A stretch of DNA of 64,000 nucleotides. Source: an uncultured Gammaproteobacteria bacterium. GTDB taxonomy: Bacteria > Patescibacteriota > Microgenomatia > CAZETR01 > Amesbacteraceae. The stretch is taken from NCBI GenBank assembly GCA_964358085.1, contig CAYHNU010000001.1, forward strand, positions 11,220 to 75,219, in the 5' to 3' direction. Below the pieces are notes generated by a model. That model was not told the DNA's origin. It saw nothing but the letters and a program-made list of their open reading frames with translations, and did not search any database. The first letter of the stretch is position 1, and each line of letters begins with the position of its first letter. Below are positions 1-64,000 of this stretch, one piece after another. Position numbers and translations under genes: made by a program.

Positions 1-35
1 CACTCCGATATTCAACATCCAAATTCTCACTCTAG

Positions 36-1250
36 TTGCGCTTCTGGCCTTTATTTGGTTATTATGGCGCTATTATGCCAGAGATTAAACGTCCTCTCAT
101 AGTTGCGGCCATTTTCTATTTTTTCATCGCTCCTTTTTTCTTCCACCCCGATATCAAAATTATTTACTACCTCTCCCAATTTTTATCCCAGGGGACAGTC
201 AATATCTATCAGTATATCGCCGCCAATCCGGACAAAGCCCTGCTTGGCTCCTTTGTCTATCCGCCTTTGTCCTATTTTGTCATGGGGCTAGTTTACCCCG
301 TGGTTAATTTTTTGGCTGGCTCGGGATTTACTCCTTGGCTGGGTATGGGCAACGATGCCGTGGATATTGCCGGCATTTTCCGCTATTTGTTTCTCATCAA
401 AACTCCGCTCATTCTGGCTTTGTTAGCTACCGGTTGGGCGCTATCCCGGATATCCTCCCGGCGGGTAGTGCTGTGGATCTGGTTTTTTAACCCCATCACC
501 ATTTACGTAGTCGGCTTTATGGGCCAGATAGATATTTTACCGGTCTTGCTTTCTGTTTTGGCTCTGCTCCTTGCCAAACCCAAGCCGTTTTTGGCCGCCG
601 TACTTTTGGGATTGGGCGCAGCCCTCAAAACTTATCCACTCCTGCTTTTGCCTTTCCTGGCTCTCTTGTCCACTTCCAATCTTAAGCGGTCGGCTCTGAT
701 ATTTCTAGCTGGGTTGTCACCATATATTTTATTAGTCGCTCCATTTCTTACCACTCCAGCTTTTTATTCCGACACCCTAACCTCCGGGCTTACCCAGCGG
801 GTACTGCAACTCTCACTTCCCTTGGGTTATTCGGAAAACTTGTATCTAGTTCCGATAGTCTTAACTGGATTGCTCCTGGCCGCAGGTGTTTTGCACCGCG
901 GCCAAATTCACCGCTTGTCAGCTTACTGGATGGCCGCTTCTTTACTGCCGGTGGTTCTGTCTCACTTCCATCCCCAGTGGATTTTATGGTCCATGCCCTT
1001 TATTAGTCTGTGGATTGCTTCCAAATCGGACTGGCTGTCATTATTACTTTTTTCCGCCAGTTTTCTAGCGACAGTGTTTTTGTTTGCCGATAAATTTCTC
1101 ACCTGGGGACTGATTAGCCCCTTTAATCCCCAAATTCTCTTCCTGCCCGCTTTTTCAAATCCTTTATTGCAAAGCCTCTCTCACTCCGTCTTGGTGGGAG
1201 TTGGCTTGTGGATCAGCTTATGCGCGTGTTTTTCCTCGGACCGGTCATAG
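36..1250 (+). CDS. Polytopic membrane glycosyltransferase, GT-C type (GT87/DUF2029-like mannosyltransferase candidate)
   Basis: 404-aa ORF, about 10 hydrophobic segments. 'LLAKPKPFLAAVLLGLGAALKTYPLLLLPFLA' resembles DUF2029/GT87 polyprenyl-P-mannose-dependent transferases. Start is ambiguous (TTG at 36 or ATG at 75). Confidence 0.45.
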   Translation: MRFWPLFGYYGAIMPEIKRPLIVAAIFYFFIAPFFFHPDIKIIYYLSQFLSQGTVNIYQYIAANPDKALLGSFVYPPLSYFVMGLVYPVVNFLAGSGFTPWLGMGNDAVDIAGIFRYLFLIKTPLILALLATGWALSRISSRRVVLWIWFFNPITIYVVGFMGQIDILPVLLSVLALLLAKPKPFLAAVLLGLGAALKTYPLLLLPFLALLSTSNLKRSALIFLAGLSPYILLVAPFLTTPAFYSDTLTSGLTQRVLQLSLPLGYSENLYLVPIVLTGLLLAAGVLHRGQIHRLSAYWMAASLLPVVLSHFHPQWILWSMPFISLWIASKSDWLSLLLFSASFLATVFLFADKFLTWGLISPFNPQILFLPAFSNPLLQSLSHSVLVGVGLWISLCACFSSDRS

Positions 1251-1783
1251 TTTTAGCCGCTCTCGTCTTGGCTTCCTTGGCCAGCCGCAACCGGTTGGAT
1301 ACCGAAGTCTCCGGCAGTTCTTACTTACCACTCGTTGAAACCCGCCCCATCACTTTCACCCCCATCCATTCGGGTCTAAATATCATCCTTCTTCGCATGA
1401 AGAATCCGAACCTGGCGGACACGTCCGATTTTGTTTTTACACTTAAAGACCAAGCTAACCAGACAGTCCGGGAGCTTAATTTTTCCGGCCGCAACATCGG
1501 TGATCCCAGCGACGTCCGTTTGCAGTTTACCCCCATTCTGGATTCCGCTAATCAACCCCTGACTCTGACCATCATCTCTCCATCTACCTCCGTAAAAATC
1601 GAAAACGGTTTTCGTGCTTACTACCGCACTTCCGGTCTGTCACTTAATTTGGCCCCGCTTACCCGTGATCCTGTCTTTATGGTCGTGTGGGCGTTGCTTG
1701 TATTCGGGCTGACTCGTATCCCTGCGGATCCCAAGTCTTCCCCAAAGTTGCCTCTTCCGGCAAACTGTACACGCCGCCGATAA
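1208..1783 (+). CDS. Hypothetical membrane-anchored exported protein
   Basis: 191-aa ORF with N-terminal hydrophobic anchor 'VFFLGPVIVLAALVLASLA' followed by a soluble Ser/Thr/Pro-rich domain. Its 3' end overlaps the convergent gene 1677..3065 by about 107 bp, so it could be spurious. Confidence 0.3.
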   Translation: MDQLMRVFFLGPVIVLAALVLASLASRNRLDTEVSGSSYLPLVETRPITFTPIHSGLNIILLRMKNPNLADTSDFVFTLKDQANQTVRELNFSGRNIGDPSDVRLQFTPILDSANQPLTLTIISPSTSVKIENGFRAYYRTSGLSLNLAPLTRDPVFMVVWALLVFGLTRIPADPKSSPKLPLPANCTRRR

Positions 1784-3065
1784 ACAACGTGTTTGGCAGA
1801 TTTTGGTCGTCAGGCCAATATATTTTGCGAAATTCAAACTTGCCGAAGTCATATCCTTGCCGTGGTGCTTTTTGATATTCTTCCGGCGGTATTTTGAGAT
1901 AAAACAAAGTAAAAATATACGGCTGGGCCTGCCCAGTTTCCCACACCACGTGGCCATAATTATCGAGTATCGGAGAGATAATCCGCGCCACTTCTTTAAA
2001 TCCCCACTGCCAATCGCCGTAATGGTTATACGGCATCTGCCACAAGGCAGCCAGCACAAACCATCCCAAACTGATAACCGCCCAAGGAATAATCAGCCAC
2101 TTGAGCCATGTTTTAAGTTGTACCCACCCCACCGCGATTAACATGGTATTGGCCGCCCATAACGGCAGCACCCGCACCGGGTTGAACCAGCTCTGGGTAA
2201 TGACCGCCGGCAACGGGGCCAAAGCCAGCCAGGCCACTAACACTTTGTTTTTCCGCCAGTTTTTAATTAGCCACCAAATTCCTGATCCCCAGAAAAATAT
2301 TTCCCATCCGTAATACAGGCCAAATCCATCTACTCGTTGGTTGGGTTCATTGGTGCCCCGGACAAACAAGTTAGCTGGGGAAAAATACGAGAAATATTTC
2401 TGTCCTGCTTCCCGCCAGCTCCCGCCAGCCGATGTCCATCTGGCCCATCCCCCGCTAGACATAGCTATGCCGAACAGAACGATGGCTAAAATTACCCCCA
2501 AGCTCCGCCGGCCCCAGATGAGAAATGGCCATAAATAAATCTTAGCCGAGTGATAGGCAAACACATTTATTCCCGCTATCACCAACCCCAACGTATATTT
2601 CCCTTCTAGAATAAGACACATGGTCGCCAGGATTAATGTCAGAGACAAATTGGCTTCCCATGCCCCGCGCGAGTAAAAAATAGCCCACGGTTCGACAGCC
2701 ATCATTCCCGCCGCGATTAATCCTATTCGCTTCCCCAGCAACTTGGCTGAAATTAAATACAGCAAACCGATACTGGCCACTCCGGCCATCGCCGACAGTA
2801 ATCTGGTATTTATCTCGTTTAAGCCGAATATCCCCACAATCGGAGCCGTCAGATATGCATATAGCGGGGGTTTATAGTCATCGAACGAGCGCAACGATAG
2901 CGGCCACTTTGTTCCATACTCATCCGCCCCGGTTTTCCACAATGAATAAGCGTTATACCCTAGAGCCGCCTCGTCCCAGTTCACCGACCCCGGAGATTTG
3001 TCCAGCCAAACCAGCCGCAAGACGGCTCCCACCACCAGAATGACGATTAATATTTTGCGATCCAT
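1677..3065 (-). CDS. GT39/GT83-family (PMT/ArnT-like) polyprenyl-phosphate-sugar-dependent glycosyltransferase, paralog 1
   Basis: 462 aa, multi-TM. N-terminal loop 'WDEAALGYNAYSLWKTGADEYG', then 'YSRGAWEANLSL'. C-terminal module 'QPYIFTLFYLKIPPEEYQ' is shared with the paralogs at 4310, 7362, 8854 and 10410. ATG confirmed at 3065 (reverse complement). Confidence 0.7.
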   Translation of the reverse strand: MDRKILIVILVVGAVLRLVWLDKSPGSVNWDEAALGYNAYSLWKTGADEYGTKWPLSLRSFDDYKPPLYAYLTAPIVGIFGLNEINTRLLSAMAGVASIGLLYLISAKLLGKRIGLIAAGMMAVEPWAIFYSRGAWEANLSLTLILATMCLILEGKYTLGLVIAGINVFAYHSAKIYLWPFLIWGRRSLGVILAIVLFGIAMSSGGWARWTSAGGSWREAGQKYFSYFSPANLFVRGTNEPNQRVDGFGLYYGWEIFFWGSGIWWLIKNWRKNKVLVAWLALAPLPAVITQSWFNPVRVLPLWAANTMLIAVGWVQLKTWLKWLIIPWAVISLGWFVLAALWQMPYNHYGDWQWGFKEVARIISPILDNYGHVVWETGQAQPYIFTLFYLKIPPEEYQKAPRQGYDFGKFEFRKIYWPDDQNLPNTLFIGGVYSLPEEATLGKTWDPQGYESARIQATPTRP

Positions 3066-4267
3066 AATCCTTTTCCGTAGCCGTAAACCAACTCGTCATC
3101 GGCCTCTATTTTTTTAATAATTTTATCCTCCGGTATTCCCGCCATCTCCTTTGGTAAACCGACGTAAACATTTCCCGGGACGGGAGTAAATTCTCGCACC
3201 TCGATTTTTGAGTTGGGCAATATTTTGTAAAACTTTAACATCTCCTCCATTGGCCCGAATTTGCTCGTCACTACCACCCCCGGCACTTGATCTAGGTTAT
3301 CTTTTAGCCACAAATAAGTTTGCCGGTACAAATACACATCTGAATACTGCCACTTCAATTGATTAAAGAACATTTCTCTGTAAAAAAATCCGGCTCCAAC
3401 CAAGTATAAAGCACACACCAAACGCTTGTCCAAAACTTTCACCGCTTGGGCTACCAACATCACAATCGCTGGAATAAATAGTATCCCCCCGATCGTAAAA
3501 AATTTCTTGTCCAGAAATATTCCCCCCAGCCATCCGCCGATTATCCACCACTTTGTTCCTCCGGAACCGAACTTCACTAGCCCATAGATTATCACAGGCA
3601 CTTCCCAGTAATAGATAAGAGGCAATAATCCCTTGGGGGGCAAACCGCTCATTCCCGTTATTATCCTCGCGGCCAGGGGAGCAGTCCATTGTTCAAAATC
3701 CAGTAAAGCTATGCTTCTTTGTAAAACCGTGTTTATCGCCAGTCCTGGTTTGTTGTACAAGATTTTTCGCGCTAACGCCGGCAGGATATAAGTTTTTCCA
3801 GTGGCCAGAAAATTAGTTTTTTGGATTGCGTCTACTTTTTGGCCCAAGTAACCCCAGTTTAATTTATCAAACAAATTGTCGGTAGTGATTTTTGCCAAGC
3901 TCACCCGATCGGCTGCCAGGGCCAGTATCACAAGTACAATGGCCACAGCCTTTTGCCATCTTTTAGTGGCTGTCCAGGCCCATAATCCCGCCGCCAGAGC
4001 TGTCGTCTCCCATACGTGCCACAAGCTTAAGGTATTCAACCATGGATTAGCCGCTGCAATCACCGCCGCCCAGCCCGACCTGGTCTTTTTGGCCAGCAAG
4101 ATTACAATCACCGCCTGCGCGAGCCACCCCCAAATCCTAATTTGTGTCTCGCCCCATCCCCAACTTCCAAACCCTTGGGCCAACTCCACGCTTACCCCTA
4201 ACGGCTTTCCTATCGTCAGTCCCAATCGCACCACCATCACAATTCCTGCAGTAATTCCCGGCCACAT
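3047..4267 (-). CDS. Polytopic membrane protein, divergent relative of the PMT-like paralogs (shares only the C-terminal soluble module)
   Basis: About 406 aa with a multi-TM N-terminal half. C-terminal 'VVVTSKFGPMEEMLKFYKILPN' parallels the '...QPYIFTLFY..P' C-terminal domain of the neighbouring GT39-like proteins. Lacks the N-terminal DE-loop motif. ATG at 4265-4267 (reverse complement), TTG alternative at 4270. Confidence 0.45.
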   Translation of the reverse strand: MWPGITAGIVMVVRLGLTIGKPLGVSVELAQGFGSWGWGETQIRIWGWLAQAVIVILLAKKTRSGWAAVIAAANPWLNTLSLWHVWETTALAAGLWAWTATKRWQKAVAIVLVILALAADRVSLAKITTDNLFDKLNWGYLGQKVDAIQKTNFLATGKTYILPALARKILYNKPGLAINTVLQRSIALLDFEQWTAPLAARIITGMSGLPPKGLLPLIYYWEVPVIIYGLVKFGSGGTKWWIIGGWLGGIFLDKKFFTIGGILFIPAIVMLVAQAVKVLDKRLVCALYLVGAGFFYREMFFNQLKWQYSDVYLYRQTYLWLKDNLDQVPGVVVTSKFGPMEEMLKFYKILPNSKIEVREFTPVPGNVYVGLPKEMAGIPEDKIIKKIEADDELVYGYGKGLWIAKY

Positions 4268-4270
4268 CAA

Positions 4271-4300
4271 TTGATATTAAGCTCACGGACCTCGTATAAT
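4271..4300 (+). promoter_or_regulatory. Candidate sigma70-like promoter (TTGATA - 18 bp - TATAAT) in the divergent gap, driving the long plus-strand operon
   Basis: ttgata at 4271-4276 and tataat at 4295-4300, with an 18-bp spacer. ATG of the downstream gene at 4310. Confidence 0.3.
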
Positions 4301-4309
4301 CAAGTCTAC

Positions 4310-5860
4310 ATGCGCCGTTTACTGATTCTGGCCCTGGTCATCGGATCACTCACGCGTTTACTATGGCTCACTCGTTACCCGGTTGGATTTACTCCGGATG
4401 AAGCCGCTTTTGGCTACAACGCTTATTCTCTTCTGCTCACCGGCCGTGATGAATGGGGAGTCCCGTGGTGGCAATTGTTTTTTACCAACCTCCGTTCCTT
4501 TGGGGATTACAAACTCCCCCTTTACACTTTCTTGGCTATTCCTTCCGTTAAAATTTTCGGTTTGACTGAATTTGCTGTCCGTTTGCCCAACGCGGTCTTT
4601 GGCATTCTGGCCATAGGCGCCGTTTATCTGCTGGCCAATAAACTTTTTCCCCGCTCCGGTTCCATCGCCGCCCTCCTTCTGGCCATCTCTCCCTGGCATG
4701 TCCAGCTTTCCCGGGGGGCTTTCGAAGCCAATCTGGCTACCTTTCTCTTGCCTATGGGGATTTACCTGTTTCTAGAGAACAAGACCCTCTTTTCCACCCT
4801 ATTCTTTACCGCTGCCGCCTATTCCTATCATTCAGCCAGGCTAATTTTACCCTTCATTTTGGTCTTTATCTTTGTCAACTTCCGCAACAAATTCAAACCT
4901 CTCCTGCTTATTCCCCTTATAGTTTCACTATGGGGATTAAGTTCGGCCCGGGTGGCCGACGTGAGCATTTTCAGCCCCACTGATAACTGGTTGGGAGTGG
5001 CCACCCGCCGTTTTGAGGCCCGGGCTCTGGGTCTTCCGGACCAGATTGCCCGCGTTTTTTCCAACAAGCTGGTTTATTCCCTCTCCACTTTTTCTCAAAA
5101 TTATATTTCTTACTTTTCCCCCAATTTCCTTTTTACCTCTGGAGCTGGTGAGCCCTTTTACGGCATGATGCCGGGCAGGGGAGTGCTTTACTTAATTGAA
5201 CTGCCAATTTTGGTTTTGGCTCTGCTTTACTTTATCCGCAAACCCTCCCGATCAGTTTTCCTGTTACTAATACTCATAGCCCTGGCTCCTATCCCCGCCG
5301 CTCTGGCCAAAGGTCCGGGAGCCGCCGCCAACCGCGCCGTAATTATGCTTCCCTGGTTAATCATTCTTCTTTCCACCGCCATCGTCCGCCTCCCCCGCCA
5401 GTGGCTGACTCTCGTGATCGGCGCCTATATTACCAGCTTCGTTTTCTTTGGAGAGGATTATTTATACCACTCACCCTATCTTGCCGCTCCCTCCATGTCC
5501 TACGGCTGGCGGGATTTAATGCCGCGGCTTCAGGCCTTTACTGACCGTTTCCCCGACGTGCGTTTCAGCAGATCGCTCTCCGAGCCGCACATTTTCGTGG
5601 CCTTTTACACCCGCTTTGATCCCCGGGAGTATCAAAAAGCTTCTGCTTCTTGGCCTCGCAACGTTAAGTTTCTGGACCAATTCGACGGCTACTATTTAGG
5701 CAAATACCGGTTCGGAGTTATTCATCCCGCCGATCCGGTAACCATTCCTACTTTGTACATCGGCAAACCCGAAGATTTTTCGCCGGATTTCCCCGAATAT
5801 TTCCACATTAATTACCCGTCTTCCCGTCCAGCTATCATAGTTGCTCAGAAGCTTCCATGA
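4310..5860 (+). CDS. GT39/GT83-family (PMT/ArnT-like) glycosyltransferase, paralog 2
   Basis: 'PDEAAFGYNAYSLLLTGRDEWG', 'LSRGAFEANLATFLL', C-terminal 'EPHIFVAFYTRFDPREYQ'. Multi-TM. ATG at 4310 (TTG alternative at 4271). Confidence 0.7.
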   Translation: MRRLLILALVIGSLTRLLWLTRYPVGFTPDEAAFGYNAYSLLLTGRDEWGVPWWQLFFTNLRSFGDYKLPLYTFLAIPSVKIFGLTEFAVRLPNAVFGILAIGAVYLLANKLFPRSGSIAALLLAISPWHVQLSRGAFEANLATFLLPMGIYLFLENKTLFSTLFFTAAAYSYHSARLILPFILVFIFVNFRNKFKPLLLIPLIVSLWGLSSARVADVSIFSPTDNWLGVATRRFEARALGLPDQIARVFSNKLVYSLSTFSQNYISYFSPNFLFTSGAGEPFYGMMPGRGVLYLIELPILVLALLYFIRKPSRSVFLLLILIALAPIPAALAKGPGAAANRAVIMLPWLIILLSTAIVRLPRQWLTLVIGAYITSFVFFGEDYLYHSPYLAAPSMSYGWRDLMPRLQAFTDRFPDVRFSRSLSEPHIFVAFYTRFDPREYQKASASWPRNVKFLDQFDGYYLGKYRFGVIHPADPVTIPTLYIGKPEDFSPDFPEYFHINYPSSRPAIIVAQKLP

Positions 5861-7407
5861 AAAAAATCCTCTTACTGCTTCTCATCCCCACATTTTCTTT
5901 GATGTTGCGTCCCGGTATTTTTACGATGCACGATTTCCACGTCTTCCGCCAGTTTGAATTTGGCAAATGCGTTGCCGCCAAAACTTTTCCTTGCCGCTGG
6001 GCGCCGGATGCGGGGATGGGTTACGGCGAGCCGGTATTTAATTTCTACGGTCAGTTTCCTTACTGGATTGGCCAGATATTTCACGCCTTCGGTTTACAAA
6101 CAATTGATTCTGTCAAAGCCAATTTTATTTTGACAATAATAGTTTCAGCCGTGGCCATGTTTTACTTGGGCAAAAAATACTGGGGAAATCTAGGCGGGGT
6201 AGTAGCGGCTCTTTTTTATGTTTACGCTCCTTACCGGGCAGTGGACGTCTGGGTTCGCGGTTCTCTCAACGAAGCATATGCCCTGGCCTTATTTCCTTTG
6301 ATTTTTCTCTCGTTGGATAATTTCCTTGACGATCACCAACCCCGGCATCTCTGGTGGTTAGTTTTATTTGCTTCCGCTCTACTCATAACCCACAACATAT
6401 CCGCACTCATGATTGCCCCGTTTTTGGCTATATGGGTTTTCAAAAAATCTCCCGTGCCTTTCTCTCGCCTCATCGCCGCCGGAGCTGCCGTCTTTCTTTT
6501 AAGCGCTTTTTATTTGCTGCCCGTTATTTTTGAAAGTCACCTGGTTACTTTAAACCGCACCACCACCGACTATTATTCTTACCAGCTCCATTGGACCACT
6601 CTCAAGCAGCTCTTTATCTCCCGCTTTTGGGGTTATGGCGGCTCCGTTTGGGGCCCTAACGACACCATGAGTTTCTCCGTCGGTTACCTACAGTGGATCG
6701 TGCCGGTTCTAGTAGGTATATATTTTTTAATTAGGAAATTCAGGCATTCATTAGGTCAATTAGAAATTAGGTCAATTAGAAATTTTGCAGTATTCATTTC
6801 ATCAGCCTTCTTCGCTATTTTTCTCACTCACGGCAAGTCGGAATTTATCTGGAAACTTTTCCCTCCTTTAGCTTACGTCCAGTTCCCCTGGCGTTTCCTA
6901 GCCGTGGCAACCTTCTTTCTGGCCCTCTCTTCCGGCGCCATCGCGCAAGTGTTTCCCAAAAAATTATCAATCATCTTAATCAGCTTAGTTATCTTAATTA
7001 ACTTCTCCTTCTTCCGTCCCGATATTTGGCGTAACATCACGGACCGTGAACAATTTTCAGGAGCCTTGTGGGACGAGCAACGTTCTTCGGCTCTAAATGA
7101 TTTTTGGCCCCGCACAGCTCCCCAGTTACCCCGTTTTTTCGCCCCATCCCAACCTCAGGTTCTTCTTACTACAGATACTTACCAAAAAATCCAATACCCC
7201 ATTGTTTATTTCCCCGGCTGGAAATCGGAAGTTGAACTTTTCCCCTTCGGTCCGCTGGGTTTAATTACCGCCCGAGTCCCGCTAGACACGCAAATTACCC
7301 TGAAATTTACCGATACGCCTGTCCGGATCATCGGCAACATTACTAGTCTGGTCGCTGTGCTATGTCTCATCTTAAGTGGCTATTACTTATTGTCGCGGCG
7401 GGTTTAA
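5857..7407 (+). CDS. Large polytopic membrane protein of unknown function (possible GT-C glycosyltransferase)
   Basis: 516 aa, about 12 hydrophobic segments. N-terminal 'HDFHVFRQFEFGKCVAAKTFPCRWAPDAGMGYGEPVFNFYG'. ATGA overlap with the upstream stop. Contains a perfect 16-bp x2 tandem repeat at 6751-6782. Confidence 0.45.
   Translation: MKKILLLLLIPTFSLMLRPGIFTMHDFHVFRQFEFGKCVAAKTFPCRWAPDAGMGYGEPVFNFYGQFPYWIGQIFHAFGLQTIDSVKANFILTIIVSAVAMFYLGKKYWGNLGGVVAALFYVYAPYRAVDVWVRGSLNEAYALALFPLIFLSLDNFLDDHQPRHLWWLVLFASALLITHNISALMIAPFLAIWVFKKSPVPFSRLIAAGAAVFLLSAFYLLPVIFESHLVTLNRTTTDYYSYQLHWTTLKQLFISRFWGYGGSVWGPNDTMSFSVGYLQWIVPVLVGIYFLIRKFRHSLGQLEIRSIRNFAVFISSAFFAIFLTHGKSEFIWKLFPPLAYVQFPWRFLAVATFFLALSSGAIAQVFPKKLSIILISLVILINFSFFRPDIWRNITDREQFSGALWDEQRSSALNDFWPRTAPQLPRFFAPSQPQVLLTTDTYQKIQYPIVYFPGWKSEVELFPFGPLGLITARVPLDTQITLKFTDTPVRIIGNITSLVAVLCLILSGYYLLSRRV
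6751..6782. repeat. Perfect 16-bp x2 tandem duplication ttaggtcaattagaaa inside the CDS 5857..7407 (contains the ttagaaattag core)
   Basis: Direct read. Encodes SLGQLEIRSIRNF. Confidence 0.8.
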
Positions 7408-8864
7408 CTCTAAGGCTCGCTGCCATTAATTTTTTACCGCCTAGTCTCAACTGGGACGAAGTGTCACTGGGTTACAACGCTTATTCACTTCTCAAAACGG
7501 GCCGGGATGAATGGGGGACAATCCTGCCCACCATTATTCGCGCTTATGGAGACTACAAGTTACCTATTTACGTTTATTTAGCTGTTACTTCGCCGTTCTT
7601 TATCCGTTTACCTTCAATTATTTTCGGCACTCTGCTTATCATAGTTACATATCTATTAGGTCGACGGCTGGCTTCTCCGTTCGTTGGTCTGACTTCAGCT
7701 CTGCTGATAGCCATTTCCCCCTGGACCTGGTGGATATCCCGCATCGCTCTGGAGGCCAACGTGGGAGCCCTGCTTATCGCCATAGGCATCTACTGTCTAC
7801 TTGCCCGCAAACTTAATCTGGGAATACTTTTTCTGGGTCTATCCGTTTGGGCTTATAATTCCGCCCGCGTCTTCTCTCCGCTTTTCTTGACCGGCTACTG
7901 GTTAATCAATCGTCCCAAACTAACTCCTATCCACTATTCTCTAATTTCTATTTTCTTTATTCCTATGATTTTCCAACTCTTATCCTCCTCCGGCCAGGCT
8001 CGCTTAAACTGGCTGACCATTCTTGATTCTGGGGCCATCACCCAGATAAACCAGCTGCAATCCCGTCCCGGCGGCCGACTGGTGTACAACAAAGCCACTT
8101 ATTTCCTCTATCGCTTCGGCCAAAACTATATTTCCTATCTCTCTCCCAATTTCCTGTTTCTTAAAGGCGGCAATCATTATCAATTCAGTGTCCAAAACTA
8201 TGGCTTGCTATATTTAATTTGTCTGCCATTTTTTTATATTGGGATTTGGTATTTATTTAGAAATTATAAATTAGAAAGTAGAAATTCGTTGCTGTTGTGG
8301 TTACTGCTGGCGCCGGTCGCTGGCAGCCTTACCCGCGATGCACCCCACGTCCTGCGTGCCATCCCTTTGCTTCCTCTCCCCATGATCCTCACCGCCATCG
8401 GCCTGGACCGCTTCGGCCGCAATGTTAAGGTTCTCTTCTTCGTCGTCTTACTACTATCAACTATGAACTATTTATTCGTAACTAAAAGTTATCGCAATAA
8501 CTTTTCGGATGCCTGGCAATACGGTTATTCTCAAGTAATTCAATTTATTAAACCGCTGTATTCCCAATACGATCAAATCGTTTTTACCAAGAAATATGGC
8601 GAACCGCACGAATTCGTGGCTTACTTCTGGCCCTGGGATCCCGCCGATTTTTCCCAAAATAAGTCTTGGGACTACCACGCTAATTGGTATTGGGTGAACA
8701 GTCTGGACAAGATTAAGTTCGTCAACGATTGGGAGATTAGCACCATGGCGTTTAAACCAAACACTTTAGTTATTTCCAGTCCTGAAAGTGAAATTTCCGG
8801 CCGCGAGATAAAAAGGATTAATTTTCTCAATGGCCAGCCAGCCTTTATTATTTATGAAATCTAA
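7362..8864 (+). CDS. GT39/GT83-family (PMT/ArnT-like) glycosyltransferase, paralog 3
   Basis: 'WDEVSLGYNAYSLLKTGRDEWG', 'ISRIALEANVGALLI', C-terminal 'EPHEFVAYFWPWDPADFSQ'. ATG confirmed at 7362. Confidence 0.7.
   Translation: MSHLKWLLLIVAAGLTLRLAAINFLPPSLNWDEVSLGYNAYSLLKTGRDEWGTILPTIIRAYGDYKLPIYVYLAVTSPFFIRLPSIIFGTLLIIVTYLLGRRLASPFVGLTSALLIAISPWTWWISRIALEANVGALLIAIGIYCLLARKLNLGILFLGLSVWAYNSARVFSPLFLTGYWLINRPKLTPIHYSLISIFFIPMIFQLLSSSGQARLNWLTILDSGAITQINQLQSRPGGRLVYNKATYFLYRFGQNYISYLSPNFLFLKGGNHYQFSVQNYGLLYLICLPFFYIGIWYLFRNYKLESRNSLLLWLLLAPVAGSLTRDAPHVLRAIPLLPLPMILTAIGLDRFGRNVKVLFFVVLLLSTMNYLFVTKSYRNNFSDAWQYGYSQVIQFIKPLYSQYDQIVFTKKYGEPHEFVAYFWPWDPADFSQNKSWDYHANWYWVNSLDKIKFVNDWEISTMAFKPNTLVISSPESEISGREIKRINFLNGQPAFIIYEI
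8256..8287. repeat. AT-rich degenerate repeat tttagaaattataaattagaaagtagaaatt inside PMT-like paralog 3 (encodes FRNYKLESRN)
   Basis: Contains the ttagaaa/agaaatt cores seen at 6751, 13742 and 42941. Confidence 0.55.
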
Positions 8865-10413
8865 AATTCTGCTCATATTTATTGTTTTACTCGGGTCTGG
8901 ATTGAGATTGTTTCACTTAGGCTCTCGCCCATTGGGTTTCACTTGGGACGAAGCCGCACTCGGCTACAACGCCTACTCGCTTCTCAAAACCGGCCGTGAC
9001 GAATACGGAAAAATTTTGCCCGTGGTTCTCAAATCTTTCGGCGACTATAAACCCGGAGTTTATGCTTACCTGGCTGTTCCCAGCATCGCCACTCTCGGCC
9101 TGTCTGAATTTGCCACCCGCCTTCCCTCGGCCATTTTTGGCACCTTGCTCGTTATCGTTGTTTACCTTCTTACTCGAAACGCATTTACTGCTCTGCTTTT
9201 AGCCATCAATCCCTGGTCACTCTATTTCTCCCGTGGAGCGTGGGAAGCCAACATCGCTTTGGTTTTCACCACCCTGGGTGCCCTTTTGTTTATCAAACGC
9301 CGGTATTTAACATCGGCCCTCTTCTTTGGCCTGACATTTCTCACTTACCAAGGAGCTAAAATGTTCACCCCCTTGCTTCTGGTTTCCCTTTTTTTGATTT
9401 ACCGTCCCAATATTAAATTATTAATCAAACCCCTAATTTTCCTGTTTCTCCTGTTTCTCCCCATCCTCCTGGGTCTTGGCACCCAATCCGGCCGTTTGAA
9501 AGTCTTTAGTGTCTTCAGCTACACCCGCCGTCCTGACACCATTGTGGAAATAAAACGCCAGGACAAAAATAACCCTTTCCTTTTCACTCTCTTCGATTCA
9601 GAAATCATTGATCAGGGCAGGGGAGTGCTGCAAAGATATTTAAATCACCTCTCGCCTTATTTCCTGTTCTTCGCCGGTGATTGGCAAAACCTGCGCCATT
9701 CTGTTCCGTACTACGGTTACTTCCACCTCCCCGAAATACTGACCATTCTCATTGGCCTCGTCGTCTTACTACGAACCAATAACCAACTAACTAAGCTTCT
9801 GATAGCTTGGTTGCTTTTGGCTGCTTTGCCTTCGACTCTGTCACGCGACCTGGTCTCCGGCGTTCGCTCATTGCCCCTTCTCGTTCCGCTAATTATCATT
9901 TCCGGAATCGGCCTTGCCCAACTATTTCGTCATCGTTTCCTCTTATACTCTTACACTCTTATACTCTTGTTTTTCTTTGTTTATTATCTCGACTTATTTT
10001 ATGTTCACTCTCCCAATTTCACTGCCGCCGATATGCTTTATCCATACAAACCGGCCTTGACCCTGATTAAACAACATCTGGGGGAATATCAGCGAGTCAT
10101 TATCTCCGATAAGCTCGGCCAGCCATATATTTTTACCCTTTTTTATCTGCGCATTGACCCACTGGAGTACCAGCGTCAAAGCCAGTTGACAGCCAATCCC
10201 CAGGGGGACGTGGGCCATGTTGACCGCTTTGACCAATTTGTTTTTCGCCCGCTTTTTTTGCCCGAGGATAGGTATCTACGTTCCACAATTTTGATAGGGG
10301 ACAGATACGAGCTACCTGACCCAGATCTACCATCTATTCCCAACCTAGTCATGCTGGGGGACATTAAATATCCCAATGGCGCCCCGGGTCTGAAAGTGAT
10401 CGGTCTCAAGTGA
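8854..10413 (+). CDS. GT39/GT83-family (PMT/ArnT-like) glycosyltransferase, paralog 4
   Basis: 'WDEAALGYNAYSLLKTGRDEYG', 'FSRGAWEANIALVF', C-terminal 'QPYIFTLFYLRIDPLEYQ'. ATG at 8854 (earlier ATG at 8830 possible). Confidence 0.7.
   Translation: MKSKILLIFIVLLGSGLRLFHLGSRPLGFTWDEAALGYNAYSLLKTGRDEYGKILPVVLKSFGDYKPGVYAYLAVPSIATLGLSEFATRLPSAIFGTLLVIVVYLLTRNAFTALLLAINPWSLYFSRGAWEANIALVFTTLGALLFIKRRYLTSALFFGLTFLTYQGAKMFTPLLLVSLFLIYRPNIKLLIKPLIFLFLLFLPILLGLGTQSGRLKVFSVFSYTRRPDTIVEIKRQDKNNPFLFTLFDSEIIDQGRGVLQRYLNHLSPYFLFFAGDWQNLRHSVPYYGYFHLPEILTILIGLVVLLRTNNQLTKLLIAWLLLAALPSTLSRDLVSGVRSLPLLVPLIIISGIGLAQLFRHRFLLYSYTLILLFFFVYYLDLFYVHSPNFTAADMLYPYKPALTLIKQHLGEYQRVIISDKLGQPYIFTLFYLRIDPLEYQRQSQLTANPQGDVGHVDRFDQFVFRPLFLPEDRYLRSTILIGDRYELPDPDLPSIPNLVMLGDIKYPNGAPGLKVIGLK
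9441..9460. repeat. Perfect 10-bp x2 tandem duplication cctgtttctc in PMT-like paralog 4
   Basis: Direct read. Encodes FLFLLFL. Confidence 0.6.
9941..9969. repeat. Intragenic 8-bp tandem repeat (tcttaYac)x3.5 in PMT-like paralog 4
   Basis: tcttatac, tcttacac, tcttatac, tcttg. Encodes LYSYTLILL. Confidence 0.6.
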
Positions 10414-12005
10414 AAAATTTTTTGCTGATTCTCATTCTCGTCCTGGCATCCGTTTTACGGCTTTATAAACTTTCCTCCTATCCCGCCGGCCTGAACGCCG
10501 ACGAAGCGGCTCTGGGCTACAACGCCTACTCACTCCTTCTCACCGGAAAGGATGAGCATGGTCATCCTTGGCCGGTCAATCTGGAATCTTTTGGCGACTT
10601 CAAACCTGCCGGTTACGCGTATCTGCTTATTCCCTTTATCAAAGTTTTCGGCCTGACGGAATTCGCCGTCCGTCTCCCCTCGGCCGTCTTTGGGATATTG
10701 GGAGTGTTATTCATTTATTTATTAACTAAGGAATTAATTAACAAGGACTGTGGATTGATTGCAGCTCTTATGCTTACAATTTCGCCGTGGCACCTGCACT
10801 TCTCCCGCGGCGGTTGGGAAGTCAATGTAGCCACCACTCTCATACTTATCGGCGCCTGGCTTTTTCTTAAAAAACGCTTTGCCCTTTGCACTTTGCCTTT
10901 TGCCCTTTCTATGTACACCTACCAGTCTGCCCGCCTCATCGTTCCCCTCATGGGATTGGGTCTATTTTTTCTCTACCGCCCCAAACGAATTTTTATGGCT
11001 TTTGTTTTGGGCTTCTTACTCCTAATCCCTCTAACCTATAACCTAGTCACTACCGACGCCGCCTCCCGTTTGTCCGGCGTGGGGCTTCTGGCCGATGAGG
11101 GGCCTCTCAACCGGGCCAAGGAATTGCGCGGCCAGCATCCCGCTTGGAGCTCTCCTTTGTCCAGAATTTTACACAACCGCCCGGTTTTATATTCCATCCA
11201 ATTTTTGAAAAACTACACCGACCATTTTTTCGGCGACTTTCTTTTTGTTAACGGCGACGTTATACCCCGTAACCGCGTCCCCGAAACCGGCCTGCTCTAT
11301 TTCACCGACTTTATTTTCTTAGGGTTAGGAGCGGTTTATCTACTACGAACTATGAACCATGAACCAAGAACTAAATTGGTTTGGTTATGGCTTGCCATCG
11401 CCCCAATTGCTGCAGCTCTCACTTTCCAAACCCCCCACGCCCTCCGCGCCCAAAACATGGTCATCCCACTGACAATTATTTTGTCATTTGGCATTTATTC
11501 ATTTTTTATTGATTTAAAATTAAAAATTAAAAATTTAAAATTGTTCCGTTTAGTTATTGGAGGTTTTGTGATAGTTTATCTTTGGCAGGTGGCGCGCTAC
11601 TTGCACGAATATTACGTCCATTATCCCCAAACTTATCCATACGCCTGGGAATACGGCTTTAAAGAACTGGTGGCTTACGTGGGATCGGTTCAGGACAAAT
11701 ATGAAAAGATTTTAGTCACCGACAAATATGATCAGCCATACATCATTTTTCTCTTTTATTCCAAATACCCGCCCCAAAACTTCCAGGGCCGCCATACGCT
11801 GACTTTCCGCGACAAATACAACTTTTCCACTGTTCGTGACTACGACAAATTTCATTTTTCCGCCACCCCCTGGACAAAAGTCAGCGACATCCATTCGTCC
11901 CTCATAGTAGCCGCCCCGGAAGATATTCCCGACGTGGGTGTTAATATAGTTAAAACCATTAATTTCCCAAATGACCAACCAGCGTTTAAAATAATTAGTA
12001 ATTAA
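10410..12005 (+). CDS. GT39/GT83-family (PMT/ArnT-like) glycosyltransferase, paralog 5
   Basis: 'ADEAALGYNAYSLLLTGKDEHG', 'FSRGGWEVNVATTLI', C-terminal 'QPYIIFLFYSKYPPQNFQ'. GTG start overlapping the upstream TGA (GTGA). Confidence 0.7.
   Translation: MKNFLLILILVLASVLRLYKLSSYPAGLNADEAALGYNAYSLLLTGKDEHGHPWPVNLESFGDFKPAGYAYLLIPFIKVFGLTEFAVRLPSAVFGILGVLFIYLLTKELINKDCGLIAALMLTISPWHLHFSRGGWEVNVATTLILIGAWLFLKKRFALCTLPFALSMYTYQSARLIVPLMGLGLFFLYRPKRIFMAFVLGFLLLIPLTYNLVTTDAASRLSGVGLLADEGPLNRAKELRGQHPAWSSPLSRILHNRPVLYSIQFLKNYTDHFFGDFLFVNGDVIPRNRVPETGLLYFTDFIFLGLGAVYLLRTMNHEPRTKLVWLWLAIAPIAAALTFQTPHALRAQNMVIPLTIILSFGIYSFFIDLKLKIKNLKLFRLVIGGFVIVYLWQVARYLHEYYVHYPQTYPYAWEYGFKELVAYVGSVQDKYEKILVTDKYDQPYIIFLFYSKYPPQNFQGRHTLTFRDKYNFSTVRDYDKFHFSATPWTKVSDIHSSLIVAAPEDIPDVGVNIVKTINFPNDQPAFKIISN
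10877..10910. repeat. Intragenic 7-bp tandem repeat (ctttgcN)x4-5 in PMT-like paralog 5
   Basis: ctttgcc, ctttgca, ctttgcc, ttttgcc, ctttct. Encodes FALCTLPFALS. Confidence 0.6.
11344..11376. repeat. Motif ctacgaactatgaaccatgaaccaagaact (encodes LRTMNHEPRT) within PMT-like paralog 5
   Basis: 24 of 27 nt identical to 60661-60687. Related copy at 13756-13785. Confidence 0.7.
11516..11543. repeat. 28-bp heptad element aaaatta-aaaatta-aaaattt-aaaattg, in frame within the PMT-like gene (encodes LKIKNLKL)
   Basis: Differs from the 42937-42964 copy only at the first base of each heptad. Same reading frame. Confidence 0.8.
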
Positions 12006-12006
12006 C

Positions 12007-12843
12007 ATGAAGGACCAAAAGAAATTAGCCATATTTGAAGGGAAAAAGATTCGCCGGCATTGGAATGGTGAACAAGAAAAATGGTATTTCTCTGTCGTGG
12101 ATGTAGTATCCGCTTTAACAGATAGCATCGATCCAAGAAACTATTGGAAGGTTCTTAAAAACAGGTTAAAGAATGAAGGAAGCGAGGTGGTTACAAAGTG
12201 TAACCAACTGAAAATGCAGGCTGCAGACGACAAATATTATCTTACCGATGTAGCCGATACAGAAGTAATGTTTCGTATTATTCAGTCTATTCCTTCTCCA
12301 AACGCCGAACCGTTTAAACTCTGGTTAGCCAGGGTTGGCTATGAGCGGATCGAGGAGTCTCAAGATCCAGAACTGGCCATTAACCGGGCTTTAAAAGCCT
12401 ACCTGAGAAAGGGTTATAGCAGAGATTGGATTAACCAACGTTTAAAAAGCATTGAAATTCGAAAAGCCCTGACGGATGAATGGGAAAACAGAGGAGTTAA
12501 GGCTGGCGACGAGTTTGCCATTCTGACTGATGATATTACCTTTGCTTGGGCGGGGATAACTACCAAGCGGTATAAAAATTACAAAGGGCTTAAGAAGGAA
12601 AACCTGCGAGACAATATGACTAATTTGGAATTGGTCTTGGATATGCTGGCCGAAACGGCTACCACCGAAATTTCCCAAAAGCGTAAATCGCAGACATTTA
12701 TGGGTAATCGGCGAGTTGCGAAAGAGGGTGGAGGCATAGCCGGCAATGCCAGAAAACAGATTGAGGCCAAGACTGGCAGGAGAATTGTGAGTAAATACAA
12801 GTTTATCCCTGCAAGTGCTCGAAAAACATTAAAAAACGTATGA
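12007..12843 (+). CDS. DinD-like / BRO-N domain protein (DNA-damage-inducible protein D family)
   Basis: 278 aa. N-terminal 'FEGKKIRRHWNGEQEKWYFSVVDVVSALTDS...NYWKVLKNRL' matches the BRO-N/DinD pattern. Central 'FAILTDDITFAWAGITTKRYKNYKGLKKENL...LAETATTE' matches my recollection of E. coli DinD. Starts 1 bp after the upstream stop, and its stop overlaps the next start (ATGA). Confidence 0.55.
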   Translation: MKDQKKLAIFEGKKIRRHWNGEQEKWYFSVVDVVSALTDSIDPRNYWKVLKNRLKNEGSEVVTKCNQLKMQAADDKYYLTDVADTEVMFRIIQSIPSPNAEPFKLWLARVGYERIEESQDPELAINRALKAYLRKGYSRDWINQRLKSIEIRKALTDEWENRGVKAGDEFAILTDDITFAWAGITTKRYKNYKGLKKENLRDNMTNLELVLDMLAETATTEISQKRKSQTFMGNRRVAKEGGGIAGNARKQIEAKTGRRIVSKYKFIPASARKTLKNV

Positions 12844-13619
12844 AAAAAATAAAACTCTCCGTAGTTCTGGCCACTCACAACGAGGAGGCCAATATTGTGA
12901 GATGTCTTGAGTCGGTCAAAAACATCGCCGACGAGATAGTTATCGCTGACGAACAATCTTCGGATAAAACAGTGAAGATTGCCAAAAAATTTGCAGCCAA
13001 AGTTATCTCTGTCCCACATAACGATAACTTTCATATCACTAAAAATATCGCTATTGCGTCAGCAACAGGGGACTGGATTCTCCAACTGGATGCCGACGAA
13101 GTCGTCTCCCCCGAACTGGCCCGGGAAATCCAATCCCACCTGAAAGGTGGCCGGAAGGACTCCTTTCAGGTGAACGGCTATTGGATGAACAGAAAAAATT
13201 GGTTTTTAAATCGGTTCTTAACCAAAGGCGGTCAATACCCGGATCCCACTCTCCGCTTCTACCGCCGGGGACTAGGACACCTTCCGGCCGCAAATGTCCA
13301 CGAACAAGCTACCGTCAATGGACCGGTCGGCCGCCTCAAGCACGATTTACTTCACTATCACCACACCACCTTTTCTAAATACATGGATGGATTCAACCGC
13401 TATTCTTCTTTCGCCGCTTCTCAAATGCAAGCTCGTCATGAACCCCTTAATCTACTTAATGCACTTAATCACTTAATCCCTCTCCCCCTATTTACTTTTC
13501 TGAATATCTATTTCCGTCATCTAGGTATGGTTGATGGATATTCCGGATTTGTTTTTGCCCTCTTTTCCGGCCTCACCCATGCCGTTGCCTACATTAAATA
13601 CTGGCAAAGGTCATTATGA
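12840..13619 (+). CDS. GT2 glycosyltransferase, polyprenyl-phosphate sugar synthase-like (ArnC/GtrB-like, C-terminal TM helices)
   Basis: 'KLSVVLATHNEEANIVRCLESV', 'QLDADE' DxD-type motif, C-terminal hydrophobic pair 'LIPLPLFTFLNIYF...FVFALFSGLTHAVAYI'. Confidence 0.6.
   Translation: MKKIKLSVVLATHNEEANIVRCLESVKNIADEIVIADEQSSDKTVKIAKKFAAKVISVPHNDNFHITKNIAIASATGDWILQLDADEVVSPELAREIQSHLKGGRKDSFQVNGYWMNRKNWFLNRFLTKGGQYPDPTLRFYRRGLGHLPAANVHEQATVNGPVGRLKHDLLHYHHTTFSKYMDGFNRYSSFAASQMQARHEPLNLLNALNHLIPLPLFTFLNIYFRHLGMVDGYSGFVFALFSGLTHAVAYIKYWQRSL
13446..13477. repeat. Intragenic tandem repeat (cttaatNNN)x4 in the GT2 gene (encodes LNLLNALNHL)
   Basis: cttaat recurs at 13446, 13455, 13464 and 13472. 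Confidence 0.6.
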
Positions 13620-14605
13620 TCAAAGTCGGTTTTATTACATCTCCCCTGCACGACGCCAATGCTGCCCGCGGCGTCGGCTCCTACACCCGCCGCCTCCTAG
13701 AAAGACTCAAAGTTCAAAGTTCAAGGTTCAATATTGAGATTTTAGAAATTAAAAATGACCATGAACTACAAACTATGAACTATGAACTCGTCCACTACCC
13801 ATACTTCGACTTATTTCGGCATACCTTGCCAATTTTTAATAAATCCAAAATTGTAGTCACCCTTCACGATGTGATACCGTTGGAATTTCCTGATCACTAC
13901 CCCCCCGGTCTCCGCGGCAGGCTTAATCTGCAGTTGCAAAAATTGGCCCTGGCCAACGTAGAACGTGTCATTACCGTTTCCTATGCTTCAGTACAAGCAA
14001 TACGAAAGTATCTGCTTGTACCTCACGCTAAACTCAAACTGGTTTACGAAGCCGCCGACCCCATGTTTAAAAAGATTTCTAAACCCAAAAACAAATATCA
14101 TCTGCCCAAAAAATTCGTTCTCTACGTCGGAGATGTGAATTGGAATAAAAATATACCCAATTTAGTTAAAGCTTGTGAACAAATAAATTACCCATTGGTA
14201 ATAGTGGGTAAACAAGCAACTGAAGTAGAAAAACTGGACCTAAACCACGCTGAACTGCGGCATTTACAAGGAGTAGATTGGTCGGCCGTTATCCGCTCGG
14301 GTTTTGTGGCAGACGAAGATTTGGTACATATCTACAATTTGGCCACCGTTTACTGCCAGCCGTCCTTATCCGAAGGCTTTGGCCTGCCTGTCGTGGAAGC
14401 CCTGGCCTGCGGCACCCCTGTAGCCTGCAGCAATACTTCATCCTTGCCGGAAATAGCGGAGGATAACGCCACATATTTCAATCCCTATGACGTCGATGAT
14501 ATGTCCCAAGCTATAATTAACGCTAAGCCTCCACAAAGCAAGCCAATGTTTTCATGGGAGGAAACTGCCAAATTGACTCTGATGGTTTATCGGGAAATAT
14601 TATGA
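13616..14605 (+). CDS. GT4 (GT-B fold) glycosyltransferase
   Basis: C-terminal 'QPSLSEGFGLPVVEALACGTPVACSNTSSLPEIAED' is the typical GT4 E-x7-E region. ATGA overlap at both ends. N-terminal region carries repeat insertions (13708-13785). Confidence 0.65.
   Translation: MIKVGFITSPLHDANAARGVGSYTRRLLERLKVQSSRFNIEILEIKNDHELQTMNYELVHYPYFDLFRHTLPIFNKSKIVVTLHDVIPLEFPDHYPPGLRGRLNLQLQKLALANVERVITVSYASVQAIRKYLLVPHAKLKLVYEAADPMFKKISKPKNKYHLPKKFVLYVGDVNWNKNIPNLVKACEQINYPLVIVGKQATEVEKLDLNHAELRHLQGVDWSAVIRSGFVADEDLVHIYNLATVYCQPSLSEGFGLPVVEALACGTPVACSNTSSLPEIAEDNATYFNPYDVDDMSQAIINAKPPQSKPMFSWEETAKLTLMVYREIL
13708..13785. repeat. Composite repeat block in the GT4 N-terminus: (caaagtt)x3, then tta gaa att aaa aat core, then cat gaa cta caa act atg aac tat gaa ctc
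   Basis: Direct read. Encodes KVQSSRFNIEILEIKNDHELQTMNYEL. Confidence 0.7.
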
Positions 14606-15714
14606 AGTTTACAGCAATTCTAAAATATTTTGTCCTCTGGCAGGCGGCAATAATCATTATGGCCATTGCCGCCCAATATTCTTCCCTGCCTTTGCGGGAG
14701 ACGTATTTAGGCAGCGGTACCCAAGGGTATATGGAGAAACCTTGGTTCTACTCCCGGGAGAACTTCGACGGAATGCACTACACGTACATCGCCCGCCGGG
14801 GCTATGGCTACTCCCAACAGGCCTTCTTCCCCCTTTATCCGGCCATCATGCGCCGCATCATGACTTTGCCGATTCTCAACAACGCTGTTCTTGCTGGGAT
14901 CCTAGTCTCGGTAGTATCTTTCTTAGCCGGACTATACCTTTTTACCAAGCTCGCTCTATTAGATTACTCTCCTACAGTGATCAAGTGGACTGTTTTAGCA
15001 CTTTTGTTTTTTCCCACCAGTTTCTTCTTCACCTCCATTTATACCGAAGGTCTGTTCTTTTTCCTGACCATCGCCGCCTTTTACTCCGCCCGCACCCGCC
15101 GCTGGTTGCTGGCAGGCATATTTGGGGCCTTGGCCAGCTACACCCGCTTCATCGGCATTTTTCTCCTTCCCGCACTTCTTATCGAATGGTGGCAGCAGGG
15201 CCGCCGCTTTAGGCACTTCTTGCCTCTTCTTTTGATTCCACTTGGCCTGGGAATTTACATGAATTATCTAAATAAGACAGTAGGGGATCCGTTGGCCTTT
15301 TTCCACGTCCAGGTCAATTTTGCCCAGTTAAGAAGCGAGAAACTGATTCTCCTCTACCAAGTCTTCTGGCGTTACGTAAAAATGCTCTTTACCGTTAACC
15401 GGTCTGACCCCCTGTATTTGACCATTATCCTGGAACTTGTCACCGGAGTAGCCTTTCTAGCCACCACTGTCTACTCTTTCATCAAGCACCGTCTATCCTA
15501 CGCCGTCTTCAACTTCCTAGCCTACCTCACTCCCACTCTTACCGGTAGCTTCACATCTTTGCCCCGTTACGTCCTCCTCTGTTTCCCGTCGTTCTTGCTT
15601 ATCGGCGAATTATCGTCCCGCTCTCCCTTGGCTCGCAAGATCATTTTCGGCACCTTCGCCCTGGCCTTCATTATTTTTCTCTCCCTCTTCGCCCGGGGAT
15701 ATTGGGTATCATAA
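14602..15714 (+). CDS. GT-C membrane mannosyltransferase candidate, PIG-V (GT76)-like
   Basis: Multi-TM. 'FDGMHYTYIARRGY' resembles the conserved WDxxHYLxIAxxGY motif of the PIG-V/Mannosyl_trans2 family. ATG at 14602 overlaps the upstream TGA. Confidence 0.45.
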   Translation: MKFTAILKYFVLWQAAIIIMAIAAQYSSLPLRETYLGSGTQGYMEKPWFYSRENFDGMHYTYIARRGYGYSQQAFFPLYPAIMRRIMTLPILNNAVLAGILVSVVSFLAGLYLFTKLALLDYSPTVIKWTVLALLFFPTSFFFTSIYTEGLFFFLTIAAFYSARTRRWLLAGIFGALASYTRFIGIFLLPALLIEWWQQGRRFRHFLPLLLIPLGLGIYMNYLNKTVGDPLAFFHVQVNFAQLRSEKLILLYQVFWRYVKMLFTVNRSDPLYLTIILELVTGVAFLATTVYSFIKHRLSYAVFNFLAYLTPTLTGSFTSLPRYVLLCFPSFLLIGELSSRSPLARKIIFGTFALAFIIFLSLFARGYWVS

Positions 15715-16458
15715 ATGAATACAGCTGATTTATCGGTGGTCATGCCGGTATATAAACAAGAAAATAAAGTGGTGCTGTATCTTAAAAATTTGGATAAAAT
15801 TTTGGCAGAATTAAACATAAACTATGAAATTATTTGTGTAGTTGATGGTTTTTTAGATAATACTTTTAAAAATGCAAAAAAATACATTAATAAAAGAATT
15901 AAAGTAATTGGTTATGAGAAAAACCAGGGTAAAGGTAACGCGGTTAGATTTGGAATGTCACACGCGAAAGGAAAGATAATAGGTTTTGTAGACGGAGGAT
16001 TTGACCTTAAATATACATCGATTCCCTTAGCTTTGAAACACATGAAGTGGTATGACGCGGATATTATTATTGGGTCCAAACGCCATCCAGCATCCAAAGT
16101 AGCATATCCCTGGCAAAGGCGAATTTTGTCCTGGGGATATCAGATAGGAGTGAGGTTGTTATTTGGAATTAATATCCGGGATTCACAAGTAGGCATTAAG
16201 TTTTTTAAACGCGAAGTGATAAAAAAAATAATGCCTAAACTTTTGATAAAGGAGTTTGCTTTTGATATCGAAATGTTAGCGGTTGCCAACAGAATGGGCT
16301 TTTCCCGGATTTATGAATTTCCTATTGAATTGGAATTAGAATTTGGCACATCTTCAATTGCATCAATTGGTTTTTTTAAAACTGTTTGGAACATGCTGTG
16401 GGACACCTTGGCCGTCTTTTACCGTCTGGAAATCCGGCACTACTACGACGATGTGTAA
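15715..16458 (+). CDS. GT2 glycosyltransferase (short, DPM1/GtrB-like)
   Basis: 'LSVVMPVYKQENKV', 'VVDGFLDNT', 'GKGNAVRFGMSHAKG', 'FVDGGFD'. 247 aa soluble GT-A. Confidence 0.6.
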   Translation: MNTADLSVVMPVYKQENKVVLYLKNLDKILAELNINYEIICVVDGFLDNTFKNAKKYINKRIKVIGYEKNQGKGNAVRFGMSHAKGKIIGFVDGGFDLKYTSIPLALKHMKWYDADIIIGSKRHPASKVAYPWQRRILSWGYQIGVRLLFGINIRDSQVGIKFFKREVIKKIMPKLLIKEFAFDIEMLAVANRMGFSRIYEFPIELELEFGTSSIASIGFFKTVWNMLWDTLAVFYRLEIRHYYDDV

Positions 16459-18208
16459 TTTTTTAGTAGCGGCCATACTATTTTTTATTTTGGTTCCCGG
16501 CGTATATGCTTCGGAGGAATTTATAAATATTGTCAATCCGGTGCGGACTTCTACTTATAACTCCAATCCAGCAGCCAGCCTGCGGGCCCAGTACAGCATA
16601 ATTTCCCAATACCGGTTAGCAGCAACTTGGTTATTGACCTACGATGTATTAGGCCGACCGGAAATGGTCACCGAATTTAAAAAATTCTCGCCCAATCAAG
16701 AACTCGGTATTTTCTTAGAGATTGCTCCTGGATTTGCTAAAGCTGCGGGAGTTGAGTATCACAATACCGGTTCTTGGCATTTTGCCAACGCAGTATTTTT
16801 ATCCGGTTACACACAAGAAGAAAGAATCAAGTTCATGGATACGGTATTTGCCAAGTTTAAAGAACAATTTGGTTACTACCCAGTTTCCGTCGGGTCCTGG
16901 TGGACGGATAGTTATTCCCTAAGTTACATGAGACAAAAATACGGTATTATTGCCAATCTGGGGGTTGCCGACCAGTACTCGACTGATAATTATCAGGTGT
17001 GGGGGACTTATTGGTCCACCCCCTATTATCCCAGCAAACTTCACGCCGGTATTCCGGCGGCCAGCCCGGACAATAAAATAGGAGTAGTCACTCTCCAATG
17101 GGCTCCCCGCGAGCCTCGGCGGGGGTATTACAGCAGTCTATATAGTACCCAAGATTATTTCACCACTCCAAAGCTTGATGTCAATTATTTCTCCCAGCTG
17201 ATCGATATATTTTCTCAAGTCACAGTTGGTTTAGAAAGCGATTTCACCCCCGATGTTTATGGGGGTGAATATGCCAAACAAATGCAGATTGTGACTCAAA
17301 AAAGCGCAACCAAGGTGACCATGAAAAACTTTGCCGAATGGTACACAGATAAATTTCCCGGGATATCACCAGAACAAAAGATCGAATCGGACGGTATGGT
17401 CTGGTATCAATCACCTTTTTACAGGTTGGGCATAGACAAAACAAACAGCAAAATCATTGATTTCAGAATTTATCCCGCGGATTATAGAGAGCCTTATTAT
17501 TTATGGCCAAATAGAGAAAAAGATTTGCGCATAAATATTCCCTCTTTGATTGATTCCATCCAAAACCCTTCAGAAATTTGGAATATCACAGACCTAAATA
17601 TCAAGACTATGCCAAAATATTTTGAATCCGCAAATAAACCTCCCCAAAGATTTTTCAAATCAAACTTTATTTTGGTAAAGAAATCAGGCAATACTTGGCG
17701 CGTAGAGATAAGTAACAACTTTAAAGACGGAGAGATATTTAGCGATTGGAGTCTGGAAACGAAACACTTATTCAAATCCTCTAAAAATCTCATCAAAACA
17801 ATGATTTCTTTTGACTGGAATAAATTCAAAAAAGAAAAATACTGGATTTCTCCGGAGGAACTAATAGCTTTGGAAAAATTTAGATTAATGCCAAAAGGCA
17901 AGGTATTAGTTTACGACCACGAGTGTCTGCAATGTGAATATTTCGGAAAATATCGCCCGGCAGCATTTGCCAATTCTCGGAAATACGTAAGCAGATTTTC
18001 CCAAAAAACAATAATTTATAATTACTCTGTGTTTAAAGCCAAAGATAGACCCACAGCTAAAAAGCAATTACAAAAAACTGGGGCTAAATACGTTTACTTA
18101 GTTAAGTATAATCAATATCAGGAATCGTTACCATTTTCACCGGGGGATTTGGGAGTTGAGAAGATATTCGAAAATGCCAATGTACAAATATGGATCAAAA
18201 AGATATAA
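16451..18208 (+). CDS. Hypothetical exported protein (signal peptide), unknown function, embedded in glycan locus
   Basis: ATG at 16451 gives 'MCNFLVAAILFFILVPGVYASEEF', a signal-peptide-like N-terminus. About 585 aa, Tyr/Trp-rich soluble domain. I did not recognise a family. Confidence 0.45.
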   Translation: MCNFLVAAILFFILVPGVYASEEFINIVNPVRTSTYNSNPAASLRAQYSIISQYRLAATWLLTYDVLGRPEMVTEFKKFSPNQELGIFLEIAPGFAKAAGVEYHNTGSWHFANAVFLSGYTQEERIKFMDTVFAKFKEQFGYYPVSVGSWWTDSYSLSYMRQKYGIIANLGVADQYSTDNYQVWGTYWSTPYYPSKLHAGIPAASPDNKIGVVTLQWAPREPRRGYYSSLYSTQDYFTTPKLDVNYFSQLIDIFSQVTVGLESDFTPDVYGGEYAKQMQIVTQKSATKVTMKNFAEWYTDKFPGISPEQKIESDGMVWYQSPFYRLGIDKTNSKIIDFRIYPADYREPYYLWPNREKDLRINIPSLIDSIQNPSEIWNITDLNIKTMPKYFESANKPPQRFFKSNFILVKKSGNTWRVEISNNFKDGEIFSDWSLETKHLFKSSKNLIKTMISFDWNKFKKEKYWISPEELIALEKFRLMPKGKVLVYDHECLQCEYFGKYRPAAFANSRKYVSRFSQKTIIYNYSVFKAKDRPTAKKQLQKTGAKYVYLVKYNQYQESLPFSPGDLGVEKIFENANVQIWIKKI

Positions 18209-19212
18209 ATTTTCCCGGAGTTAGCATCATTATTCCGGTTTTAAATAACGAACGTACTATCAAAAAGTGCTTGGAAGGTATTACGCTTCAAGATTATCCT
18301 AAAAACAAAGTCGAGGTCCTGATTCTTGATGGGGGAAGCACTGACAAAACCATAGCAATCGCAAAATCTTTTAGAAGCATAAACCTCCACATTGTAAAGG
18401 GTGGTTATCGCAACAATATGGAGGCCAGGAGATCTATAGGCTTCCGAAAAGCAAAGTACAATTTAGTATTGGTTTTGGATTCGGACAATTACTTATACAG
18501 TTCAGATAGTCTTCGAAAGTTAGTCAAGCCCATGCTCGGCGAGGATCATCTGATTGGGTCATTCACTCTTCACTACCACTATGATTCCCAATTGCCGTTT
18601 TTTACTAGATATATATCTTTATTTGGCAACCATGATCCCGTTGCCTATTATCTACACAAAGCTGATCGGCAAAAAATTACTCAAAAAACTTGGCCACACA
18701 AAAACCAAATTGTGTCTACAAAACCGGAATGGACTGTCGTCCAATTTAATAAACAAAATTTCCCAACCCTCGGCAGCAACGGGTTTCTCATAAACAAGAA
18801 ATATCTGCGCTTAAAAAATCTTAAACCGGAGAATTTTTTACATACTGATATTCTCTATGATCTTCTCGATAGGGGGTTAAATAAATATGCGGTGGTTGAT
18901 GCTCAAGTTGTTCACGATAGCAGTTCCAGCATTAAACGACATTTAGAAAAAAGGTATGAATATATGCAACTTCACCATATTTCTCTGGCTAAAATAAGGC
19001 GCTATAAAGTCTTCGATTCCAACTCGCCTCAGGATCGTTTCCATCTTACCAAATTTATTTTTTATACCATTACTATTGTCAAGCCTCTCCATGAATCAAT
19101 CGAGGGATTCTTCAAAAAACCCGACCTCGCCTGGTTTATTCACCCCTTTTTGTGCTGGGCATTTTTAATCACTTATTCATTTGCAGTAGTCAATCCTCAC
19201 AAAAAAAGATGA
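18190..19212 (+). CDS. GT2 glycosyltransferase with C-terminal membrane segment
   Basis: 'VSIIIPVLNNERTI', 'LDGGSTDKT', 'LDSDN'. C-terminal hydrophobic 'WFIHPFLCWAFLITYSFAVV'. Confidence 0.6.
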   Translation: MDQKDINFPGVSIIIPVLNNERTIKKCLEGITLQDYPKNKVEVLILDGGSTDKTIAIAKSFRSINLHIVKGGYRNNMEARRSIGFRKAKYNLVLVLDSDNYLYSSDSLRKLVKPMLGEDHLIGSFTLHYHYDSQLPFFTRYISLFGNHDPVAYYLHKADRQKITQKTWPHKNQIVSTKPEWTVVQFNKQNFPTLGSNGFLINKKYLRLKNLKPENFLHTDILYDLLDRGLNKYAVVDAQVVHDSSSSIKRHLEKRYEYMQLHHISLAKIRRYKVFDSNSPQDRFHLTKFIFYTITIVKPLHESIEGFFKKPDLAWFIHPFLCWAFLITYSFAVVNPHKKR

Positions 19213-20324
19213 ACATATTAATTCTGAATTGGAAGGACCTTAAGCATCCACAAGTAGGGGGAGCTGAAATCATAGTTTACGAATTGGCAAAGAGGCTGGT
19301 ATCGATGGGACATGAAGTAACATGGTTTTGTAGAATCTTCAAGTATGGAAAGCCAGAAGAAATCATCAACGGAATTAAAGTTGTAAGAAGAGGTAATTTA
19401 ATAACCATGTATCTTCACGCGCCGGTATACTATTGGAAACTTCAGAAAAAACCAGACGTGGTAGTAGACATATCTAATACCATATATTGGCAAACCCCTT
19501 TATGGGCTTGGAAATCCGAAAAAATTGCTTATCTTAATCAATTGGCACAAGAAGTTTTTTATTACGAGTATCCAATCTTGATATCTCGATTTGGTAAGTT
19601 AATAGAAAAACTTCAGTATTTAGTATATTTAAATACAAAGTTTGTTTGTTACGCCCAGAGTACAAAAACAGACTTGATATCAATGGGAATAAACAATTCC
19701 AAAATAAGCGTATTCTCATTGGGAGTTGATCACGATAGATACTTTCCCGGTAAAAAGTCAAAAACTCCATTATTTATATGCGTTAACCGACTGGTGAAGA
19801 TGAAAAGAACCGATTTGGCTATCAGAGCTATGGGTGAAGTTTGTAAAAACTTTCCCAAAGCCAGATTAGTAATCGTAGGATATGGTTACGATAGAATAAG
19901 GCTTGAGAAATTAAGAGACAGTTTAGGTCTGGAAGACTCAGTGAGATTTGCGGATGAAAACATTTTGTTTTTCACCAAAAACTCAAACGACAAAAAAGTT
20001 TCACTTATGCAACAAGCTTGGGCATTAGTTTTTCCTTCAGTCAAAGAGGGATGGGGGATGACAGTTACTGAAAGTGCTGCCTGTGGGACTCCGTCTATTG
20101 TAACCGACGTGACAGGCCTTAGAAATTCTGTACTTAAAAATGAAACAGGTTTGGTGGTATCCGCCAATCCAACAGTGGAAGAACTTTCGGAAGCTATGGA
20201 AAATATACTCTCTGATTCTAACTTAAGAAACCGGCTATCGAAAAACGCACTAAAATACGCACAGAAATTTACTTGGGACAAAAGTTGTCAGCAATTCCAA
20301 AAAATCATCACCCACACATCATGA
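19209..20324 (+). CDS. GT4 glycosyltransferase, member 1 of a tandem triplet
   Basis: 'MNILILNWKDLKHPQVGGAEI...', C-terminal 'FPSVKEGWGMTVTESAACGTPSIVTDVTG'. ATGA overlaps at both ends. Confidence 0.65.
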   Translation: MNILILNWKDLKHPQVGGAEIIVYELAKRLVSMGHEVTWFCRIFKYGKPEEIINGIKVVRRGNLITMYLHAPVYYWKLQKKPDVVVDISNTIYWQTPLWAWKSEKIAYLNQLAQEVFYYEYPILISRFGKLIEKLQYLVYLNTKFVCYAQSTKTDLISMGINNSKISVFSLGVDHDRYFPGKKSKTPLFICVNRLVKMKRTDLAIRAMGEVCKNFPKARLVIVGYGYDRIRLEKLRDSLGLEDSVRFADENILFFTKNSNDKKVSLMQQAWALVFPSVKEGWGMTVTESAACGTPSIVTDVTGLRNSVLKNETGLVVSANPTVEELSEAMENILSDSNLRNRLSKNALKYAQKFTWDKSCQQFQKIITHTS

Positions 20325-21451
20325 ATATCTTAATGCTTTCCTGGAGAGGACCAGGTCATCCCAACTCCGGTGGTGCAGAAATAAACACGCTTGAAAATGT
20401 CACTGCATGGACCAATGCCGGACACAGCGTTACCTGGTTCACCTCGACCTTTCCGGGGGCAATCCCTTTCGAAGTTGTTAATAAAGTGAAAATTGTTAGA
20501 CGCGGATCCCAAAATTTTAAAGTTAATTTAGCAGCATTTACTTGGTACCTCTCTGGATCCCATGAGAAATTTGACATCGTCGTTGATCAATTCCATGGAT
20601 TACCCTTCTTTACTCCTCTGTACGTTAAGGTTCCTAAACTTGCATTTATTCATGAAGTAGCCCGTGAGGTTTGGTGGTTAAACCCCTGGCCTAAACCGTT
20701 TAACCTCATTCCAGCTATAGTCGGCAGCTTTCTTGAGCCGTGGATATTTCGCATTCTTTACAAAAAGATTCCTTTTATGACAGTATCTAATTCAACCAAA
20801 GAAGATTTAATTAAATACGGAATTCCTGAAAAAAACATATCGGTATTTCTTAGCGGAGTTAATCTTTCTATTCCGTCTCCTTTACCAACCAAAAACAAGG
20901 TTCCAACGATTGTATTTTTAGGAGCATTATCTAAAGACAAGGGAATTGAAGACGCGTTACTCACCTTTTCTTTTATTAGTAAACTCCGTCCATCTTGGAA
21001 ATTCTGGGTGATAGGTAAGGGGGAAACTAACTATCAACTCTATTTAGACACTCTTTGTCAGAAACTGCAGGTAGACAAAAAGGTCAAGTTTTTGGGCCCG
21101 GTATATTCATTGAAGAAATTTAAGCTACTGTCACGGTCGCACATTTTGATTAATCCTTCGATCCGTGAGGGCTGGGGCCTGGTCAATATTGAAGCCAACG
21201 CCGTAGGAACTCCGGTAGTAGGATACTATGTTCCGGGTACTAAGGATTCAGTTCGTCATCAAGTTACCGGTCTCCTCTGTCCTCCACATCATCCGGAATT
21301 GCTGGCCAGAAATGCGATTCGGTTGATTGAAGACAAAAAATTATATAAACGACTTGTCTCCAATTCTCTGCGCTGGAGTAAACAATTTTCTTGGGACAAG
21401 TTTACTAAACAAAGCTTAACTCTTATTGAAAACCTAGCGGGCAAGAAATGA
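20321..21451 (+). CDS. GT4 glycosyltransferase, member 2 of a tandem triplet
   Basis: 'MNILMLSWRGPGHPNSGGAEI', 'NPSIREGWGLVNIEANAVGTPVVGYYVPG'. Confidence 0.65.
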   Translation: MNILMLSWRGPGHPNSGGAEINTLENVTAWTNAGHSVTWFTSTFPGAIPFEVVNKVKIVRRGSQNFKVNLAAFTWYLSGSHEKFDIVVDQFHGLPFFTPLYVKVPKLAFIHEVAREVWWLNPWPKPFNLIPAIVGSFLEPWIFRILYKKIPFMTVSNSTKEDLIKYGIPEKNISVFLSGVNLSIPSPLPTKNKVPTIVFLGALSKDKGIEDALLTFSFISKLRPSWKFWVIGKGETNYQLYLDTLCQKLQVDKKVKFLGPVYSLKKFKLLSRSHILINPSIREGWGLVNIEANAVGTPVVGYYVPGTKDSVRHQVTGLLCPPHHPELLARNAIRLIEDKKLYKRLVSNSLRWSKQFSWDKFTKQSLTLIENLAGKK

Positions 21452-22578
21452 ACATTCTTATGCTTTCCTGGCGCGGTCCCGGCCACCCCAACTATGGCGG
21501 AGCCGAGATCGTTTCACATGAACATGCCAAAGCCTGGGTAGCTGCTGGTCACCAAGTAACCTTATTCACCTCCTATTTTCCTGGCGTTCCTCAAGAAGAG
21601 TTTGTTGACGGGGTGAAAATAATTCGCAGTGGAAACCAACTAATTACGATTCAACTTGCGGCTATGTATTGGTATTTGTTTGGCCGCCATTCCAAATATG
21701 ATTTGGTTATTGATCAATTTCATGGTATCCCTTTTTTTACTCCGCTTTTTGTCAGAACCAAAAAATTGGCATTTATCCATGAAGTGGCTAAAGAAGTTTG
21801 GTGGATAAATCATTTACGCTTCCCCATTAATTACATATTTGGCACAGCCGGGTTTATTTCCGAACCCTTAATTTTTCGATTTTTTTATCGTCACATCCCT
21901 TTTTTTACCGTATCCCAGTCCACAAAACAAGATTTGATCAAGTGGTCCATCCCTGCTTCAAATATTCATATAATACCTAACGGAGTCACCACTTTACCTG
22001 CTAAATTTGCCAAAGAAAAAATCCCAACCGTGATTTTTTTAGGCGCTATCGCTCAAGATAAGGGAATTGAAGATACACTGTTTGCCTTTTCACACATTGT
22101 CAAACTACATCCCCAGTGGCGTTTATGGGTTGTTGGTAAGAGTGAACCGACCTATCAGGCTAAGCTGGATGAACTCGGCCTTCACTTAGGAATTAATTCT
22201 CGGCTCAAATTCTGGGGCTTTGCGAATGAGCCAAAAAAATTCGAACTTTTATCCCGGGCCAATGTGATGCTTAACCCATCAGCCAGAGAAGGCTGGGGAT
22301 TAGTGAATATTGAAGCTAATTCCGTCGGCACACCCGTTGTCGCCTACGATGTTCCCGGTTGTCGTGACTCTATCCAAGACCAGATCACCGGATTTCTTTG
22401 TCCCAAAGGCGATATTTCCTGTCTTGCTAAAACCTGCGTCCGCCTTGTGAGTGATAATAAGTTGTATGAAAAAATGTCAGCTCAAGCAATAAAATGGTCT
22501 CAGCAATTTTCCTGGACCAAATCAACTTCTATTAGCCTCAAGCTTATTGAGACTTTACACACAACAAATCCGCGTTGA
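21448..22578 (+). CDS. GT4 glycosyltransferase, member 3 of a tandem triplet
   Basis: 'MNILMLSWRGPGHPNYGGAEI', 'NPSAREGWGLVNIEANSVGTPVVAYDVPG'. N-terminus nearly identical to member 2. Confidence 0.65.
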   Translation: MNILMLSWRGPGHPNYGGAEIVSHEHAKAWVAAGHQVTLFTSYFPGVPQEEFVDGVKIIRSGNQLITIQLAAMYWYLFGRHSKYDLVIDQFHGIPFFTPLFVRTKKLAFIHEVAKEVWWINHLRFPINYIFGTAGFISEPLIFRFFYRHIPFFTVSQSTKQDLIKWSIPASNIHIIPNGVTTLPAKFAKEKIPTVIFLGAIAQDKGIEDTLFAFSHIVKLHPQWRLWVVGKSEPTYQAKLDELGLHLGINSRLKFWGFANEPKKFELLSRANVMLNPSAREGWGLVNIEANSVGTPVVAYDVPGCRDSIQDQITGFLCPKGDISCLAKTCVRLVSDNKLYEKMSAQAIKWSQQFSWTKSTSISLKLIETLHTTNPR

Positions 22579-23404
22579 AGAGTGAATCCTGGGGGTAATC
22601 TATCAATATTTTTTGAATTGAAAGGGTAGACACTTTTTTGGTAATGTTATTGATTTCGAAAATTTTGAATTTACTCTTCTTAAGAAGATTTAGATACTCC
22701 CGACCAGAACTTCCACACAGGCGCAACCCTCTTGGCCAGAACTCGGTTAAAAGCTTCAGTTTTTTACTTTTCCTTATTATTTCTGATGCACCAGTTAAAG
22801 TTTTTGTCTCCGAGCCTTGAATGTCCATCTTAATGACATTAATTCTTTTCTCTTTATTTTTTAAAAAAGTGTCCAATTTGATTGTACCTATAGAAATAGA
22901 TACCCGATTGCCTTCTGGGTCATAAATACGTTGATCGCCGAAATTGTCTTCATTACTCAAAAAAAGTTTGGCAGTACCATCTCTATCCGACACGGCTTTG
23001 TTAATTAGTACTACGTTTTTATATCCATTTAACTCCACGTTTTTTTTAAGTAATTCGAAATTTTTGGGAAGTGGTTCAAACGCATATACCCTTCCTTTAT
23101 CCCCCACTTTTTTCGCGGCAATTAATGTGTAATACCCAATGTGTGCTCCTATATCAACGACAATGTCTCCCAAATTAATACTTTGTTTAAAAAGTTCCGT
23201 TTCAAATTCTTCCCATTTTCCACTCAACAATAACTCCAGTGAAATAACTCGGTCATCTTTATCAATATACATCCGGTGGCCATCGACTATTACTGATTCT
23301 GGTTTAAAAAAATTTATAATTCTGGAGGCGATGTTCTTAGTATGAGGATTTTCATAGATGGGGTGTACGATTTTCCATAAAATTCCTCTAAACATAAGTA
23401 CCAT
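22544..23404 (-). CDS. FkbM-family SAM-dependent methyltransferase
   Basis: 'VVDIGAHIGYYTLIAAKKVGDKGRVYAFEPLPKNF'. The 'FG(N/T)...D(I/V)(E/Q)G.E' tail 'KMDIQGSET' is typical of the Methyltransf_21/FkbM family. Confidence 0.6.
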   Translation of the reverse strand: MVLMFRGILWKIVHPIYENPHTKNIASRIINFFKPESVIVDGHRMYIDKDDRVISLELLLSGKWEEFETELFKQSINLGDIVVDIGAHIGYYTLIAAKKVGDKGRVYAFEPLPKNFELLKKNVELNGYKNVVLINKAVSDRDGTAKLFLSNEDNFGDQRIYDPEGNRVSISIGTIKLDTFLKNKEKRINVIKMDIQGSETKTLTGASEIIRKSKKLKLLTEFWPRGLRLCGSSGREYLNLLKKSKFKIFEINNITKKVSTLSIQKILIDYPQDSLFNADLLCVKSQ

Positions 23405-23453
23405 TATACAGCCAAAATACTTTGTTGTTTGGTGTTAGAATAAGAAGTTATAC

Positions 23454-24431
23454 ATGGCAGTAGAAGCTCGAATTAATACAGTCTCTAATGGGGACACGGA
23501 GATTCTCGTCCCCCTGCACGGAGGTACCTATCAAGTGGTTTGGGAACGTTCTTGGGGGAGTGGTGTTTTTAATCCTTCCCCAAATCAATTTTCAGACTTT
23601 GCCCGAGGCATTAATTATGTAAAAGGGGGCGAGCACAAACTTCTTTTTGGTGTCACTCTTAACGGTGCCTGCCCGGCCGATTGTCTGGATTGCCCCTTCG
23701 GGCGCACAATTATGGCAAAACTTTATACCAGTCTAACTGACAAACAACTCACCCTAGCTCGTCCAATCAGCTCTTCAGAATTACAATCTGCTCTCGAGCG
23801 TGCAAAAGAAATAGCCATAAAGAATGGTATTCTAAGCCAAAACGAAGTGTTTGCAGCAGGAGCCCTTCTGGCGGGAGATCCTGGTTATAGCCCTCACATT
23901 CCCGACCTCATAGCCACGGTTAGCGGTTTTACTGGTTGTGAAGCCTGCCGTTGGTCTACGGTTGCGCCCGATACTGAAAACAATGTCTTGGGGGCTTTTA
24001 TAGAGGGAGCAACTCGAGCCAAGGAAGCCAACCCGACCCACACGCTCAGTTTTCAAGTCTCCCTTCATAGTACCGACCATCAGGAACGTATCAACCACAC
24101 GGGTGTTTCTCGTCTTCTGTCGATGCAAGAAATCTCAATGACATCTCAAAGAATCAGAAAAATTACTGGTAGAAAATTATCTCTTTCCTTTGTATTGCAT
24201 GAAGGATCTGTATTAGATCCACAAGTATTAAATGATAATTTCTCTCCTGACAACAACCTTATCTCTCTACGACCTATCTATTCTCGCATTACCAATCCCA
24301 TAAATCCGGACAGGTTGATAGAACTTTATTCAAAATTAAGAAGCGACAATTGGGATGTGGTTTATATGCCCCCAAGTCAAAGCTATACAGAAGGTGGGCG
24401 GCCAATTGAATTACACAACATGAGAAGCTAG
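23454..24431 (+). CDS. Hypothetical protein with CX3CX2C cysteine motif (possible divergent radical-SAM-like or metal-binding enzyme)
   Basis: 325 aa. 'GVTLNGACPADCLDCPFGR' = C-x3-C-x2-C, plus a later 'GCEACRW'. Visibly higher GC than flanking genes. Lone plus-strand gene between two minus-strand genes. Confidence 0.35.
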   Translation: MAVEARINTVSNGDTEILVPLHGGTYQVVWERSWGSGVFNPSPNQFSDFARGINYVKGGEHKLLFGVTLNGACPADCLDCPFGRTIMAKLYTSLTDKQLTLARPISSSELQSALERAKEIAIKNGILSQNEVFAAGALLAGDPGYSPHIPDLIATVSGFTGCEACRWSTVAPDTENNVLGAFIEGATRAKEANPTHTLSFQVSLHSTDHQERINHTGVSRLLSMQEISMTSQRIRKITGRKLSLSFVLHEGSVLDPQVLNDNFSPDNNLISLRPIYSRITNPINPDRLIELYSKLRSDNWDVVYMPPSQSYTEGGRPIELHNMRS

Positions 24432-25216
24432 GCGGGTGGATTGTAATAGCCCATTGCTGCCTTAATGGCCATTAAGAGGACATCAATTTTTTTTCTAAAT
24501 CCCACAATCTTAGTAGGGGTTTTGCCCTGCGGAGGGTAACATCGCACAACTGGAATCTCGACACTTCGTAGTCCCAATCGGTTGGCGCGAGCGGTCACAT
24601 AAAACAAAATTTCGTAATTGCTAAAAACATTTCTAAATAATTTCAACCTTGAATTAAGAAGTAATTTTCGGCTATGGGCCCGAAAACCATTACTTGTGTC
24701 CGTGTATATCTTACCAGCCGCTAAATTGAGAATTGGAGTGAACAAGTATCTGTTTGCAAATTTCCTTTCTAGCGGGGTATTGACCGCCCGGCCACCTTTT
24801 GCGTATCTGGATCCTTGAATATAATCAAAACCCTCATCTAGTTTTTTTATAAAACTCGAAATTGCTTCTACCCCATCTTTACCATTTCCATCCATCTGCA
24901 CTACCCCTCGATAACCATTTTTAAGCGCAAAGGTATAAGCCATCCGGTACTGCGCCCCCAATTTGCCCGGACCGGTTTTTACAAGCAAAGCTGTCACTCC
25001 TTGATTTTTCAAAAATTTCGGATCAGTCGAACCGTCAGTGCTACCTCCGTCGGCAATAATAATGTCCACCAACTTCGCATACTTCTTTACTTTTTGTAGT
25101 TGTTTCTTAAACTTATCTCCTTCATTAATAACAGGGATGACCAGACAATATTTGGTCTTTCTTTTCTTAAACTCGATCTTTTTAAAACTCGGCACCTCCC
25201 AATCCTTTTTCACCAC
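24428..25216 (-). CDS. GT2 polyprenyl-phosphate sugar synthase (DPM1/GtrB-like)
   Basis: 'YCLVIPVINEGDKF', 'IIADGGSTDGS', 'VVQMDGNG', 'GSRYAKGG'. 262 aa soluble. Divergently paired with the GtrA-like gene. Confidence 0.65.
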   Translation of the reverse strand: MVKKDWEVPSFKKIEFKKRKTKYCLVIPVINEGDKFKKQLQKVKKYAKLVDIIIADGGSTDGSTDPKFLKNQGVTALLVKTGPGKLGAQYRMAYTFALKNGYRGVVQMDGNGKDGVEAISSFIKKLDEGFDYIQGSRYAKGGRAVNTPLERKFANRYLFTPILNLAAGKIYTDTSNGFRAHSRKLLLNSRLKLFRNVFSNYEILFYVTARANRLGLRSVEIPVVRCYPPQGKTPTKIVGFRKKIDVLLMAIKAAMGYYNPPA

Positions 25217-25291
25217 TCAATTATACAGAAGAACTTACAACATCTGTATAATTGTCTTGTGGTACAAACTTTTATACAATTCGTGCGGTTT

Positions 25292-25648
25292 ATGTTTGTG
25301 GGCGGATTGGCAGTAGGGGTTGATTTTGTGGTTTATTTTGGGTTGTTATTTTTACTACCAGTTATTCCTATTTCTTTGGCCAAAGCTATATCTTACATCT
25401 GTGGAGCAACTGTTTCATTTATTGGCCACCGGTATTTTGTATTTGAAGCCCACGACCGCCACCCGCAGCATCAAATCCTGCCCTTCAGTGTTCTCTACAG
25501 CAGTTCTTTAGTAGCCAATAACTTAACCAACCTAGTTATTTTAAATCTGACGGGAGTAAAAATCTTGGCCTGGTTTGTGGCCATCTGCTTATCAACTACA
25601 ATAAATTATCTGGGCATGAAATTTGGGGTGTTCAGGAAAATTAATTAA
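25292..25648 (+). CDS. GtrA-family small membrane protein (polyprenyl-P-sugar flippase-like)
   Basis: 118 aa, 4 TM. 'FVRFMFVGGLAVGVDFVVYFGLL', 'GHRYFVFE'. 'KILAWFVAICLSTTINYLGMKFGVF' is typical of GtrA-like proteins. ATG at 25292. Confidence 0.6.
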   Translation: MFVGGLAVGVDFVVYFGLLFLLPVIPISLAKAISYICGATVSFIGHRYFVFEAHDRHPQHQILPFSVLYSSSLVANNLTNLVILNLTGVKILAWFVAICLSTTINYLGMKFGVFRKIN

Positions 25649-25692
25649 ATCATACCTCTTTACACTTTATAAAAATATGATATATATGACGT

Positions 25693-26733
25693 ATGAAAGT
25701 TTTAGTGACAGGTGGAGCGGGATTTGCAGGAAGTCATGTTTGTGAGTATTACAAAAACGCCGGAGCAAAAGTTATTGCTTATGACAGCTTAACTAAATTT
25801 GAACTGCGTCGTACTGGATATTCTACAGAAAAAGCTCGATTTCATAATGTAGACTTTCTAAAAAAGATAGGTATTGATGTTGTTAAAGAAGACATTCGGG
25901 ACCGGGAGACACTGGAGTCATACGCAAAAAAAGCTGATTTTATTATTCATACAGCCGCCCAACCAGCGATGACTATTTCTTGGGAAGATCCGGAATTGGA
26001 TTTCACCACCAACGTCGTGGGGTCATTTAATGTACTAGAAATTGCACGTAAATATAAAATACCTACAGTATCTTGTGCGACCATTCACATTTATGGCAAC
26101 AAAATCAATGATGAGGTCAAAGAAGGGAAAACTCGCTATATCAGACGCCCAACAGAGATTGATGAAAATCATAGATTAGTTGAAGGATTGTTGACCCCAT
26201 TGCATGCTTCTAAACACACCCTAGACCTTTACACTCAAACTTACATCGATACATACAAACTCCCTTTGGCGTCTTTTAGACTCACAGGTCTGTATGGATC
26301 TCGTCAATTCGGTGGTGAAGATCATGGTTGGGTGGCCAATTTCGCCATTCGTTCCGTCATGGGTTATCCATTAACTATCTTTGGTACCGGCAAACAAGTG
26401 CGAGATATTTTGCATATTTCAGATCTTACCCGAGCTTTCGACGCTTTTTACAAAAAACAAAAAGCCGGAGTGTACAATATTGGCGGGGGAACTAAAACCA
26501 CTCTCTCACTAATTGAATGTATCCATTTGATTGAAAAAATATTGGGCAAGAAATCTAAAATTAAATACCAGCCTTCGCGGATGGGGGACTTGGTATATTT
26601 TGTTTGTAACACGACCAAAGCCCAGAAAAATCTAGGCTGGTCTGCCAAAGTTACTCCGGATAAAGGTGTTAGGGAACTAGTTAATTGGGTTCAAGAAAAT
26701 AAACATCTTTTCGAGATCAAAGATGCAAAGTAG
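25693..26733 (+). CDS. NAD-dependent sugar-nucleotide epimerase/dehydratase (extended SDR; CDP-paratose-epimerase/UDP-Glc-4-epimerase-like)
   Basis: 'MKVLVTGGAGFAGSH' Rossmann motif. 346 aa extended SDR length. Confidence 0.65.
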   Translation: MKVLVTGGAGFAGSHVCEYYKNAGAKVIAYDSLTKFELRRTGYSTEKARFHNVDFLKKIGIDVVKEDIRDRETLESYAKKADFIIHTAAQPAMTISWEDPELDFTTNVVGSFNVLEIARKYKIPTVSCATIHIYGNKINDEVKEGKTRYIRRPTEIDENHRLVEGLLTPLHASKHTLDLYTQTYIDTYKLPLASFRLTGLYGSRQFGGEDHGWVANFAIRSVMGYPLTIFGTGKQVRDILHISDLTRAFDAFYKKQKAGVYNIGGGTKTTLSLIECIHLIEKILGKKSKIKYQPSRMGDLVYFVCNTTKAQKNLGWSAKVTPDKGVRELVNWVQENKHLFEIKDAK

Positions 26734-27502
26734 TGTCAAGATCGGTGTCATTCCTGCCGCTGGATCTGGTAGACGACTGGGTTATCTATCGGGACTTCTT
26801 CCTAAAACCTTATTTCCTCTATACGACCGTCCTATCATTCATTACGTTGTAGATCAAATGCAGAAGGCGGGGATTGAAGACATTTACATTATTGTTAATG
26901 TTTACAAAGAAAAAGTCATAGAGTACTTCAAGCCAGTGCAAATGGATCTGAGATCCAATATTCATTTTATCGAGCAGAAGGAGTTAAATGGTACCGGGGA
27001 GTCCATTCTTTTAGCTGAAAAATATGTAAAAAAGGAACCTTTCATGGTCATATACGGTGACGATTGTACTATTACTGAGTCACTGGAGCCCATGATCAAT
27101 AATTTTTTAAAGACTAACGCTTCAGTAATGGAGGGTGTGGTCAAAGAGACGGATTTAGACATACTTCGACATACATGCTCTGTAAAAATGGCTAAAAATG
27201 GCAAAATGATCGAGATTATTGAAAAACCCGAATTCCCCCCTTACATGCTTAGGGGCTGTGGGGTTTACTTATTTAGACCCGATATTTTTTCTCAAATCAG
27301 ACAAACTCCAATTCATCCAATTCGTAAAGAAAGAGAAATTACATACACTATCAATAACCTTGCAAAACAAAATAAGGCATATGGGTTTCTAATAAATGGT
27401 TACAACATTAACATTAATGATTACGATGAATTACTTAAAGCCAGTCAGCTTCTAAAGGATAGTAAAAAGAATTCAAAAAAGGTTATTGAAGTTCTCTTCT
27501 AG
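26723..27502 (+). CDS. Sugar-1-phosphate nucleotidyltransferase
   Basis: 'IGVIPAAGSGRRLGYLSGLLPKTLFPLYDRPIIHYVV' is the G-x-G-x-R-L NTP_transferase signature. Confidence 0.6.
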   Translation: MQSSVKIGVIPAAGSGRRLGYLSGLLPKTLFPLYDRPIIHYVVDQMQKAGIEDIYIIVNVYKEKVIEYFKPVQMDLRSNIHFIEQKELNGTGESILLAEKYVKKEPFMVIYGDDCTITESLEPMINNFLKTNASVMEGVVKETDLDILRHTCSVKMAKNGKMIEIIEKPEFPPYMLRGCGVYLFRPDIFSQIRQTPIHPIRKEREITYTINNLAKQNKAYGFLINGYNININDYDELLKASQLLKDSKKNSKKVIEVLF

Positions 27503-27503
27503 A

Positions 27504-28346
27504 TTATCTTGGTCTCGAAAGATAAACCAATGGAGTATACAAGCCCCGAGACGCCAACCATTTTAGAAAACCACCCATCTTCAAGGTGCGAATAATCTTA
27601 GAAATAAATTGAATGTAAATACTACGACCGTAAATCTCGTTTGATGTCAACTGACGCGACCACTCTGGCAGACCTAAGTTTTCAAATTCAAATCCTTGTT
27701 TCCTTAAAGCTAACTCAACCGATTTATGTGTTACAAATCTTAGCTCGTCAAAAAACTTCTTATTAGTTCTTCCGGCAAGTTGGCAACACCACCATTTCCA
27801 TATGTCTGGACCGGGAGGGAAAAAGATATAAAAATGTGGTTCATAAGGAATATTATAATTCGGTGTTTCAATAAATAATCTTCCCTCTTTTTTGATTACT
27901 TTTCGCAACTTTCTTAAATAATCATTTAGGTCAGCGACATGCTCAACTGTTTCGAAAGAGGAAATAAAATCGAATTTCCCCTTTAATCTAAAGGCATCAG
28001 GAGTAGATTGAATTCTGGAGGGAGAAATATTATTTGCTCTCAGCATTTCTTTTGCAATATTTCGGGCAACGGGATCAATTTCGTATCCGTAATAATTATA
28101 TCCGGCCAAATTGGCTGCAGCCACAAGTGTGCCTATACCGCAACCGGCGTCCAAACAAATATTATTCTGTCTCACTCCAATCACTTTCAATCTTTTTATT
28201 TGTACAATTGCACTTTCCAATCTGTGTTTAGCAAAATCTGACATTGCGTACGATTTGGGAATAACTCCGCTATAAGTGGCTTCATAGTATTTGACAATTT
28301 TTTCCCACAGATACTGGGAAATTTTTACTTTATTAATTTTTAACAT
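27504..28346 (-). CDS. Class I SAM-dependent methyltransferase
   Basis: 'CLDAGCGIGTLVAAANLAGYNYYGYEIDP' (motif I). 280 aa. Confidence 0.6.
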   Translation of the reverse strand: MLKINKVKISQYLWEKIVKYYEATYSGVIPKSYAMSDFAKHRLESAIVQIKRLKVIGVRQNNICLDAGCGIGTLVAAANLAGYNYYGYEIDPVARNIAKEMLRANNISPSRIQSTPDAFRLKGKFDFISSFETVEHVADLNDYLRKLRKVIKKEGRLFIETPNYNIPYEPHFYIFFPPGPDIWKWWCCQLAGRTNKKFFDELRFVTHKSVELALRKQGFEFENLGLPEWSRQLTSNEIYGRSIYIQFISKIIRTLKMGGFLKWLASRGLYTPLVYLSRPR

Positions 28347-30099
28347 TTTTTAATTTTCTTAATAGTTCTCTTTTTTCATCAGTTACGTCTATTAAATTTC
28401 TACTTTGAAGTCTGTACACGTAGATGTTTTCTAATTTTACCGGAAAGTAGGGGCCTGGCATAAATCTCTTTAATGATTGTCCGTCCAAATACGCCGACTC
28501 CACCTCTAGCCAAATATTAGTAGCAGCGATATTGTACCAAGGAGCGAAATCAAATTGGAAGGATGCAATCACTGGAAACCCAAAAATAAAGGCATGTTGT
28601 AAAATTTCGGGATCATCTCCCTCAAAATAAAATACTAAAGGCTCTTTGGGGTTGCCAAAGTTCTTAGCCCGTTTGATTGAACCTCTTAATCGATCTGTAA
28701 GTTCAATTCCCCTAACTTCTGACAAGTGATATAGGTATCTATAGCTGGTTTTGGCGTGCAGGCTAAACAACAGTCCAAACATCATAATCAAAACTAACTT
28801 TCTTTTTAAATCTGTTTTAGTGGCCAGTGGTACAGCCATAAGCCAGGCAAGCCCGGCTCCTGAAACGATCAAATATCTACCGGTTATTTCATACAAAAAG
28901 CCAGGGTTGCGCAGCCAAGGCGCAATGAAGCCACCAATCATCATAAAAACGGACAGCACCAATATCAATCGCAAATTATTTTGCCCTTTTAGTTGGATCC
29001 ACCATAAAATTACCCAGATTAAGAAATATCCACCAATTAAATAGGTAAATAGTTCAAATGGTTCTACGGGTGAGGAAGTTTTTGCTATAAATTCTTGCCA
29101 CACATATGCAGTCCAGCCGCCACCCACGAGGAGTCCACTAACTAGTTCGATCCTTTTTGACTTAAAGAAAACCAGCCAGATTGCAAAGCCGGCAAAGACG
29201 GGAATAACCGCTCTTCTAAAAGTTCTAGGCAGTCCCCAATGCTCAAGCCTCTGGTACATAAAATCATTGGGTAAAATAATCTTGCCAAGTTGGCTTATGG
29301 GAGAAAGAAAGATTTTATAATTTTTTTCTTGGTAATGTTTGATGACTAAGCCGTAGTTTTTGATAAGAGCGGCCGTGCCGCGAGCACCGACTGCCCCCCC
29401 AATACTGGTATATTTTAGAATCGATGTAGTAAGAAGAATATATAATCCAATTCGAAAAACCGTTAGAACTGTTTTCTTCCAGTTGAAATTTGTTATCAGC
29501 CAGTATATTTCCAAACCAATCATCAGGGCTGGCAAAAACAGCATGCGGATAGGCTGGGAAATGATGGCAATTACAAATAGTAATGCCAAAATTGTCCATA
29601 TCCAAAGATTATTTTTAGAGCGGGTTATAGTAAAAACACCTAACAAGGTATTCATAACCGCAATGGCCGCGTAGGACGGCATGTTAAATGACCAGTCGGT
29701 TGTTTCCAGACCTGTCACTGTTATAGAAAAAAACGCTGCCGATCCCAGACTAGCCCATTTGTTTCTAGTCAATTTATATACTGGCCATAAAAAAGACAAC
29801 GATGCCGTAAGCCTTAATAAAAAAGAAAAAATATAATAAACCTTATGATTAAATCCAAAATAGTGGTGAATAGTAGCAGTCAACGTATCCATTGGTCCAT
29901 AGTCGCTAAAGAAAAATGACAAGTTGTTCAGTTTTTCACCCCCCCATCCATTTGTATAAAAATCGTATCTCCACAGGCCTAAATAGTCATCGCCAGTCAA
30001 AGCTAAATTAAAGCTAGGTAGTAGGGTGACAAAATATATGCCAAATAATAAGAAAATCCCCACGACCCAAAATTTATGCGTTTTCATAAACATCATCAT
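28333..30099 (-). CDS. Polytopic membrane protein, GT-C-like candidate (shares the GDD N-terminal loop with the giant membrane proteins)
   Basis: 588 aa, at least 12 hydrophobic segments. 'LALTGDDYLGLWRYDFY' near the first loop, comparable to 'GGDDMRLYYMYP' at 46224 and 'GGDDSRLFYLYP' at 48442. Confidence 0.45.
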   Translation of the reverse strand: MMMFMKTHKFWVVGIFLLFGIYFVTLLPSFNLALTGDDYLGLWRYDFYTNGWGGEKLNNLSFFFSDYGPMDTLTATIHHYFGFNHKVYYIFSFLLRLTASLSFLWPVYKLTRNKWASLGSAAFFSITVTGLETTDWSFNMPSYAAIAVMNTLLGVFTITRSKNNLWIWTILALLFVIAIISQPIRMLFLPALMIGLEIYWLITNFNWKKTVLTVFRIGLYILLTTSILKYTSIGGAVGARGTAALIKNYGLVIKHYQEKNYKIFLSPISQLGKIILPNDFMYQRLEHWGLPRTFRRAVIPVFAGFAIWLVFFKSKRIELVSGLLVGGGWTAYVWQEFIAKTSSPVEPFELFTYLIGGYFLIWVILWWIQLKGQNNLRLILVLSVFMMIGGFIAPWLRNPGFLYEITGRYLIVSGAGLAWLMAVPLATKTDLKRKLVLIMMFGLLFSLHAKTSYRYLYHLSEVRGIELTDRLRGSIKRAKNFGNPKEPLVFYFEGDDPEILQHAFIFGFPVIASFQFDFAPWYNIAATNIWLEVESAYLDGQSLKRFMPGPYFPVKLENIYVYRLQSRNLIDVTDEKRELLRKLKNVKN

Positions 30100-30116
30100 T
30101 ATAATATAATCCCCTC

Positions 30117-30950
30117 ATGGTCAAATCACTGGTATCAATCATTATTCCGACATATAACGAGGAAAAAGTTATTGATCGTTTGCTTGTGTCTATCAATAAT
30201 CAGTCTTATCCCAGAATTGAGAGTCTAGTTATAGACGATAGTTCTACGGACGGGACTCTCAAAATAGCTTCTCAAATAGCCACGGTTGTCATCAAGAGAA
30301 AACATGCCGAGAGGAGTATTCAAAGAAACTACGGAGCCTCGATATCTCACGGAGAATATTTGCTCTTTTTGGACGCTGATATGCAACTTGCCCCCGATGT
30401 TGTTTCAGAGTGTATTCAAAGAATACAAAGTGATGCAAGTATTGGGGCAATAGCTATCCCTGAACAGCCAATCGCCAGTAATTTTCTAGAAAAAGTCAAA
30501 GCCTTCGAGAGGTCTTTTTATAGTGAAAAAGGAGATCCAGATACAGATGCCGCTAGGTTTTTCCCAAGGAAACTATTTCAAAAGGCGGGTGGATATGACG
30601 AGACGATTACCGGTCCTGAAGACTGGGACTTGCCAGAAACTATCGTCAAGATGGGCTACAAAATAGGCCGAATTTCCACTCGCATAAGGCATTACGAAAG
30701 GATTCCGTCGCTTTTAAGTCTTATTAAAAAAAAGTATTACTACGGTCTTTCATCACACCGATATTTTAAAAAACACAACCTTTCAATAGTTGGTCCCAAG
30801 ACCATCTATTTTTTACGCCCCGTATTTTACAAAAACTGGCGGCAGTTAGTCCGTAATCCGATTCTTACAGTCGGTATGCTCGTGGTACTCGCATTAGAAC
30901 AATTATTTGGGGGATTAGGATATTTAGTTGGAAAAATTAAGCGGGTATGA
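30117..30950 (+). CDS. GT2 glycosyltransferase with C-terminal TM (ArnC/GtrB-like)
   Basis: 'VSIIIPTYNEEKVIDRLL', 'VIDDSSTDGT', 'FLDADM'. C-terminal 'ILTVGMLVVLALEQLFGGLGYLVG'. Confidence 0.65.
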   Translation: MVKSLVSIIIPTYNEEKVIDRLLVSINNQSYPRIESLVIDDSSTDGTLKIASQIATVVIKRKHAERSIQRNYGASISHGEYLLFLDADMQLAPDVVSECIQRIQSDASIGAIAIPEQPIASNFLEKVKAFERSFYSEKGDPDTDAARFFPRKLFQKAGGYDETITGPEDWDLPETIVKMGYKIGRISTRIRHYERIPSLLSLIKKKYYYGLSSHRYFKKHNLSIVGPKTIYFLRPVFYKNWRQLVRNPILTVGMLVVLALEQLFGGLGYLVGKIKRV

Positions 30951-32050
30951 AAATTCTTCAGCTTACATCTCATTACTATCCAAATCTGGGAGGGGTAGAG
31001 ACTCATCTTCAAGACTTGGTCAAAGAATTAACAAAAAAGAAACATCAAGTATTCGTTCTGACTTATCGGCCATTATCTACTAATTCTTCATGGTCAATTT
31101 GGGAGAACTCCTCGTTCTTAAAAGTTTTTCGTATTCCATGGTTTCCCGGGCTATTTAATAAATTGTCCACCTATTCAGCTTTAGAATTTTTGTACTTGGT
31201 ACCCGGGTTGTTTATTATTCTCCCATTTATATTAATTTTTTTTAAACCCCGGGTAATTCACTCTCATGGGCTGGTTGCCGGATTTGTAGGAGCCTTTTGG
31301 GGAAAATTATTTGGCATCCATACGGTGATTTCTACCCACTCCATTTATCATTTTCCAAAGTCTGGGCTATACCGTGCCGTGTCTAAACATATCTTCTTGA
31401 TGACGAACCAAACTTTGTGTTTGTCCAACCAATCGGTATCTGAAATAGTAAGCTTGGGTATACCAGCTAACCATGTTCATAGATTTACTTACTGGGTCGA
31501 TTTAGACAAGTTCAAGCCAATGTCCAAATCCATCGCAAAGAAAAAATTGAAATGGAAAAGCAAATTCTGCGTATTGTTTGTGGGTAGGTTGGTAAAAGAG
31601 AAAGGAATCATGATATTAGACGAAGCGGCCAGTGCTCTGAAAAAACACGACATTTTAGTTTATGTGGCTGGAAGTGGACCAGAGTTTAGAAACATAAAAA
31701 ATTGCATTCTTCTGGGGTCAGTTTCGCAAGAAAAGTTACCGATATATTACAATGCAGCCGATTTATTAATAGTTCCCTCTATTCATGAGGAAGGATTTGG
31801 TCGGGTCATTCTCGAGTCATTGGCCTGTGGTACTCCAGTCGTAGCAGCCAATCGGGGAGCCATACCCGAAGCCATGGATAATACAGTGGGAAAATTGATT
31901 GATATCACGCCAAAAAATATCGCCAAAACTATTAACGATCTTTATCAACATACCCAATTGCTTGCTAAGTTGGCGAAAAAGTCCCATTCTTTTGCTACTC
32001 GATTTTATTCTCCTGCCAATATTATTGAAATAACCTCTTCATATGAATAA
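30947..32050 (+). CDS. GT4 glycosyltransferase
   Basis: 'MKILQLTSHYYPNLGGVETH', 'VPSIHEEGFGRVILESLACGTPVVAANRGAIPE'. ATGA overlap. Confidence 0.65.
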   Translation: MKILQLTSHYYPNLGGVETHLQDLVKELTKKKHQVFVLTYRPLSTNSSWSIWENSSFLKVFRIPWFPGLFNKLSTYSALEFLYLVPGLFIILPFILIFFKPRVIHSHGLVAGFVGAFWGKLFGIHTVISTHSIYHFPKSGLYRAVSKHIFLMTNQTLCLSNQSVSEIVSLGIPANHVHRFTYWVDLDKFKPMSKSIAKKKLKWKSKFCVLFVGRLVKEKGIMILDEAASALKKHDILVYVAGSGPEFRNIKNCILLGSVSQEKLPIYYNAADLLIVPSIHEEGFGRVILESLACGTPVVAANRGAIPEAMDNTVGKLIDITPKNIAKTINDLYQHTQLLAKLAKKSHSFATRFYSPANIIEITSSYE

Positions 32051-33017
32051 ATATCCCAAGGTCAGTATAATTATTCCTCTGTATGTAATTTCAGATAGAT
32101 TTTTTGAGGACCTTATCAAATTTAACAATCTCGATTATCCTAACTTTGAAATATTGATAGTCTGCGATCAAAAAGTTGCCCTGCCTCGATTCAAGAAGAT
32201 CAAGGCCAGACTTATACTTACCGGTCAATCTAATACTGGTCCTGCCGAAAAAAGGGATATTGCCTTAAAGTATGCCAAAGGTGAATTTTGTGCTTTTATT
32301 GACGATGATGCGTATCCCCATCCCTTGTGGCTAAAAAACGCCGTCCCCAATTTTTTAGACACCTCCATAGTTGCCGTGGGAGGACCTGGAGTAACTCCTC
32401 CAGAGGATACTTATTGGGGACAGATGACCGGTTTGGTCTATGGGTCATTTTTTTGCAGTGGTTTTGCCCAGTATCGGTTTGTAAAAGGAAAAAGACAATA
32501 CGTCAGAGACTACCCCGCCTATAACCTTTTAATCAGGAAAACTGCACTTCTCAAAGTTGGCGGATACGGAAATCATTTTTATGGCGGAGAAGATACTTTT
32601 TTGTGTTTGAAACTGGTTAAGAAGGGGTTCAAGATCTTTTATGATCCTAATGTTTTGATCTTTCACCATCGCAGGCCCTTATTTGTCAGTTACTTAAAAC
32701 AAATAGCCAATGTGGGTAGACATAGGGGATATTTTGCCCGCGTTTTTCCCCAGACCTCCTTCACTTGGGAATACTTTATTCCTTCAATTCTAGCTATAAG
32801 CCTAATCGCTTTAATAGTGCTATCTCCATTTCAAACTTGGGCGCAACTTCTCTTGTTTACCTTACTTCCGTTCTTTTATTTACTTGCTATATTGTCTGTA
32901 ATTAATAAAACAAACATACTAGATGCTCTAATTGTCTCCACAGGCATAATTCTTACCCACATGGTCTATGGATTGAATTTTATTCAAGGCTACCTTACCA
33001 AACAGTTACTGCGATAG
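32043..33017 (+). CDS. GT2 glycosyltransferase with C-terminal membrane domain
   Basis: 'VSIIIPLYV', 'FIDDDAYP', 'GGPGVTPPEDTYWG'. C-terminal TM helices 'FIPSILAISLIALIVLSPF...LLPFFYLLAILSVI'. Confidence 0.55.
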   Translation: MNKYPKVSIIIPLYVISDRFFEDLIKFNNLDYPNFEILIVCDQKVALPRFKKIKARLILTGQSNTGPAEKRDIALKYAKGEFCAFIDDDAYPHPLWLKNAVPNFLDTSIVAVGGPGVTPPEDTYWGQMTGLVYGSFFCSGFAQYRFVKGKRQYVRDYPAYNLLIRKTALLKVGGYGNHFYGGEDTFLCLKLVKKGFKIFYDPNVLIFHHRRPLFVSYLKQIANVGRHRGYFARVFPQTSFTWEYFIPSILAISLIALIVLSPFQTWAQLLLFTLLPFFYLLAILSVINKTNILDALIVSTGIILTHMVYGLNFIQGYLTKQLLR

Positions 33018-34040
33018 GCCTAAGACCTTCTTGATAATCTCTCGTCCCTTACTTCTACTTATAAATCCCCATAACAAAACGTCAGTTATAACCAAAGATA
33101 CTACTGGTCTCCACATAAAAGCCCAGTCGGATTTGACAAATGATTCCCACAATCCTCTCACTAGTTCCGGAAAAAATAAATTTGCATAGACAATCCAGTA
33201 AATAATCTTATCCAGGTCCTTCGGACTGTTAATATCAAACCAAGCATATTTTTTGTCGGTTGTAGAGAAATAATTACCATCCAAGTTTCTTAATCTTTTC
33301 TTGATTAAGTTCCTAAGGCTGGTTACATGATAATGTCTTAATTTTGCTTTCGGCACGTAAGCAAAATTGTGCCAACCGGCTGCTACCACTACCTCCAAAG
33401 CATCAAGATCATAAAAACCCGCTATTTTATCCACCTCTGTTTTCAATAGTTCCTTTTTCTTGTACATAATTCTTCCGCAGGGGGGAATCTTGCCCGGTTC
33501 GAACCAACATAGCTGATAGTTATCAAACTCAGCCACTACAGTATTGGCAATATCATTGGAAAAGAAACGATAAATTGGATCCCTCTGTAATGGGTCATGA
33601 GAAATAAATCGTAAAAGCGAATTGTCTATCTTTGGCAGGCAATCCAAGGCAAACTCTTTGGTAAAACTACCAACTATTTCCTGATCCTTAAGCATTGGCT
33701 CAATCATTAATTGAAAAAAGTTATCTACACATATTTCCATATCCGCGTCCATAAAATAAACAAATTCTCCTCTCGCCATTCTTAATCCAAGCCCTTTATT
33801 AAATTCGGTCCAATACGAGACTGGATGTTGATGTTTACTACGATCGATGTCTATAATTTCTGCTCCGAATTTCCGAGCTAACCCATTGGATCCATCCGTC
33901 GATCCATCGTCCATCAACAAATACTCGATCCTTTCCCTTGGATAAGTCTGTTTAGCTAGGGATGTAAACAATCTCTGCAGATTCTGTTCCTCGTTCAAGA
34001 CTGGTATAATTATCGACAATAAAGGCTTAATAGAACTCAT
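33006..34040 (-). CDS. GT2 glycosyltransferase
   Basis: 'LSIIIPVLNEEQNLQRL', 'LMDDGSTDGS', 'FMDADM'. 344 aa with a C-terminal hydrophobic segment. Confidence 0.6.
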   Translation of the reverse strand: MSSIKPLLSIIIPVLNEEQNLQRLFTSLAKQTYPRERIEYLLMDDGSTDGSNGLARKFGAEIIDIDRSKHQHPVSYWTEFNKGLGLRMARGEFVYFMDADMEICVDNFFQLMIEPMLKDQEIVGSFTKEFALDCLPKIDNSLLRFISHDPLQRDPIYRFFSNDIANTVVAEFDNYQLCWFEPGKIPPCGRIMYKKKELLKTEVDKIAGFYDLDALEVVVAAGWHNFAYVPKAKLRHYHVTSLRNLIKKRLRNLDGNYFSTTDKKYAWFDINSPKDLDKIIYWIVYANLFFPELVRGLWESFVKSDWAFMWRPVVSLVITDVLLWGFISRSKGREIIKKVLGLSQ

Positions 34041-34078
34041 GTTGTTAATTTATACTCGTATCAATTATATCCTACAAT

Positions 34079-34759
34079 ATGGATAAGAAGGATTTTTTAG
34101 GGATTACCTCCGTACCTATTGATGAATATCTAAAGCATGACTACTATCAAAAAATAATCGAATATATACGGGGAAAAAAGCTTCTGGATGTGGGCTGTAT
34201 CGATGACGGTCAAGACGATGTAAACAAGGTTAGACTTTGGAATCATTGGCTATTGTTTAAGGTAAGCAAAAGTATAACTGGCATTGACGTGCGGGTTGGT
34301 CCCATCAAGCAATTGAAGCAAATAGGGTTTAATGTTGTCAGGATGGATGCTCAAAATATGAGGTTCAAAGACAAATTTGAAGTGATTTTTGCGGGCGAAT
34401 TGATCGAGCACCTACCCAACCCAGGGCTATTCCTGCGCAGTGCAGCCAACTTGCTAGACAAGAATGGGTTGATAATATTATCTACACCCAACCCCTTTTC
34501 CCTAAACAGAATAGTGAGAGTATTCCAATCTCTGACCAATGAGCCCGCCGTAAATCCTGATCATACTATGTACTTATCACCCCAAAACATTCGGACTTTG
34601 GCAAAAAAATGCGATTTGGCCGTAATAAGAATTGATTACGCCCACTTTCCATTTACGCGCAACAATCTATTAATTATTTTAAACAAAATCGGCTGCAAAC
34701 TTATTGGCGACAGGTTCAAAGAACAAATGTTAGTTTTTATCCAAAAAAGTTATAGATGA
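34079..34759 (+). CDS. Putative SAM-dependent methyltransferase (atypical motif I)
   Basis: 'KKLLDVGCIDDGQDD' and 'FEVIFAGELIEHLPNP' (methyltransferase motifs I and post-II). 226 aa. Confidence 0.45.
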   Translation: MDKKDFLGITSVPIDEYLKHDYYQKIIEYIRGKKLLDVGCIDDGQDDVNKVRLWNHWLLFKVSKSITGIDVRVGPIKQLKQIGFNVVRMDAQNMRFKDKFEVIFAGELIEHLPNPGLFLRSAANLLDKNGLIILSTPNPFSLNRIVRVFQSLTNEPAVNPDHTMYLSPQNIRTLAKKCDLAVIRIDYAHFPFTRNNLLIILNKIGCKLIGDRFKEQMLVFIQKSYR

Positions 34760-35520
34760 ACCCGTTTACAAAGACTCCGTTTTATCACTATTTTTTAGCT
34801 TTTGACTTAATTTCTAATCCAACAGCTAAAGTGTTAGACTTCGGCTGCGGCAGCGGCCAGTTCCTAGGAAAGTTACACGCGAAGGTCAAAAATGTATACG
34901 GTTACGACGTGGACCCGGAAAAAATTAACTTAGCACAACATCTCCATCCCCATGTCAAATTTAAATTAGGTAGAGTTGGTGCGCCTTTACCATATCCAGA
35001 TGCAACATTTGATGTTGTCAACATGTTTCATATCTTAGAACATGTATCCTCGGAAACAATGGCCATATTAGAAACCCATAGGCTGCTTAAAAAAAATGGC
35101 CTTCTTTTTCTAGCTTCACCTTATCAGGGACTTTTTTCTTGGGCAGATGCGGCGAACCTTCGATACCGCTTTCCCAACCTTCACAAATGGTTTTTTATTA
35201 CTTTTTTGGGAAAATATGAATATGAAAGACGATTTGTTAGTCGTCGTTCAATTGGAATGTATGGCGACTGTACAGATAATCGAAACTGGCACAAGCACTA
35301 CACCGAAGGAGAATTGCGCCAACTACTTGGAAATAAATTTACCATTACTGAAGTTCATAAGTTTTCGCTCTTTTATCCATTCCTGCTTATTCCCTACAAC
35401 TTAATCAACTATTTTTTTAAACCCAAATTCAACTCCATTCTTTGGCTGATTCACTTGGACAACTTAATTAATGCCGGAGGATGGTCTTACAATTTCCTAA
35501 TTGTAGCCAGAAAAAAATGA
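34756..35520 (+). CDS. Class I SAM-dependent methyltransferase
   Basis: 'VLDFGCGSGQFLGKL', 'FDVVNMFHILEHV'. ATGA overlap. Confidence 0.6.
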   Translation: MNPFTKTPFYHYFLAFDLISNPTAKVLDFGCGSGQFLGKLHAKVKNVYGYDVDPEKINLAQHLHPHVKFKLGRVGAPLPYPDATFDVVNMFHILEHVSSETMAILETHRLLKKNGLLFLASPYQGLFSWADAANLRYRFPNLHKWFFITFLGKYEYERRFVSRRSIGMYGDCTDNRNWHKHYTEGELRQLLGNKFTITEVHKFSLFYPFLLIPYNLINYFFKPKFNSILWLIHLDNLINAGGWSYNFLIVARKK

Positions 35521-37508
35521 AATGGTTTCTCACTAGCATTGTTCTATCCTTAAGTTTAGTAGCCATTTGGATGGGGCCCAAAAAGATGTTGGCTCATGCG
35601 GAAGAAGGTCTGCCATTTTATAATCCCTCACGCACTTTCCAAATATACAAGTATATCTGGCAAGACTCGAATTTGGGATTCATTAACCCCTTCTTAACTT
35701 CCAGGCTCACGCTTTACGGGTTCTCTGCCTGGCTTAATTCATTTGAGATCCCTAGCCAGGAGTTGTTTTTCTTTATATTAATTTTAACCCCCCTTGTCGT
35801 TATTCCTCCTCTATCCCAAACTCTCTTTCCCACCTTAAATGGCTCGGTTGGAAAATTTGCCGCTCTTTTTTATGTTTTTAACCTATTTGTCCTAACTCAA
35901 GTCTGGCACCGCTTCATCTACCCGCTGATTTTCCTGTGGTCATATCTCCCTTTGTTTCTTCTACTCTGGCTTAAATGGTTGGAAACAAGAGAAAAGAAGT
36001 ATTTATTTTATTTCATATTATCCAATTTCATTTTTTCAGATGTTTACGGATTAACCTCTTCCATCTTTGCTCTCTGGATACCGGCTGGAATTCTCTGGTT
36101 CAAGAACAGGCGAATCATTCCGGCCGTGGTAGCAATATTTCTCTGGTTAGTGACAACCGTTTGGTGGTGGTACCCATTAGTTGCCATAAAAGATAATCGC
36201 TTTAATAAATTTTTAAACCCGGCTCAAAATTTAATCTCACTTGTAGATGTCAGTAAATACTATCTTAATTCCGACATTTTATTATTAAAGCAAAAATATT
36301 ATTTTTCTCCCCAAACCATCTGGTTCAACTTTTTTTCCCGCCTACCCATAAATTATCTTAGCTGGATTTTTCCCATCTTACTTGCAATTGGTTCAGTTTG
36401 GGCTATCAAATCCAGATCAGGCAGACTATTAATTATTTGGCTTGTAATTGGTTGGTTTTTTATCAAAGGAGCCAATCCTCCTTGGGGTACCCAATTTTAC
36501 GAATGGTTGTTTAAGACCTTTCCCTTCACCATGGTCGTACGCAATCCCTACGAGAAACTTGGAGTGATTTTTCTTCTCCCTTATTGTCTGCTCATGGCTT
36601 TCGGTCTTTCCCGCATTCCACTCCGCTTCGGTAAGATACTTGTGATTTTTCTTGTCGGTTTTGTTTTACTGCGCCCCATGTGGACAGGCCAGGTTTTTTC
36701 CGGCTACCAAGTCCAAGTGCCTTCTTCATATAGTTTAGCAAATAGTTATCTTAACTCCGGTAGCAATTTACGTCTTTTGCAACTACCCTTTTTGCACGGA
36801 GCCGGGACCCAATACACCTGGGGTTATGGCGGCGAAGAACCGTCCAACTTCTTCTTTGATCGTCCATCCCTCTCTGGCACTTACTTTTCTCCCACCGATC
36901 CCTACTTATTTCTTTACAAATACATGCGTTCTCCCAAGACTTACCGCCTGCTCCAGCTCCTTGCTGTAGACACCATAGTTCTTCACAAAGATACTTTACC
37001 GGGACCAGCTTATCAGGAAAACTATGCTGGCTCTCGGGCCCTGCTTAGCCAAATGGAGCATATAAGTCTTGCTAAAACATTCCCCGATCTAGATATTTAC
37101 CAATTAAATCCCAATTTGCCAATTGGCTGGGGATATTTATCAAATCGGACGTTTTCCATCCCATCTCTTTCAGACGGCTTTGATTTGGTAGTCAACAACG
37201 ATTTGTTTAAACTCCATAGCGACTCGTTTGTGCTTTCACCCCAAAACCCAAAGAATCTTGGCGATAGCTTACCAAACTACACCATTACCAAGTTGTCACC
37301 AATTCGATACCTTTACCGCATCAAGCAAGCCACCTCCCCTTATATACTTATTTTGTCCCAAAATTTTAATCTCGGCTGGACGGCCGCCATAGATAAAAAA
37401 GAACTAGAAAATCATTTCCCAATTAATGGGTACGCCAATGGTTGGCTAGTTGATAAACCTGATGACTATGTTATTGATGTAAGTTTTAAAGCCTGGCCAT
37501 GGGATTAA
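35517..37508 (+). CDS. Large polytopic membrane protein with C-terminal extracytoplasmic domain (GT-C-like candidate)
   Basis: About 663 aa. N-terminal multi-TM domain. C-terminal '...FNLGWTAAIDKKELENHFPINGYANGWLVD' resembles the C-termini of the giant proteins ('GFANGWEIN', 'GYANLWEIN'). ATG at 35517 overlaps the upstream TGA. Confidence 0.5.
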   Translation: MKWFLTSIVLSLSLVAIWMGPKKMLAHAEEGLPFYNPSRTFQIYKYIWQDSNLGFINPFLTSRLTLYGFSAWLNSFEIPSQELFFFILILTPLVVIPPLSQTLFPTLNGSVGKFAALFYVFNLFVLTQVWHRFIYPLIFLWSYLPLFLLLWLKWLETREKKYLFYFILSNFIFSDVYGLTSSIFALWIPAGILWFKNRRIIPAVVAIFLWLVTTVWWWYPLVAIKDNRFNKFLNPAQNLISLVDVSKYYLNSDILLLKQKYYFSPQTIWFNFFSRLPINYLSWIFPILLAIGSVWAIKSRSGRLLIIWLVIGWFFIKGANPPWGTQFYEWLFKTFPFTMVVRNPYEKLGVIFLLPYCLLMAFGLSRIPLRFGKILVIFLVGFVLLRPMWTGQVFSGYQVQVPSSYSLANSYLNSGSNLRLLQLPFLHGAGTQYTWGYGGEEPSNFFFDRPSLSGTYFSPTDPYLFLYKYMRSPKTYRLLQLLAVDTIVLHKDTLPGPAYQENYAGSRALLSQMEHISLAKTFPDLDIYQLNPNLPIGWGYLSNRTFSIPSLSDGFDLVVNNDLFKLHSDSFVLSPQNPKNLGDSLPNYTITKLSPIRYLYRIKQATSPYILILSQNFNLGWTAAIDKKELENHFPINGYANGWLVDKPDDYVIDVSFKAWPWD

Positions 37509-38245
37509 AAACAAAAAAATTTAAAAATTGGATCATATCATATCTAAATGAAGCTGAATTAGACGAAATGTTAAAAGAACTTTATGAAAAGAAATACTAC
37601 GATTGGCAAAGTTCAAAAAGTGATCCTGTAATTTTCGATGTAGGCGCATTGATTGGAGAAACAGTTCTATATTTTAAAGAGTTATATCCCAAGGCTCGAA
37701 TCACTGCCTTTGAGCCCAGTCCTCGTAGTTTTAAACTGCTCGAAAGAAACGTTTCTCAAAATCACCTTTCTAATGTCCGTTTAATTAATGTCGCGGTGGC
37801 AAAAAATAACGGGAAAATGAATTTTTATATCAGTAAATCTGAAAATAATCCCTGGGGGAGGGGAGATTCGTTGAAAGAAAACAGATTCAATAACAAGAAA
37901 AAATCTAAAGTAATTAAGGTTTCAACAGTGAAGCTGTCCGATTATATAAAAGAGAAAATAGACTTGCTTAAACTTGACATCGAAGGAGCCGAGACTGAAG
38001 TTATTCAAGAAATTGAACCAAGGCTAAAACATGTTAAACAAATAATTTTAGAATTTCATGCCAGCGTTTATAATCCTGAAAATAGTTTACCTAAAATCAT
38101 GGAAATTTTGAAAAAACATGGATTTAAGACTAAAATCTATCTTAGCCGTTGGTTATTGCCGAATTTTGCTGCCAGTTCAATACTAATATTTTTATCAATC
38201 CTTAAAATAGATGAATATTGGCTTCGTATCTATGCAAAGCATTAA
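37499..38245 (+). CDS. FkbM-family SAM-dependent methyltransferase
   Basis: 'IFDVGALIGETVLYFKELYPKARITAFEPSPRSF', 'KLDIEGAETEV'. Confidence 0.6.
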   Translation: MGLKTKKFKNWIISYLNEAELDEMLKELYEKKYYDWQSSKSDPVIFDVGALIGETVLYFKELYPKARITAFEPSPRSFKLLERNVSQNHLSNVRLINVAVAKNNGKMNFYISKSENNPWGRGDSLKENRFNNKKKSKVIKVSTVKLSDYIKEKIDLLKLDIEGAETEVIQEIEPRLKHVKQIILEFHASVYNPENSLPKIMEILKKHGFKTKIYLSRWLLPNFAASSILIFLSILKIDEYWLRIYAKH

Positions 38246-38804
38246 TGAACATTTTATTTCGTCGGGTAAGTTGATCAAGCAATCACTATCCAAGTTACGC
38301 GACCCCATCAGTCAAGCAGCCAAGTTAATCTCTAAAACTTTTAACTCCGGAGGAAAACTTTTGATTTGTGGTAATGGGGGAAGTGCGGCCGATTCTCAAC
38401 ATTTTGCAGCTGAACTGGTAGGGCACTATTTGACGGAACGAAAACCATTAGCGGCCATAGCCCTTACCACCAACACTTCTTCGTTAACAGCAATAGGAAA
38501 CGATTACGGATTTGATAAAGTTTTTTCTCGCCAAGTTGAGGCATACGCAACAAAAGGCGATGTGCTTTTTTGTATTAGTACCAGCGGTAACTCCGCAAAT
38601 GTAATTGCCGCCGCCAAAACTGCTAAATCATTACAAGTCAAAACAATTGGTCTGACAGGCAACAAGGGAGGTAAGCTAAAATCCCATTGCGACATTAATC
38701 TCATTGTTCCATCAAACCATACTCCCTTTATTCAGGAAATTCATCTCGTTACTATACACATAATCTGCGATCTGGTAGAATCAGGTCTTCTTTCTTCGAT
38801 ATGA
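38232..38804 (+). CDS. gmhA: Sedoheptulose-7-phosphate isomerase (SIS domain, GmhA-like)
   Basis: 'GGKLLICGNGGSAADSQHFAAELVG', 'GDVLFCISTSGNSANVI'. About 190 aa. Confidence 0.7.
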   Translation: MQSINEHFISSGKLIKQSLSKLRDPISQAAKLISKTFNSGGKLLICGNGGSAADSQHFAAELVGHYLTERKPLAAIALTTNTSSLTAIGNDYGFDKVFSRQVEAYATKGDVLFCISTSGNSANVIAAAKTAKSLQVKTIGLTGNKGGKLKSHCDINLIVPSNHTPFIQEIHLVTIHIICDLVESGLLSSI

Positions 38805-40522
38805 AAGTCGTAATCTTATGTGAAGGCTTTGGCACTAGGCTGTCGTCAATAGTTTCCGATAGACCCAAACCTTTAGCCCCGATTGCGGGAAAACCTTTCA
38901 TAGAACACGTCATAAAATGGCTTTGTAGGTACGGTTACAAAGACATAATTTTCTGTGTTAGCTATAAGGCTGACCAAATTATAAAATTTGTGGGAGATGG
39001 TAAGAAATTCGGTATCAAGGCAACATATTCCAGAAGATCCCAACCTTCGGGAACAGGTGGGGCTATCAAGTTTGCCAGTCAACTCTTAAATGGCAAAGAT
39101 GAAAGAGTATTGGTACTTAATGGAGACACTTTATTTGACATTAACTTAAATAAATTTGTTGAATTTCATGATAAAAATAAATCGTTTGCAACTATCGCCC
39201 TTAGTCACGTTTTGGATGTGCATCAATACGGGGAAGTCAGTATCGATTCCGGCTATCAACTAACCAAATTCAGCGAAAAAAACCCAGAAAGCCTATTAAA
39301 TCCCCATGCCGGATTGGTTAATGGTGGTGTCTATCTGCTCAGCCGGGAAGCCTTAAATATATTAAGCAATCTCCAGCCCCCTTTCTCGATAGAGAAAGAC
39401 TTTTTCTCTGTTCAGGTTAACACCCAAAAGATCTTCGGATACGTTTCAGACATAACCCATTACGATATGGGGACACCGTCTGGTTATCGCAAAACTGACA
39501 GAATTTTAAGCGGACAGGAAGAAATCATTATTCGCAGCCGGGCTCCGTTAAGAATTTCTTTTGGAGGGGGAGGCACTGATGTGCCGCCTTTCGATCAAAA
39601 ATATGGCGGCTGTGTGCTTAATTGCACGATCAATAAGTATGTTTATGGTTTACTGAAGCTTCGTGACGACAAAAAAATAAGATTGGTTTCTTCAGACTAT
39701 CGTTTGTCGGTTGTATACAGTGACATTAAGCACTTGGAATTTGATGGACACCTGGACCTCATAAAAGGAATAATCAAGAGGGTAGATGTCAATTATGGAT
39801 TTGAACTTGAAATCAGATCGGATGTCCCACCCAATAGCGGGATGGGATCAAGCGCCAGCGTTTGTGTAGCCGTTATAGGTCTGTTTAACCATTTATTAGT
39901 TGAAAGCAAAATGACTAAATCTCAAATCGCTGAACTTGCATACAAAGTAGAAGTGGAAGATCTCAAAAACCATGGAGGAAGACAGGATCAATACGCTTCG
40001 GTATATGGGGGGCTTAATCTTTTTGAATTCAGAGGAGGCGATTTTGTCAAAGTTAGCCCTTTAAACCCAAAGAGAGAGATCTTTCTCGAGTTAGAAAGGA
40101 ACACTGTATTAGTCTACACGGGGAAAAGAGGAATTTCCGGATTACAACATGACAATAATGAAATTTCTCTACGCAAAAGAACCGAATATTTACAGGCAAT
40201 AAAAATTTTAGGATATGAATCATTTGATTCTTTAATGAGGGGGGATATAAATCGGTTCGGAAATATACTTGAGGAAACTTGGGAGTTAAAGAAAAAAGCA
40301 TTCCCTCAATCAAGCAACAAGTATATTGATTCTTTGTATTTAGCTGCAAAAAAAGCCGGCGCCATTGGAGGGAGAGTAGCCGGTGCGGGGGGCGGGGGAC
40401 ATATGGTCTTTTATTGCCGTCCCGGGACTGAGCATAAGGTGACTAAAGTGTTACAAGCCATGGGTACCAAGTCAGTAGATTTTAGTTTTGATTACCAAGG
40501 ATTAGAAACATGGGAAGTTTGA
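38801..40522 (+). CDS. Bifunctional heptose-1-phosphate nucleotidyltransferase (N-terminal, HddC-like) / D-glycero-D-manno-heptose-7-phosphate kinase (C-terminal GHMP kinase, HddA-like)
   Basis: N-terminal 'MKVVILCEGFGTRLSSIVSDRPKPLAPIAGKPFIEH' (NTP_transferase). C-terminal 'PPNSGMGSSASVCVAVIG' (GHMP ATP motif) and 'AGAGGGGHMVFYC'. 573 aa fusion. ATGA overlap with gmhA. Confidence 0.6.
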   Translation: MKVVILCEGFGTRLSSIVSDRPKPLAPIAGKPFIEHVIKWLCRYGYKDIIFCVSYKADQIIKFVGDGKKFGIKATYSRRSQPSGTGGAIKFASQLLNGKDERVLVLNGDTLFDINLNKFVEFHDKNKSFATIALSHVLDVHQYGEVSIDSGYQLTKFSEKNPESLLNPHAGLVNGGVYLLSREALNILSNLQPPFSIEKDFFSVQVNTQKIFGYVSDITHYDMGTPSGYRKTDRILSGQEEIIIRSRAPLRISFGGGGTDVPPFDQKYGGCVLNCTINKYVYGLLKLRDDKKIRLVSSDYRLSVVYSDIKHLEFDGHLDLIKGIIKRVDVNYGFELEIRSDVPPNSGMGSSASVCVAVIGLFNHLLVESKMTKSQIAELAYKVEVEDLKNHGGRQDQYASVYGGLNLFEFRGGDFVKVSPLNPKREIFLELERNTVLVYTGKRGISGLQHDNNEISLRKRTEYLQAIKILGYESFDSLMRGDINRFGNILEETWELKKKAFPQSSNKYIDSLYLAAKKAGAIGGRVAGAGGGGHMVFYCRPGTEHKVTKVLQAMGTKSVDFSFDYQGLETWEV

Positions 40523-41337
40523 AATGCTTACTAGCTAATACTGGGGATATGGCGCTAAAACGCCGAGCCAGAAGAATAATTACCGAGCTAGACCCCAAGT
40601 CCGGAGACAAGATTCTGGATATCGGTTGTGGAGATGGCTACTATCTTCATATTCTCTCCCACTTAAACATTTCCAACCTGAACCTGTCCGGCACAGATAA
40701 TGACATTAATGGGTTAAATAAAACCAGAAAAAATCTCGATAATCCGAAAATCAAAGTTTATCCTGGCGATTTGATGAAAAAACTCCCATTTGAAAATAAC
40801 AGTTTCGATAAAGCAGTTATGTCCGAAGTAGCCGAGCATTTGCCAAACGACATCAAAGGACTCAAGGAAGTCTACCGAATTCTTAAGCCAGGTGCGATTC
40901 TAAGTCTCACGGTGCCCCACGCAAACTATCCCCTTCTTTGGGACCCACTAAATTGGCTACTCGAAAGGTTATTCGGTGTTCATGTTAAATCTGGTTTCTT
41001 TGCCGGACTTTGGAATCAACATATTCGGCTATATCAGCCCGCTCAAATAGAACGCGTTTTGAAAAAAGCCGGTTTCAAAGTAGAGAAACTTGAATCACTC
41101 ACCTTTTGGTGTTTACCCTTTAACCATTATTTGGTCAACCTCGTCGCACGCTATCTTGCCCGTCAATATAGACAGGGTACTCCAAATGTTTCACTTAATA
41201 AATTTACAATCGCTTCTGCCAAACCATTTTTACTAAATGCTGCCTTTTACATTGTTAATCTCCTAGATCGTCTTAACGATATTTTGCAGCCAAGAGGCAT
41301 TGGAGTTTCGGTATTTGTAAAAGCGATTAAAGTATGA
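40510..41337 (+). CDS. Class I SAM-dependent methyltransferase
   Basis: 'KILDIGCGDGYYLHIL', 'FDKAVMSEVAEHLPND', 'LKPGAILSLTVP'. Confidence 0.6.
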   Translation: MGSLKCLLANTGDMALKRRARRIITELDPKSGDKILDIGCGDGYYLHILSHLNISNLNLSGTDNDINGLNKTRKNLDNPKIKVYPGDLMKKLPFENNSFDKAVMSEVAEHLPNDIKGLKEVYRILKPGAILSLTVPHANYPLLWDPLNWLLERLFGVHVKSGFFAGLWNQHIRLYQPAQIERVLKKAGFKVEKLESLTFWCLPFNHYLVNLVARYLARQYRQGTPNVSLNKFTIASAKPFLLNAAFYIVNLLDRLNDILQPRGIGVSVFVKAIKV

Positions 41338-42158
41338 AGCAGCTAATAGCAAAGATTTGCGACAATCTTTGTTTTGATAAAATATTTTTACTTACTGAGA
41401 ATTTGTCTCTTTTGGAGAAAGTAAAGTATACATTCAGAAAATATTTAACAATAATATTTGGACGGAAAGAAATAGTATATTTAGGTAAGGTTTTCAAATT
41501 TGATAACTCCTTTACTCCAGTGCTTTTGCAAAGTTATCCCCATGAGATTGGTACATTGGATAGAGAAATAAATTTGAATACGATTCATTCGGTTTTGGAT
41601 ATAGGGGCAAATATAGGTCAGTGGTCATTCACATTGAAGTCTTTATTTTCTCATCTGAACGTAATATCACTTGAGCCTAACCCTAAAGTTTTTCCCCTGT
41701 TGCGCGAGAATGCAAAGGGTTTTTCTAAGTGGAAATGTTACAATTTTGGGGTAGGTGATGGGGGTAGACACAAGTACATATATTATTCAGGGAATGGCTC
41801 TTCAGAAGCTAGTATTTATAACAAAATTAGCACCAACAATAAGAAAAAAGATAAAATAGTACCAGTACGCCTAGTAGTTTTAAATAATGGAAAAATAGGT
41901 GGAACTCAAATACCCAATTCGTTTGATTTAGTAAAAATTGACACTGAAGGGTCTGAGCTTGAAGTGTTACATTCAATTAGTAAACTTCATTTTAAGTACT
42001 TGGAAGTAGAAGTATCACTTAAACGAAATAGAGGAGTAACTGTAAAGGATGTCAAAAACTTTTTTAAAAGGCATACTCGTTTTCAGCCAAAATTATTACA
42101 TTTAGATATATTTAATAGTAATTCACCTGTAGCTGATGCAATTTTTTCATTAACATGA
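41334..42158 (+). CDS. FkbM-family SAM-dependent methyltransferase
   Basis: 'VLDIGANIGQWSFTLKSLFSHLNVISLEPNPKVF', 'KIDTEGSELEVL'. ATGA overlaps at both ends. Confidence 0.6.
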   Translation: MKQLIAKICDNLCFDKIFLLTENLSLLEKVKYTFRKYLTIIFGRKEIVYLGKVFKFDNSFTPVLLQSYPHEIGTLDREINLNTIHSVLDIGANIGQWSFTLKSLFSHLNVISLEPNPKVFPLLRENAKGFSKWKCYNFGVGDGGRHKYIYYSGNGSSEASIYNKISTNNKKKDKIVPVRLVVLNNGKIGGTQIPNSFDLVKIDTEGSELEVLHSISKLHFKYLEVEVSLKRNRGVTVKDVKNFFKRHTRFQPKLLHLDIFNSNSPVADAIFSLT

Positions 42159-43363
42159 AGATAAATAAGATTTATTTTTGGTCAATGGCTTCCCATGGCG
42201 CTGGAATTTCTGGAGGCGACAGAATCTTTATGGAATTTGTCAAAAGATGGAGGACAAAGCATCCAGTTACGGTTGTAACTTGGGCAGAAGGGGAGTCCAT
42301 GATGGCTAGAAACAACCTTCTTGAATCCGCAAATGTTTCCTTTCAACGTCTATTGGTTCCAAAAATTATTCGCTTTAATTTTTTATTGTGCTATCTATAT
42401 AGAATAATTATTGGTATTTTCACTGCACTAACCATGCGTCTTGATAGCCCATTAGAACTGTATTTATATTCCTCTTCCGAGTTTTGGATGGACTCACTAC
42501 CTTCTTTTATTTTAAAACTTCGTTACCCCACTATCAATTGGATTGCAACCTGGTACCAAACCGCTCCAAATCCTCTTGTTGGTTTTTCAAATGGCCGTTA
42601 TCGCATAACGGCTTTATTACTATGGCTTTCTCAATTACCAATTAAGCCATTAATTGGTAATTTTGCCGATGTTGTTTTGGTAAACAACGATACCGAAAAA
42701 AAGATATTCCCAAAATCTCAAACAATTGTAGTTTTGGGCGCAGTTGACACCAAACTGATTGAAACCTATATTGCTAAAAATCCTAAAACAAAAAAGAAGT
42801 ATGCAGCTGTCTTTCAAGGTAGATTTCATCCCCAAAAAGGAGTAGTGGAACTCATAGATGTATGGAAAAAAGTGGTTGAGAAAATCCCGGATGCCAAATT
42901 GGCCATGATAGGGGATGGCCCGCTTATGGAAAGTGTGAAATTAGAAATTAGAAATTTGAAATTGGAGAATAATGTTAAATTGTTAGGATATGTTTTTGAC
43001 GGCGATGAGAAATACAAACTATTTGCTCAAAGCAAAATTGTAGTTCACCCGGCCTTTTATGATTCTGGGGGTATGGCCTCGGCTGAAGCTATGGCCTTTG
43101 GTTTACCTTGCATAGGCTTTAATTTACCCGCTTATGAATCGTATTATCCCAAAGGTATGATTAAAATCCCCATCGGTGACTTGAATTCCTTTGCTGAAAC
43201 GATAGTTGACCTACTTAAAAATAATTCCAAACGAAATCTCGTGGGGAATCAGGCGGGAAAATTTATTCGTGGGTCTTATTCTTGGGACTATCGTGCTCGA
43301 GAGATTTTACGGCAAATAGTTGGAACGACAAATCCGGAAAGAAAAAAAGTAGAATCTCAGTAA
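42155..43363 (+). CDS. GT4 glycosyltransferase
   Basis: 'FQGRFHPQKGVVELIDVWKKV', 'HPAFYDSGGMASAEAMAFGLPCIGFNLPAY'. Contains the 28-bp (gaaattN)x4 element at 42937-42964. Confidence 0.6.
   Translation: MKINKIYFWSMASHGAGISGGDRIFMEFVKRWRTKHPVTVVTWAEGESMMARNNLLESANVSFQRLLVPKIIRFNFLLCYLYRIIIGIFTALTMRLDSPLELYLYSSSEFWMDSLPSFILKLRYPTINWIATWYQTAPNPLVGFSNGRYRITALLLWLSQLPIKPLIGNFADVVLVNNDTEKKIFPKSQTIVVLGAVDTKLIETYIAKNPKTKKKYAAVFQGRFHPQKGVVELIDVWKKVVEKIPDAKLAMIGDGPLMESVKLEIRNLKLENNVKLLGYVFDGDEKYKLFAQSKIVVHPAFYDSGGMASAEAMAFGLPCIGFNLPAYESYYPKGMIKIPIGDLNSFAETIVDLLKNNSKRNLVGNQAGKFIRGSYSWDYRAREILRQIVGTTNPERKKVESQ
42937..42964. repeat. 28-bp heptad element gaaatta-gaaatta-gaaattt-gaaattg, in frame within the GT4 gene (encodes LEIRNLKL)
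   Basis: Direct read of the sequence. Near-identical copy at 11516-11543. Confidence 0.8.
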
Positions 43364-43964
43364 CAGCCGAAAATAACCCCCAAAATATCCAAGGAGAGAA
43401 TCTGATTGATGCTTCGTCGTTTCGTAAATATTTAAGTCCTCTCAAGCCATATACTTGGTACCCCATATCTTGGAGGTCTTTTTTACTCCAACCTGAATGA
43501 TGAACTTGATACGGATTGCCATCATACGCCTTTTGATCAATGTAGCCTTGAGGAGTCATTAATATAACTTTTTTACGCGCGATCTTCTCCATCTGGGAAA
43601 TCATTTTTAAGGCCTCTTGCTTTGTTAAGTGCTCGATAACATCGATTGATATTAAGGTGTCAAAACTTTTATTTTTGTAATACTTACCTAGTTTTCTTAC
43701 ATCTCCTAATTTGTAAGTATCGTGATAGTGATTTCTTTTGCTAATCTCTATGCACCTAGGATAGATGTCAATTCCCTCACTGGAAAAAGTTTTAGCAAGT
43801 CTTCCCAGAGATGAGTCATTGCCACATCCAACATCCAGAACGCTTTTTGAGTTAGCCAATTCTTTTTCCAGTCTTGAAAAAAAGAAAATATTTTCAAATT
43901 GGCGAAAAAAATTTTTAAATCGTTCTTTTTTATTGTGATTTAGAAAAAGCTTTGGAAAATTCAT
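43263..43964 (-). CDS. Class I SAM-dependent methyltransferase
   Basis: 'VLDVGCGNDSSLGRLAKTF', 'FDTLISIDVIEHLTKQE'. ATG chosen at 43964 (reverse complement); the ORF extends to 44018. 3' end overlaps the convergent gene 42155..43363 by about 100 bp. Confidence 0.5.
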   Translation of the reverse strand: MNFPKLFLNHNKKERFKNFFRQFENIFFFSRLEKELANSKSVLDVGCGNDSSLGRLAKTFSSEGIDIYPRCIEISKRNHYHDTYKLGDVRKLGKYYKNKSFDTLISIDVIEHLTKQEALKMISQMEKIARKKVILMTPQGYIDQKAYDGNPYQVHHSGWSKKDLQDMGYQVYGLRGLKYLRNDEASIRFSPWIFWGLFSAVTEILLFFFPDLSFQLFAVKSLEHDSPKNKTHE

Positions 43965-45144
43965 TATCCCAAGTATTGACTTTTGCAAATTTAAGTAATA
44001 CTTTATGCATCTTAACATATAATATTGGGCTAGAAAACAGTGTTATAACAGCGTCGGTCAGCCCCTCTTTGTTGTCCGGAGCAATGATAGATCCCCCTAT
44101 TTCTTGTAAATTTTTTCCCAATGGCGGTACCGCAGTGGTAATAATTGGTAGCCCTGCTGCGGCATATGATCTCATTTTTGAAGCGTCGGCATATTTTCTA
44201 GTAGAGTCTGGAAAATCTCGATATGGAGCAACTGCTACATAGCAATGGCTAAGAATTTCTGCCATATCAATGTTTTTTACAACATAACCGTAAAAAACCA
44301 CCTTAGATTCGATTCCCAAAGATTTAACCAAGTTTTTCAATCGTTCAAGGTTTTTTTGTCCACCTCCAATAACGTGGAGTGTTGTTTTAGCAAATTTTTT
44401 AAGAACCAAAGGCATGGCCTCAATTGCTAGATCAGGTCCACTTTCTTCTCCAAGCGTTCCCATGTATACGAGAGAAAAAGGAAGCCGTTTATTTATAGGG
44501 GCAGAAAGTAATTGTTGTGGGTATATTCCAATAGGAACATGGATGACCGGAGATGATTTCTTTTCATCTAAGCCCAATGCAATTCTGGCTGGTTGCATAG
44601 CTTTTGATACGTCCCAAATGTAATCAGCGTGTACGGCACAATATTGATCTAAGAATAAATATATTTTATTAAAGATACCTTTGTATCTGCTTGGCGAATA
44701 GTCCAAGACATAGTATATGACTTTATTAACTTTTCCCAATTTCTTTAGTATTATGCCGGCTAACGTGTTAATACATTCTAGTCCAATGAAATAATCGTAT
44801 TTGAATTTATTCATAAGTGTCCAATCAAACACAGAAAAGAAATCTCTTATCTTGAAAAAAAGCTGTGTCCCTTGAAAATTAGTCAATTTTAAAAAGGGCA
44901 ATAATAAAAACATCCACCAAGAAGAAGAATGGGAAACGTATTTTAATTGTTGATTGGAATACTCTTCAATTATCGGCATGACGACCTCACTTCCTGGGTG
45001 TGGCTGATCAATCAGGACAAGACGTTTAACGCGGGGCACTAAGAAATCCCTCAAGGGTTCAACGTTTCCATTGGTTGGCATACGTGTGCCGTTTGTCCAC
45101 ATGGAAAACGTTACAAATAGTATCGTTGAGTTTTTAGATAGCAT
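43930..45144 (-). CDS. GT4 glycosyltransferase
   Basis: 'LHVIGGGQKNLERLKNLV', 'VAPYRDFPDSTRKYADASKMRSYAAAGLPIITTAVPP'. Confidence 0.6.
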   Translation of the reverse strand: MLSKNSTILFVTFSMWTNGTRMPTNGNVEPLRDFLVPRVKRLVLIDQPHPGSEVVMPIIEEYSNQQLKYVSHSSSWWMFLLLPFLKLTNFQGTQLFFKIRDFFSVFDWTLMNKFKYDYFIGLECINTLAGIILKKLGKVNKVIYYVLDYSPSRYKGIFNKIYLFLDQYCAVHADYIWDVSKAMQPARIALGLDEKKSSPVIHVPIGIYPQQLLSAPINKRLPFSLVYMGTLGEESGPDLAIEAMPLVLKKFAKTTLHVIGGGQKNLERLKNLVKSLGIESKVVFYGYVVKNIDMAEILSHCYVAVAPYRDFPDSTRKYADASKMRSYAAAGLPIITTAVPPLGKNLQEIGGSIIAPDNKEGLTDAVITLFSSPILYVKMHKVLLKFAKVNTWDNEFSKAFSKSQ

Positions 45145-46207
45145 TTAAATTAGCTAAAAAGATAGATGCCGTTTTTTTCCAACTGAAAGCAGAAGCACGT
45201 TTTAATCCCTTTTCTTTAAGGCTATTTCGAAGGTTCTTGTCTTTTAAAGTTTTAAGCATTGCCGTTGTTAACTCCGTTTGGTTTTTCACCAAAATTCCTG
45301 CATCTCCTACTAATTCCGTAAGCGAAGAATTGGCATATGAGATCACCGGAGTCCCACACTTCATGGCTTCTAAAATAGGCAGGCCAAATCCTTCGTACAG
45401 TGAAGTACAAACAAATATGTCTGCTCCACAATATAAACTAGACAATTGGGAATAATCTGGCCTGCAAACGTAGATAATTTTATCGTAAATACCTAATTTT
45501 TTTGATAACTGAACGATTTCTTGATAATTTTTGCCTTCTGTGATGCCCACAATTACCAATTGAAGGGATTTATTTAACTGTTCACATACTTCCGAAAAAG
45601 CCAATAATAAGTCGACCATATTTTTTCGAGGAATGAATGTGCCGGGAAATGCAAGGGCAAACGGTTGATTAATGTTGTATTGTTTTAAATTGATCACTAT
45701 TTTCTGAGTAGGTTGAATACAAATTTCATCTGGTGAAGCAAGAGGGGTTATAAAAATCTTATGGGGGTCAATTTTTAGAATTTTAATAATGTCGTTTTTG
45801 GAGTTTTTGGAGAATGTAGATATCTTTACAGCTCTGTGAGCTGAAATAAAATACATGATAAATAAATAAATCTTAGTTATACCCAAGATACCAGAATCGT
45901 AAACAAACGACATGTCTGGAATAGTCAGGACTATGGGAACAGAAAGTAAAAATGGTATGGGTGGATTTAAAAAAATACCTATGTTGAATTTTTTTTCTCT
46001 AAATACATTAAACAATTTAATTTGTAACCAATATTGTTCGCTGATCAACCACCACAACCCTCCCCAACGCTTTGTTGTTTGATCTTTTAAAATAAAATAT
46101 TGATTTTTCTTGTCAATTATTCGTAGATTATTAATCAACCTTTGGGCATAGACGGCCATACCACCTTTGTGGTTAGATACAATTCTAAAGTCTACTCCAA
46201 TATTCAT
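45134..46207 (-). CDS. GT4 glycosyltransferase
   Basis: 'MNIGVDFRIV...', 'VCTSLYEGFGLPILEAMKCGTPVISYANSSLTELVGD'. Confidence 0.6.
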   Translation of the reverse strand: MNIGVDFRIVSNHKGGMAVYAQRLINNLRIIDKKNQYFILKDQTTKRWGGLWWLISEQYWLQIKLFNVFREKKFNIGIFLNPPIPFLLSVPIVLTIPDMSFVYDSGILGITKIYLFIMYFISAHRAVKISTFSKNSKNDIIKILKIDPHKIFITPLASPDEICIQPTQKIVINLKQYNINQPFALAFPGTFIPRKNMVDLLLAFSEVCEQLNKSLQLVIVGITEGKNYQEIVQLSKKLGIYDKIIYVCRPDYSQLSSLYCGADIFVCTSLYEGFGLPILEAMKCGTPVISYANSSLTELVGDAGILVKNQTELTTAMLKTLKDKNLRNSLKEKGLKRASAFSWKKTASIFLANLNAI

Positions 46208-46223
46208 ATGTTAAGATTCTAGC

Positions 46224-48449
46224 ATGAGAAAAGTAATTATTATTCTAATAATATTGGCACTCGGTATTACCCCATTACTTACACAGGGTAATTTATATTT
46301 TGTAGGAGGAGACGACATGAGACTTTACTACATGTATCCCAAGGAATACATCCAAAATTTACTTTTGAATATAGTAACCGACAATTCAATTAGTGGAGGC
46401 AATATGGGCTACTATCCTGCCACCCATCCGGTTCCTCTAGTTGCATTAATATGGTTGGTAAAGACGCTAGTGCCTGCTAATACGCAGTTTGTTATGTATG
46501 GAATAAATTGGTCATTGTCCTTCCTCTTCTTCTACTTATTAATGGGTTTCTGGATATCAGATAAGTCTCGATTCAGTTTTTTTGCCAAAGTGGCTTCATG
46601 TCTGATTTATATATTTTCCCCATTTCTGTTCATGACCTTCTATAAACATCAAATGATCGTATTATTTTTAATAACCGCTTTCCCGGGGGTATTATATTTT
46701 TTTATCAAAAGTGTTCGACAACGTAATCCCCTATACGTTTTTTCGGCTTGTTTAATAATCTCTATCTTTAGTACTAATCTAAGCTCAATTCCGTGGATGC
46801 TTCCAATGTTTATTACAAGTACCCCATTGTTGTTTTGGGAGTTTTATAAGGACAAAAAGACTTTCTTTTGGCATGCCATTATTTTTGTAATTTGCTACTT
46901 TTTATTAAATATTTCCTGGATATTCCATTTAGTTTACTTGACTATCTATAATACTGGTTTAGTAGATGGTTTGAGTAGCTATCTTACGCCAGAGTTTTTG
47001 AAAGCAAATATTGCTGGTATTTTGGGGACATCCCGCCAATACAGTCCACTTAATGGTGTAGTTAGTCAACTGGTTATTGGGCTTACAAAAAACCTAACTA
47101 TAGTTTCATATGTCAATTTAATATTTATTTTCTTGATTGTTGCAGCTGGAGTTTTTATCAAAAAAGAGAGAAACAATATTTTAATTTCAGGATTCATTTT
47201 GGGTTTATTATCGCTACTTATTTCATGGATCATGTTAGCTCCCAATATTCAGACTTGGGGGCCTGATGCGTTCATCTGGTTATCTCTTAGAGTGCCCTTC
47301 TTTACCATGTTTAGAAATATGTCTGATAAATTTGCCTTACCAATGGCCTTTTTTTATGCTCTAACTTTGGGATCAAGCTTGGTAATTTTGGCCAATAGGT
47401 TTGCCAACAAGGCCTTACGATTGATTGTGCGTTGTTCGCTAAGTGTTGTAATTTTGATAAATATTTATCCACTACTGCAAAATCGATCTGAACATGTTGG
47501 GGTGGCAGCCAAGATGTCAGGTAGTTTTAATGATGATTTTAATGCCTTGGCTGATTATTTATTGACGTTAAAGAACCCATCAAGAATATTGTGGTTGCCA
47601 CTAAACTTTCCATCTTTTATTAATATTGAAGACAAGTATAATCCCGGTCATTATTACTCTGGCCCTTCACCCTTGCGTTTTTTAAGCAATCGTCAAGATT
47701 ATGCTGGACAATTTAGTTTTATTTCTTCAAATGACTTTGGAATTGCTGATAAGATTTTTCCTATGATAGATGCCAAAGATTTTAAAAGTTTTGGCAAACT
47801 AATTCAATTACGAAACGCGAGATATATCATTTTAGATAAGCAACAGCTTCCGGAGACTATGAAGCCATATCTTTATAACCACTACAGCATTGAATATGGG
47901 AAGTTAAAGATGCAAACAGAAGAATTTGTTAATGAATTCATTGGAAAGAAGCTTCAAGAATTTGGCACACGCTATGTTTTATATGAGATTAATCCGAAAT
48001 ATAATAATGATCGAATATATTTAACTGATAGTTACGAAATTTTTCCTAAAAACTTGCCAAATATTGAATACGAAAAAGTATCTGATTCTTTATACAATAT
48101 TAGCCTGAAAAGTATTAGTAAATCACGGAAATTAGTGTTTTTGGACTCTTACTATAAAGATTGGACACTTTATGTAAAAGGAGATTCAGAGACAAAGGCA
48201 TACCAAAAAGGTAAAAACGTTCCTGTCCAAGGATTTGCCAACGGTTGGGAAATTAATTTAGATGAGATTATAAAGAATTTTTCCAAGGGTTACTATACTA
48301 CCAACATGGACGGGTCAATAAATATTAAAATGACTCTCTACTTCGAACCCAGCAAATATAACAAGCCTACGCGTATTATTAGCGCGATGACCTTTGTAAT
48401 ACTTGGTTTGTCTCAATTGATTTTACTTGCAAAAAGAAACAATGTTTAA
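46224..48449 (+). CDS. Giant polytopic membrane protein, paralog 1 of 3 (GT-C-like; YfhO/AftD-type architecture hypothesis)
   Basis: 741 aa. 'LYFVGGDDMRLYYMYPKEY', 'FRNMSDKFALPMAFFYAL', C-terminal 'VQGFANGWEINLDEI'. More than 12 TM segments plus a C-terminal soluble domain. Confidence 0.55.
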   Translation: MRKVIIILIILALGITPLLTQGNLYFVGGDDMRLYYMYPKEYIQNLLLNIVTDNSISGGNMGYYPATHPVPLVALIWLVKTLVPANTQFVMYGINWSLSFLFFYLLMGFWISDKSRFSFFAKVASCLIYIFSPFLFMTFYKHQMIVLFLITAFPGVLYFFIKSVRQRNPLYVFSACLIISIFSTNLSSIPWMLPMFITSTPLLFWEFYKDKKTFFWHAIIFVICYFLLNISWIFHLVYLTIYNTGLVDGLSSYLTPEFLKANIAGILGTSRQYSPLNGVVSQLVIGLTKNLTIVSYVNLIFIFLIVAAGVFIKKERNNILISGFILGLLSLLISWIMLAPNIQTWGPDAFIWLSLRVPFFTMFRNMSDKFALPMAFFYALTLGSSLVILANRFANKALRLIVRCSLSVVILINIYPLLQNRSEHVGVAAKMSGSFNDDFNALADYLLTLKNPSRILWLPLNFPSFINIEDKYNPGHYYSGPSPLRFLSNRQDYAGQFSFISSNDFGIADKIFPMIDAKDFKSFGKLIQLRNARYIILDKQQLPETMKPYLYNHYSIEYGKLKMQTEEFVNEFIGKKLQEFGTRYVLYEINPKYNNDRIYLTDSYEIFPKNLPNIEYEKVSDSLYNISLKSISKSRKLVFLDSYYKDWTLYVKGDSETKAYQKGKNVPVQGFANGWEINLDEIIKNFSKGYYTTNMDGSINIKMTLYFEPSKYNKPTRIISAMTFVILGLSQLILLAKRNNV

Positions 48450-51400
48450 TTTCGTATTTTTTGTCAGGCTATTGGCAATTTGGGGAACGATTTTAGTTGT
48501 TTTTACTACTTTTTCTGTATACCAAGATATTAAACAGAATAAGCTGCTGAATTATACCGATACATATTCATCTTCTTCGGTGGATATTAAATCAGAATAT
48601 AAATCTTCTGGTATTTTAAAGTACGTATTTAAATTTTTGGCGCATGATGACTATCTTGGAACAATGACGTTTAAGTATTTCCGTCTTCGGGAAAATCAAG
48701 GACAGGTAATTTTTAGAATTAAAGAAATCTCTCAAAAAGATTGGTATGCTGAAAACCGTTATGATTTCTCTTACTTCGTCAATGATGATATTTATCAATT
48801 TGGTTTTCCTGAAATAAAAAATTCCAAAGGCAAACAGTTTATTGTTGAATTTGAAATTGTTTCCCAGACATTAATGAAAGATCAGAGATCACTAGACCTA
48901 AAGACAGCACCAATTTTAACCGTTAAATACGTATTTCCGCGCGATACTTACTACAAATCAGTTGGGAAGCTGTCAACAATTGTTTTAAACAGATCCATTT
49001 CAGTATTGACCGAGATGGATTATGTTAAGGTGTTTATTTCTTCGTTCCTAATTGCCATGTTTTTCCTTATTGCCCTTAGTCGTCAAGAAAATGAAACCGG
49101 GCCAAAAATAATAATTCGACAAAAGGTTTTACAAAAAAACGTACAAATTTTGAGTAATTGGACAAATAAAATTAATCCCTTTATTGTCCCTGGAGTTGTT
49201 TTGATAATCTTGTCGTTAGGATTTGTCTCTGGTAATTATGTATTGGCTGAACGAATGTCAGTTCAATTGTGGGCTACCTTATTTGGAAGTGTTGTTTTTT
49301 ACATTCTTCAGGTAACTATCTTTAATAGGCTGTCAAATTTGATAAAACATATTAATACAATTAGTGCTAATACTCTATCGATTTTGGACGACTTAATGAA
49401 CAAAAAACTTTTGTTATTAATGGGGACACTGTTTGTAATAGTATCGGGTATGTCTGCCACATATTATTTAGGTGGAGATGATTCCCGTTTATTTTACTTA
49501 TACCCTCAAGAATTTTTGGACAACTATATATCTAAAATTGTGTCCGATACTGGAGTTAGTCAACTTACAAACCTTATTCCTCCAACATCATTATCGGCCT
49601 TTACGATAATTATGATAGGCCTAAGAAACATATTGTATCAGTTCAATCTTCAGGCGTTGTTAAATTCGGCAAATCTTGTAGGTGGATTTTTTGCCTTTTA
49701 TTATTTATTAAATTACTTATTGAAACCAACAGATAAATACGAACGCGTAATTTGCGTCTTGGCTTCGTTTATGTATGTTTTTTCTATTTTTAATTTTTAT
49801 ACTCTATTAAATTCCAGATTGATAGCGGAATATTTAATAAGCTTGTTTCCACTATCTTTATATTTAGGTATTAAGGCAATACGTGAAGGAAAATTTTATT
49901 TATTTATTTTGGCTACACTTATTTGGTCGGCCTTTAGTTTCCTTTCCGTCACTCTTCCTTTATCTGGCGCAGTTTTGATTACTTCTATTCCTTTACTTAT
50001 TTTCGCGACATGGAAACACAAAATCAGGATAATTGCATATTTAGTGGGAGCAGGTCTACTGTTTGCTGTTCTAAATTTACATTGGTTTATGTTTATCCCG
50101 TATACAAACTTTTCTAAAAACATACCCGGTTCGTATACACCAAGCCTTACTTCTGTGGAATTCCGCAAGCAAAATGAGATTGGTATCAGAACAGTTTCCG
50201 ACATAAATAATAGTTTCTTTCCATTGCTAAATTCGTATCATCGAAAAATTCAGATAAATTTTAATTGGCCCCATTTACCTATATATTTATCTTGGTATTC
50301 AAAAATCTTAATACTTGGATATTTATTGATAGCTGTAGTCATCATAGCCGGCATTAGGATAGAAAAGAATAAACAAAGAAAAGGTATTTATGTTGCCTTA
50401 GTGATTAATTTTGTTTTAGCCGTTTATTTTTTTACGGTCAACATTGGTCCTTGGGGAGTTGATGTATTCTTGTGGTTGTCTAATCATATTCCTGGGTTTG
50501 TAATTTTCCGCAACATGTTTGATAAATTCGCATATGCAATGGCATTCCAATGGGCATTCTTAATTTCAGTCAGCTTAATTGTCATTGTTAAGTCCATTAA
50601 AAAAACTATGTTTAAAGAATATTTGTTATTTGCAATTTTTTTGATTGCAATAATCAATGCCAAACCCTTCCTTTTGAGAGAATTTGTAAATCTGCCGTAC
50701 TGGACTAGTAAATATAGCCATGATGGGATTACAGCTTTTAATAGTGATTATTTAGATTTGCTAAAATTTGTAAAAAATCAAGATGGCGTTGGTCGTTATT
50801 TATCACTACCTTTGTTAACTGGCAATAGTGTGATTGTAGAGGGAGAAAAACAAAAGGACCATTATTACGCTGGTGTATCACCACTTTTATTATTAACTGG
50901 TAAGAACGATATGTCTGGACTAATGAGCTTTGGTGAACATTCAAATAAAGTTTTTAAATGGCTTACTAAAAAAGATTACGATAGTTTTGGACAATTATTA
51001 CAACAATATAACGTTAAATATATAATTTTAAGTAACTCAACGTCTGAAGATCTTCAGCCAAGTTTCATGTTTTCTGATGGTTTGTTTTACTTGCAGACTA
51101 AAAGTTTTTATCAAAGCATAATTGGTCAGAAAGTAAGAGATTTTGGATCCAGGTACAGTTTATTTGAAATAAATTCTAAATATTTAAGTGAAAAGATATA
51201 TATTACCGATAGCCCTGGATCGTTTGTAAATCAAGAGGCCAATTTGTCTTTTAAAAAACTTGCTACTCATGAATATGAAATCGAAGTCTCGGATCTTAGA
51301 AAACAACTTTCACTGGTATTCTTAGACCCTTATCTTAAAGAATGGCAATTGCTCACACCGAGTGGAAAAGAACTGTCCACTGAATATCATCACCCTGTTT

Positions 51401-51630
51401 TTGGCTACGCCAATTTATGGGAAATTAATCCTCAAATTATTCAGATTGACTTTCCTAAGTCAGATTATCAAATAATGTCAGATGGAAGTTTGAAATTAAA
51501 GTTAAAGCTATACTTTCAACCATATAATTATTTTTGGACAGTAAATATTATATCTGCATCGGCATATGCGTTAGGAATAGCTTATGTATTGTTATCTATA
51601 TTCATTAAATTTATTAAAAAACAGAAATGA
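48442..51630 (+). CDS. Giant polytopic membrane protein, paralog 2 of 3 (extra N-terminal soluble domain)
   Basis: About 1062 aa. 'YYLGGDDSRLFYLYPQEF', 'FRNMFDKFAYAMAFQWAF', C-terminal 'VFGYANLWEINPQI'. ATG at 48442 (TTG alternative at 48427). Very AT-rich. Confidence 0.55.
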   Translation: MFNFVFFVRLLAIWGTILVVFTTFSVYQDIKQNKLLNYTDTYSSSSVDIKSEYKSSGILKYVFKFLAHDDYLGTMTFKYFRLRENQGQVIFRIKEISQKDWYAENRYDFSYFVNDDIYQFGFPEIKNSKGKQFIVEFEIVSQTLMKDQRSLDLKTAPILTVKYVFPRDTYYKSVGKLSTIVLNRSISVLTEMDYVKVFISSFLIAMFFLIALSRQENETGPKIIIRQKVLQKNVQILSNWTNKINPFIVPGVVLIILSLGFVSGNYVLAERMSVQLWATLFGSVVFYILQVTIFNRLSNLIKHINTISANTLSILDDLMNKKLLLLMGTLFVIVSGMSATYYLGGDDSRLFYLYPQEFLDNYISKIVSDTGVSQLTNLIPPTSLSAFTIIMIGLRNILYQFNLQALLNSANLVGGFFAFYYLLNYLLKPTDKYERVICVLASFMYVFSIFNFYTLLNSRLIAEYLISLFPLSLYLGIKAIREGKFYLFILATLIWSAFSFLSVTLPLSGAVLITSIPLLIFATWKHKIRIIAYLVGAGLLFAVLNLHWFMFIPYTNFSKNIPGSYTPSLTSVEFRKQNEIGIRTVSDINNSFFPLLNSYHRKIQINFNWPHLPIYLSWYSKILILGYLLIAVVIIAGIRIEKNKQRKGIYVALVINFVLAVYFFTVNIGPWGVDVFLWLSNHIPGFVIFRNMFDKFAYAMAFQWAFLISVSLIVIVKSIKKTMFKEYLLFAIFLIAIINAKPFLLREFVNLPYWTSKYSHDGITAFNSDYLDLLKFVKNQDGVGRYLSLPLLTGNSVIVEGEKQKDHYYAGVSPLLLLTGKNDMSGLMSFGEHSNKVFKWLTKKDYDSFGQLLQQYNVKYIILSNSTSEDLQPSFMFSDGLFYLQTKSFYQSIIGQKVRDFGSRYSLFEINSKYLSEKIYITDSPGSFVNQEANLSFKKLATHEYEIEVSDLRKQLSLVFLDPYLKEWQLLTPSGKELSTEYHHPVFGYANLWEINPQIIQIDFPKSDYQIMSDGSLKLKLKLYFQPYNYFWTVNIISASAYALGIAYVLLSIFIKFIKKQK

Positions 51631-51926
51631 TTGTATTAATGATTATTTTGGTTTTTTTTGATGCGTTTTTTTTGCCCGCTAAAAATCTCTTTTCCAATTT
51701 AATTTTTGTTTTAATCTTAGGGTTGGGAATTTGGAAAATCCATTATTATAAAAATTGGTTCATGTTGTCTTTAGTTTTTATTACCGCAGCAGTTGTCTTT
51801 TATTTGATTGGTAGTGAGTCTGCAAATGAAGTTATTGTCCAGAAGTTTTCGGACTGGACATTGATATCATTATTATTGGGTGCGTTGCGGTTGATCAAAT
51901 TACCAAATGATAAAAATAGGATTTAG
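51627..51926 (+). CDS. Small hypothetical membrane protein
   Basis: 99 aa with 3 hydrophobic segments. ATGA overlap with the upstream stop. Confidence 0.3.
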   Translation: MIVLMIILVFFDAFFLPAKNLFSNLIFVLILGLGIWKIHYYKNWFMLSLVFITAAVVFYLIGSESANEVIVQKFSDWTLISLLLGALRLIKLPNDKNRI

Positions 51927-52064
51927 TTTTTTTTCGTTTTTTTTGGCTTTAACAAGTCTTCTGTTGTGGTTTGGAAAGACGGCTAAAGCTCAATTTTTGA
52001 TAGAGATAGCTTTTGGCGTGATTGCAACATGTTTAGTTAGTTATTTATTTAGATTGACCAGAAA

Positions 52065-54647
52065 ATGATTCCCTTAATCGGTGCACATGACTTTCCATAT
52101 CTTTTTTTAGATCAAGCTGCTGGCCTGTTTAGATTGCCTCTTACTTGGGCGACACAAAGCCATGACTCTCTGGGGGTATTTACTTTATCTACTCTCTGGA
52201 ATTGGCCATACGGACTTCTTTACGGATTGGCTGGAAAAATCGGCTTAAACTTTACTCTTTCTACATTATTTTTCGGCATTCTCCCCGTATTTATCTTAGG
52301 CTGGTTTACTATTGGCAAACTACTCAAAAGCCATTCTCTCTCATCTCCTGCAAGATTTGTGGGTCAATTCCTATTTATAGCCAACACATACATCCTGATG
52401 CTCATTGATGGAGGCCAACTTAGTCTGGCCGTAGCCTATTCTTTCTTCCCTCTGGTTATTCTTTATCTTCCCTCCCGATTAAACTTTGTTTTGGCTATCA
52501 TTGCCATATCTTTCCTCGATATTCGTTATTTATACATCTTATTTATACCCATTGGCTTAAAAATATTTTTCGATTTTCGTCATACATTTAAATACTTAAT
52601 TACCGGATTATTCACGGGCTTAATTCTTATAGGTCTTCATAGTTATTGGATTTTGCCTTCCATCCTCTCCAAAGGTCCCTCTTTGCCCTCTACTTATACT
52701 CGTCCTGCTCAAGTAGACGCCCTTAGTTTTGCTAGCCTCTCTCATGCCTTTCTGTTGATTCATCCTCACTGGCCAAAGAATATTTTCGGCCAAGTAGCTA
52801 CTCCGTCGCCCTATTTCCTTCTCCTACCCATCCTTACCTTCCTTCCATTAGTCGTGTTTCGCAAAAATGTCACAATTGGTTATTGGTCAACACTAGCCAT
52901 CATCGCAGCCTTTCTTGTGAAGGGGAGTGGCTCACCTTTTCCTCAAGTATATAGTTGGTTGTTCTCTCATATTCCTGGTTTTTCTCTTTTTCGCGATCCG
53001 ACAAAATTTTTCCCCTTACTCGCCTTGTCATATAGTGTGTTGATCGCCTTTTCGGCAGACTTTATCTACATGCGCCGCAGGTCTTGGTTTATATTTATTC
53101 CTTTGTATTTAACGCTCCTGTTGGTCCCTATTTTTTTAGGTGAAACAACCGGCTTGTTTTCAAAAGCTCGTAATCAAGACTCTTATCTCAAGTTGGCAAG
53201 CTTTATGAACAACGATCTTTCTCCCGGAAGCTTGCTATGGGTGCCCTCCAAACCCCCCCTTGGCTATTCCAGCCCCACCCATCCGTCCATAGACGCCTTA
53301 ACTTTACTCGACAAAAGACCATTCGCCACTGGGGTGGTAGGTAGCTATGAACTCTTAAACTTTCTACGCGACGCTACCTATTCGGGAGAGCTTCTCAATA
53401 TCGCATCCATAAAATATTTAGCCATATCTAGCGTTGATCCCAAAAGGGACAGCTTAAAAATTGAAGACATTCAATACCGCGATATTTTTACTAAACAACT
53501 AACCTCCTTACCTTGGGTCAGCTCATATCAGAAATTTGGTCCTGTCACCCTCTTGCAAACCAAAATCCATCAACCCCTCTTTTTTATTCCGTCTACTACA
53601 ACTTTTGTGGTCGGTCCCGATGATATTTATAATACAGAAGTTAAATTGAGCAATAAGGCCCTAGTTTTTGTGGAAAGCCAACCTAATCTATTATCTCAAA
53701 TTCGCCAATTTCCTCAAGCCAAAATTCTTTTAAATCATAAAACTAATCTGGATGCAGCTGCCGCCCTTCTCCCCCGCGAAAGCTTTCTCTTTCCCAGCCC
53801 ACTTTTAAATTTTAGTCCTGATTCTTCCGGATGGTGGAAGAGGGAAGCGTCGGATTTAATTTCCTGGCGGGACTTTCTCCAACAAAAGTATAATTTAGAT
53901 AATCAAGATTTTGATTATGGAGGAGGATGGTCGATCTCGGAAGGCGCGCATACTTTAACGGTAAAACAGTCATCCAGTTGCCAATCGGATTGTATTCTTC
54001 TAGCTCGGGTCATGACTAGCCCCCAAGGAGGAAAAATACACTTTTCTAATTCCCAGCAAGCAATAGGTGAAATAGATACTATCAACTCCAATCCATCCCC
54101 ATCCACCATAACTCGTAAACTCACAGGTTATCAAGACACAGCCGACCAAATCTTTACTTACAATCGGGCGGATTTTCTCTGGCATGAAGTTGGCCAGCTA
54201 TCTGATTCCTCGCCAATTAGTATTTCCACCGAAGGCAATATTAATGTTGTAAATTCTCTGGCTGTTATTCCGTCGCGCTCATGGGAAAAACTTAAATCTC
54301 AAGCGGTCCAATTGGTAACAATTGCGTCTTCGCCTTCCAATGACAACCCCCAAGTGTCTTACCAGCAATTAGGCCCCGCTCATTATCGTGTAAAGGTGAC
54401 TGGATTGACCCATCCCGCGACTCTGGCTTTTGTTCAAAATTACGATCCTTTTTGGAAACTATCCGGCCAAACGCCCATTCCTTTATACGGTATGATTAAT
54501 GGCTTTTCCATTCCTGGCGCCGGTGAATATGATCTAATTTTTTCACCGCAGAAATATGTGAATTTTGGATTGGCAATAAGCGTTACAACTCTTCTTGTCT
54601 TGTTATTACTCCTATATAATGGCCATCGTAAACATGATTCAAAATAA
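52065..54647 (+). CDS. Giant polytopic membrane protein, paralog 3 of 3 (large C-terminal soluble domain)
   Basis: 860 aa. 'LFRDPTKFFPLLALSYSV' parallels the FRNMxDKFA motif of paralogs 1 and 2. C-terminal 'LYGMINGFSIPGAGEYDLIF', then a final TM 'LAISVTTLLVLLLLLY'. Confidence 0.5.
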   Translation: MIPLIGAHDFPYLFLDQAAGLFRLPLTWATQSHDSLGVFTLSTLWNWPYGLLYGLAGKIGLNFTLSTLFFGILPVFILGWFTIGKLLKSHSLSSPARFVGQFLFIANTYILMLIDGGQLSLAVAYSFFPLVILYLPSRLNFVLAIIAISFLDIRYLYILFIPIGLKIFFDFRHTFKYLITGLFTGLILIGLHSYWILPSILSKGPSLPSTYTRPAQVDALSFASLSHAFLLIHPHWPKNIFGQVATPSPYFLLLPILTFLPLVVFRKNVTIGYWSTLAIIAAFLVKGSGSPFPQVYSWLFSHIPGFSLFRDPTKFFPLLALSYSVLIAFSADFIYMRRRSWFIFIPLYLTLLLVPIFLGETTGLFSKARNQDSYLKLASFMNNDLSPGSLLWVPSKPPLGYSSPTHPSIDALTLLDKRPFATGVVGSYELLNFLRDATYSGELLNIASIKYLAISSVDPKRDSLKIEDIQYRDIFTKQLTSLPWVSSYQKFGPVTLLQTKIHQPLFFIPSTTTFVVGPDDIYNTEVKLSNKALVFVESQPNLLSQIRQFPQAKILLNHKTNLDAAAALLPRESFLFPSPLLNFSPDSSGWWKREASDLISWRDFLQQKYNLDNQDFDYGGGWSISEGAHTLTVKQSSSCQSDCILLARVMTSPQGGKIHFSNSQQAIGEIDTINSNPSPSTITRKLTGYQDTADQIFTYNRADFLWHEVGQLSDSSPISISTEGNINVVNSLAVIPSRSWEKLKSQAVQLVTIASSPSNDNPQVSYQQLGPAHYRVKVTGLTHPATLAFVQNYDPFWKLSGQTPIPLYGMINGFSIPGAGEYDLIFSPQKYVNFGLAISVTTLLVLLLLLYNGHRKHDSK

Positions 54648-55296
54648 ATATTTGGGATATTTTAAAAAGCATTATCACGCAAAGTTTAGCGCTGAGGATA
54701 TAGAATCATCACAAAAATGGTTATATCCACAATGGAAATTAATCAAAGAAAAGACAACATTATCAAAAAAAAGCAAAGTGCTGGAAATTGGCGCAGGTTT
54801 TGGAGGTTTCTATAGTTATTTATCTCAAGTGATCGAAGGTAACTCGTATACGGGTATAGAATTAGATAAAGAAGTTGTTAAATTTTGTAAGGATTTTTTT
54901 AAAACCGGAAACTTTACGAACATAAGCATCGAGAGATTCAACTCCAAAAATAAGTTCAACTACATTTTTGCCTTCGAAGTTCTCGAGCACCTAAATGATC
55001 CTTTTGAAACCATTGGTAAAATACACTCTTTACTAGACAAAACAGGTGTATTTGTAGGAACTTCTCCTTACCCATATCTAAAAAATGTTTTTGCCGATCG
55101 CACGCATAGATACGTACTCCATCCTGTAAATTGGACTAAACTTTTTATAGAGGCAGGTTTCAAGCATGTTTCGATTTATCCTATGAGTTTCATACCGTTT
55201 ATTTGGAGACTCAATAAACATCTTAATTTTAGAATACCATTTTATATTCCTTTCAATGGTTTTATTTCCACTGCCCTTATAATTGCATCAAAATGA
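54595..55296 (+). CDS. Class I SAM-dependent methyltransferase
   Basis: 'VLEIGAGFGGFYSYL', 'FNYIFAFEVLEHLNDP'. Start uncertain (54595, 54619 or 54634). Confidence 0.55.
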   Translation: MSCYYSYIMAIVNMIQNKYLGYFKKHYHAKFSAEDIESSQKWLYPQWKLIKEKTTLSKKSKVLEIGAGFGGFYSYLSQVIEGNSYTGIELDKEVVKFCKDFFKTGNFTNISIERFNSKNKFNYIFAFEVLEHLNDPFETIGKIHSLLDKTGVFVGTSPYPYLKNVFADRTHRYVLHPVNWTKLFIEAGFKHVSIYPMSFIPFIWRLNKHLNFRIPFYIPFNGFISTALIIASK

Positions 55297-55958
55297 AGGC
55301 AACAGACTTATCCTTATTCAATTTCTATAATCAAAAACATTTGACTGAAATTTCGAAAAAGGGATACTATAAAGAGCTGTCGTTATCCCAAAAACTACAA
55401 ATAATTGATGTTGCTTGTAACGATGGCACATTGACTAAAATATATAATAAATATGGAGATATTTATGGTGTTGATATGAATAAGAGATCGGTTACGGCCT
55501 GTAGAAAAAAGGGTATAGTTTGCATACATTCAGATATTGATTCTTTACCAGTAAAGTATCAGAATAAATTTGATGTTGTGGTTGCCACGGATATAATTGA
55601 ACATGTATTTAATACTGACAAATTCTTAATTAATCTAAAGAAGCTTCTTAGACCATGTGGGACATTACTGCTTACTACGGCAAACGTGGCCTCTATCGGC
55701 AGAAGAATAATGCTACTTCTTGGCAAGAATCCATTTCTAGAATATTCGACTAGATATCCAAATGTCGAAATTAACGTGGGTCACATTCGATACTACACAG
55801 TAAAAGATATGAAGATTCAACGGTCAGGATTGGGATTTAAGGACATCCGTATATATGGTGACAAGATAAATATTACAAGCACTATTTCGATTCCTCATGT
55901 AATTGCAAAGTGGTTTCCAAATATCTCCAGATACATGTTTGTGGAGTGCAGGATATAA
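55293..55958 (+). CDS. Class I SAM-dependent methyltransferase
   Basis: 'IIDVACNDGTLTKI', 'FDVVVATDIIEHVFNTD', 'LRPCGTLLLTT'. ATGA overlap. Confidence 0.55.
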   Translation: MKATDLSLFNFYNQKHLTEISKKGYYKELSLSQKLQIIDVACNDGTLTKIYNKYGDIYGVDMNKRSVTACRKKGIVCIHSDIDSLPVKYQNKFDVVVATDIIEHVFNTDKFLINLKKLLRPCGTLLLTTANVASIGRRIMLLLGKNPFLEYSTRYPNVEINVGHIRYYTVKDMKIQRSGLGFKDIRIYGDKINITSTISIPHVIAKWFPNISRYMFVECRI

Positions 55959-55971
55959 TTGTGTAGAGCAA

Positions 55972-57240
55972 ATGAACCAAAAACTCTTGGCCATATTCCA
56001 AACCCAAACATTGCGGCAATCGATTATCACAATTGTATCCACTTTTACCACCGCCGGCTTGGGCGCGGTATTTTATCTCCTTCTGGCCAGGATTATAGGT
56101 GCCCATGAATATGGATTATTCTCGGTAGTAGTTTCAATCTTGACCATTATTGTAACCTTTACTGACGTGGGTATGGGACAGGGGTTAGTTAAATTTGTAG
56201 CGGAAAATAGCGGCAGCGATAAATATCAACCTTATGTCAAAATTGCCCTGTTCACCAAAATTGCTATCGGCCTGGTGGTCAGTTTGGTTCTGTGGGCGTT
56301 TGCGAAGTCCCTGGCGGTTTCTCTCCTGCGCCAGCCGGAGGTAGCCAAGCTCCTGTCTATCACCGGATGGGGAGTTCTATCGATCATGCTTTTTAGTCTT
56401 TCCATATGTGTTTTTCAGGGACTGCAGAAGTTTATGCTCTGGGGCGGGCTGCAGGTTGGAGCTAATTTTTTCCGACTGCTTCTCCTCGGTTTTCTTCTGC
56501 TCGTCGCGGTGAAAATTGATTCAGTTTGGATGTTGGTCCTGTTTATTGCCGCTCCGCTTTCCGGATTTTTACTTTCCTGGTTTTGGCTGCCGGTCAGTAT
56601 TCTTAAAGCCAAAGTTACTTCCGTTCACTGGCACAATTTTTGGAATTTTAACAAGTGGACTGCCGCGCTTGGTATCACGGCCACTCTTGCTAGCCGCCTG
56701 GATACTCTACTCACCGCCCGATTTCTAACTCTATCTCAAACCGGTGTTTACGCCATGGCCATCACCATGGTGGCTTTTTTGCCCCAGCTGTCTTCGGCCA
56801 TCGGAGCCGTGACCGCGCCTAAATTTGCTTCATTTTCTGACTCCGATCACTCTCAAAAATATCTTGTCAAATCCACTCTTTTTTCGTTTGGTATTAGTGT
56901 AGGTGTGGCCCTAGCCATGATTCCGGCGGCCATGCTTGTCATCCGGTTTACCGGTCGGGATTTTTCTGCCTCTTTTACACCTTTCTTAATTCTGCTTCTG
57001 TCACTGGCAATATTCACTTCGCTTAACCCCGTCCGCGACAGCATTTTATATTTTTACAAACGCCCCCAGTTCTTCTTTTGGGCCAATCTCGCTCAAGCCG
57101 CTATCATTGTTGGGGCCGGGTTTTTGCTCATTCCCCGTTTCGGGGTCATTGGCACATCGTTGGCAGTGTTAATTAGCCACGTGTTTTTCGCTATCGCCAG
57201 TTGGTGGGAATATGAAAATTGTCGCGCACACGCTAGTTAA
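55972..57240 (+). CDS. Polysaccharide/oligosaccharide flippase, MOP superfamily (Wzx-like)
   Basis: About 422 aa, 12-14 TM. 'SIITIVSTFTTAGLGAVFYLLLARIIGAHEYGLFSVVVSI' is a typical Polysacc_synt N-terminus. ATG at 55972. Confidence 0.6.
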   Translation: MNQKLLAIFQTQTLRQSIITIVSTFTTAGLGAVFYLLLARIIGAHEYGLFSVVVSILTIIVTFTDVGMGQGLVKFVAENSGSDKYQPYVKIALFTKIAIGLVVSLVLWAFAKSLAVSLLRQPEVAKLLSITGWGVLSIMLFSLSICVFQGLQKFMLWGGLQVGANFFRLLLLGFLLLVAVKIDSVWMLVLFIAAPLSGFLLSWFWLPVSILKAKVTSVHWHNFWNFNKWTAALGITATLASRLDTLLTARFLTLSQTGVYAMAITMVAFLPQLSSAIGAVTAPKFASFSDSDHSQKYLVKSTLFSFGISVGVALAMIPAAMLVIRFTGRDFSASFTPFLILLLSLAIFTSLNPVRDSILYFYKRPQFFFWANLAQAAIIVGAGFLLIPRFGVIGTSLAVLISHVFFAIASWWEYENCRAHAS

Positions 57241-58021
57241 AAACGAACAAAGATGGGTGTGGTATGCAATAACCTCGGTTATTGATTTTGTAGATGAAAT
57301 TAAAGTATGGGATACAGGATCAAGCGATCAAACATTAGAGGTGGTTAAATCGATTGAGTCGCCTAAACTGACCATTAGGCAAACTTTGACTAAAAACCCA
57401 AAAGCCATAACGGCAATTAGACAAAAGATGCTTGAGGAAACAACAGGGGGGTGGGTTTTGATTTTGGACGGAGACGAAATTTGGACCGAAGGAGCCATTA
57501 GAGAGTCTCGTAAACTTATTGAGGGCGAAAAAAGTCTGCGATATTTGGCCAATAGGTACATTAATTTTATGGGTGACGTTTATCACACTCAAGATCCAAA
57601 AGCGGAAATGTACAATATTGCGGGTTTTAAAGGAAATGTAAATTTGAGGCTGGTCAATTTAGACGCCTACAAAAAAGTAAGTTTTGAGGGTGACTTAAGC
57701 AATGAGTGGATGGCTGACGAAAACGGGAATAAATTGCAAGATGAATCCATGGGGGTAGCTATAGTTGAGGAACCTTATCTTCATGCCACCAGACTTCCCA
57801 GATCGGGAAGTGAAACAGGTGATGAAATAACGTTTATGCGAAAAACGAAATATAAATGTGATTTGGGAACACGGTTTCCCAAAAATTTTATATATCCTAA
57901 AGTATTTTATTTCCCCAAACCAATTAATGTTCCCAGTCCATGGGCGAGGAGAAGTATTACTTTTGTAGCAAACGCAGCTTGGCAAACGCCCCTTCGCGCC
58001 ATAAAAAACTATGTCCTATAA
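57212..58021 (+). CDS. GT2-like glycosyltransferase
   Basis: 'MKIVAHTLVKNEQRWV', 'WDTGSSDQT', 'ILDGDE'. 269 aa. Confidence 0.5.
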   Translation: MKIVAHTLVKNEQRWVWYAITSVIDFVDEIKVWDTGSSDQTLEVVKSIESPKLTIRQTLTKNPKAITAIRQKMLEETTGGWVLILDGDEIWTEGAIRESRKLIEGEKSLRYLANRYINFMGDVYHTQDPKAEMYNIAGFKGNVNLRLVNLDAYKKVSFEGDLSNEWMADENGNKLQDESMGVAIVEEPYLHATRLPRSGSETGDEITFMRKTKYKCDLGTRFPKNFIYPKVFYFPKPINVPSPWARRSITFVANAAWQTPLRAIKNYVL

Positions 58022-58775
58022 CCGTCGTAAATACTATGCCCTAGCTGCAAAAGCCAGTAAGCAGATAGGGGAGCATCCTGGCCTTTTGTATTTACAGAAA
58101 ATTGCCGGCCAGTCATCTAAGGTGTTAGATGTAGGTTGTGGCGAAGGGTCACGTTTAGTAACTTTGTTGCCTCCAGGCCAGTTTGCTTGGGGAGTGGATA
58201 TTGACAAATACGCTATCAATCTTGCCAAAAAACAGTATCCGGATCAGCATTTTCAAATCTATTCAGGAGAAAAATTGCCTTATAAATCAAATACCTTTGA
58301 TCTAGTTTATTCTGCTTTTGTTCTCGAGCATGTCCAAATTCCGGCAAATTTATTAAATGAAATGATCCGCGTCTGCCAGCCCAGAGGGAGCGTCATCCTT
58401 CTTTGTCCGAATTTCGGTGCTCCGAACAGAAGATCCCCAAATTCAATTCAAAATTCCATTTCAAAGCTCCTCACAGGTTTTATTAACGATTTTTTCAGTA
58501 CTTCTATTTTCCGTTGGGAAAAGGTCCAACCTAAACCGGTTTACAATCTGCCGGACGACGACACAACAATTGAACCTTATTTATTATCGCTCATTCGTTA
58601 TTTCCAAAGCAAAAAATTAACAATTAATTTAGCATCGTCTTTATGGAATCTGGAAGTACCAAGCCTTAATCCTCGAAAAATAATTGTCAAAATACTAGGC
58701 CAGTTAGGCATTTTTCCATTTAAATACTGGGGTCCTCAAATTTTTGTTTCAGCCATTAAAACCGTATCTGACTAA
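58011..58775 (+). CDS. Class I SAM-dependent methyltransferase
   Basis: '[16 protein letters not shown]', '[14 protein letters not shown]', '[13 protein letters not shown]'. Confidence 0.6.
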
Positions 58776-59453
58776 ACACCACACCGTCCACAGGCCGTCT
58801 TTCCAATTGATCTTTTTTCCTTCAGCATAGCTTCTTCCGGAGTAACTAATTCCCACTTCATAAATCCGTACTCCCATTCGAGCGACTTTAATTGTAAATT
58901 CCGGCTCAACGCCAAACCTTTTTTCCTGCAAGTTCAACTTATTAGCCACGTCTTTAGTAAAAGCCTTGTAGCAAGTCTCAATATCCGTCAGATTCAAATT
59001 TGTCAGACAATTGGACAGTAGCGTGATAAATTTATTACCCACATAGTGCCAGAAATATAACACCCGATGCGGCTGGCCTCCGGTAAACCTGGATCCAAAC
59101 ACCACGTCGGCTTTCTTGGCCAAAATCGGCGCCAGCAATAATTCGTATTCATCAGGATCGTATTCCAAATCTGCATCCTGAATTATAAACGTGTCCCCGG
59201 AAGCTATTTTTAGCGCATCTCTCACTGCCGCCCCCTTCCCCTCGTTCTTGGATTTATTAATCGTTTTTAATTTTTTGGATCTTGAACTTTGCTCGCGAAG
59301 CGCGACGGAGTCGATCTTGAACCTTGTCTTATCGGTAGATCCATCATTCACCACAATTATTTCTTTAACTAATTTGTTAGATTGCACTTTTCGAAGTACT
59401 CGGGCAATTGTCTTTTCCTCGTTGTACGCTGGTATAATTACAGTTAGTTTCAC
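58749..59453 (-). CDS. GT2 polyprenyl-phosphate sugar synthase (DPM1/GtrB-like)
   Basis: '[18 protein letters not shown]', '[10 protein letters not shown]', '[11 protein letters not shown]', '[10 protein letters not shown]'. 234 aa soluble. Confidence 0.65.
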
Positions 59454-59468
59454 AAATCAGATTATACA

Positions 59469-60464
59469 ATGAAGATCGCCATTTTGAGCTTTTATTCTGG
59501 TAATCTCTATCGTGGCGTTGAGACTTATGTCCACGAGCTTAGTAATTGTTTGGTTAATTTGGGAGAACAAGTGGTTGTGTATCAAAATGGTCAGAAGCAT
59601 AAGAATTCAAAATACACGACGGTTTCTATTGGATTACCAATTGACTGGTCTCGGCTTGGTGGGGGGTGGACACCGTGGGATTATTGGAAATTGTTAGTTA
59701 AAAACTTTACGAAGATCTCCTTGCAAAAAATTGATCCAGACACTGAGATAATAATACCAACAAATGGAATGTGGCAGAGCTTGTATAGCCGTTTGTGGGC
59801 ATGGAGGAATAAAAAAAAGATGGTGATTTCCGGACAATCGGGGCCTGGATTAGACGATAGAATAAATTTATGGACTTTTCCGGATATGTTTGTTGGAATG
59901 ACGGATTATCAATGCCAATGGGCCAAAAAAGCTAATCCATTTGTAAAAATTGTAAAAATTCCCAATGGAGTGGATTTAGATAAATTTACTCCCGCCACAG
60001 AACCTATCAAACTCAACCTAAAAAAGCCTATCATCCTAAATGTGGGCGTGGTGACACCATTTAAACGCCAAGATCTTTTGCTTGATGCGGCTAAAAAAAT
60101 TAAAGCCTCAGTCTTATTAGTTGGAAAGGGAGGAACTATGGATTTTGTTCATTCAGATATGCCGAAAGTATATACGGCATGCGATTTATTTTCTTATCCT
60201 ACGTCACCTCAAGAATCTTTCGGCATCGCCATGCTGGAAGCCATGGCCAGCGGACTGGCTGTGGTAGCTACCGACGACCCTATTCGTCGGGAAATAGTAG
60301 GGGAAGCAGGCTTGTTTGTCGACCCAACAAATGCCACAGCTTACGCCCAAGCTTTAAAAAAGGCATTGCATATCAGCTGGGGCGATAAGCCCCGCCGGCA
60401 GGCCGAAAAGTTTTCCTGGGACAAAATTGCTAAACTTTATGATCTCTGTTTCCATAATTGCTAA
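59469..60464 (+). CDS. GT4 glycosyltransferase
   Basis: 'YPTSPQESFGIAMLEAMASGLAVVATDDPIRREIVGEAG'. Confidence 0.6.
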   Translation: MKIAILSFYSGNLYRGVETYVHELSNCLVNLGEQVVVYQNGQKHKNSKYTTVSIGLPIDWSRLGGGWTPWDYWKLLVKNFTKISLQKIDPDTEIIIPTNGMWQSLYSRLWAWRNKKKMVISGQSGPGLDDRINLWTFPDMFVGMTDYQCQWAKKANPFVKIVKIPNGVDLDKFTPATEPIKLNLKKPIILNVGVVTPFKRQDLLLDAAKKIKASVLLVGKGGTMDFVHSDMPKVYTACDLFSYPTSPQESFGIAMLEAMASGLAVVATDDPIRREIVGEAGLFVDPTNATAYAQALKKALHISWGDKPRRQAEKFSWDKIAKLYDLCFHNC

Positions 60465-61077
60465 AGATAAATCCGTTATCCTTCCGAGTTGTCTGGAAAG
60501 CGTTCGGCAGGTGTTTGACGACGTGGTTATCGTTACCAACGCCGACCATAAATTTATAAATTACGCTGACCAAAAAAATTACGCAGCAAGCAAATGCAAA
60601 TACGACTGGGTTTTGTCTTTAGACGCGGACGAAGAGCTTTCTCCAGAGCTTATCCACGAACTACGAACCATGAACCATGAACTATACGCCGCCTTTAAAA
60701 TCCCCAGATTAAATATCATTTTTGGCCGTCCCATGTTCCACACTAACTGGGAACCCTCTGCCGATACCCACATCTGGTTATATGACAAGACCAAGTGCAA
60801 ATGGGAGGGCAATGTTCACGAAGAAGTCGTCGCCAATGGCCCGGTGGGAACTTTACGGGCTCGCAAAATTCATCACAGTTACCAGACCGTTGAAGAATTT
60901 ATGGACAAAATGAACAATTACACCTCCCGCGAAACTAAAATAGTCAATCCGCTTTTTGATTTTCTCCGTCGCTACATCTGGCACAAGGGATTTTTGGACG
61001 GTTGGCACGGGTTATTCTTAAGTTATTTGATGGCTGTTTATCATACAGTGACATGGGTAAAGAAAAATTCTTCCTGA
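60439..61077 (+). CDS. GT2-like glycosyltransferase (short, LPS-core-type family 2 architecture)
   Basis: 'MISVSIIAKDKSVILPSCLESV', 'LSLDADEELSPEL'. ATG at 60439 overlaps the upstream gene by 26 bp. Contains the ctacgaaccatgaaccatgaacta motif. Confidence 0.5.
   Translation: MISVSIIAKDKSVILPSCLESVRQVFDDVVIVTNADHKFINYADQKNYAASKCKYDWVLSLDADEELSPELIHELRTMNHELYAAFKIPRLNIIFGRPMFHTNWEPSADTHIWLYDKTKCKWEGNVHEEVVANGPVGTLRARKIHHSYQTVEEFMDKMNNYTSRETKIVNPLFDFLRRYIWHKGFLDGWHGLFLSYLMAVYHTVTWVKKNSS
60661..60687. repeat. Motif ctacgaaccatgaaccatgaactatac (encodes LRTMNHELY) within the GT2-like gene
   Basis: Direct read. Shares ctacgaacNatgaaccatgaac with 11344-11376. Confidence 0.7.
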
Positions 61078-62372
61078 TCTTAATTCTTATTCTGGGGTTG
61101 GGTTTGCGCTTGATTAAATTAGATCAAAGTTTTTGGTTGGATGAAGCCTCACAGGCCCAACTCTCTTCCATGTCTCTTTCCCAGATCTGGTCTAATCGTC
61201 CCGGAGATTTCCAGCCCCCTCTGTTTTATTTCCTCGCCCACTACTGGCTGCAACTTGGTCGGTCCGAAACTTGGCTGCGCCTACTACCGGTTTCTTTCGG
61301 CCTTCTAAACATCGCAACAATTTACTACCTGGCCAAGGCAATCAATCCCAAATTGGGTCTGATTGCCGCTTTCTTGCTGGCCACTAATCCCTTCCATGTC
61401 TATTACTCCCAGGAATTTCGCATGTATTCGTTACTTGCCCTCTTGGGAACCCTTTCTATGTGGGCCTTTTATAAAAAACACTGGTCTCTCTTTCTGCTCA
61501 ACGCTCTTCTGTTATACACTCACTACGCGTCTGTCTTTCTTATTGCTTCCCAATTTGTTTACTCTCTCGTCTTTAACCGCAAGTTAATTAAATACCTTAC
61601 TTGGCACTTAGCCCTTAGCACTGTCCTATATTCCCCTTGGCTTCCCCAATTCCGGCATCAGCTCCAATCAGGAGCCAACATCGATACTTATTTACCGGGG
61701 TGGCGAAGTATCTTAACTCTTTCCCCGCTTAAATCCCTGCCCTTGATATTGTTTAAGTTTGTCGCCGGCCGCATAGACCTGCTCCCTAGATATATCTACG
61801 CCGTATATATCGCCTTTGTACTCCTAGTCACCGCTGCAGGTTTGCTCCTGGCCCGGGGCAAGCGCCGCCTGCTCTACACCTGGCTGTTTGTCCCCATAGC
61901 GGGCAGTATTCTTGTCTCCTTTTTCATTCCCCAAACCCAGCCGTTCCGCTTGATTTTTACTCTGCCAGCTTTGATCATCCTTTTGGCCGAAGTTACCATT
62001 AGATTTCCCAAAATATTTCTGACTCTGCTTATTTATATTTCCATCGTCGGCAATTACACCTATTTCACCCGCCCCCGCCTGCAGCGGGAACAGTGGCGAG
62101 AGAGTCTGGAGTTTATCCGCAGCCAACCTGCCACCATGGTGGTTAAGTTCCCCGGTCCCTTTGCTCCCATGACCTGGTATGCTCCGGATCTGCCGGTGAT
62201 TACTGCGTCCTCTTTCCCGGCTGAAATAGCTGATTTTTACCTTTTCCAATATCTATCTGGCCTGACTGACCCGCAATATAAAATCGACTCCCAAGTTCAG
62301 GCCGCAGGTTACATCTTACAAAAAAGGTATAATTTCGAAGGAGTGGGTTTTATTGACTATTATCAAAAATGA
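61053..62372 (+). CDS. GT39/GT83-like polytopic glycosyltransferase, divergent sixth paralog
   Basis: 'FLILILILGLGLRLIKLDQSFWLDEASQA', 'YYSQEFRMYSLLALLGTL'. Multi-TM plus a C-terminal soluble domain. ATG at 61053 (TTG alternative at 61002). Confidence 0.5.
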   Translation: MGKEKFFLILILILGLGLRLIKLDQSFWLDEASQAQLSSMSLSQIWSNRPGDFQPPLFYFLAHYWLQLGRSETWLRLLPVSFGLLNIATIYYLAKAINPKLGLIAAFLLATNPFHVYYSQEFRMYSLLALLGTLSMWAFYKKHWSLFLLNALLLYTHYASVFLIASQFVYSLVFNRKLIKYLTWHLALSTVLYSPWLPQFRHQLQSGANIDTYLPGWRSILTLSPLKSLPLILFKFVAGRIDLLPRYIYAVYIAFVLLVTAAGLLLARGKRRLLYTWLFVPIAGSILVSFFIPQTQPFRLIFTLPALIILLAEVTIRFPKIFLTLLIYISIVGNYTYFTRPRLQREQWRESLEFIRSQPATMVVKFPGPFAPMTWYAPDLPVITASSFPAEIADFYLFQYLSGLTDPQYKIDSQVQAAGYILQKRYNFEGVGFIDYYQK

Positions 62373-63331
62373 AAGTTGGTTTAGACGTTTCATCTATTAT
62401 TTACGGTACTGGTGTTTCCAATTACACCTTGGAGCTGCTGCAACACCTGCCGCAGGAAATTGTTGTCCCCTTTGGCTTTTCTCTGCGCCGACGGCAAGAT
62501 CATTTTTTTCCGTTTCCGCCGACGCTGATGCATTATCTCTGGAATAAACTCCACATCGTCAACGTAGAAACTTTAATTGGTAAAATCGACGTCTATCACT
62601 CTTCTGATTGGACCCAGGGACCCAGTCGAGCAAAAAAAGTTACCACTGTTCACGATCTATCCCCCTTTTTATATCCGGCTGAAACCGACCCCCAAATTGT
62701 GGCAGTCCACACTGCCCGTATGAAATGGGTAGTTAAAGAGTGCGATAAAATAATCTGTGTTTCTAACTCTACGGTCGGGGATCTGCACAGGCTATTTCCC
62801 CAGACTGTAGGGAGGACAATCGTTATTCCCGAGGCCTTAGCCGATAAATATTTGACTCTCAAGCCCCAAATTACCAAAAATGCCAATTACGTTTTTGCTA
62901 TCGGTGCCCGCCAGCCACGTAAAAACATTGACCGCCTGAAAAAAGCCTGTGAGAACATACACCAAAAATTAATCGCTGTCGGAGAAGGAAGTGATATTGG
63001 GTACGTTTCAGACCAGGACTTAGTTAATTATTTAGCCGGCGCCTCGGCTTTTGTATATCCGTCTTTATATGAAGGTTTTGGGTTACCCATTTTAGAAGCT
63101 TTCCACTACAAAATCCCCGTTGCCTGTTCAAACACTTCTAGTTTGCCCGAAGTAGCGGGTGACGCCGCCGCCTATTTTGATCCCTTGTCCGTCGAATCCA
63201 TAGCCGCCGGCATAACCCGGGCCATTAAAGACCGGGAGCGGTTAATCGCAGCGGGTAGCAAGCAGTTAGCCAAATTTAGTTGGGATAATGCCGCCCAGGA
63301 AACCCTCAAAGTTTACCAATCACTATGCTAA
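62369..63331 (+). CDS. GT4 glycosyltransferase
   Basis: 'MKVGLDVSSIIYGTGVSNYTLELL', 'YPSLYEGFGLPILEAFHYKIPVACSNTSSLPEVAGD'. ATGA overlap. Confidence 0.6.
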   Translation: MKVGLDVSSIIYGTGVSNYTLELLQHLPQEIVVPFGFSLRRRQDHFFPFPPTLMHYLWNKLHIVNVETLIGKIDVYHSSDWTQGPSRAKKVTTVHDLSPFLYPAETDPQIVAVHTARMKWVVKECDKIICVSNSTVGDLHRLFPQTVGRTIVIPEALADKYLTLKPQITKNANYVFAIGARQPRKNIDRLKKACENIHQKLIAVGEGSDIGYVSDQDLVNYLAGASAFVYPSLYEGFGLPILEAFHYKIPVACSNTSSLPEVAGDAAAYFDPLSVESIAAGITRAIKDRERLIAAGSKQLAKFSWDNAAQETLKVYQSLC

Positions 63332-64000
63332 TCGGAATTGATGCCAACGAAGCCAATCTCACTCCCAATTTAGTGGGCATAAATGAGTATGCCTATAATT
63401 TGCTGTGGGCAATTTACAATCTGAAATCAAATCACAAATTCGTGACTTATCTGAAGACCCCGCCTCAAAAATCCCTCCCACCTGAAAGGTGGGATTGGAA
63501 GTATCGGGTTATCCCTTTCCCCAAATTCTGGACCCAAACCCGCTTACCGTGGGATTTATATACCCACCAACCCCGTCCGGATGTGTTTTTCAGTATGACT
63601 CATTACGCACCCCGTTTTTCGCCCATTCCCACAGTCGTGGCCATTATGGATTTGGGTTTCTTGCAAACTCCCGAACAGTTCACTTCCAAAGACTTTAATC
63701 AATTAAAGAGCTGGACAGCTTACTCTGTCAAAAATGCTGCCAAAATAATCGCCATTTCTCAATATACAAAACAGGATATTATTAAAAATTATCACCGCGA
63801 CCCGCAAGACATTGTGGTTACATTATTAGGCTATAACACGAAACTCTTTAAACCGAGCCACAAGCCCCGTAAGCCTTATATTCTGTTTTTAAGTAGTTTA
63901 AAGCCCAACAAAAACGTCGAGGGTCTTATCCGCGCTTTTTATAACCTAACACCTAGAACCTATAACCTAGTCATCGCCGGTAAAAAGGCTTGGCTGTACG
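63325..64000 (+). CDS. GT4 glycosyltransferase (3'-truncated by the window edge)
   Basis: ATG at 63325 gives 'MLIGIDANEANLTPNLVGINEYAYNLL...'. Same N-terminal architecture as 62369 and 13616. Open to the end of the window. Confidence 0.5.
   Translation, partial: MLIGIDANEANLTPNLVGINEYAYNLLWAIYNLKSNHKFVTYLKTPPQKSLPPERWDWKYRVIPFPKFWTQTRLPWDLYTHQPRPDVFFSMTHYAPRFSPIPTVVAIMDLGFLQTPEQFTSKDFNQLKSWTAYSVKNAAKIIAISQYTKQDIIKNYHRDPQDIVVTLLGYNTKLFKPSHKPRKPYILFLSSLKPNKNVEGLIRAFYNLTPRTYNLVIAGKKAWLY

Follow-up and report, generated by a model that had tools for sequence, protein, structure and literature searches.

A large and probably composite glycan gene locus in an Amesbacteria-like member of the Microgenomatia

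Does a 64-kb run of glycan genes represent a single, greatly expanded Gtr-type system distinct from a classical O-antigen or capsule locus, as a preliminary description of the sequence proposed, or is it composed of several modules?

Extent and continuity of the locus

The window (the whole 64-kb stretch of DNA that was analysed) is gap-free and 99.7% coding, with about 59 genes, 48 of 59 on the + strand, and a largest intergenic gap of 49 bp. It corresponds to positions ~21,690-85,689 of a 111-kb contig (ERZ1292624) in a Patescibacteria MAG, from Hainich groundwater (0.1 um fraction), and comes from a tiny, Amesbacteria-like bacterium within the Microgenomatia (Patescibacteria/CPR). Pfam scans of all 59 ORFs reproduced the earlier gene counts almost exactly, and at least 51 of the 59 (about 50 in the earlier estimate) had direct evidence for roles in synthesis, methylation or export of sugar polymers. 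Most are glycosyltransferases or methyltransferases, and the predicted numbers of GT4 (11), GT2 (10) and methyltransferase (11) genes were each recovered.

As anticipated, the cluster exceeds both window edges, with glycan genes continuing for at least 8 kb upstream and at least 10 kb downstream, which brings the observed extent to about 82 kb. A PMT_2-hit protein (739 aa), an additional paralog of the PMT_2 set (529 aa, with no Pfam hit of its own) and three GT2 lie beyond the 5' edge, and GT4s, an acetyltransferase, Wzy_C, a GT2, a methyltransferase and ManC lie beyond the 3' edge. A chimeric assembly is excluded, because independently assembled contigs from at least eight other samples are 99.95-100% identical over positions 1-13065, 15693-50522 and 52369-64000, and gene order is kept in other species. 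We consider it fairly likely that these 64 kb are the middle of a chromosomal super-locus for cell-envelope glycans, made up of several modules. The locus is unusually large, and no published description of such a locus was found in the literature searched.

Gene content

Of about 15 GT-C membrane enzymes proposed previously, 13 are supported and two (g04 and g27) are candidates only. The 13 include five ArnT/PMT-like paralogs, g57, four AftD-like proteins, and one protein each of GT87, PIG-V and PTPS-related type. Those outside the AftD-like group are as follows.

g01, 36..1250 (+): GT87-type GT-C glycosyltransferase (PF09594, 28.5 bits, cutoff 25; ~9 TM; Amesbacteria L079 ortholog 78%)
g03, 1677..3065 (-): ArnT/PMT-like GT-C (PMT_2, PF13231, 42.4 bits; motif NWDEAALGYNAYS)
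g04, 3047..4270 (-): membrane protein, candidate only, perhaps partners the PMT_2 set or is a degenerate paralog of it (L079 ortholog 72%)
g05, 4271..5860 (+): ArnT/PMT-like GT-C (PMT_2, PF13231, 34.5 bits; DE motif)
g06, 5857..7407 (+): GT-C-clan membrane protein (PTPS_related, PF10131, 39.7 bits; ~8 TM)
g07, 7362..8864 (+): ArnT/PMT-like GT-C paralog (30-33% identity full-length to g03/05/08/09; DE motif; PMT_2 sub-threshold)
g08, 8830..10413 (+): ArnT/PMT-like GT-C paralog (PMT_2 20.4 bits, below cutoff; 34% identity to g09; DE motif)
g09, 10410..12005 (+): GT39-like GT-C (PMT_2 38.8 bits; PMT 23.5, cutoff 22.7; STT3 24.2)
g13, 14554..15714 (+): PIG-V-type GT-C mannosyltransferase-like protein (PF04188, 38.3 bits, cutoff 22.4; L079 ortholog 86%)
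g27, 28333..30099 (-): polytopic membrane protein, probable GT-C, candidate only (>=7 TM)
g57, 61002..62372 (+): Agl23/PMT_2-like GT-C, core (TIGR03663 matches the N-terminal 135 aa, 1.2e-11; first TM helix followed by LDEA motif)

An Asp-Glu pair is invariant in the stretch after the first hydrophobic segment of the five PMT_2 paralogs, which share 30-42% identity (BLAST local), or 30-34% in alignments that cover most of both proteins. BLAST matches of g57 include g05 (5e-9) and g09 (3e-9). In the g27 family (238 homologs), the first hydrophobic segment is followed by a conserved GDD(W) motif, and hhalign gave a weak match (62%) to the AftD-like family, which is listed here with its neighbours.

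g34, 35481..37508 (+): AftD-like GT-C, distant g44 paralog (hhalign to g44 family 98.5%, E 1.7e-15, 488 columns)
g44, 46224..48449 (+): AftD-like GT-C with extracytoplasmic domain and C-terminal TM helix (AF2 model pLDDT 85; first TM helix followed by GGDD motif)
g45, 48427..51630 (+): 1067-aa g44 paralog, AftD-like GT-C (30% identity over 738 aa to g44, E 2e-90; ~14 TM; Gr01-1014_16 ortholog 68%)
g46, 51627..51926 (+): small membrane protein conserved in L013-L016 (3 TM; no family hit in profile searches)
g47, 51907..52068 (+): 53-aa ORF, 2 TM, absent from NCBI gene calls
g48, 52065..54647 (+): AftD/MmpA-like GT-C with a C-terminal TM helix and, in its structure model, CBM6/35-like modules; it anchors the conserved core

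The best Foldseek matches of g44 were AftD (1.4e-7) and STT3 (7.7e-5), followed by ALG12 and ArnT. Counted against a catalytic reading of the AftD-like GT-Cs are the non-catalytic scaffolding role lately assigned to AftD (bioRxiv 10.64898/2026.07.31.741767) and MmpA, for which transferase activity is not demonstrated (PMC8698533). g48, like its close relatives, begins at MIPLIGAHDFPY, distant g48 homologs bear a fused N-terminal TM helix, and a g47-like ORF abuts the g48 homolog in L015; from these sequences, g47 probably provides the first TM helix, which g48 lacks.

The preliminary description placed the locus in polyprenyl-phosphate-sugar chemistry and reported a GtrA-like protein. Both points are borne out, as g23 is such a protein and, among solved structures, g54 and g22 best match dolichol-phosphate-mannose synthase (DPMS), GtrB and ArnC. 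However, g54, g22 and g14 are without predicted TM segments, which GtrB, DPMS and ArnC have, and all of their NCBIfam scores are below the curated cutoffs.

g14, 15715..16458 (+): short GT2, possible polyprenyl-phosphate sugar synthase (PF00535 over whole domain; weak NCBIfam PgfS, ArnC, PpgS)
g22, 24428..25216 (-): GT2 catalytic domain similar to polyprenyl-phosphate sugar synthases (PF00535, 28.3 bits; best NCBIfam AglJ, Dol-P-hexose transferase; best PDB DPMS 5mlz, ArnC)
g23, 25292..25648 (+): GtrA/DPMS_TM small membrane protein, 118-aa gene call (PF04138, 67.8 bits, cutoff 26.1)
g54, 58749..59453 (-): polyprenyl-phosphate sugar synthase-like GT2, core (PF00535, 111.2 bits, full domain; NCBIfam AglJ 8.7e-35, PpgS 5.7e-19; PDB DPMS 5mlz 3e-16, then GtrB, ArnC)

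The other seven GT2 and the 11 GT4 assigned by Pfam are listed next.

g11, 12840..13619 (+): GT2 (PF00535, 86.7 bits)
g12, 13616..14605 (+): GT4 (PF00534, 95.2 bits)
g16, 18190..19212 (+): GT2 (PF00535, 76.7 bits)
g17, 19152..20324 (+): GT4 (PF00534, 132.1 bits)
g18, 20273..21451 (+): GT4 (PF00534, 115 bits; 56% identity to g19)
g19, 21448..22578 (+): GT4 (PF00534, 116.3 bits)
g28, 30117..30950 (+): GT2 (PF00535, 101.3 bits)
g29, 30947..32050 (+): GT4 (PF00534, 100 bits)
g30, 32043..33017 (+): GT2 with C-terminal TM segments (PF00535, PF13632; 3 TM)
g31, 33006..34040 (-): GT2 (PF00535, 70.3 bits)
g40, 42155..43363 (+): GT4 (PF00534, 102 bits)
g42, 43930..45144 (-): GT4 (PF13692, 68.2 bits)
g43, 45134..46207 (-): GT4 (PF00534, 117.8 bits)
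g52, 57212..58021 (+): GT2, core (PF00535, 40 bits)
g55, 59469..60464 (+): GT4, core (PF00534, 79.4 bits); its A8 tract reads A6 in one population assembly
g56, 60427..61077 (+): GT2-like, weak, core (PF00535, 25.2 bits, partial; E 3e-24 to g11)
g58, 62369..63331 (+): GT4, core (PF00534, 78.3 bits)
g59, 63328..64000 (+): GT4 cut by the window end (PF13439, PF00534; 358 aa on the contig; complete in L009, at 10957-12033)

The 11 SAM methyltransferases (three FkbM-type and eight class I), the four nucleotide-sugar enzymes, and four further genes complete the list, apart from the flippase gene g51.

g20, 22544..23404 (-): FkbM-type methyltransferase (PF05050, 76.4 bits)
g26, 27504..28346 (-): class I SAM methyltransferase (PF13489, PF08241)
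g32, 34079..34759 (+): SAM methyltransferase (PF13489)
g33, 34756..35520 (+): SAM methyltransferase (PF08241, 67.5 bits)
g35, 37499..38245 (+): FkbM-type methyltransferase (PF05050, 75.5 bits)
g38, 40510..41337 (+): SAM methyltransferase (PF13489, PF08241)
g39, 41334..42158 (+): FkbM-type methyltransferase (PF05050, 52.2 bits)
g41, 43263..44018 (-): SAM methyltransferase (PF13489, PF13847)
g49, 54595..55296 (+): SAM methyltransferase (PF13489; GC 32%)
g50, 55293..55958 (+): SAM methyltransferase (PF13847, PF08241)
g53, 58011..58775 (+): SAM methyltransferase, core (PF08241, 71.9 bits)
g24, 25693..26733 (+): NDP-hexose 4,6-dehydratase/epimerase (PF01370, PF16363; best NCBIfam dTDP-glucose 4,6-dehydratase, below cutoff)
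g25, 26723..27502 (+): sugar-1-phosphate nucleotidyltransferase (PF00483, 92.8 bits)
g36, 38211..38804 (+): sedoheptulose-7-phosphate isomerase GmhA (TIGR00441, 222.9 bits, cutoff 209.45; SIS_2 domain)
g37, 38801..40522 (+): fusion of heptose-1-P guanylyltransferase-like (HddC) and heptose-7-P kinase-like (HddA) parts (NTP_transferase and GHMP kinase domains; best NCBIfam HddA 231.9 bits, HddC 157.7 bits, both below cutoffs)
g02, 1208..1783 (+): 191-aa protein, 2 hydrophobic segments (no Pfam/NCBIfam hit; L079 ortholog 76%)
g10, 12007..12843 (+): phage-type Bro-N domain protein (PF02498; phrog_15286, E 1.4e-116)
g15, 16343..18208 (+): protein anchored by one N-terminal TM segment (no hits; Gr01-1014_16 ortholog 71%)
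g21, 23454..24431 (+): soluble protein (no significant hits)

g10 is a passenger in a variable slot, which is occupied by other genes in relatives.

Conservation and modules

Synteny was surveyed in 64 Microgenomatia loci from GTDB. The core, g48 to g59, makes up the 3' part of the window (52-64 kb), and its order (g34-like, g48, Wzx, GT2, MT, GT2, GT4, GT2, GT-C, GT4, GT4) recurs in most of the 64 loci. A g34-like gene precedes the g48 homolog in 37/64, g52 and g54 are each found in 40/64, and g57 homologs in 27/64. In other genomes, the g48 and Wzx homologs usually have no counterpart of the methyltransferase gene g49 between them. At the 5' end, a Rifle Amesbacteria contig carries orthologs of g01-g09 and g11-g14 in the same order (55-86% identity; 67-86% for g01-g13), and g09 is the most conserved array member (Ca. 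Amesbacteria orthologs 80-82%). These one-to-one values of 67-86% contrast with the 30-42% among the PMT_2 paralogs within the window and, by this sequence comparison, Amesbacteria keep the GT-C array gene by gene.

A single expanded Gtr system does not agree with these data, as the window splits into modules that differ in conservation and GC content. Per-gene GC spans 30-52%, a mosaic in which the low-GC methyltransferase and glycosyltransferase genes look like later additions. Orthologs of g09 and g48 are 53 kb apart on a single contig in Gr01-1014_16. However, the equivalent region there is broken by non-glycan genes (MFS, TPR, NUDIX, PfkB, UDG), so the modules may be neighbours that function independently.

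Export and proposed working of the locus

Export bears on the claim that this is not a classical O-antigen or capsule locus, which had drawn on a lack of Wzy, Wzz and ABC-exporter signatures. Within the 64-kb window there was indeed no Pfam hit for Wzy_C, Wzz or an ABC-transporter, but a Wzy_C protein (53.1 bits, cutoff 31.7) is encoded on the same contig and strand, its gene beginning 1.44 kb past position 64000, and the window itself encodes a flippase.

g51, 55903..57240 (+): Wzx-type (MOP) flippase (PF01943, Polysacc_synt, 69.6 bits, cutoff 28.2; ~10 TM; best-matched in 42/64 loci, in most immediately after the g48 homolog)

With Wzx, a Wzy_C gene downstream in the same operon-like run and 21 cytoplasmic GT2/GT4, the distinction from classical loci does not hold, and these genes therefore point to a route of lipid-linked oligosaccharide assembly, flipping and polymerisation or ligation alongside the GT-C route. 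The Wzx/Wzy and heptose routes are incomplete as observed, because an initiating phosphoglycosyltransferase (PF00953 or PF02397), Wzz/PCP and the GmhB phosphatase were not found in the ~82 kb seen.

The family and fold of the proteins, the contiguity of the genes, their synteny and their conservation were observed directly; from them we infer the donors and acceptors, the succession of steps, that sugars and not other molecules are methylated, and whether one product or several result. GmhA and the HddC-HddA-like fusion would lead to GDP-D-glycero-D-manno-heptose, and the sugar-1-phosphate nucleotidyltransferase and NDP-hexose 4,6-dehydratase to a 6-deoxyhexose precursor, with ManC, downstream of the window, as a putative part of this nucleotide-sugar supply module. 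About 21 GT2/GT4 enzymes would build one or more lipid-linked oligosaccharides in the cytoplasm, and the 11 methyltransferases, if sugars are their substrates, would O-methylate them heavily. Wzx would move the product across the membrane, and the Wzy_C-family protein would polymerise or ligate it; judged by its sequence, this protein may be a polymerase, ligase or O-oligosaccharyltransferase, which family membership does not tell apart. The three DPMS/GtrB/ArnC-like GT2s (g54, g22 and g14) would make polyprenyl-phosphate monosaccharides, g22 probably partnering the separately encoded g23, and at least 13 GT-C enzymes would use these donors for extracytoplasmic elaboration.

The view that the locus is far beyond those described may hold for the literature searched, but not within its own lineage. 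As most of the 64 Microgenomatia loci share the core in synteny, and Amesbacteria MAGs have orthologs of the GT-C array, the locus is not an idiosyncratic island, and its architecture is ordinary for the lineage.

Assembly, gene content and extent of the cluster

Exact-protein matches place the window at about 21,690-85,689 of the ENA contig Hain_H41_01um_R3_157 (111,441 bp), which was recovered from the 0.1-µm fraction of Hainich groundwater, and at NCBI the window proteins are listed under 'Patescibacteria group bacterium' (locus tags AAB887_00570/00585). Over positions 1-13065, 15693-50522 and 52369-64000, the window is matched at 99.95-100% identity by independent contigs from eight or more other runs. 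A preliminary description of this DNA, made by inspection, had named a chimeric assembly of unrelated contigs as one finding that would overturn it; as the independent assemblies agree, this is not the case and a chimera is ruled out. A plasmid origin was also rejected (megablast of 20 kb against PLSDB, no match), and searches of the window found no tRNA or integration hallmarks and, in the Pfam scans, no match to integrase or transposase families. One population assembly (L012, Logan SRR32696686) differs from the window only in homopolymer length, with T5 where the window has T6 at 58813 (g54) and A6 where the window has A8 at 59811-59812 (g55). Either difference changes the reading frame of a core glycosyltransferase gene, and they could represent either phase variation or short-read assembly error.

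Mechanical calling followed by Pfam scans of the ORFs of at least 150 aa and of the small and partial ones gave 59 ORFs, numbered g01 to g59 in order, with g59 cut by the window end. The window is 99.7% coding, intergenic gaps are all 49 bp or less, 4 bp overlaps between neighbouring genes are numerous, and 48 of the 59 ORFs are on the + strand. The Pfam matches include 11 GT4 and 10 GT2 glycosyltransferases (g56 is a weak match), 11 SAM-dependent methyltransferases, of which three are of the FkbM type and eight of class I, as well as a single GtrA/DPMS_TM protein (g23) and a single Wzx/Polysacc_synt flippase (g51). This agrees almost to the number with the inventory in the preliminary description. 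A simple hydropathy count adds 15 large polytopic proteins apart from Wzx. There are four nucleotide-sugar enzymes:

g24, NDP-hexose dehydratase/epimerase
g25, sugar-1-P nucleotidyltransferase
g36, GmhA (TIGR00441, 222.9 bits; cutoff 209.45)
g37, fusion with halves that best match HddA (231.9 bits) and HddC (157.7 bits), below the cutoffs of 600 and 300, respectively

Neither GmhB nor a HAD-type phosphatase was found in the window or its flanks.

The flippase g51 belongs to the MOP family (PF01943, 69.6 bits; cutoff 28.2). The earlier statement that Wzy, Wzz and ABC exporters are lacking holds inside the window, where there were no Pfam matches to Wzy_C, Wzz or ABC-transporter families, but for Wzy it does not hold for the locus. 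A Wzy_C protein (PF04932, 53.1 bits; cutoff 31.7), a family assignment that covers polymerase and ligase alike, is encoded on the same strand 1.44 kb past position 64000, at 13074-14315 of a sequence overlapping the window end (L009). A gene for a 449-aa protein (L009 14312-15661; 7 TM segments and a weak PMT_2 match of 17.7 bits) follows directly. As far as the available flanks reach, homologs of these two genes are present in just 6-8 of 64 related loci. In the window and 18 kb of flanks, there was no initiating phosphoglycosyltransferase (PF00953/PF02397; WecA/MraY or WbaP type), which may be encoded elsewhere in the genome, and no Pfam match to a chain-length regulator (Wzz/PCP).

That the cluster runs past both window edges was borne out. 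The upstream flank (8.3 kb) encodes a 389-aa membrane protein, a 529-aa protein that has no Pfam match and is a paralog of the PMT_2 set described below (E 9e-66 to g09), three GT2, a 739-aa PMT_2 protein and a partial gene. The downstream flank (9.3 kb) contains the rest of g59, genes for a hexapeptide acetyltransferase and a 163-aa unknown protein and then, from Wzy_C on, the 449-aa membrane protein, a GT4, a GT2, a methyltransferase, a split GT4, another GT4 and ManC. On the main contig, the split GT4 (L009 18378-19405) has its N-domain (174 aa) and C-domain (168 aa) in separate genes, and is either a pseudogene or a two-piece enzyme. Glycan genes occupy contig positions 13,366-95,020 (81.7 kb) and no border was reached. 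Overall, the inventory, the assemblies and the flanks confirm the surface-glycan supercluster as first observed.

The GC content of individual genes ranges from 30 to 52%. Conserved genes are mostly at 42-50% and many methyltransferase and glycosyltransferase genes at 30-35%, with abrupt steps between neighbours, such as g13 (49%) and g14 (35%), or g47 (30%), g48 (42%) and g49 (32%) in succession. This mosaic would fit later insertions into an old scaffold. Five further genes lie among the glycan genes; the first is a Bro-N domain gene within an operon-like run, with 1 bp spacing before it and a 4 bp overlap after it, and the others are conserved and have no detectable family:

g10, 12007-12843, Bro-N domain protein
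g02, 1208-1783, ortholog in Amesbacteria (76%)
g15, 16343-18208, N-terminal anchor, ortholog in the Microgenomates bacterium Gr01-1014_16 (71%)
g21, 23454-24431
g46, 51627-51926, kept in four loci

PDB sequence searches with g15 and g21 gave no usable match. The whole of g10 matches the phage family phrog_15286 (E 1.4e-116), and the protein is about 60% identical to ORFs of 5-kb 'Bacteriophage sp.' contigs from human faeces. In relatives, its slot is occupied by a NUDIX gene (Gr01-1014_16) or by a gene for a 558-aa unknown protein (a Rifle Amesbacteria contig).

GT-C proteins and candidate polyprenyl-phosphate sugar synthases

Eight polytopic proteins have family-level matches, namely to GT87 (g01), PMT_2 (g03, g05, g08 and g09), PTPS_related (g06), the PIG-V type (g13) and Agl23 (TIGR03663; g57). 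The PMT_2 proteins, for which the NCBI name is 'glycosyltransferase family 39 protein', form an array with g07 in the 5' part of the window. Scores for g03, g05 and g09 are above the PMT_2 (PF13231) gathering score, and g07 and g08 are below the cutoff yet are clear paralogs. g07 is a full-length paralog of the set (30-33% identity), and its sub-threshold PMT_2 match was the sole addition when ORFs lacking matches were rescanned against Pfam at E up to 1. g09 is also above the PMT (PF02366) cutoff (23.5 versus 22.7) and has a weak STT3 match. A profile of the five paralogs found no solved structure in the PDB by sequence. In their alignment (A3), D31-E32 is invariant, within N-W-D-E-A-A-L-G-Y-N-A-Y-S and directly after the first hydrophobic segment. 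ArnT/PMT-type GT-Cs have catalytic acidic residues at this location, and the Asp-Glu pair is probably in the first extracytoplasmic loop.

In local BLAST alignments the five paralogs share 30-42% identity, or 30-34% in those alignments that take in most of the length of both, whereas every array gene is 72-82% identical to an ortholog of its own in Amesbacteria. On these grounds, an origin of the array by recent tandem amplification was rejected. The low identity between paralogs, together with one-to-one orthologs, indicates that the array is ancient and that every member has been kept, which argues for distinct roles.

Two further polytopic membrane proteins, g27 and g04, are only candidate GT-Cs. 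Using hhalign, g27 reached at most 63% as an AftD-like protein and 4% as a member of the PMT_2 set, and PDB sequence searches with g27 or the g27-family profile gave no usable match. For g04, the sole match pointing to a GT-C was one to the C-terminal half (hhalign 45%).

Four large membrane proteins (g34, g44, g45 and g48), which would otherwise be called 'hypothetical', gain a fold-level identity as AftD-like GT-Cs, at least one of them with CBM-like domains. g34 and g45 have no Pfam match at E up to 1 and g44 and g48 none at 1e-3, and PDB sequence searches with g48 and g44 gave no usable match. The homologs of g48 were gathered and aligned, and an AlphaFold2 model was produced (mean pLDDT 89.7). 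Its top Foldseek match in the PDB is mycobacterial AftD (E 4e-12, TM-score 0.51), and it includes CBM-like extracytoplasmic modules, as found in AftD. The g44 model (pLDDT 85.1) matches AftD, STT3, ALG12 and ArnT. Hence, the transmembrane fold predicted for g48 and g44 is a GT-C fold closest to that of AftD. In hhalign, homology between the g48 and g44 families extends across some 400 columns of the membrane domain (99.7%), and g34 is matched to the g44 family (98.5%). g45 and g44 are paralogs of 30% identity.

MmpA is a homolog of the transmembrane part of AftD, and the match of g48 to NCBIfam MmpA (1.6e-11), which is sub-threshold at 43.5 bits (cutoff 210), is the sole sequence-level link to AftD/MmpA. 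In the published account of MmpA, its homology is to TM helices 1-11 of AftD, and homologs are said to be lacking outside Corynebacterineae (PMC8698533). Non-catalytic or undefined roles have also been given for AftD and for MmpA (bioRxiv 10.64898/2026.07.31.741767; PMC8698533). The GT-Cs found here would extend the AftD/MmpA lineage beyond Mycobacteriales.

g48 (52065-54647) and its close relatives start at MIPLIGAHDFPY, without the N-terminal TM helix that is fused in distant homologs. A small ORF absent from the NCBI gene calls, g47 (51907-52068; 53 aa, 2 TM segments), overlaps the start of g48 by ATGA, and a 43% identical counterpart abuts the g48 homolog in an Amesbacteria genome (L015 9843-10001). 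Together, g47 and g48 look like a GT-C with a separately encoded first helix.

Three GT2 proteins resemble polyprenyl-phosphate sugar synthases. g54 spans the whole GT2 domain. In NCBIfam it best matches AglJ, PpgS and a haloarchaeal dolichyl-phosphate hexose transferase, and among solved structures its closest relatives are the Pyrococcus dolichol-phosphate-mannose synthase (3e-16), GtrB (sll0501) and ArnC. g22 matches DPMS and ArnC more weakly than g54, and g14 is weaker still. The NCBIfam scores of g54 and g22 are below the cutoffs, and no TM segment is predicted in g54, g22 or g14. The only GtrA-family protein lies next to g22:

g22, 24428-25216, - strand, DPMS/ArnC-like GT2
g23, 25292-25648, + strand, small polytopic GtrA-family protein (PF04138, 67.8 bits; cutoff 26.1)

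These genes are back-to-back and divergent, and the Pfam family of g23 covers GtrA and the DPMS transmembrane domain; the pair looks like a DPMS whose catalytic and membrane parts are encoded by separate genes. The nearest GT-C is the candidate g27, 2.7 kb away, and the other GT-Cs are 10-30 kb away, so that there is no GtrA/GtrB/GT-C cassette. As the lipid-sugar synthases are distant from most GT-Cs, sharing across modules is implied.

Conservation in Microgenomatia

One genome per GTDB species was scanned with the g48 alignment, and this yielded 64 loci with 10-kb flanks. Their ORFs were sorted by phmmer against the window proteins, and the counts below are of best matches to each window gene. 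The g48 family is confined to Microgenomates-type lineages, namely Amesbacteria, Woesebacteria, Daviesbacteria, Levybacteria and Gottesmanbacteria. Most of the 64 loci share the order found in the window at 52-64 kb, which is (MT, MT), g34/g44-like GT-C, g48, Wzx, GT2, MT(-MT), GT2, GT4, GT2, g57-like GT-C, GT4, GT4, where MT is a methyltransferase.

Occurrence of core genes among the 64 loci
g48, AftD-like GT-C: 63/64
g51, Wzx: 42/64
g52: 40/64
g54, DPMS-like GT2: 40/64
g34, AftD-like GT-C: 37/64
g55, glycosyltransferase: 33/64
g58: 30/64
g57, Agl23-like GT-C: 27/64

Many non-core window genes were found in fewer than 10 of the loci. Orthologs of g09 in Candidatus Amesbacteria MAGs are 80-82% identical, and the Rifle Amesbacteria contig includes one-to-one orthologs of g01-g09 and g11-g14 (55-86%; 67-86% for g01-g13) with the order kept. 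In Gr01-1014_16, the orthologs of g09 and g48 share a contig and an orientation, at a distance of 53 kb, and synteny holds for g40-g48, with the region interrupted by non-glycan genes (MFS, TPR, NUDIX, PfkB, UDG and Asn synthase). Synteny is kept between species and between orders, where the contigs are 0.74-1.0 Mb long. A Microgenomatia-type core, with 34-52% identity to g48, is also present in many TPA_asm 'binchicken' MAG records that are titled 'uncultured Gammaproteobacteria bacterium' (L016, L017, L020, L021 and others), and these titles are evidently placeholder mislabels.

Comparison with known systems and possible products

In the assembly of mycobacterial lipomannan/lipoarabinomannan and arabinogalactan, the PimA/PimB GT4 enzymes and the Ppm1 GT2 are followed by the GT-Cs PimE, MptA-C, EmbA-C and AftA-D, and methylated glycans are also a feature of Mycobacteriales. 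The cluster shares with these systems the arrangement of cytoplasmic GT-A/GT-B enzymes, a flip and then many GT-Cs fed by polyprenyl-phosphate sugars, as well as AftD as the best Foldseek match of g48 and g44, the MmpA match and CBM-like modules of g48, and a GT87 member. However, no decaprenyl-phospho-arabinose pathway families, Emb-type (GT53) or Pfam AftD-family matches were found in the window, and identity with AftD amounts to about 10-12%. At 741-1067 aa, versus about 1,400 aa, the proteins are also smaller, the genes are contiguous in a single run and not dispersed, and the host is an ultrasmall CPR bacterium, presumed to be monoderm.

Wzx, the nearby Wzy_C, runs of GT2/GT4 genes, methyltransferases, an acetyltransferase and dedicated nucleotide-sugar genes, including GmhA and HddA/HddC-like domains, are likewise found in Wzx/Wzy-type O-antigen, capsule and S-layer-glycan loci. 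GDP-D-glycero-D-manno-heptose is used by the Aneurinibacillus S-layer glycan and Campylobacter capsule loci. In contrast to Wzx/Wzy loci, no initiating transferase, chain-length regulator or GmhB was found here and there are many GT-Cs, the size is about four times that typical, and the core is conserved class-wide rather than hypervariable. The Gtr systems of Shigella and Salmonella phages, CsbB-GtcA-YfhO and GacI-GacJ-GacL of Gram-positive bacteria, and ArnC-ArnE/F-ArnT have three component types, each with a counterpart here, namely DPMS/GtrB/ArnC-like GT2s (g54, g22 and g14), the GtrA-family g23 and GT-Cs. They differ in that, here, the GT2s have no membrane anchors, at least 13 GT-Cs face three candidate synthases and one GtrA, and instead of three-gene cassettes Wzx, Wzy_C and 21 cytoplasmic glycosyltransferases are intermixed. 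The array resembles the GT39/PMT enzymes (bacterial Pmt, Rv1002c) in its PMT_2 and PMT Pfam matches, invariant DE pair and NCBI GT39 naming, but lacks a MIR domain and comprises five to six divergent tandem paralogs rather than a single enzyme. For archaeal Agl N-glycosylation (AglJ, AglD, Agl23, AglB/STT3), the likeness is in the best NCBIfam matches of g54 and g22 (AglJ and the haloarchaeal dolichyl-phosphate hexose transferase), the Agl23 matches of g57 and g07, and the weak STT3 match of g09. However, these scores are far below the family cutoffs, no AglB/STT3 domain exceeds the threshold, and the host is bacterial.

The following scheme is considered the most likely. Nucleotide sugars would be supplied locally by the enzyme families found, with GDP-heptose and an NDP-6-deoxyhexose precursor as probable products, although GmhB is missing. 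The GT2/GT4 enzymes would build one or more cytoplasmic lipid-linked oligosaccharides, which the methyltransferases may O-methylate, and Wzx would flip the product for the Wzy_C protein to polymerise or ligate to an acceptor. In parallel, g54, g22 (with g23) and g14 may charge polyprenyl phosphate with single sugars, to be used outside the membrane by the PMT_2-type, AftD-like, GT87, PIG-V-like and Agl23-like GT-Cs, which could lengthen or branch the polymer or add sugars to proteins. In function, this would be closest to two-compartment mycobacterial lipoglycan/arabinogalactan assembly, and not to a Gtr cassette or a plain O-antigen locus. The finding of no initiator or chain-length regulator in 82 kb, the anchorless candidate lipid-sugar synthases and the non-catalytic or undefined roles given for AftD and MmpA count against a complete mechanism, and the modules may serve different products.

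Several readings were weighed. The preliminary description saw an expanded Gtr/PMT three-component system, in which GtrA would flip lipid-phosphate monosaccharides that some 15 GT-Cs transfer to surface proteins, in the manner of O-mannosylation, or to a pre-existing polymer, with no Wzx/Wzy route. Part of this stands, since GtrA, three GT2s like DPMS, GtrB or ArnC and many GT-Cs are present, with the PMT-type DE motif in five paralogs, g09 past the PMT cutoff, and Wzy, Wzz and ABC exporters unmatched inside the window. However, Wzx belongs to the most conserved core, Wzy_C lies just downstream, the GtrB-like proteins have no TM anchors, and a scheme of pure Gtr type leaves the 21 cytoplasmic GT2/GT4 enzymes and the 11 methyltransferases without a role. 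We consider this reading improbable. An artefact, or a recently acquired phage, plasmid or genomic-island region, might be suggested by the heterogeneous GC content and the phage-type Bro-N gene, but is effectively refuted by the near-identical independent assemblies, by the want of plasmid matches, tRNA and integrase/transposase families in the searches made, by the synteny across species and orders, and by the ancient paralogs, each with its own ortholog.

It is quite possible, if somewhat short of an even chance, that several unrelated glycoconjugate loci are simply neighbours in a genome that is small and dense in genes, for example a conserved core for a wall polymer, a variable polysaccharide of the O-antigen type and an array for protein glycosylation, so that 'supercluster' would describe position and not a pathway. 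The spread of GC content, the uneven conservation of modules (27-63 of 64 loci for the core versus fewer than 10 for many other genes), the non-glycan genes within the Gr01-1014_16 region and the two separate nucleotide-sugar sets are consistent with this. Against it are the very tight packing of co-oriented and often overlapping genes, the overall order over about 50 kb common to this organism and Gr01-1014_16, and the distance of the lipid-sugar synthases from most GT-Cs, with the sharing that it implies. More tentatively, the conserved core (AftD-like GT-Cs of the g34/g44 and g48 types, Wzx, GT2, methyltransferase, DPMS-like GT2, GT4, GT2, Agl23-like GT-C, GT4 and GT4) may produce an essential, O-methylated glycopolymer that is common to the whole class and is either part of the cell wall or anchored in the membrane. 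This would be a previously unrecognised major component of the CPR envelope, analogous to actinobacterial arabinogalactan/lipoglycans, and lineage expansions (at least 82 kb here) might tailor the surface for host attachment or phage evasion.

Full-text literature on Patescibacteria/CPR/Microgenomates in combination with glycosyltransferase, GT-C, AftD or cell envelope gave no description of such a locus, though most subscription journals are outside this coverage and absence is not proof; the source study makes no mention of glycosyl or polysaccharide genes. As far as we found, what is new is the scale of the cluster and its density within a reduced genome, the conservation of the core across the class, AftD/MmpA-like GT-C families in CPR, and Wzx/Wzy-type and multi-GT-C routes in one run. 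As the enzyme families are all known, the novelty is in scale, combination and lineage, and not in chemistry.

Microgenomatia are ultrasmall, uncultivated bacteria with reduced genomes. If the genome is of about 0.74-1.0 Mb, the size of related near-complete Microgenomatia contigs, a locus of at least 82 kb would take up roughly 8% or more of it. The conserved core serves as a compact marker, traceable in any CPR genome, and is a target for metatranscriptomes, glycoproteomics and heterologous assays. The size of this investment and the order kept across the class point to a surface glycan that is central to the life of the cell, and host attachment, protection and phage defence are its obvious possible roles.

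What the first reader, a model, noticed from the sequence alone, without database searches (positions are those of the whole stretch)
1677..12005. Five GT39/GT83-like (PMT/ArnT-type) paralogs within 12 kb, plus a sixth at 61053
All share an N-terminal loop motif W/ADEAALGYNAYSLL(K/L)TG(R/K)DE(W/Y/H)G, an (F/Y)SRGAWEAN segment and a C-terminal soluble module (Q/E)P(Y/H)I(F/I)TLFY...P.E(Y/F)Q. They are clearly divergent from one another, so this is an old expansion rather than a recent duplication. Multiple paralogs imply multiple acceptor substrates or linkages. Each of them has picked up different small repeat insertions. A neighbouring membrane protein (3047..4267) retains only the C-terminal module.
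Basis: seen in the sequence. Interest (0 to 1): 0.75.

Follow-up and report, generated by a model that had tools for sequence, protein, structure and literature searches.

The report
Ancient GT-C glycosyltransferase gene array
A tiny-genome groundwater bacterium (Candidatus Amesbacteria, Microgenomates) carries five old, side-by-side copies of a membrane sugar-transferase gene plus a catalytically dead copy. The same array is kept across the related Microgenomates lineages sampled, so it probably builds a core cell-surface sugar polymer, but the enzyme type itself is already known.

Summary

Three sub-claims need correcting:
- The "sixth" gene (61053..62372) is a separate PMT_2-type orthogroup. 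It lacks the extended motifs and the C-terminal module.
- ORF B (3047..4267 -) is a full-length-derived seventh paralog. It has lost the catalytic loop but kept more than the C-terminal module.
- Only 2 of 11 small repeats in these genes coincide with indels.

Each paralog has its own 1:1 orthologs. The order C-(YfhO-like D)-E-F-G-GT2-GT4-GT-C-GT2 is conserved across Amesbacteria, Woesebacteria, Shapirobacteria, Collierbacteria and Daviesbacteria, with 4-7 copies in most complete loci. The duplications are therefore very old.

Most likely these are polyprenyl-phosphate-sugar-dependent transferases, each making a different linkage in a conserved envelope glycan. This is a new member of a known kind. 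An unexplained side observation is a strong excess of heptanucleotide tandem repeats.

The parts
1677..3065 (-). Paralog A, 462 aa, PMT_2-type GT-C glycosyltransferase. It is transcribed with B on the minus strand.
   Evidence: Pfam PMT_2 42.4 bits against GA 26.1. It is 30-35% identical to C, E, F and G. A 78-80% ortholog sits at the same position in L001 and L007, and A-type copies on the minus strand occur in L009, L017 and L019.
3047..4270 (-). ORF B (likely start 4267, 406 aa): a degenerate seventh paralog. The membrane core and C-terminal module are kept, the first extracytoplasmic (catalytic) loop is deleted, and the Asp of the DE pair is replaced (VSVE).
   Evidence: No Pfam or NCBIfam hit. 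hhalign of family profile A3 against B-family profile A4 gives 96.6%, E 6.7e-10, over 354 columns. The C-terminal module alone matches at 87%, E 3.7e-6. Only 12 relatives were found among 5.8e9 proteins. B-like proteins lie next to A-type genes in L009, L017 and L019, and the 595-aa L017 form still has TIDEA.
4271..4300 (+). Best sigma-70-like promoter match in the first 13 kb (TTGATA-18-TATAAT, 11 of 12). It lies in the 42-bp divergent gap between B and C.
   Evidence: This is a consensus match only, not evidence of function.
4310..5860 (+). Paralog C (longest ORF starts at 4271; the ATG at 4310 matches the ortholog start), PMT_2-type GT-C. It is the first gene of the C-D-E-F-G operon-like run.
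   Evidence: PMT_2 34.5 bits. Orthologs at 80%, 51% and 48% identity in L001, L004 and L005. C-class copies hold the same relative position in most loci.
5857..7407 (+). D, 516 aa, a different GT-C family (PTPS_related / YfhO-like) embedded in the array.
   Evidence: PF10131 39.7 bits against GA 26.4. In L005 the ortholog also hits YfhO weakly. Orthologs at 76%, 53% and 45% identity. No significant relation to the five paralogs.
7362..8864 (+). Paralog E, 500 aa.
   Evidence: PMT_2 17.7 bits, below GA, but BLASTP E 1e-49 to 1e-72 to A, C, F and G. Orthologs at 78%, 43% and 50% identity. Its class signature is EPHE in place of QPYI.
8830..10413 (+). Paralog F (the NCBI protein starts at 8854, 519 aa). 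This is the protein that was modelled.
10410..12005 (+). Paralog G, 531 aa, the most conserved class.
   Evidence: PMT_2 38.8 bits, PMT 23.5 (GA 22.7), STT3 24.2 (GA 24.5). Orthologs at 82%, 67% and 63% identity. A G-class copy follows the F-class copy in nearly all loci that extend downstream of it.
12840..16458 (+). Block conserved downstream of the array: GT2 (12840..13619), GT4 (13616..14605), PIG-V-like GT-C (14554..15714) and GtrB/ArnC-like GT2 (15715..16458).
   Evidence: Pfam. The same order occurs in L004 and L005; L001 has the same genes with an extra 558-aa paralog and two AAA_14/DUF4143 genes interleaved. The best PDB matches of the last GT2 are GtrB 5ekp (7e-12) and ArnC 9hwj.
36..1250 (+). 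GT87-like GT-C (likely start 75), upstream of the array.
   Evidence: PF09594 28.5 bits against GA 25. Orthologs at 77%, 47% and 31% identity in L001, L005 and L004.
58749..59453 (-). Dol-P-Man-synthase-like GT2, 234 aa. It is a candidate polyprenyl-phosphate-sugar donor synthase.
   Evidence: Best NCBIfam matches are AglJ 8.7e-35, PpgS and Dol-P-hexose transferase, all below cut-off. The best PDB match is P. furiosus DPMS 5mlz, 3.2e-16, over residues 1-213.
61053..62372 (+). H, 439 aa: a separate PMT_2-type GT-C orthogroup, not a member of the five-paralog subfamily.
   Evidence: hhalign to A2 gives 97.7% over H residues 12-343 only. No Pfam hit for this sequence. It has its own orthologs at 48-87% identity, several of which pass PMT_2 and are named GT39 by NCBI. 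Its C-terminus is unrelated to the module.

Best explanation
A, C, E, F and G are five anciently duplicated GT-C fold glycosyltransferases of the PMT_2 (GT39/GT83-like) type.

Proposed mechanism:
- Each has about 11-13 membrane helices and a first extracytoplasmic loop carrying an invariant Asp-Glu pair that acts as the catalytic base and metal site.
- Further conserved residues (D57, D72/K74, R97, S134-R135, R346) are proposed to hold the phosphate of a polyprenyl-phosphate-sugar donor.
- A small alpha/beta C-terminal domain sits on the outer face.
- They take single sugars from lipid-phosphate carriers. These carriers are made on the cytoplasmic side by the DPMS/GtrB/ArnC-like GT2 enzymes of the same window and then flipped across the membrane.
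- The sugars are added, outside the membrane, to a growing envelope glycoconjugate.
- Each ortholog class performs a distinct, non-redundant step (a different acceptor position or linkage).
- They work together with the co-clustered YfhO-like (D), GT87-like and PIG-V-like GT-C enzymes and the cytoplasmic GT2/GT4 enzymes. In logic this resembles mycobacterial lipomannan/arabinan assembly or the RgtA-D set of Rhizobium.
- ORF B is a catalytically dead paralog that probably serves as a partner or scaffold for A.

Shown here: homology, fold, residue conservation, age and synteny of the array, loss of the loop in B, and presence of donor-synthase-like GT2 genes.
Inferred: the donor type, the extracytoplasmic site of action, the one-step-per-paralog model, and the nature of the product.
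For: - All classes look active: D40, E41, D57, R97, S134 and R135 are 90-100% conserved in every ortholog class among about 380 proteins.
- Non-redundancy: 1:1 orthologs for C, D, E, F and G at 43-82% identity against 30-36% between paralogs. Positional orthology C..E-F-G holds in nearly all of 80 loci from Amesbacteria, Woesebacteria, Shapirobacteria, Collierbacteria, Daviesbacteria and Blackburnbacteria. 64 of 86 loci carry 4-7 copies.
- Class-specific residues: QPYI versus EPHE versus EPHI; R339-D340 is the consensus only in the F class among the assigned classes; E58 becomes Q in about half of the C class.
- Operon-like packing: 4-bp to 46-bp overlaps between successive ORFs.
- Pathway context: the conserved downstream GT2-GT4-PIG-V-like-GT2 block; GT2 genes whose best solved relatives are DPMS, GtrB and ArnC; a MOP-family flippase at 55903..57240.
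- B.
Against: - No biochemical data exist for any member.
- The sugar, lipid carrier and acceptor are unknown.
- E and F fall below the PMT_2 gathering score.
- No sequence-level link to any solved GT-C or to E. coli ArnT. Alignment of the DE loop to ArnT is only marginal (best z 3.0), so the assignment of catalytic residues rests on position in the model and on general GT-C knowledge.
- No GtrA/ArnE-type small flippase was identified in the window.
- Tandem paralogs could equally be subunits of one hetero-oligomeric enzyme, or protein O-glycosyltransferases.
- The product being a 'conserved envelope glycan' is inferred only from conservation of the cluster.
Confidence: 0.55

Rival explanations
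1. They are bacterial protein O-mannosyl (O-glycosyl) transferases, PMT-like. Each paralog would serve a different set of secreted or surface proteins (pilins, S-layer or other envelope proteins), perhaps acting as hetero-dimers as yeast Pmt1-Pmt2 do.
Against: - There are no MIR domains.
- Structural similarity to Pmt4 is no better than to ALG12, ArnT or AglB.
- To my knowledge, characterised bacterial PMT systems use one enzyme, not five conserved classes.
- The array is embedded with GT87-, PIG-V- and YfhO-like GT-Cs and cytoplasmic GT2/GT4 genes, which is typical of glycan or lipoglycan pathways.
Confidence: 0.2
2. They are side-chain decorating enzymes of 'three-component' systems (GT2 synthase, flippase and GT-C). 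Each would add a different branch sugar to an already polymerised wall polysaccharide or teichoic-acid-like polymer, rather than building its backbone.
For: GtrB/ArnC/DPMS-like GT2 genes and a flippase lie in the window. YfhO-like D sits in the array. The three-component logic is widespread (PMC11127046; PMC9574508, listed).
Against: - To my knowledge, decorating systems are usually strain-variable, whereas this array is conserved in order and class across whole candidate phyla.
- Only two or three candidate donor synthases are available for at least eight GT-C enzymes.
- No GtrA-type flippase was found.
Confidence: 0.2
3. They are ArnT-like lipid modifiers. They would transfer cationic or other sugars to membrane lipids or a lipid-A-like anchor, changing surface charge.
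Against: - hhalign to E. coli ArnT is not significant.
- There is no NCBIfam ArnT hit.
- No arnA/B/D-type Ara4N synthesis genes were found among the window ORFs that were scanned.
- To my knowledge, CPR bacteria lack lipid A biosynthesis.
Confidence: 0.05

Closest known systems
ArnT (GT83; lipid A 4-amino-4-deoxy-L-arabinose transferase; PDB 5ezm/5f15)
   Different: 12-15% identity. No detectable sequence relationship to E. coli ArnT by hhalign. No Ara4N pathway genes were found. The host presumably lacks lipid A. There are five conserved paralog classes instead of one gene.
Protein O-mannosyltransferases (GT39: yeast Pmt1/2/4; bacterial Pmt such as Rv1002c)
   Different: There is no MIR domain and a different C-terminal module. 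Only one of the five reaches the PMT cut-off. The neighbouring genes point to glycan or lipoglycan assembly.
Mycobacterial extracytoplasmic GT-C sets (EmbC/A/B tandem paralogs, AftA-D, PimE/GT87, MptA-C) fed by Ppm1
   Different: There is no sequence-level orthology to any of them. The organism is a CPR bacterium with a roughly 1-Mb genome, and the product is unknown.
Rhizobium RgtA/B/C/D (PMT_2-type GalA transferases)
   Same: As I recall, these are several PMT_2 paralogs, partly adjacent, that use one lipid-phosphate sugar donor. Each is specific for a different acceptor position.
   Different: The acceptor there is LPS core or lipid A. This comparison rests on my own knowledge and was not tested here.
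Three-component extracytoplasmic glycosylation systems (GtrA/B/C type; GT136 system of PMC11127046)
   Same: Polyprenyl-P-sugar synthase (GT2), flippase and GT-C transferase. Candidates for the first and third components are present.
   Different: No GtrA-like flippase was identified. The array is conserved rather than serotype-variable. There are many GT-C genes per locus.

Membership tests
GT-C fold glycosyltransferase superfamily (GT-C_A type) | Multi-pass membrane domain whose fold matches solved GT-C enzymes. | tested here: met
GT-C fold glycosyltransferase superfamily (GT-C_A type) | Conserved acidic residue(s) in the first extracytoplasmic loop. | tested here: met
   D40-E41 are invariant in the five and 97-100% conserved in all classes. 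They lie at the N-terminus of the first helix after TM1. Equivalence to ArnT D55 or Pmt D77 by superposition was not possible with these tools.
GT-C fold glycosyltransferase superfamily (GT-C_A type) | Uses a polyprenyl-phosphate-linked sugar donor. | not testable with these tools
   There is only indirect support: DPMS/GtrB/ArnC-like GT2 genes in the window.
Pfam PMT_2 (PF13231) | Whole-protein score at or above the gathering score of 26.1 bits. | tested here: inconclusive
   Met by A (42.4), C (34.5) and G (38.8). Not met by E (17.7) or F (20.4). H and B have no hit. E and F are tied to the family through BLASTP E of 1e-49 or better to A, C and G, and through orthologs with precomputed PF13231 hits.
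GT39 protein O-mannosyltransferase (PF02366 PMT) | PMT model score at or above 22.7 bits. | tested here: not met
   Only G reaches it (23.5). A, C, E and F have no hit.
GT39 protein O-mannosyltransferase (PF02366 PMT) | Transfers mannose to Ser/Thr of proteins. | not testable with these tools
GT83 ArnT | Sequence membership (NCBIfam ArnT equivalog, or a significant profile match to ArnT). | tested here: not met
   No ArnT model hit. hhalign of A3 against E. coli ArnT gives probability 0.1%.
GT83 ArnT | Associated Ara4N donor pathway (arnA/B/C/D) and a lipid A acceptor. | tested here: not met
   No arnA/B/D-like genes among the window ORFs that were scanned. Absence of lipid A in CPR bacteria is from my own knowledge and was not tested.
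TIGR03663 (Agl23-type archaeal protein) | Score at or above 126.25 bits. | tested here: not met
   The best score is 46.9 bits (A) and covers the N-terminal third only.
Three-component extracytoplasmic glycosylation system | GT2 polyprenyl-phosphate-sugar synthase encoded nearby. | tested here: inconclusive
   15715..16458 and 58749..59453 best match GtrB/ArnC and DPMS. All NCBIfam scores are below cut-off.
Three-component extracytoplasmic glycosylation system | Dedicated small flippase (GtrA or ArnE/F type). | tested here: not met
   None was found among the ORFs scanned. Only a MOP/Wzx-type flippase is present, at 55903..57240. Small ORFs were not searched exhaustively.

The most novel reading that the evidence does not exclude
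The class-wide C-D-E-F-G array, with the divergent A-B pair that includes a dead paralog, encodes a hetero-oligomeric extracytoplasmic 'assembly line'. It would build a Microgenomates-specific lipoglycan or wall glycan that has no counterpart in cultured bacteria and is central to the envelope, and possibly to host attachment, of these ultra-small cells. The heptanucleotide-repeat insertions would mark a lineage-specific mutational process that remodels the enzymes' loops.
Probability: 0.15. Interest if true: 0.7.

Novelty: new member of a known kind. Interest (0 to 1): 0.42.

Why it matters
Microgenomates have genomes of roughly 1 Mb, yet they keep 4-7 tandem GT-C paralogs (about 1% of the genome) in a fixed order across several candidate phyla. 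That argues for an essential, still unknown surface glycoconjugate in a large uncultured part of the bacterial tree.

The array gives a concrete handle for studying CPR envelope chemistry: defined ortholog classes, conserved catalytic residues, and candidate donor synthases.

I found no paper describing it in the searchable library. The enzyme type itself is ordinary, so the value lies in the evolutionary pattern and in its use as a target list, not in new biochemistry.

Tried and rejected
- Sequence searches of the PDB with the five-paralog profile, with G alone and with the 35-sequence profile found no GT-C chain, even at E of 1 to 10.
- hhalign of the family profile against E. coli ArnT was not significant. 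Local alignments of the N-termini to ArnT were marginal (best z 3.0). The DE loop could therefore not be mapped onto a characterised enzyme by sequence.
- A single-sequence hhalign of B against the five paralogs looked negative (2%). It became significant only after I built a B-family profile. The reading 'B is unrelated' was rejected.
- D is not a member of the subfamily.
- 'H is the sixth paralog of the same subfamily' was rejected.
- 'Each paralog has its own repeat insertion' was rejected for this window.
- 'Recent duplication' was rejected.
- Literature searches for CPR/Microgenomates with GT39, GT-C or ArnT gave nothing relevant. One apparent hit was the surname Arntzen.
- The Agl23 (TIGR03663) and archaeal STT3 NCBIfam hits are far below their cut-offs and were not used.
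- The C-terminal module was checked for stand-alone or other domain contexts. It occurs only at the extreme C-terminus of proteins of about 500-580 aa, or of fragments of them.


Full report
**What is in the window**

The first 12 kb holds nine long ORFs.
- Plus strand: Z (36..1250), a small membrane ORF (1208..1783), C (4271/4310..5860), D (5857..7407), E (7362..8864), F (8830/8854..10413) and G (10410..12005).
- Minus strand: A (1677..3065) and B (3047..4267/4270).
- Successive genes overlap by 4-46 nt. C-D-E-F-G and B-A therefore look like two divergent operons separated by about 42 bp.
- That gap holds the best sigma-70-like match of the region (4271..4300, 11 of 12; consensus match only).

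**Check of the observation**

A, C, E, F and G align over their full length at 33-36% identity, with 47 invariant columns. Pairwise BLASTP E-values are about 1e-49 to 1e-88.

- DE(A/V)(A/S)(L/F)GYNAYSL..TG.DE.G (F residues 40-60);
- SR..(W/F/L)E(A/V)N (residues 134-141);
- the C-terminal (Q/E)P(Y/H).(F/I)...(F/Y)(Y/F/W) ... P block (residues 431-444).

Pfam PMT_2 is exceeded by A (42.4 bits), C (34.5) and G (38.8). E (17.7) and F (20.4) fall under the 26.1-bit cut-off. G also marginally passes PF02366 PMT, and narrowly misses STT3 (24.2 against 24.5).

Three parts of the finding do not hold as written.

1. The gene at 61053..62372 (H) is not a sixth copy of this subfamily.
 - It is 19% identical.
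 - It keeps a DE pair (LDEASQ) but lacks the GYNAYSL/TGxDE and SRGAWEAN motifs.
 - It aligns to the family profile only over the membrane domain (hhalign 97.7%, E 1.5e-12, H residues 12-343).
 - Its C-terminus does not match the module (0.1%).
 - It has its own orthologs at 48-87% identity in the same genomes, several named GT39 and passing PMT_2.
 - It is therefore a separate PMT_2-type orthogroup.

2. B is more than a carrier of the C-terminal module.
 - As a single sequence it gave nothing.
 - A profile of its 12 known relatives aligns to the family profile over 354 columns, from TM1 to the C-terminal domain (96.6%, E 6.7e-10).
 - The about 50-residue first outer loop (DEAALGYNAYSLLKTGRDE...GDYKP) is missing, and the Asp of the DE pair is replaced (VSVE).
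 - The C-terminal domain alone matches at 87% (E 3.7e-6).
 - B-like genes lie beside A-type genes on the minus strand in another Amesbacteria MAG (L009), in a MAG of uncertain label (L017) and in a Woesebacteria genome (L019).
 - The 595-aa L017 form still carries TIDEA.
 - B is therefore a degenerate seventh paralog, very likely non-catalytic, kept as an intact ORF (72-75% identical orthologs).

3. The small-repeat claim is mostly not supported.
 - TRF lists 11 small arrays in A, E, F and G and none in C.
 - Aligned against close orthologs, nine are just compositional runs with no length difference.
 - Only E 8257..8286 ((TTAGAAA)x4.3; 8 residues are absent in L001) and G 11512..11542 ((ATTAAAA)x4.4; +3 residues) fall in indel-variable loops.

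**Fold**

An AlphaFold2 model of F built on 35 sequences has mean pLDDT 90.4 and pTM 0.89.
- Foldseek against the PDB gives STT3A/B, ArnT, PglB, Pmt4 and AftB at E 1e-6 to 5e-3. ArnT is the best full-length match (TM-score 0.52-0.54 both ways).
- The fold is therefore GT-C beyond reasonable doubt. Structure does not single out GT39 or GT83.
- In the model the DE pair opens the first helix after TM1 (H39-54). From general knowledge of ArnT, PMT and PglB, that is the catalytic position.
- I could not superpose structures, and sequence alignment to E. coli ArnT is only suggestive.
- In a library of 1.84 billion representatives the module is found 2,456 times (E of 1e-3 or better). In the 150 best hits listed it almost always ends at the protein's C-terminus, in proteins of about 500-580 aa or in shorter, probably truncated, predictions.

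**Origin and age**

F is 100% identical to a protein of a Patescibacteria MAG. Its named close relatives are Candidatus Amesbacteria.

In three Amesbacteria contigs the order Z - small ORF - A(-) - B(-) - C - D - E - F - G is the same as here, continuing to GT2 - GT4 - PIG-V-like after an extra 558-aa paralog and with an AAA_14/DUF4143 gene before the PIG-V-like gene. At 61% and 51% identity of F, the core C-D-E-F-G-GT2-GT4-GT-C-GT2 persists.

Orthologs are 1:1:

| Gene | Identity to orthologs in L001 / L004 / L005 |
|---|---|
| C | 80 / 51 / 48% |
| D | 76 / 53 / 45% |
| E | 78 / 43 / 50% |
| F | 81 / 61 / 51% |
| G | 82 / 67 / 63% |

A scan of one genome per species found at least 478 relatives. 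The 80 best loci come from Amesbacteria, Woesebacteria, Shapirobacteria, Collierbacteria, Daviesbacteria, Blackburnbacteria and unnamed Microgenomates. Some record titles say 'uncultured Gammaproteobacteria', which I take to be mislabelled bins.

Counting proteins that score at least 150 bits against the five-paralog HMM gives this distribution:

| Copies per locus | Loci |
|---|---|
| 4 | 9 |
| 5 | 37 |
| 6 | 16 |
| 7 | 2 |

Most loci with fewer copies lie on truncated contigs.

In nearly every locus the genes in the three positions around the anchor are best hits to E, F and G respectively. A C-class gene lies further upstream in most, and variable extra copies lie beyond that. The duplications therefore predate the split of these candidate phyla.

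**Are all copies functional and distinct?**

Across about 380 members, D40, E41, D57, R97, S134, R135, Y173 and R346 are 90-100% conserved in each ortholog class.

Other positions are class-specific:
- QPYI in F/G/A, against EPHE in E and EPHI in C.
- R339-D340 is the consensus only in F among the assigned classes.
- E58 becomes Q in about half of C.
- E139 is relaxed in E.

That is the pattern expected for active enzymes with different specificities.

**Context**

The whole 64-kb window is devoted to glycan synthesis.
- Other GT-C families are present: GT87-like Z, YfhO/PTPS_related D, PIG-V-like 14554..15714 and H.
- There are many GT2 and GT4 genes and many methyltransferases, including FkbM-type.
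- Sugar-nucleotide genes are present (epimerase/dehydratase, nucleotidyltransferases), along with genes that could belong to a heptose pathway (SIS domain; fused nucleotidyltransferase/GHMP kinase).
- A MOP-family flippase is present.
- Two small GT2 proteins most resemble polyprenyl-phosphate-sugar synthases. 58749..59453 matches P. furiosus Dol-P-Man synthase (3e-16, full catalytic domain) and AglJ/PpgS. 15715..16458 matches GtrB and ArnC.
- GC content is 45-51% in 1-16 kb and 56-64 kb, but 31-41% in 16-52 kb. This suggests a variable island flanked by conserved genes.

**Most likely mechanism**

The following is inferred from the above and from established GT-C biochemistry.
- The GT2 synthases load sugars onto a polyprenyl phosphate on the cytoplasmic face.
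- After flipping, each GT-C paralog transfers that sugar, on the outer face, to a specific position of a growing envelope glycoconjugate.
- The set C, D, E, F, G (plus A, Z, the PIG-V-like enzyme and H) supplies the different linkages.
- The enzyme classes involved are cytoplasmic GT4/GT2, GT87, a PIG-V-like enzyme, PMT_2 paralogs and a DPMS-like donor synthase. They parallel mycobacterial PIM/lipomannan/arabinan assembly.
- A PIM-type pathway has been proposed for a saccharibacterium on similar grounds (PMC6031116).
- Conservation of the array argues for a core envelope component rather than a strain-variable antigen.
- Rival readings cannot be excluded: protein O-glycosylation, side-chain decoration in three-component systems (PMC11127046), and ArnT-like lipid modification. 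They are scored separately.
- B probably acts as a non-catalytic partner of A. This is inferred from its adjacent, co-oriented, overlapping gene and its conserved pairing with an A-type gene. It has not been tested.

**Comparison with what is known, and novelty**

The proteins belong to a known superfamily and a known Pfam family. Public annotation already calls relatives 'GT39 family' or 'Ara4N transferase-like'.

What I could not find described is:
- the subfamily itself, which has no solved or characterised member detectable by sequence;
- its fixed multi-paralog array across the Microgenomates;
- the dead paralog.

I rate it a new member of a known kind, with moderate interest.

**Side observation: heptanucleotide repeats**

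Small tandem repeats are over-represented in the window: 47 arrays against 14.5 +/- 4.7 in 30 block shuffles. Period-7 arrays of at least 3.5 copies are especially so: 9 against 0.1.
- In 1.48 Mb of related loci, period 7 is the commonest period. There are 304 period-7 arrays, against 74 for period 6 and 183 for period 9. Period-7 arrays with at least 3.5 copies number 161, or about 7 per 64 kb.
- With the window added (170 arrays), 156 lie inside long ORFs, and copy number peaks at 4-5.
- A 61-kb E. coli glycan-locus control has 2 period-7 arrays among 16.
- Inside family genes, residues encoded by such arrays are in HMM insert states 36% of the time, against 8.6% background. Periods 9, 10 and 12 are near background.
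- Arrays at orthologous sites can carry different units.
- One possible explanation is slippage in 7-nt steps, of which only +21 nt survives in coding sequence. This is not shown.
- An abundance of heptameric repeats in some bacteria has been noted before (abstract of PMC4692102).

Noticed in passing
window 8257..8286, 10877..10908, 11342..11373, 11512..11542, 13707..13731, 13761..13788, 42937..42963, 60654..60682, 63943..63970; also L001-L086: Heptanucleotide tandem repeats of about 4-5 copies lie inside coding regions and are strongly over-represented. The window has 9 against 0.1 expected from shuffles. Period 7 is the commonest repeat period in 1.48 Mb of related Microgenomates loci, and an E. 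coli control lacks the effect. In the GT-C family genes these arrays are 4-fold enriched in insertion positions, and orthologous sites can carry different repeat units. The unit AAATTAA (encoding KLKIKNL) recurs at unrelated sites.
   Followed up: partly
window 16000..52000: This is a low-GC stretch (31-41% against 45-51% in the flanks). It is filled with GT2/GT4 genes, many SAM and FkbM-type methyltransferases, sugar-nucleotide genes and possible heptose-pathway genes (SIS 38211..38804; nucleotidyltransferase/GHMP kinase fusion 38801..40522). It looks like a variable glycan island between conserved blocks.
   Followed up: partly
window 35481..37508, 46224..48449, 48427..51630, 52065..54647 (also 28333..30099 on the minus strand): A second family of large polytopic membrane proteins (675-1067 aa) has no Pfam hit. 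46224 and 48427 are 30% identical over 738 aa (E 6e-91). 35481 (E 1e-6) and 52065 (E 2e-4) are more distant. 46224, 48427 and 52065 share a weak match to one region of NCBIfam MmpA. 35481 shows a faint resemblance to the YfhO-like D (E 0.023). These may be further unclassified GT-C-like enzymes or polymerases.
   Followed up: partly
window 12007..12843: A BRO-N domain ORF, a type common in phages and mobile elements, sits between G and the conserved GT2. In the 80%-identical relative L007, G is followed directly by that GT2. In L001 the same slot holds an extra, divergent 558-aa paralog (LNHDEMD...). The slot downstream of G therefore varies between close relatives.
   Followed up: partly
L007, L010, L012, L016, L017 and many other loci (record titles): Many contigs carrying this Microgenomates-type array are deposited as 'uncultured Gammaproteobacteria bacterium', and one as 'Clostridia bacterium'. 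Given their gene content and their closest relatives, these labels look wrong.
   Followed up: no
window 4268..4309: Only about 42 bp separate the divergent starts of B and C. The promoter-like TTGATA-18-TATAAT ends 9 nt before the likely ATG of C at 4310, so the C-G transcript would be leaderless or nearly so.
   Followed up: no

Follow-up and report, generated by a model that had tools for sequence, protein, structure and literature searches.

Short heptanucleotide arrays within glycosylation genes of Candidatus Amesbacteria as possible slippage products filtered by selection

Genes of a glycosylation locus carry short tandem repeats inside their reading frames, raising the questions of what generates such repeats and how the encoded proteins accommodate them. 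The window (the whole 64 kb stretch of DNA analyzed here) comes from a Candidatus Amesbacteria bacterium (Microgenomates, CPR), one of a group of ultra-small bacteria of groundwater, and its gene content is that of one large glycosylation island. The original prediction held that coding sequences in its first quarter are dense in slippage-derived tandem repeats with units of 7 to 16 bp, which could act as contingency-like, length-variable tracts that modulate loops. We suggest, with a probability of roughly 0.6, that the arrays are short heptanucleotide microsatellites in frame in coding genes, representing AT-rich slippage products filtered by selection.

Every array in the original list is recovered by TRF near its predicted position, within intact ORFs that have orthologs and that encode, based on Pfam and gene content, membrane proteins and glycosyltransferases (GTs). 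The list is nonetheless incomplete, as arrays at 8257, 10717, 11342, 11512, and 13761 are also present, and the unit at 9441-9460, given as 10 bp, is 9 nt x2.3 according to TRF. Between 5857 and 14605, 15 merged arrays are located in seven ORFs (1.7 per kb), compared to 0.49 arrays per kb in the remaining 55 kb of the window. Expected numbers are 1.6 in codon shuffles, 3.3 in synonymous shuffles that keep the protein, and 2.5 in shuffles of local 12-codon blocks. The observed number corresponds to 5-10 times the shuffle density and none of 600 shuffles (200 of each kind) reaches 15, confirming the high density claimed for the region. Most arrays disappear in the synonymous shuffle, so periodicity belongs to the DNA rather than to amino acid composition, and the excess over this shuffle agrees with slippage-type products at the DNA level. 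Across the whole window, eight tracts occur at lag 7, each about 25-32 nt (about four copies), versus 0.0 in 40 shuffles, and every other lag has 0-2 tracts. Heptanucleotide periodicity is a real signal, and narrower than claimed: arrays with units of 7 to 16 bp exist, but the excess is almost wholly at period 7.

Low-complexity composition, codon bias, or assembly error would be an alternative source of such arrays, and plain low complexity may account for four weaker TRF matches (6969, 8453, 9807, and 13196; scores of 31-39), which lie in indel-free TM segments rich in Leu/Phe. The probability of this explanation is negligible given the shuffles, the specificity of the excess to lag 7 in the window and in related loci, the recovery of arrays alike by independent assemblies, assemblers, and different studies, and reads that are longer than the arrays. 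Artefact or chance is effectively refuted for the main arrays and holds only for the weakest TRF rows.

The flagged region begins with a PTPS-like gene and two GT-C paralogs:

5857..7407, + strand: gene for a PTPS-related (PF10131) multi-TM protein, with arrays at 6750 and 6969 (Pfam, translation)
6750..6784, + strand: 16-nt x2.2 repeat, 100 % matches, in the PTPS-like gene (TRF)
7362..8864, + strand: GT-C-like paralog b, 500 aa
8257..8286, + strand: heptamer array, TTAGAAA-type x4.3, in paralog b (TRF)
8830..10413, + strand: GT-C paralog c, 527 aa, weak PMT_2 match
9440..9460, + strand: 9-nt x2.3 repeat, within the poly-Leu/Phe TM segment FLFLLFLP of paralog c (TRF)
9940..9968, + strand: 8-nt array, CTCTTATA x3.6, encoding LLYSYTLILL in paralog c (TRF)

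The unit at 6750 is a 9+7 composite of ATTAGGTCA and ATTAGAA, and the array encodes residues 298-310 (SLGQLEIRSIRN), which amounts to an insertion of 10-14 codons compared to both syntenic orthologs. The 18-nt core of this array, TTAGGTCAATTAGAAATT, recurs in a GT4 loop of sister species. The array at 8257 encodes residues 299-309 (FRNYKLESRN) and is a 6-8 codon insertion relative to orthologs, in a loop homologous to site ii of paralog d. The site at 9440 aligns with orthologs without indels, and these orthologs are periodic here too (6-nt units in related locus L006). The array at 9940 is kept in L003, and L006 is four codons shorter at the site.

The next paralog was used for ortholog alignment and structure modeling:

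10410..12005, + strand: GT-C paralog d, GT39/PMT_2, 531 aa, four arrays
10717..10747, + strand: imperfect 15/16-nt x2 repeat, hot spot i (TRF)
10877..10908, + strand: heptamer array, CTTTGCC x4.6, in paralog d (TRF)
11342..11373, + strand: heptamer array, GAACTAT/GAACCAT/GAACCAA/GAACTAA x4.6, hot spot ii (TRF)
11512..11542, + strand: heptamer array, ATTAAAA x4.4, 0 % GC, hot spot iii (TRF)

As to whether repeats fall in predicted loops, most are on short inter-helix turns or at helix ends in the AlphaFold model, and arrays coincide with indel-prone, hypervariable segments of the ortholog alignment. The repeat at 10717 encodes residues 103-113 (a helix end and the 110-111 turn), that at 10877 residues 156-167 (the start of TM helix 157-170), that at 11342 residues 311-322 (LLRTMNHEPRTK, spanning the 315-318 turn), and that at 11512 residues 368-378 (LKLKIKNLKL; a helix end and the 373-375 turn). 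The array at 10877 is conserved in length and its unit differs in concert from those of L003, L006, and L010 (TTTGAGC/TTTGCGY). At site ii, arrays in orthologs are of equal length and have units GACCAAA, CACTACT, ATCCAAC, and others. Identity is 0.74 between units within an array, 0.56 between positionally orthologous units of different genomes, and 0.70 in flanks; several units share lineage-specific substitutions while length is constant. The array at 11512 is a 7-codon (21-nt) insertion relative to L003, is identical in L006, and has one altered unit that avoids an in-frame TAA. Array-bearing loops are slightly longer than array-free loops (median +2 aa for site ii, median +4 aa for site iii). 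In other genomes, hot spot i has inserts of 10-23 aa, GC-rich palindromes among them. Because unrelated in-frame palindromic inserts occupy the same loops, array sites are generally permissive. The first quarter of the window is probably array-rich because it has tandem, fast-evolving, multi-TM GT-C paralogs with many permissive turns; multi-TM proteins exceed soluble ones in array density by a factor of only 1.7.

The remaining arrays are in GT2 and GT4 genes, the last three being outside the flagged region:

12840..13619, + strand: GT2 gene with a 9-nt repeat at 13446-13478 (Pfam)
13446-13478, + strand: 9-nt x3.9 repeat with indels, encoding LNx, conserved without indels in orthologs (TRF)
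13616..14605, + strand: GT4 gene with two heptamer arrays in the N-terminal domain
13707..13731, + strand: heptamer array, TCAAAGT x3.6, residues 31-39 of GT4 (TRF)
13761..13788, + strand: heptamer array, ATGAACT x4.0, residues 49-58 of GT4 (TRF)
42937..42963, + strand: heptamer array, TTAGAAA x3.9 (KLEIRNLKL), in another GT4 gene, 42155-43363 (TRF)
60654..60682, + strand: heptamer array, ACGAACT/ACCATGA x4.1 (HELRTMNHEL), in a GT2-like gene, 60427-61077 (TRF)
63943..63970, + strand: weak heptamer array, AACCTAG-type x4.0 (NLTPRTYNL), in a GT4-like ORF running off the window end (TRF)

Locus L013 has a related array (CTCAAGG) at the GT4 site of the 13707 array. The array at 13761 directly precedes a conserved (I/V)HYP motif, and in many genera this site has arrays with other units (ATTAAAA, ATTGGAC, ATTGRAA, AGCTAAR, TTAGGTCAA).

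Heptanucleotide microsatellites are probably a lineage-wide trait of Microgenomates and not peculiar to this locus. Across 82 related loci (1.56 Mb), there are 120 tracts at lag 7 and 14, 16, and 16 at lags 6, 8, and 9, respectively; 7-nt tracts outnumber those of all multiples of three combined (120 vs 51). With an unchanged threshold, tracts are absent at all lags from an rfb/wca glycosyltransferase cluster of E. coli. Nearly all pooled arrays (122 of 128; 95 %) are within ORFs of at least 100 aa, where they are 19-39 nt long. Four of the other six are intergenic, just upstream of starts, with two reaching 42 and 49 nt; the last two (L027) adjoin masked sequence and are left uninterpreted. 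Arrays have a GC content of 0.27 versus 0.39 in host loci. In 45 of 118 in-ORF arrays, the consensus unit has a stop trinucleotide, and every such array has one interruption per 21 nt; of the 73 stop-free arrays, 24 contain perfect stretches of 23 nt or more.

Do the arrays vary in length, as contingency loci do? In such phase-variable loci, one-copy 7-nt slippage would toggle GT paralogs or loop length and diversify the surface glycan within populations. Non-triplet units in glycan-modifying enzymes, as in E. coli NeuO, fit this scenario, many redundant GT-C paralogs could buffer OFF states, and some arrays of relatives are perfect (e.g., GACCAAA x4 in L003). However, most arrays are imperfect and copy numbers are low, only 3.3-5.6, compared to 3-53 copies in NeuO, which about 66 % of genomes carry in an out-of-frame state (PMC13001214). 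Array lengths do not differ between two replicate assemblies of the window's population, among four assemblies of the sister species represented by L003, in a single JGI record from a flank scan, or between strains that diverge by 1.8 % (116 substitutions and no indels; three arrays unchanged), although these are consensus assemblies that rare variants could escape. Array-linked frameshifts were found neither among the 128 pooled arrays nor among truncated cluster members. Because they are stable between strains, the arrays are not high-frequency on/off switches. Nor would they modulate loop length through copy number, as originally proposed: most units are not multiples of three, so that gaining or losing a single unit would shift the reading frame. 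We therefore regard the contingency scenario as distinctly improbable.

Slippage filtered by tolerance is our preferred explanation. Replication slippage, or transient out-of-register misalignment, would favor a 7-nt register and AT-rich DNA, creating tandem heptamers and then continually rehomogenizing them. Heptanucleotides are the most abundant long-SSR class in SSR-rich prokaryotes and 7 nt has been proposed to be the length of DNA contacting the polymerase (Mrazek et al. 2007, as summarized in PMC4679880). Purifying selection is predicted to retain arrays whose net length preserves frame, with three heptamers equaling 21 nt or seven residues, that expose no TAA, TAG, or TGA in any of the three reading phases of the unit, and that arise only where the protein tolerates a new peptide. 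Tolerated places would be short inter-helix turns, helix ends, and variable loops, with A-rich units yielding Lys/Asn/Glu/Ile-rich loop peptides and T-rich units yielding Leu/Phe-rich membrane segments. Between species, arrays turn over by concerted unit change with length held constant.

A plain slippage model predicts that units of 3, 6, and 9 nt dominate in ORFs, and here 7 nt dominates. In-frame units are dominant inside ORFs for prokaryotic SSRs generally, as outlined in PMC4679880, and in Borg elements (PMC9879509). Two further results count against slippage. No length polymorphism is seen at any sampled timescale, meaning that slippage was not directly observed, and stepwise 7-nt growth needs frameshifted intermediates, of which none were found.

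Recurrence of units also counts against slippage and raises the possibility that arrays are imported. Under this alternative, template switching, short-patch gene conversion, or an unrecognized tiny mobile element would copy short array-like cassettes from site to site, and arrays would not have grown in place. Unit families recur at non-homologous sites within a genome (26 pairs vs 16.8 in permutations, p about 0.02). ATGAACT-type doublets occur 10 times at six loci of the window versus 0.55 expected, arrays at 11342, 13761, and 60654 share a unit family, and the TTAGAAA unit is present at 6750, 8257, and 42937. The ATTRRAA family accounts for ∼30 of 128 arrays, in many genomes and on both strands, and variants in 90 % clusters differ by wholesale loop replacement. 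The 18-mer inserted in the PTPS-like gene of the window is in a GT4 loop of two sister species; its presence in different genes implies that purely local slippage is inadequate. Conversely, this 18-mer is scarce (9 of 90 loci, all from three populations) and its five matches in IMG/VR are at chance level. The 124 unique arrays represent more than 60 distinct canonical units, terminal repeats and target duplications were not seen, orthologous arrays at site ii have a common skeleton (NNACYAA) and evolve in situ, and some unit-sharing pairs are paralogous sites. Overall, import is unlikely, though it deserves some weight.

Arrays could instead be selected for the function of the periodic sequence, as heptamer sites of a single-strand nucleic-acid binding protein (CspB-like or S1-like) or as Lys-rich positive-inside loops or heptad peptides. 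Across genera, arrays of conserved length are retained at the same sites of the proteins, loop arrays encode K/R/N-rich peptides, and four intergenic arrays are just upstream of start codons. Moreover, CspB binds one heptamer per protein and, in Beggiatoaceae, a role as binding sites for a regulator has been proposed for heptamer direct repeats (PMC4679880). However, unit sequences are highly varied and lie in either orientation with respect to the coding strand, the encoded peptides can be anything from Lys-rich to Leu/Phe-rich, and the synonymous shuffle indicates periodicity beyond what the protein requires. Unrelated palindromic inserts in the same loops suggest tolerance rather than a specific requirement. 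A selected function is very improbable.

Comparisons with known systems place the arrays among several kinds of short repeats. Rickettsia palindromic elements are dispersed, 100-150 nt long, and inserted in frame in ORFs. They resemble the GC-rich palindromes at the same hot spots in related loci and, as with the arrays, are short foreign sequences that surface loops of otherwise conserved proteins accommodate in frame, but the arrays are tandem heptamers and the window has no such palindromic element. LOS/LPS glycosyltransferase genes of Neisseria and Campylobacter have tetranucleotide or homopolymer contingency loci. In these genera and in Haemophilus, tracts are long and hypermutable, and ON and OFF alleles are common among isolates. 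Haemophilus LOS/LPS glycosyltransferase genes have the same classes of contingency loci (PMC2651432). The arrays are likewise non-triplet SSRs in glycosyltransferase genes, but long hypermutable tracts with ON/OFF alleles are not seen here.

We know of no established mechanism for cyanobacterial STRR sequences, which are heptamer tandem repeats of few specific sequences and mostly intergenic. The TAACTGA direct repeats of Beggiatoaceae, Cyanobacteria, and Bacteroidetes also have no established mechanism and consist of few specific sequences, mostly intergenic, often just upstream of starts, and up to 43 copies (PMC4679880). Both are abundant in particular lineages, as are the arrays, which in contrast have dozens of units and are inside genes. 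Amino acid tandem repeats of Borgs are also fast-evolving, A-biased, in-ORF repeats of an uncultivated subsurface lineage that add new peptide segments, often to extracellular or surface-related proteins (PMC9879509); because the unit here is 7 nt, the peptide is not periodic below seven residues, unlike in Borgs.

The NeuO tract (5'-AAGACTC-3'; O-acetyltransferase of the CUS-3 prophage of E. coli K1) is also a 7-nt unit in the CDS of a surface-glycan-modifying enzyme, is at the 5' end, varies within cultures, and is in frame only if copy number is divisible by three (PMC13001214). In both systems, three units encode seven residues because the unit is read in all three phases, but the arrays here have ∼4 copies, are internal, always in frame, and unchanged between strains. 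Lastly, heptanucleotide long SSRs of prokaryotes (Mrazek, Guo & Shah 2007, as summarized in PMC4679880) are 7-nt tandem units above chance and patchy among lineages, as are the arrays, and are ascribed to slippage of a polymerase that contacts 7 nt of DNA. In that survey, which did not include CPR genomes, coding regions prefer units divisible by three, whereas about 95 % of the heptamer arrays described here are in ORFs; they are short (∼4 copies), preserve the frame, and are fixed at sites that are orthologous between proteins.

Short tandem arrays are concentrated in the seven ORFs of the flagged region at window positions 5857–14605 (a PTPS-related gene, GT-C paralogs b, c, and d, a BRO-N gene, GT2, and GT4). 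The region holds 15 merged arrays, at a density of 1.7 per kb versus 0.49 per kb in the remaining window. The high density claimed in the original prediction was borne out against shuffled sequence: codon shuffling of these ORFs gives 1.6 expected arrays, shuffling within local 12-codon blocks gives 2.5, and synonymous shuffling, which keeps the protein, gives 3.3. In none of 200 shuffles of each of the three kinds were 15 arrays attained. Because all expectations, including that of the protein-preserving shuffle, are far below the observed number, the periodicity is a property of the DNA and not of amino-acid composition. Every array originally listed was recovered by TRF within an intact ORF. 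The repeat at 9440–9460 is present, but its unit is 9 nt and not 10 bp as first described, and TRF also found unlisted arrays at 8257, 10717, 11342, 11512, and 13761.

The excess is almost entirely of period 7. Tracts that match themselves at a 7-nt shift (lag-7 tracts) number eight in the window versus 0.0 in 40 block-codon shuffles, and every other lag yields zero to two. Window arrays have 3.6–4.6 copies with 82–94% matches; the heptamer arrays span ∼25–32 nt, or about four copies each, and six are in the flagged region, and beyond it are those at 42937 and 60656 and a weaker one at 63944. Units of 7, 8, and 16 nt, none a multiple of three, occur inside intact ORFs (the 16-nt repeat at 6750 is a 9 + 7 composite). 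Only the arrays at 9440 (9 nt) and 13446 (9 nt, LNx) have units divisible by three, and heptamers predominate.

The window is identical to a contig of the Hainich H41 groundwater metagenome, and the nearest relatives of its proteins are from Candidatus Amesbacteria (Microgenomates, CPR). All 64 kb belong to one glycosylation island, whose gene content covers GT4, GT2, epimerase, nucleotidyltransferase-kinase, and flippase functions, and no housekeeping gene lies within it. The flagged region contains tandem multi-TM GT-C/PMT-like paralogs, namely the PTPS-related member and b, c, and d, with the GT2 and GT4 genes after them.

Features in and around the flagged region (window positions)
1677–3065 (−): GT-C/PMT-like multi-TM paralog
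4271–5860: first PMT_2 paralog, just upstream of the flagged region
4271–12005: five tandem GT-C/PMT-like paralogs with overlapping stop and start codons
12007–12843 (+): gene for a BRO-N domain protein (PF02498, 278 aa), between GT-C paralog d and the GT2 gene
10717, 11342, and 11512: arrays at hot spots i, ii, and iii of GT-C paralog d

Six such paralogs in 12 kb are a notable expansion for a genome of ∼1 Mb, and their arrangement is syntenic across Amesbacteria, as in the two species represented by loci L003 and L006. The BRO-N protein matches phage family phrog_15286 over its full length (E = 1e-116). At its position there is no gene in L006 and an unrelated 558-aa ORF in L003, and both GC and AT skew switch sign at the gene. 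It has the appearance of an insertion, phage-derived or mobile, into a variable junction of the cluster. Composition also changes stepwise, from 44–51% GC and a strongly negative GC skew over the first ∼16 kb, where the GT-C paralog array lies, to 31–41% in most of the island between 16000 and 64000. The glycosylation island may be composed of parts that differ in history.

The preference for period 7 extends to related loci across Microgenomates. In a set of 82 loci totaling 1.56 Mb, taken from the neighborhood of GT39 paralog orthologs in Amesbacteria, Woesebacteria, Shapirobacteria, Blackburnbacteria, Collierbacteria, and other Microgenomates, lag 7 exceeds adjacent lags by ∼8 to 1.

Tracts per lag in the 82 loci
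Lag 6: 14 tracts
Lag 7: 120 tracts
Lag 8: 16 tracts
Lag 9: 16 tracts
Lag 14 (harmonic of 7): 67 tracts
Lag 21 (harmonic of 7): 24 tracts

At the same threshold, a region of comparable function, the rfb and wca glycosyltransferase clusters of E. coli (50 kb), has no tract at any lag. Distribution is patchy, with at least one array in 49 of 81 loci (window counted), and density is 12.0 arrays per 100 kb in Amesbacteria-like loci versus 6.2 in other loci. The arrays are AT-rich, at a GC content of 0.27 versus 0.39 in the host loci. In the pooled set of 128 arrays from the window and the fetched loci, ORFs of at least 100 aa house 122. Specificity for membrane proteins was considered and rejected, since multi-TM proteins have only 1.7 times the density of soluble ones (8.9 versus 5.2 arrays per 100 kb).

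The arrays are located where the proteins are variable. In a 30-sequence alignment of orthologs, arrays of GT-C paralog d fall on indel-prone, hypervariable segments. The proposal that the repeats lie in loops was largely upheld for paralog d, in whose AlphaFold model (pTM 0.74) the arrays are at turns, helix ends, or a helix start.

Array residues in the AlphaFold model of paralog d
103–113: helix end and the turn at 110–111
156–167: start of helix 157–170
311–322: across the turn at 315–318
362–378: helix end and the turn at 373–375

In codon alignments with the two syntenic species, the 6750 and 8257 arrays correspond to insertions of 6–14 codons. The array at 11512 has exactly seven extra codons relative to L003 and is identical to L006, whereas at 10877, 11342, 13707, and 13761, orthologous segments are equal in length and differ in repeat units. 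Across 81 orthologs, loops with an array are slightly longer than those without at site ii (median 17 versus 15 aa; p = 0.02) and at site iii (38 versus 34 aa; p = 0.001). The arrays are not, as a rule, clean insertions of seven residues, which holds only for 11512 versus L003; over the 81 orthologs, array loops are just two to four residues longer. The DNA at 11494–11560, which spans the ATTAAAA array, is ∼96% identical to L006 positions 7595–7660 (66 of 69 nt) and the proteins are 79% identical overall; such DNA identity may stem from recombination of a patch in the recent past or from strong constraint on this segment.

Unrelated in-frame GC-rich palindromes occupy the same hot spots in other Microgenomates genomes, implying that these loops are generally permissive to insertion. 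They are perfect and lie in the GT-C ortholog at ∼10.3–11.0 kb of each locus, at site ii in L051, L026, L016, and L074 and at site i in L020, L015, L022, and L088; none is present in the window. Examples are CCTGCCTGCCGGCAGGCAGG, CCCCTCTCCTAAATTAGGAGAGGGG, and CATTCCCGCGAAGGCGGGAATC, which translate to LPAGRQG, SPSPKLGEGG, and IPAKAGIH, respectively. In this they resemble the in-ORF palindromic elements of Rickettsia.

The coding frame has left a mark on the arrays. Over each 21 nt, an array of heptamers passes through all three reading phases, so a unit that circularly contains TAA, TAG, or TGA cannot be repeated perfectly in an ORF. Such a unit is the consensus of 45 of 118 in-ORF arrays, and each of the 45 has one altered unit per 21 nt, in which the changed codon reads L, C, Y, S, F, H, or W. 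Perfect runs of at least 23 nt are present in none of the 45, versus 24 of the 73 stop-free arrays. In-ORF arrays of the pooled set reach a maximum of 39 nt. Of four intergenic arrays, two are longer (42 and 49 nt), and in one a stop-containing unit is repeated perfectly. The intergenic arrays are directly upstream of GT-C or GT4 gene starts (L054 3739–3787, L056 9911–9952, L077 11271–11295, and L084 12416–12441), a placement that recalls Beggiatoaceae, where TAACTGA repeats precede start codons; those of L054 and L056 have six to seven copies (GTGAAAA/GTGATAA).

Non-triplet microsatellites are normally kept out of coding sequence or serve as frameshift switches. The original prediction proposed that the arrays act as contingency-like, length-variable tracts, and a change of one unit in the non-triplet window arrays would indeed shift the reading frame. 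However, at 3.6–4.6 copies they are neither long nor pure enough for hypermutability, copy number does not vary among close strains at the level of assembly consensus, and no frameshift allele linked to an array was found; the proposal is not supported. Two replicate assemblies of the window population have identical arrays with no difference in length. Across four assemblies of the L003 species, which differ by 2–7 SNPs, there is no indel in an array, and between L006 and L007, 116 substitutions over 6.4 kb are accompanied by no indels and three unchanged arrays. A metagenome scan with the flanks of the perfect L003 array found a single record, with the same copy number. The six pooled arrays outside long ORFs are linked to no disrupted gene: four are between genes and two in L027 adjoin masked sequence.

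Candidate variants trace to other events. The sole 21-nt indel in the L003 species is not a slip of three heptamers but a plain deletion in a GT4 gene, at L003 14504 and off any array. It separates two nearly identical Rifle Amesbacteria assemblies, L003 and L009 (two SNPs in 17 kb), takes away seven codons (KKFVLYV) of a conserved strand in the GT4 C-terminal domain, and may be an inactivating allele. Length variants in 90% protein clusters map to hot spots ii and iii as wholesale loop replacements. Truncated cluster members (369, 173, and 271 aa, and others) were rejected as OFF alleles because they break away from array hot spots; the frameshift in P0135 is within the conserved TFQTPHALR motif.

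Between species, the arrays turn over. At site ii, seven species have in common the unit skeleton NNACYAA, and species have their own substitutions spread over several units (AGACCAA in L003, TCACTAC in L064, NATCYAA in L018, and GAACYAW in the window). Identity there is 0.74 among units of an array, 0.56 between positionally orthologous units of different genomes, and 0.70 in flanks. At the TM site of the 10877 array, parallel GAG-to-GCC changes are 14 nt apart. The turnover is concerted evolution at constant length, and its likely source is transient out-of-register misalignment or a contraction paired with an expansion.

Within a genome, nonhomologous sites share unit families. ATGAACT-type doublets of the window have 10 matches at six loci (0.55 expected), and TTAGAAA recurs there at 6750, 8257, and 42937. 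Across all loci there is a modest excess, with 26 within-genome pairs that share units versus 16.8 by permutation (p ∼ 0.02), some of them at paralogous sites. Members of the ATTRRAA family, which are spread over many genomes and both strands, make up ∼30 of the 128 arrays and encode peptides such as KLEIGNWKLEI, LKIKNLKLKI, LEIRNLKL, and LKIENCKL. The 18-mer TTAGGTCAATTAGAAATT is an insertion in the PTPS-like gene of the window and sits in a GT4 loop in two sister species. A dispersed mini-element (MITE, REP, or RPE-like) does not account for the arrays, which comprise more than 60 different units and not near-identical copies, nor is the 18-mer such an element, as it occurs in three populations only and its five IMG/VR matches are at chance level. 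The recurring families and the 18-mer leave room for ectopic templating between arrays. An active, Microgenomates-specific process might write and rewrite 7-nt-periodic DNA and continually remodel permissive loops of surface-glycosylation enzymes, with rare out-of-frame intermediates as low-frequency switches among redundant GT-C paralogs. Its candidates would be a replication or repair polymerase whose misalignment register is unusually strong at 7 nt, or switching of templates from one array to another. We consider such a process improbable; if real, it would amount to targeted diversification of proteins by a route other than DGRs or classical contingency loci.

We favor, with a probability of roughly 60%, the reading that the arrays are in-frame heptanucleotide microsatellites that slippage produced and that a filter for reading frame, freedom from stop codons, and tolerance by the protein structure then sorted. 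Slippage would generate the arrays, and the filter would act on its products. A polymerase slippage origin is suggested by tandem structure, AT-richness, and concerted evolution rather than by observed polymorphism. The part of the original prediction that invoked slippage and its tolerance is supported in this form, as DNA-level heptanucleotide arrays at permissive loops. They are the commonest tandem repeat in this large uncultivated group and are almost all in frame within genes, at sites that are constant in the proteins across genera and with sequences that are repeatedly homogenized. Should the pattern be genome-wide, it would document in nature how slippage makes new peptides in loops, with seven residues gained from every three units. 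It would likewise flag structurally permissive sites of GT-C, GT2, and GT4 enzymes and offer a way to approach replication fidelity in CPR bacteria, a group not yet open to study in culture. The recurring array peptides, including LKIKNLKLKI, KLEIGNWKLEI, and RTKDQRPKT, could pass for conserved protein motifs.

A literature search found no description of in-frame heptamer arrays of this kind in CPR bacteria. The dominant 7-nt class does not have the unit divisible by three and the periodic peptide of Borg-type amino-acid tandem repeats, all in-ORF units of which are divisible by three (PMC9879509). As PMC4679880 relates the work of Mrazek et al. (2007), heptanucleotides are the most abundant class of long SSRs in SSR-rich prokaryotes, a 7-nt polymerase contact was proposed as their cause, and coding regions favor units divisible by three. 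The arrays are head-to-tail direct repeats of 7 nt like that class, and they are likewise in excess, as measured by lag counts against shuffles rather than by the LSSR statistic of Mrazek. The classical in-ORF heptanucleotide tract is that of NeuO, an O-acetyltransferase of the E. coli K1 prophage CUS-3, with 3–53 copies and about two thirds of genomes out of frame (PMC13001214). The arrays have in common with these known tracts the 7-nt unit and a likely origin by slippage. Unlike the SSRs of Mrazek and NeuO, they are short, lie overwhelmingly in ORFs and always in frame, occupy fixed orthologous sites, and are stable from strain to strain.
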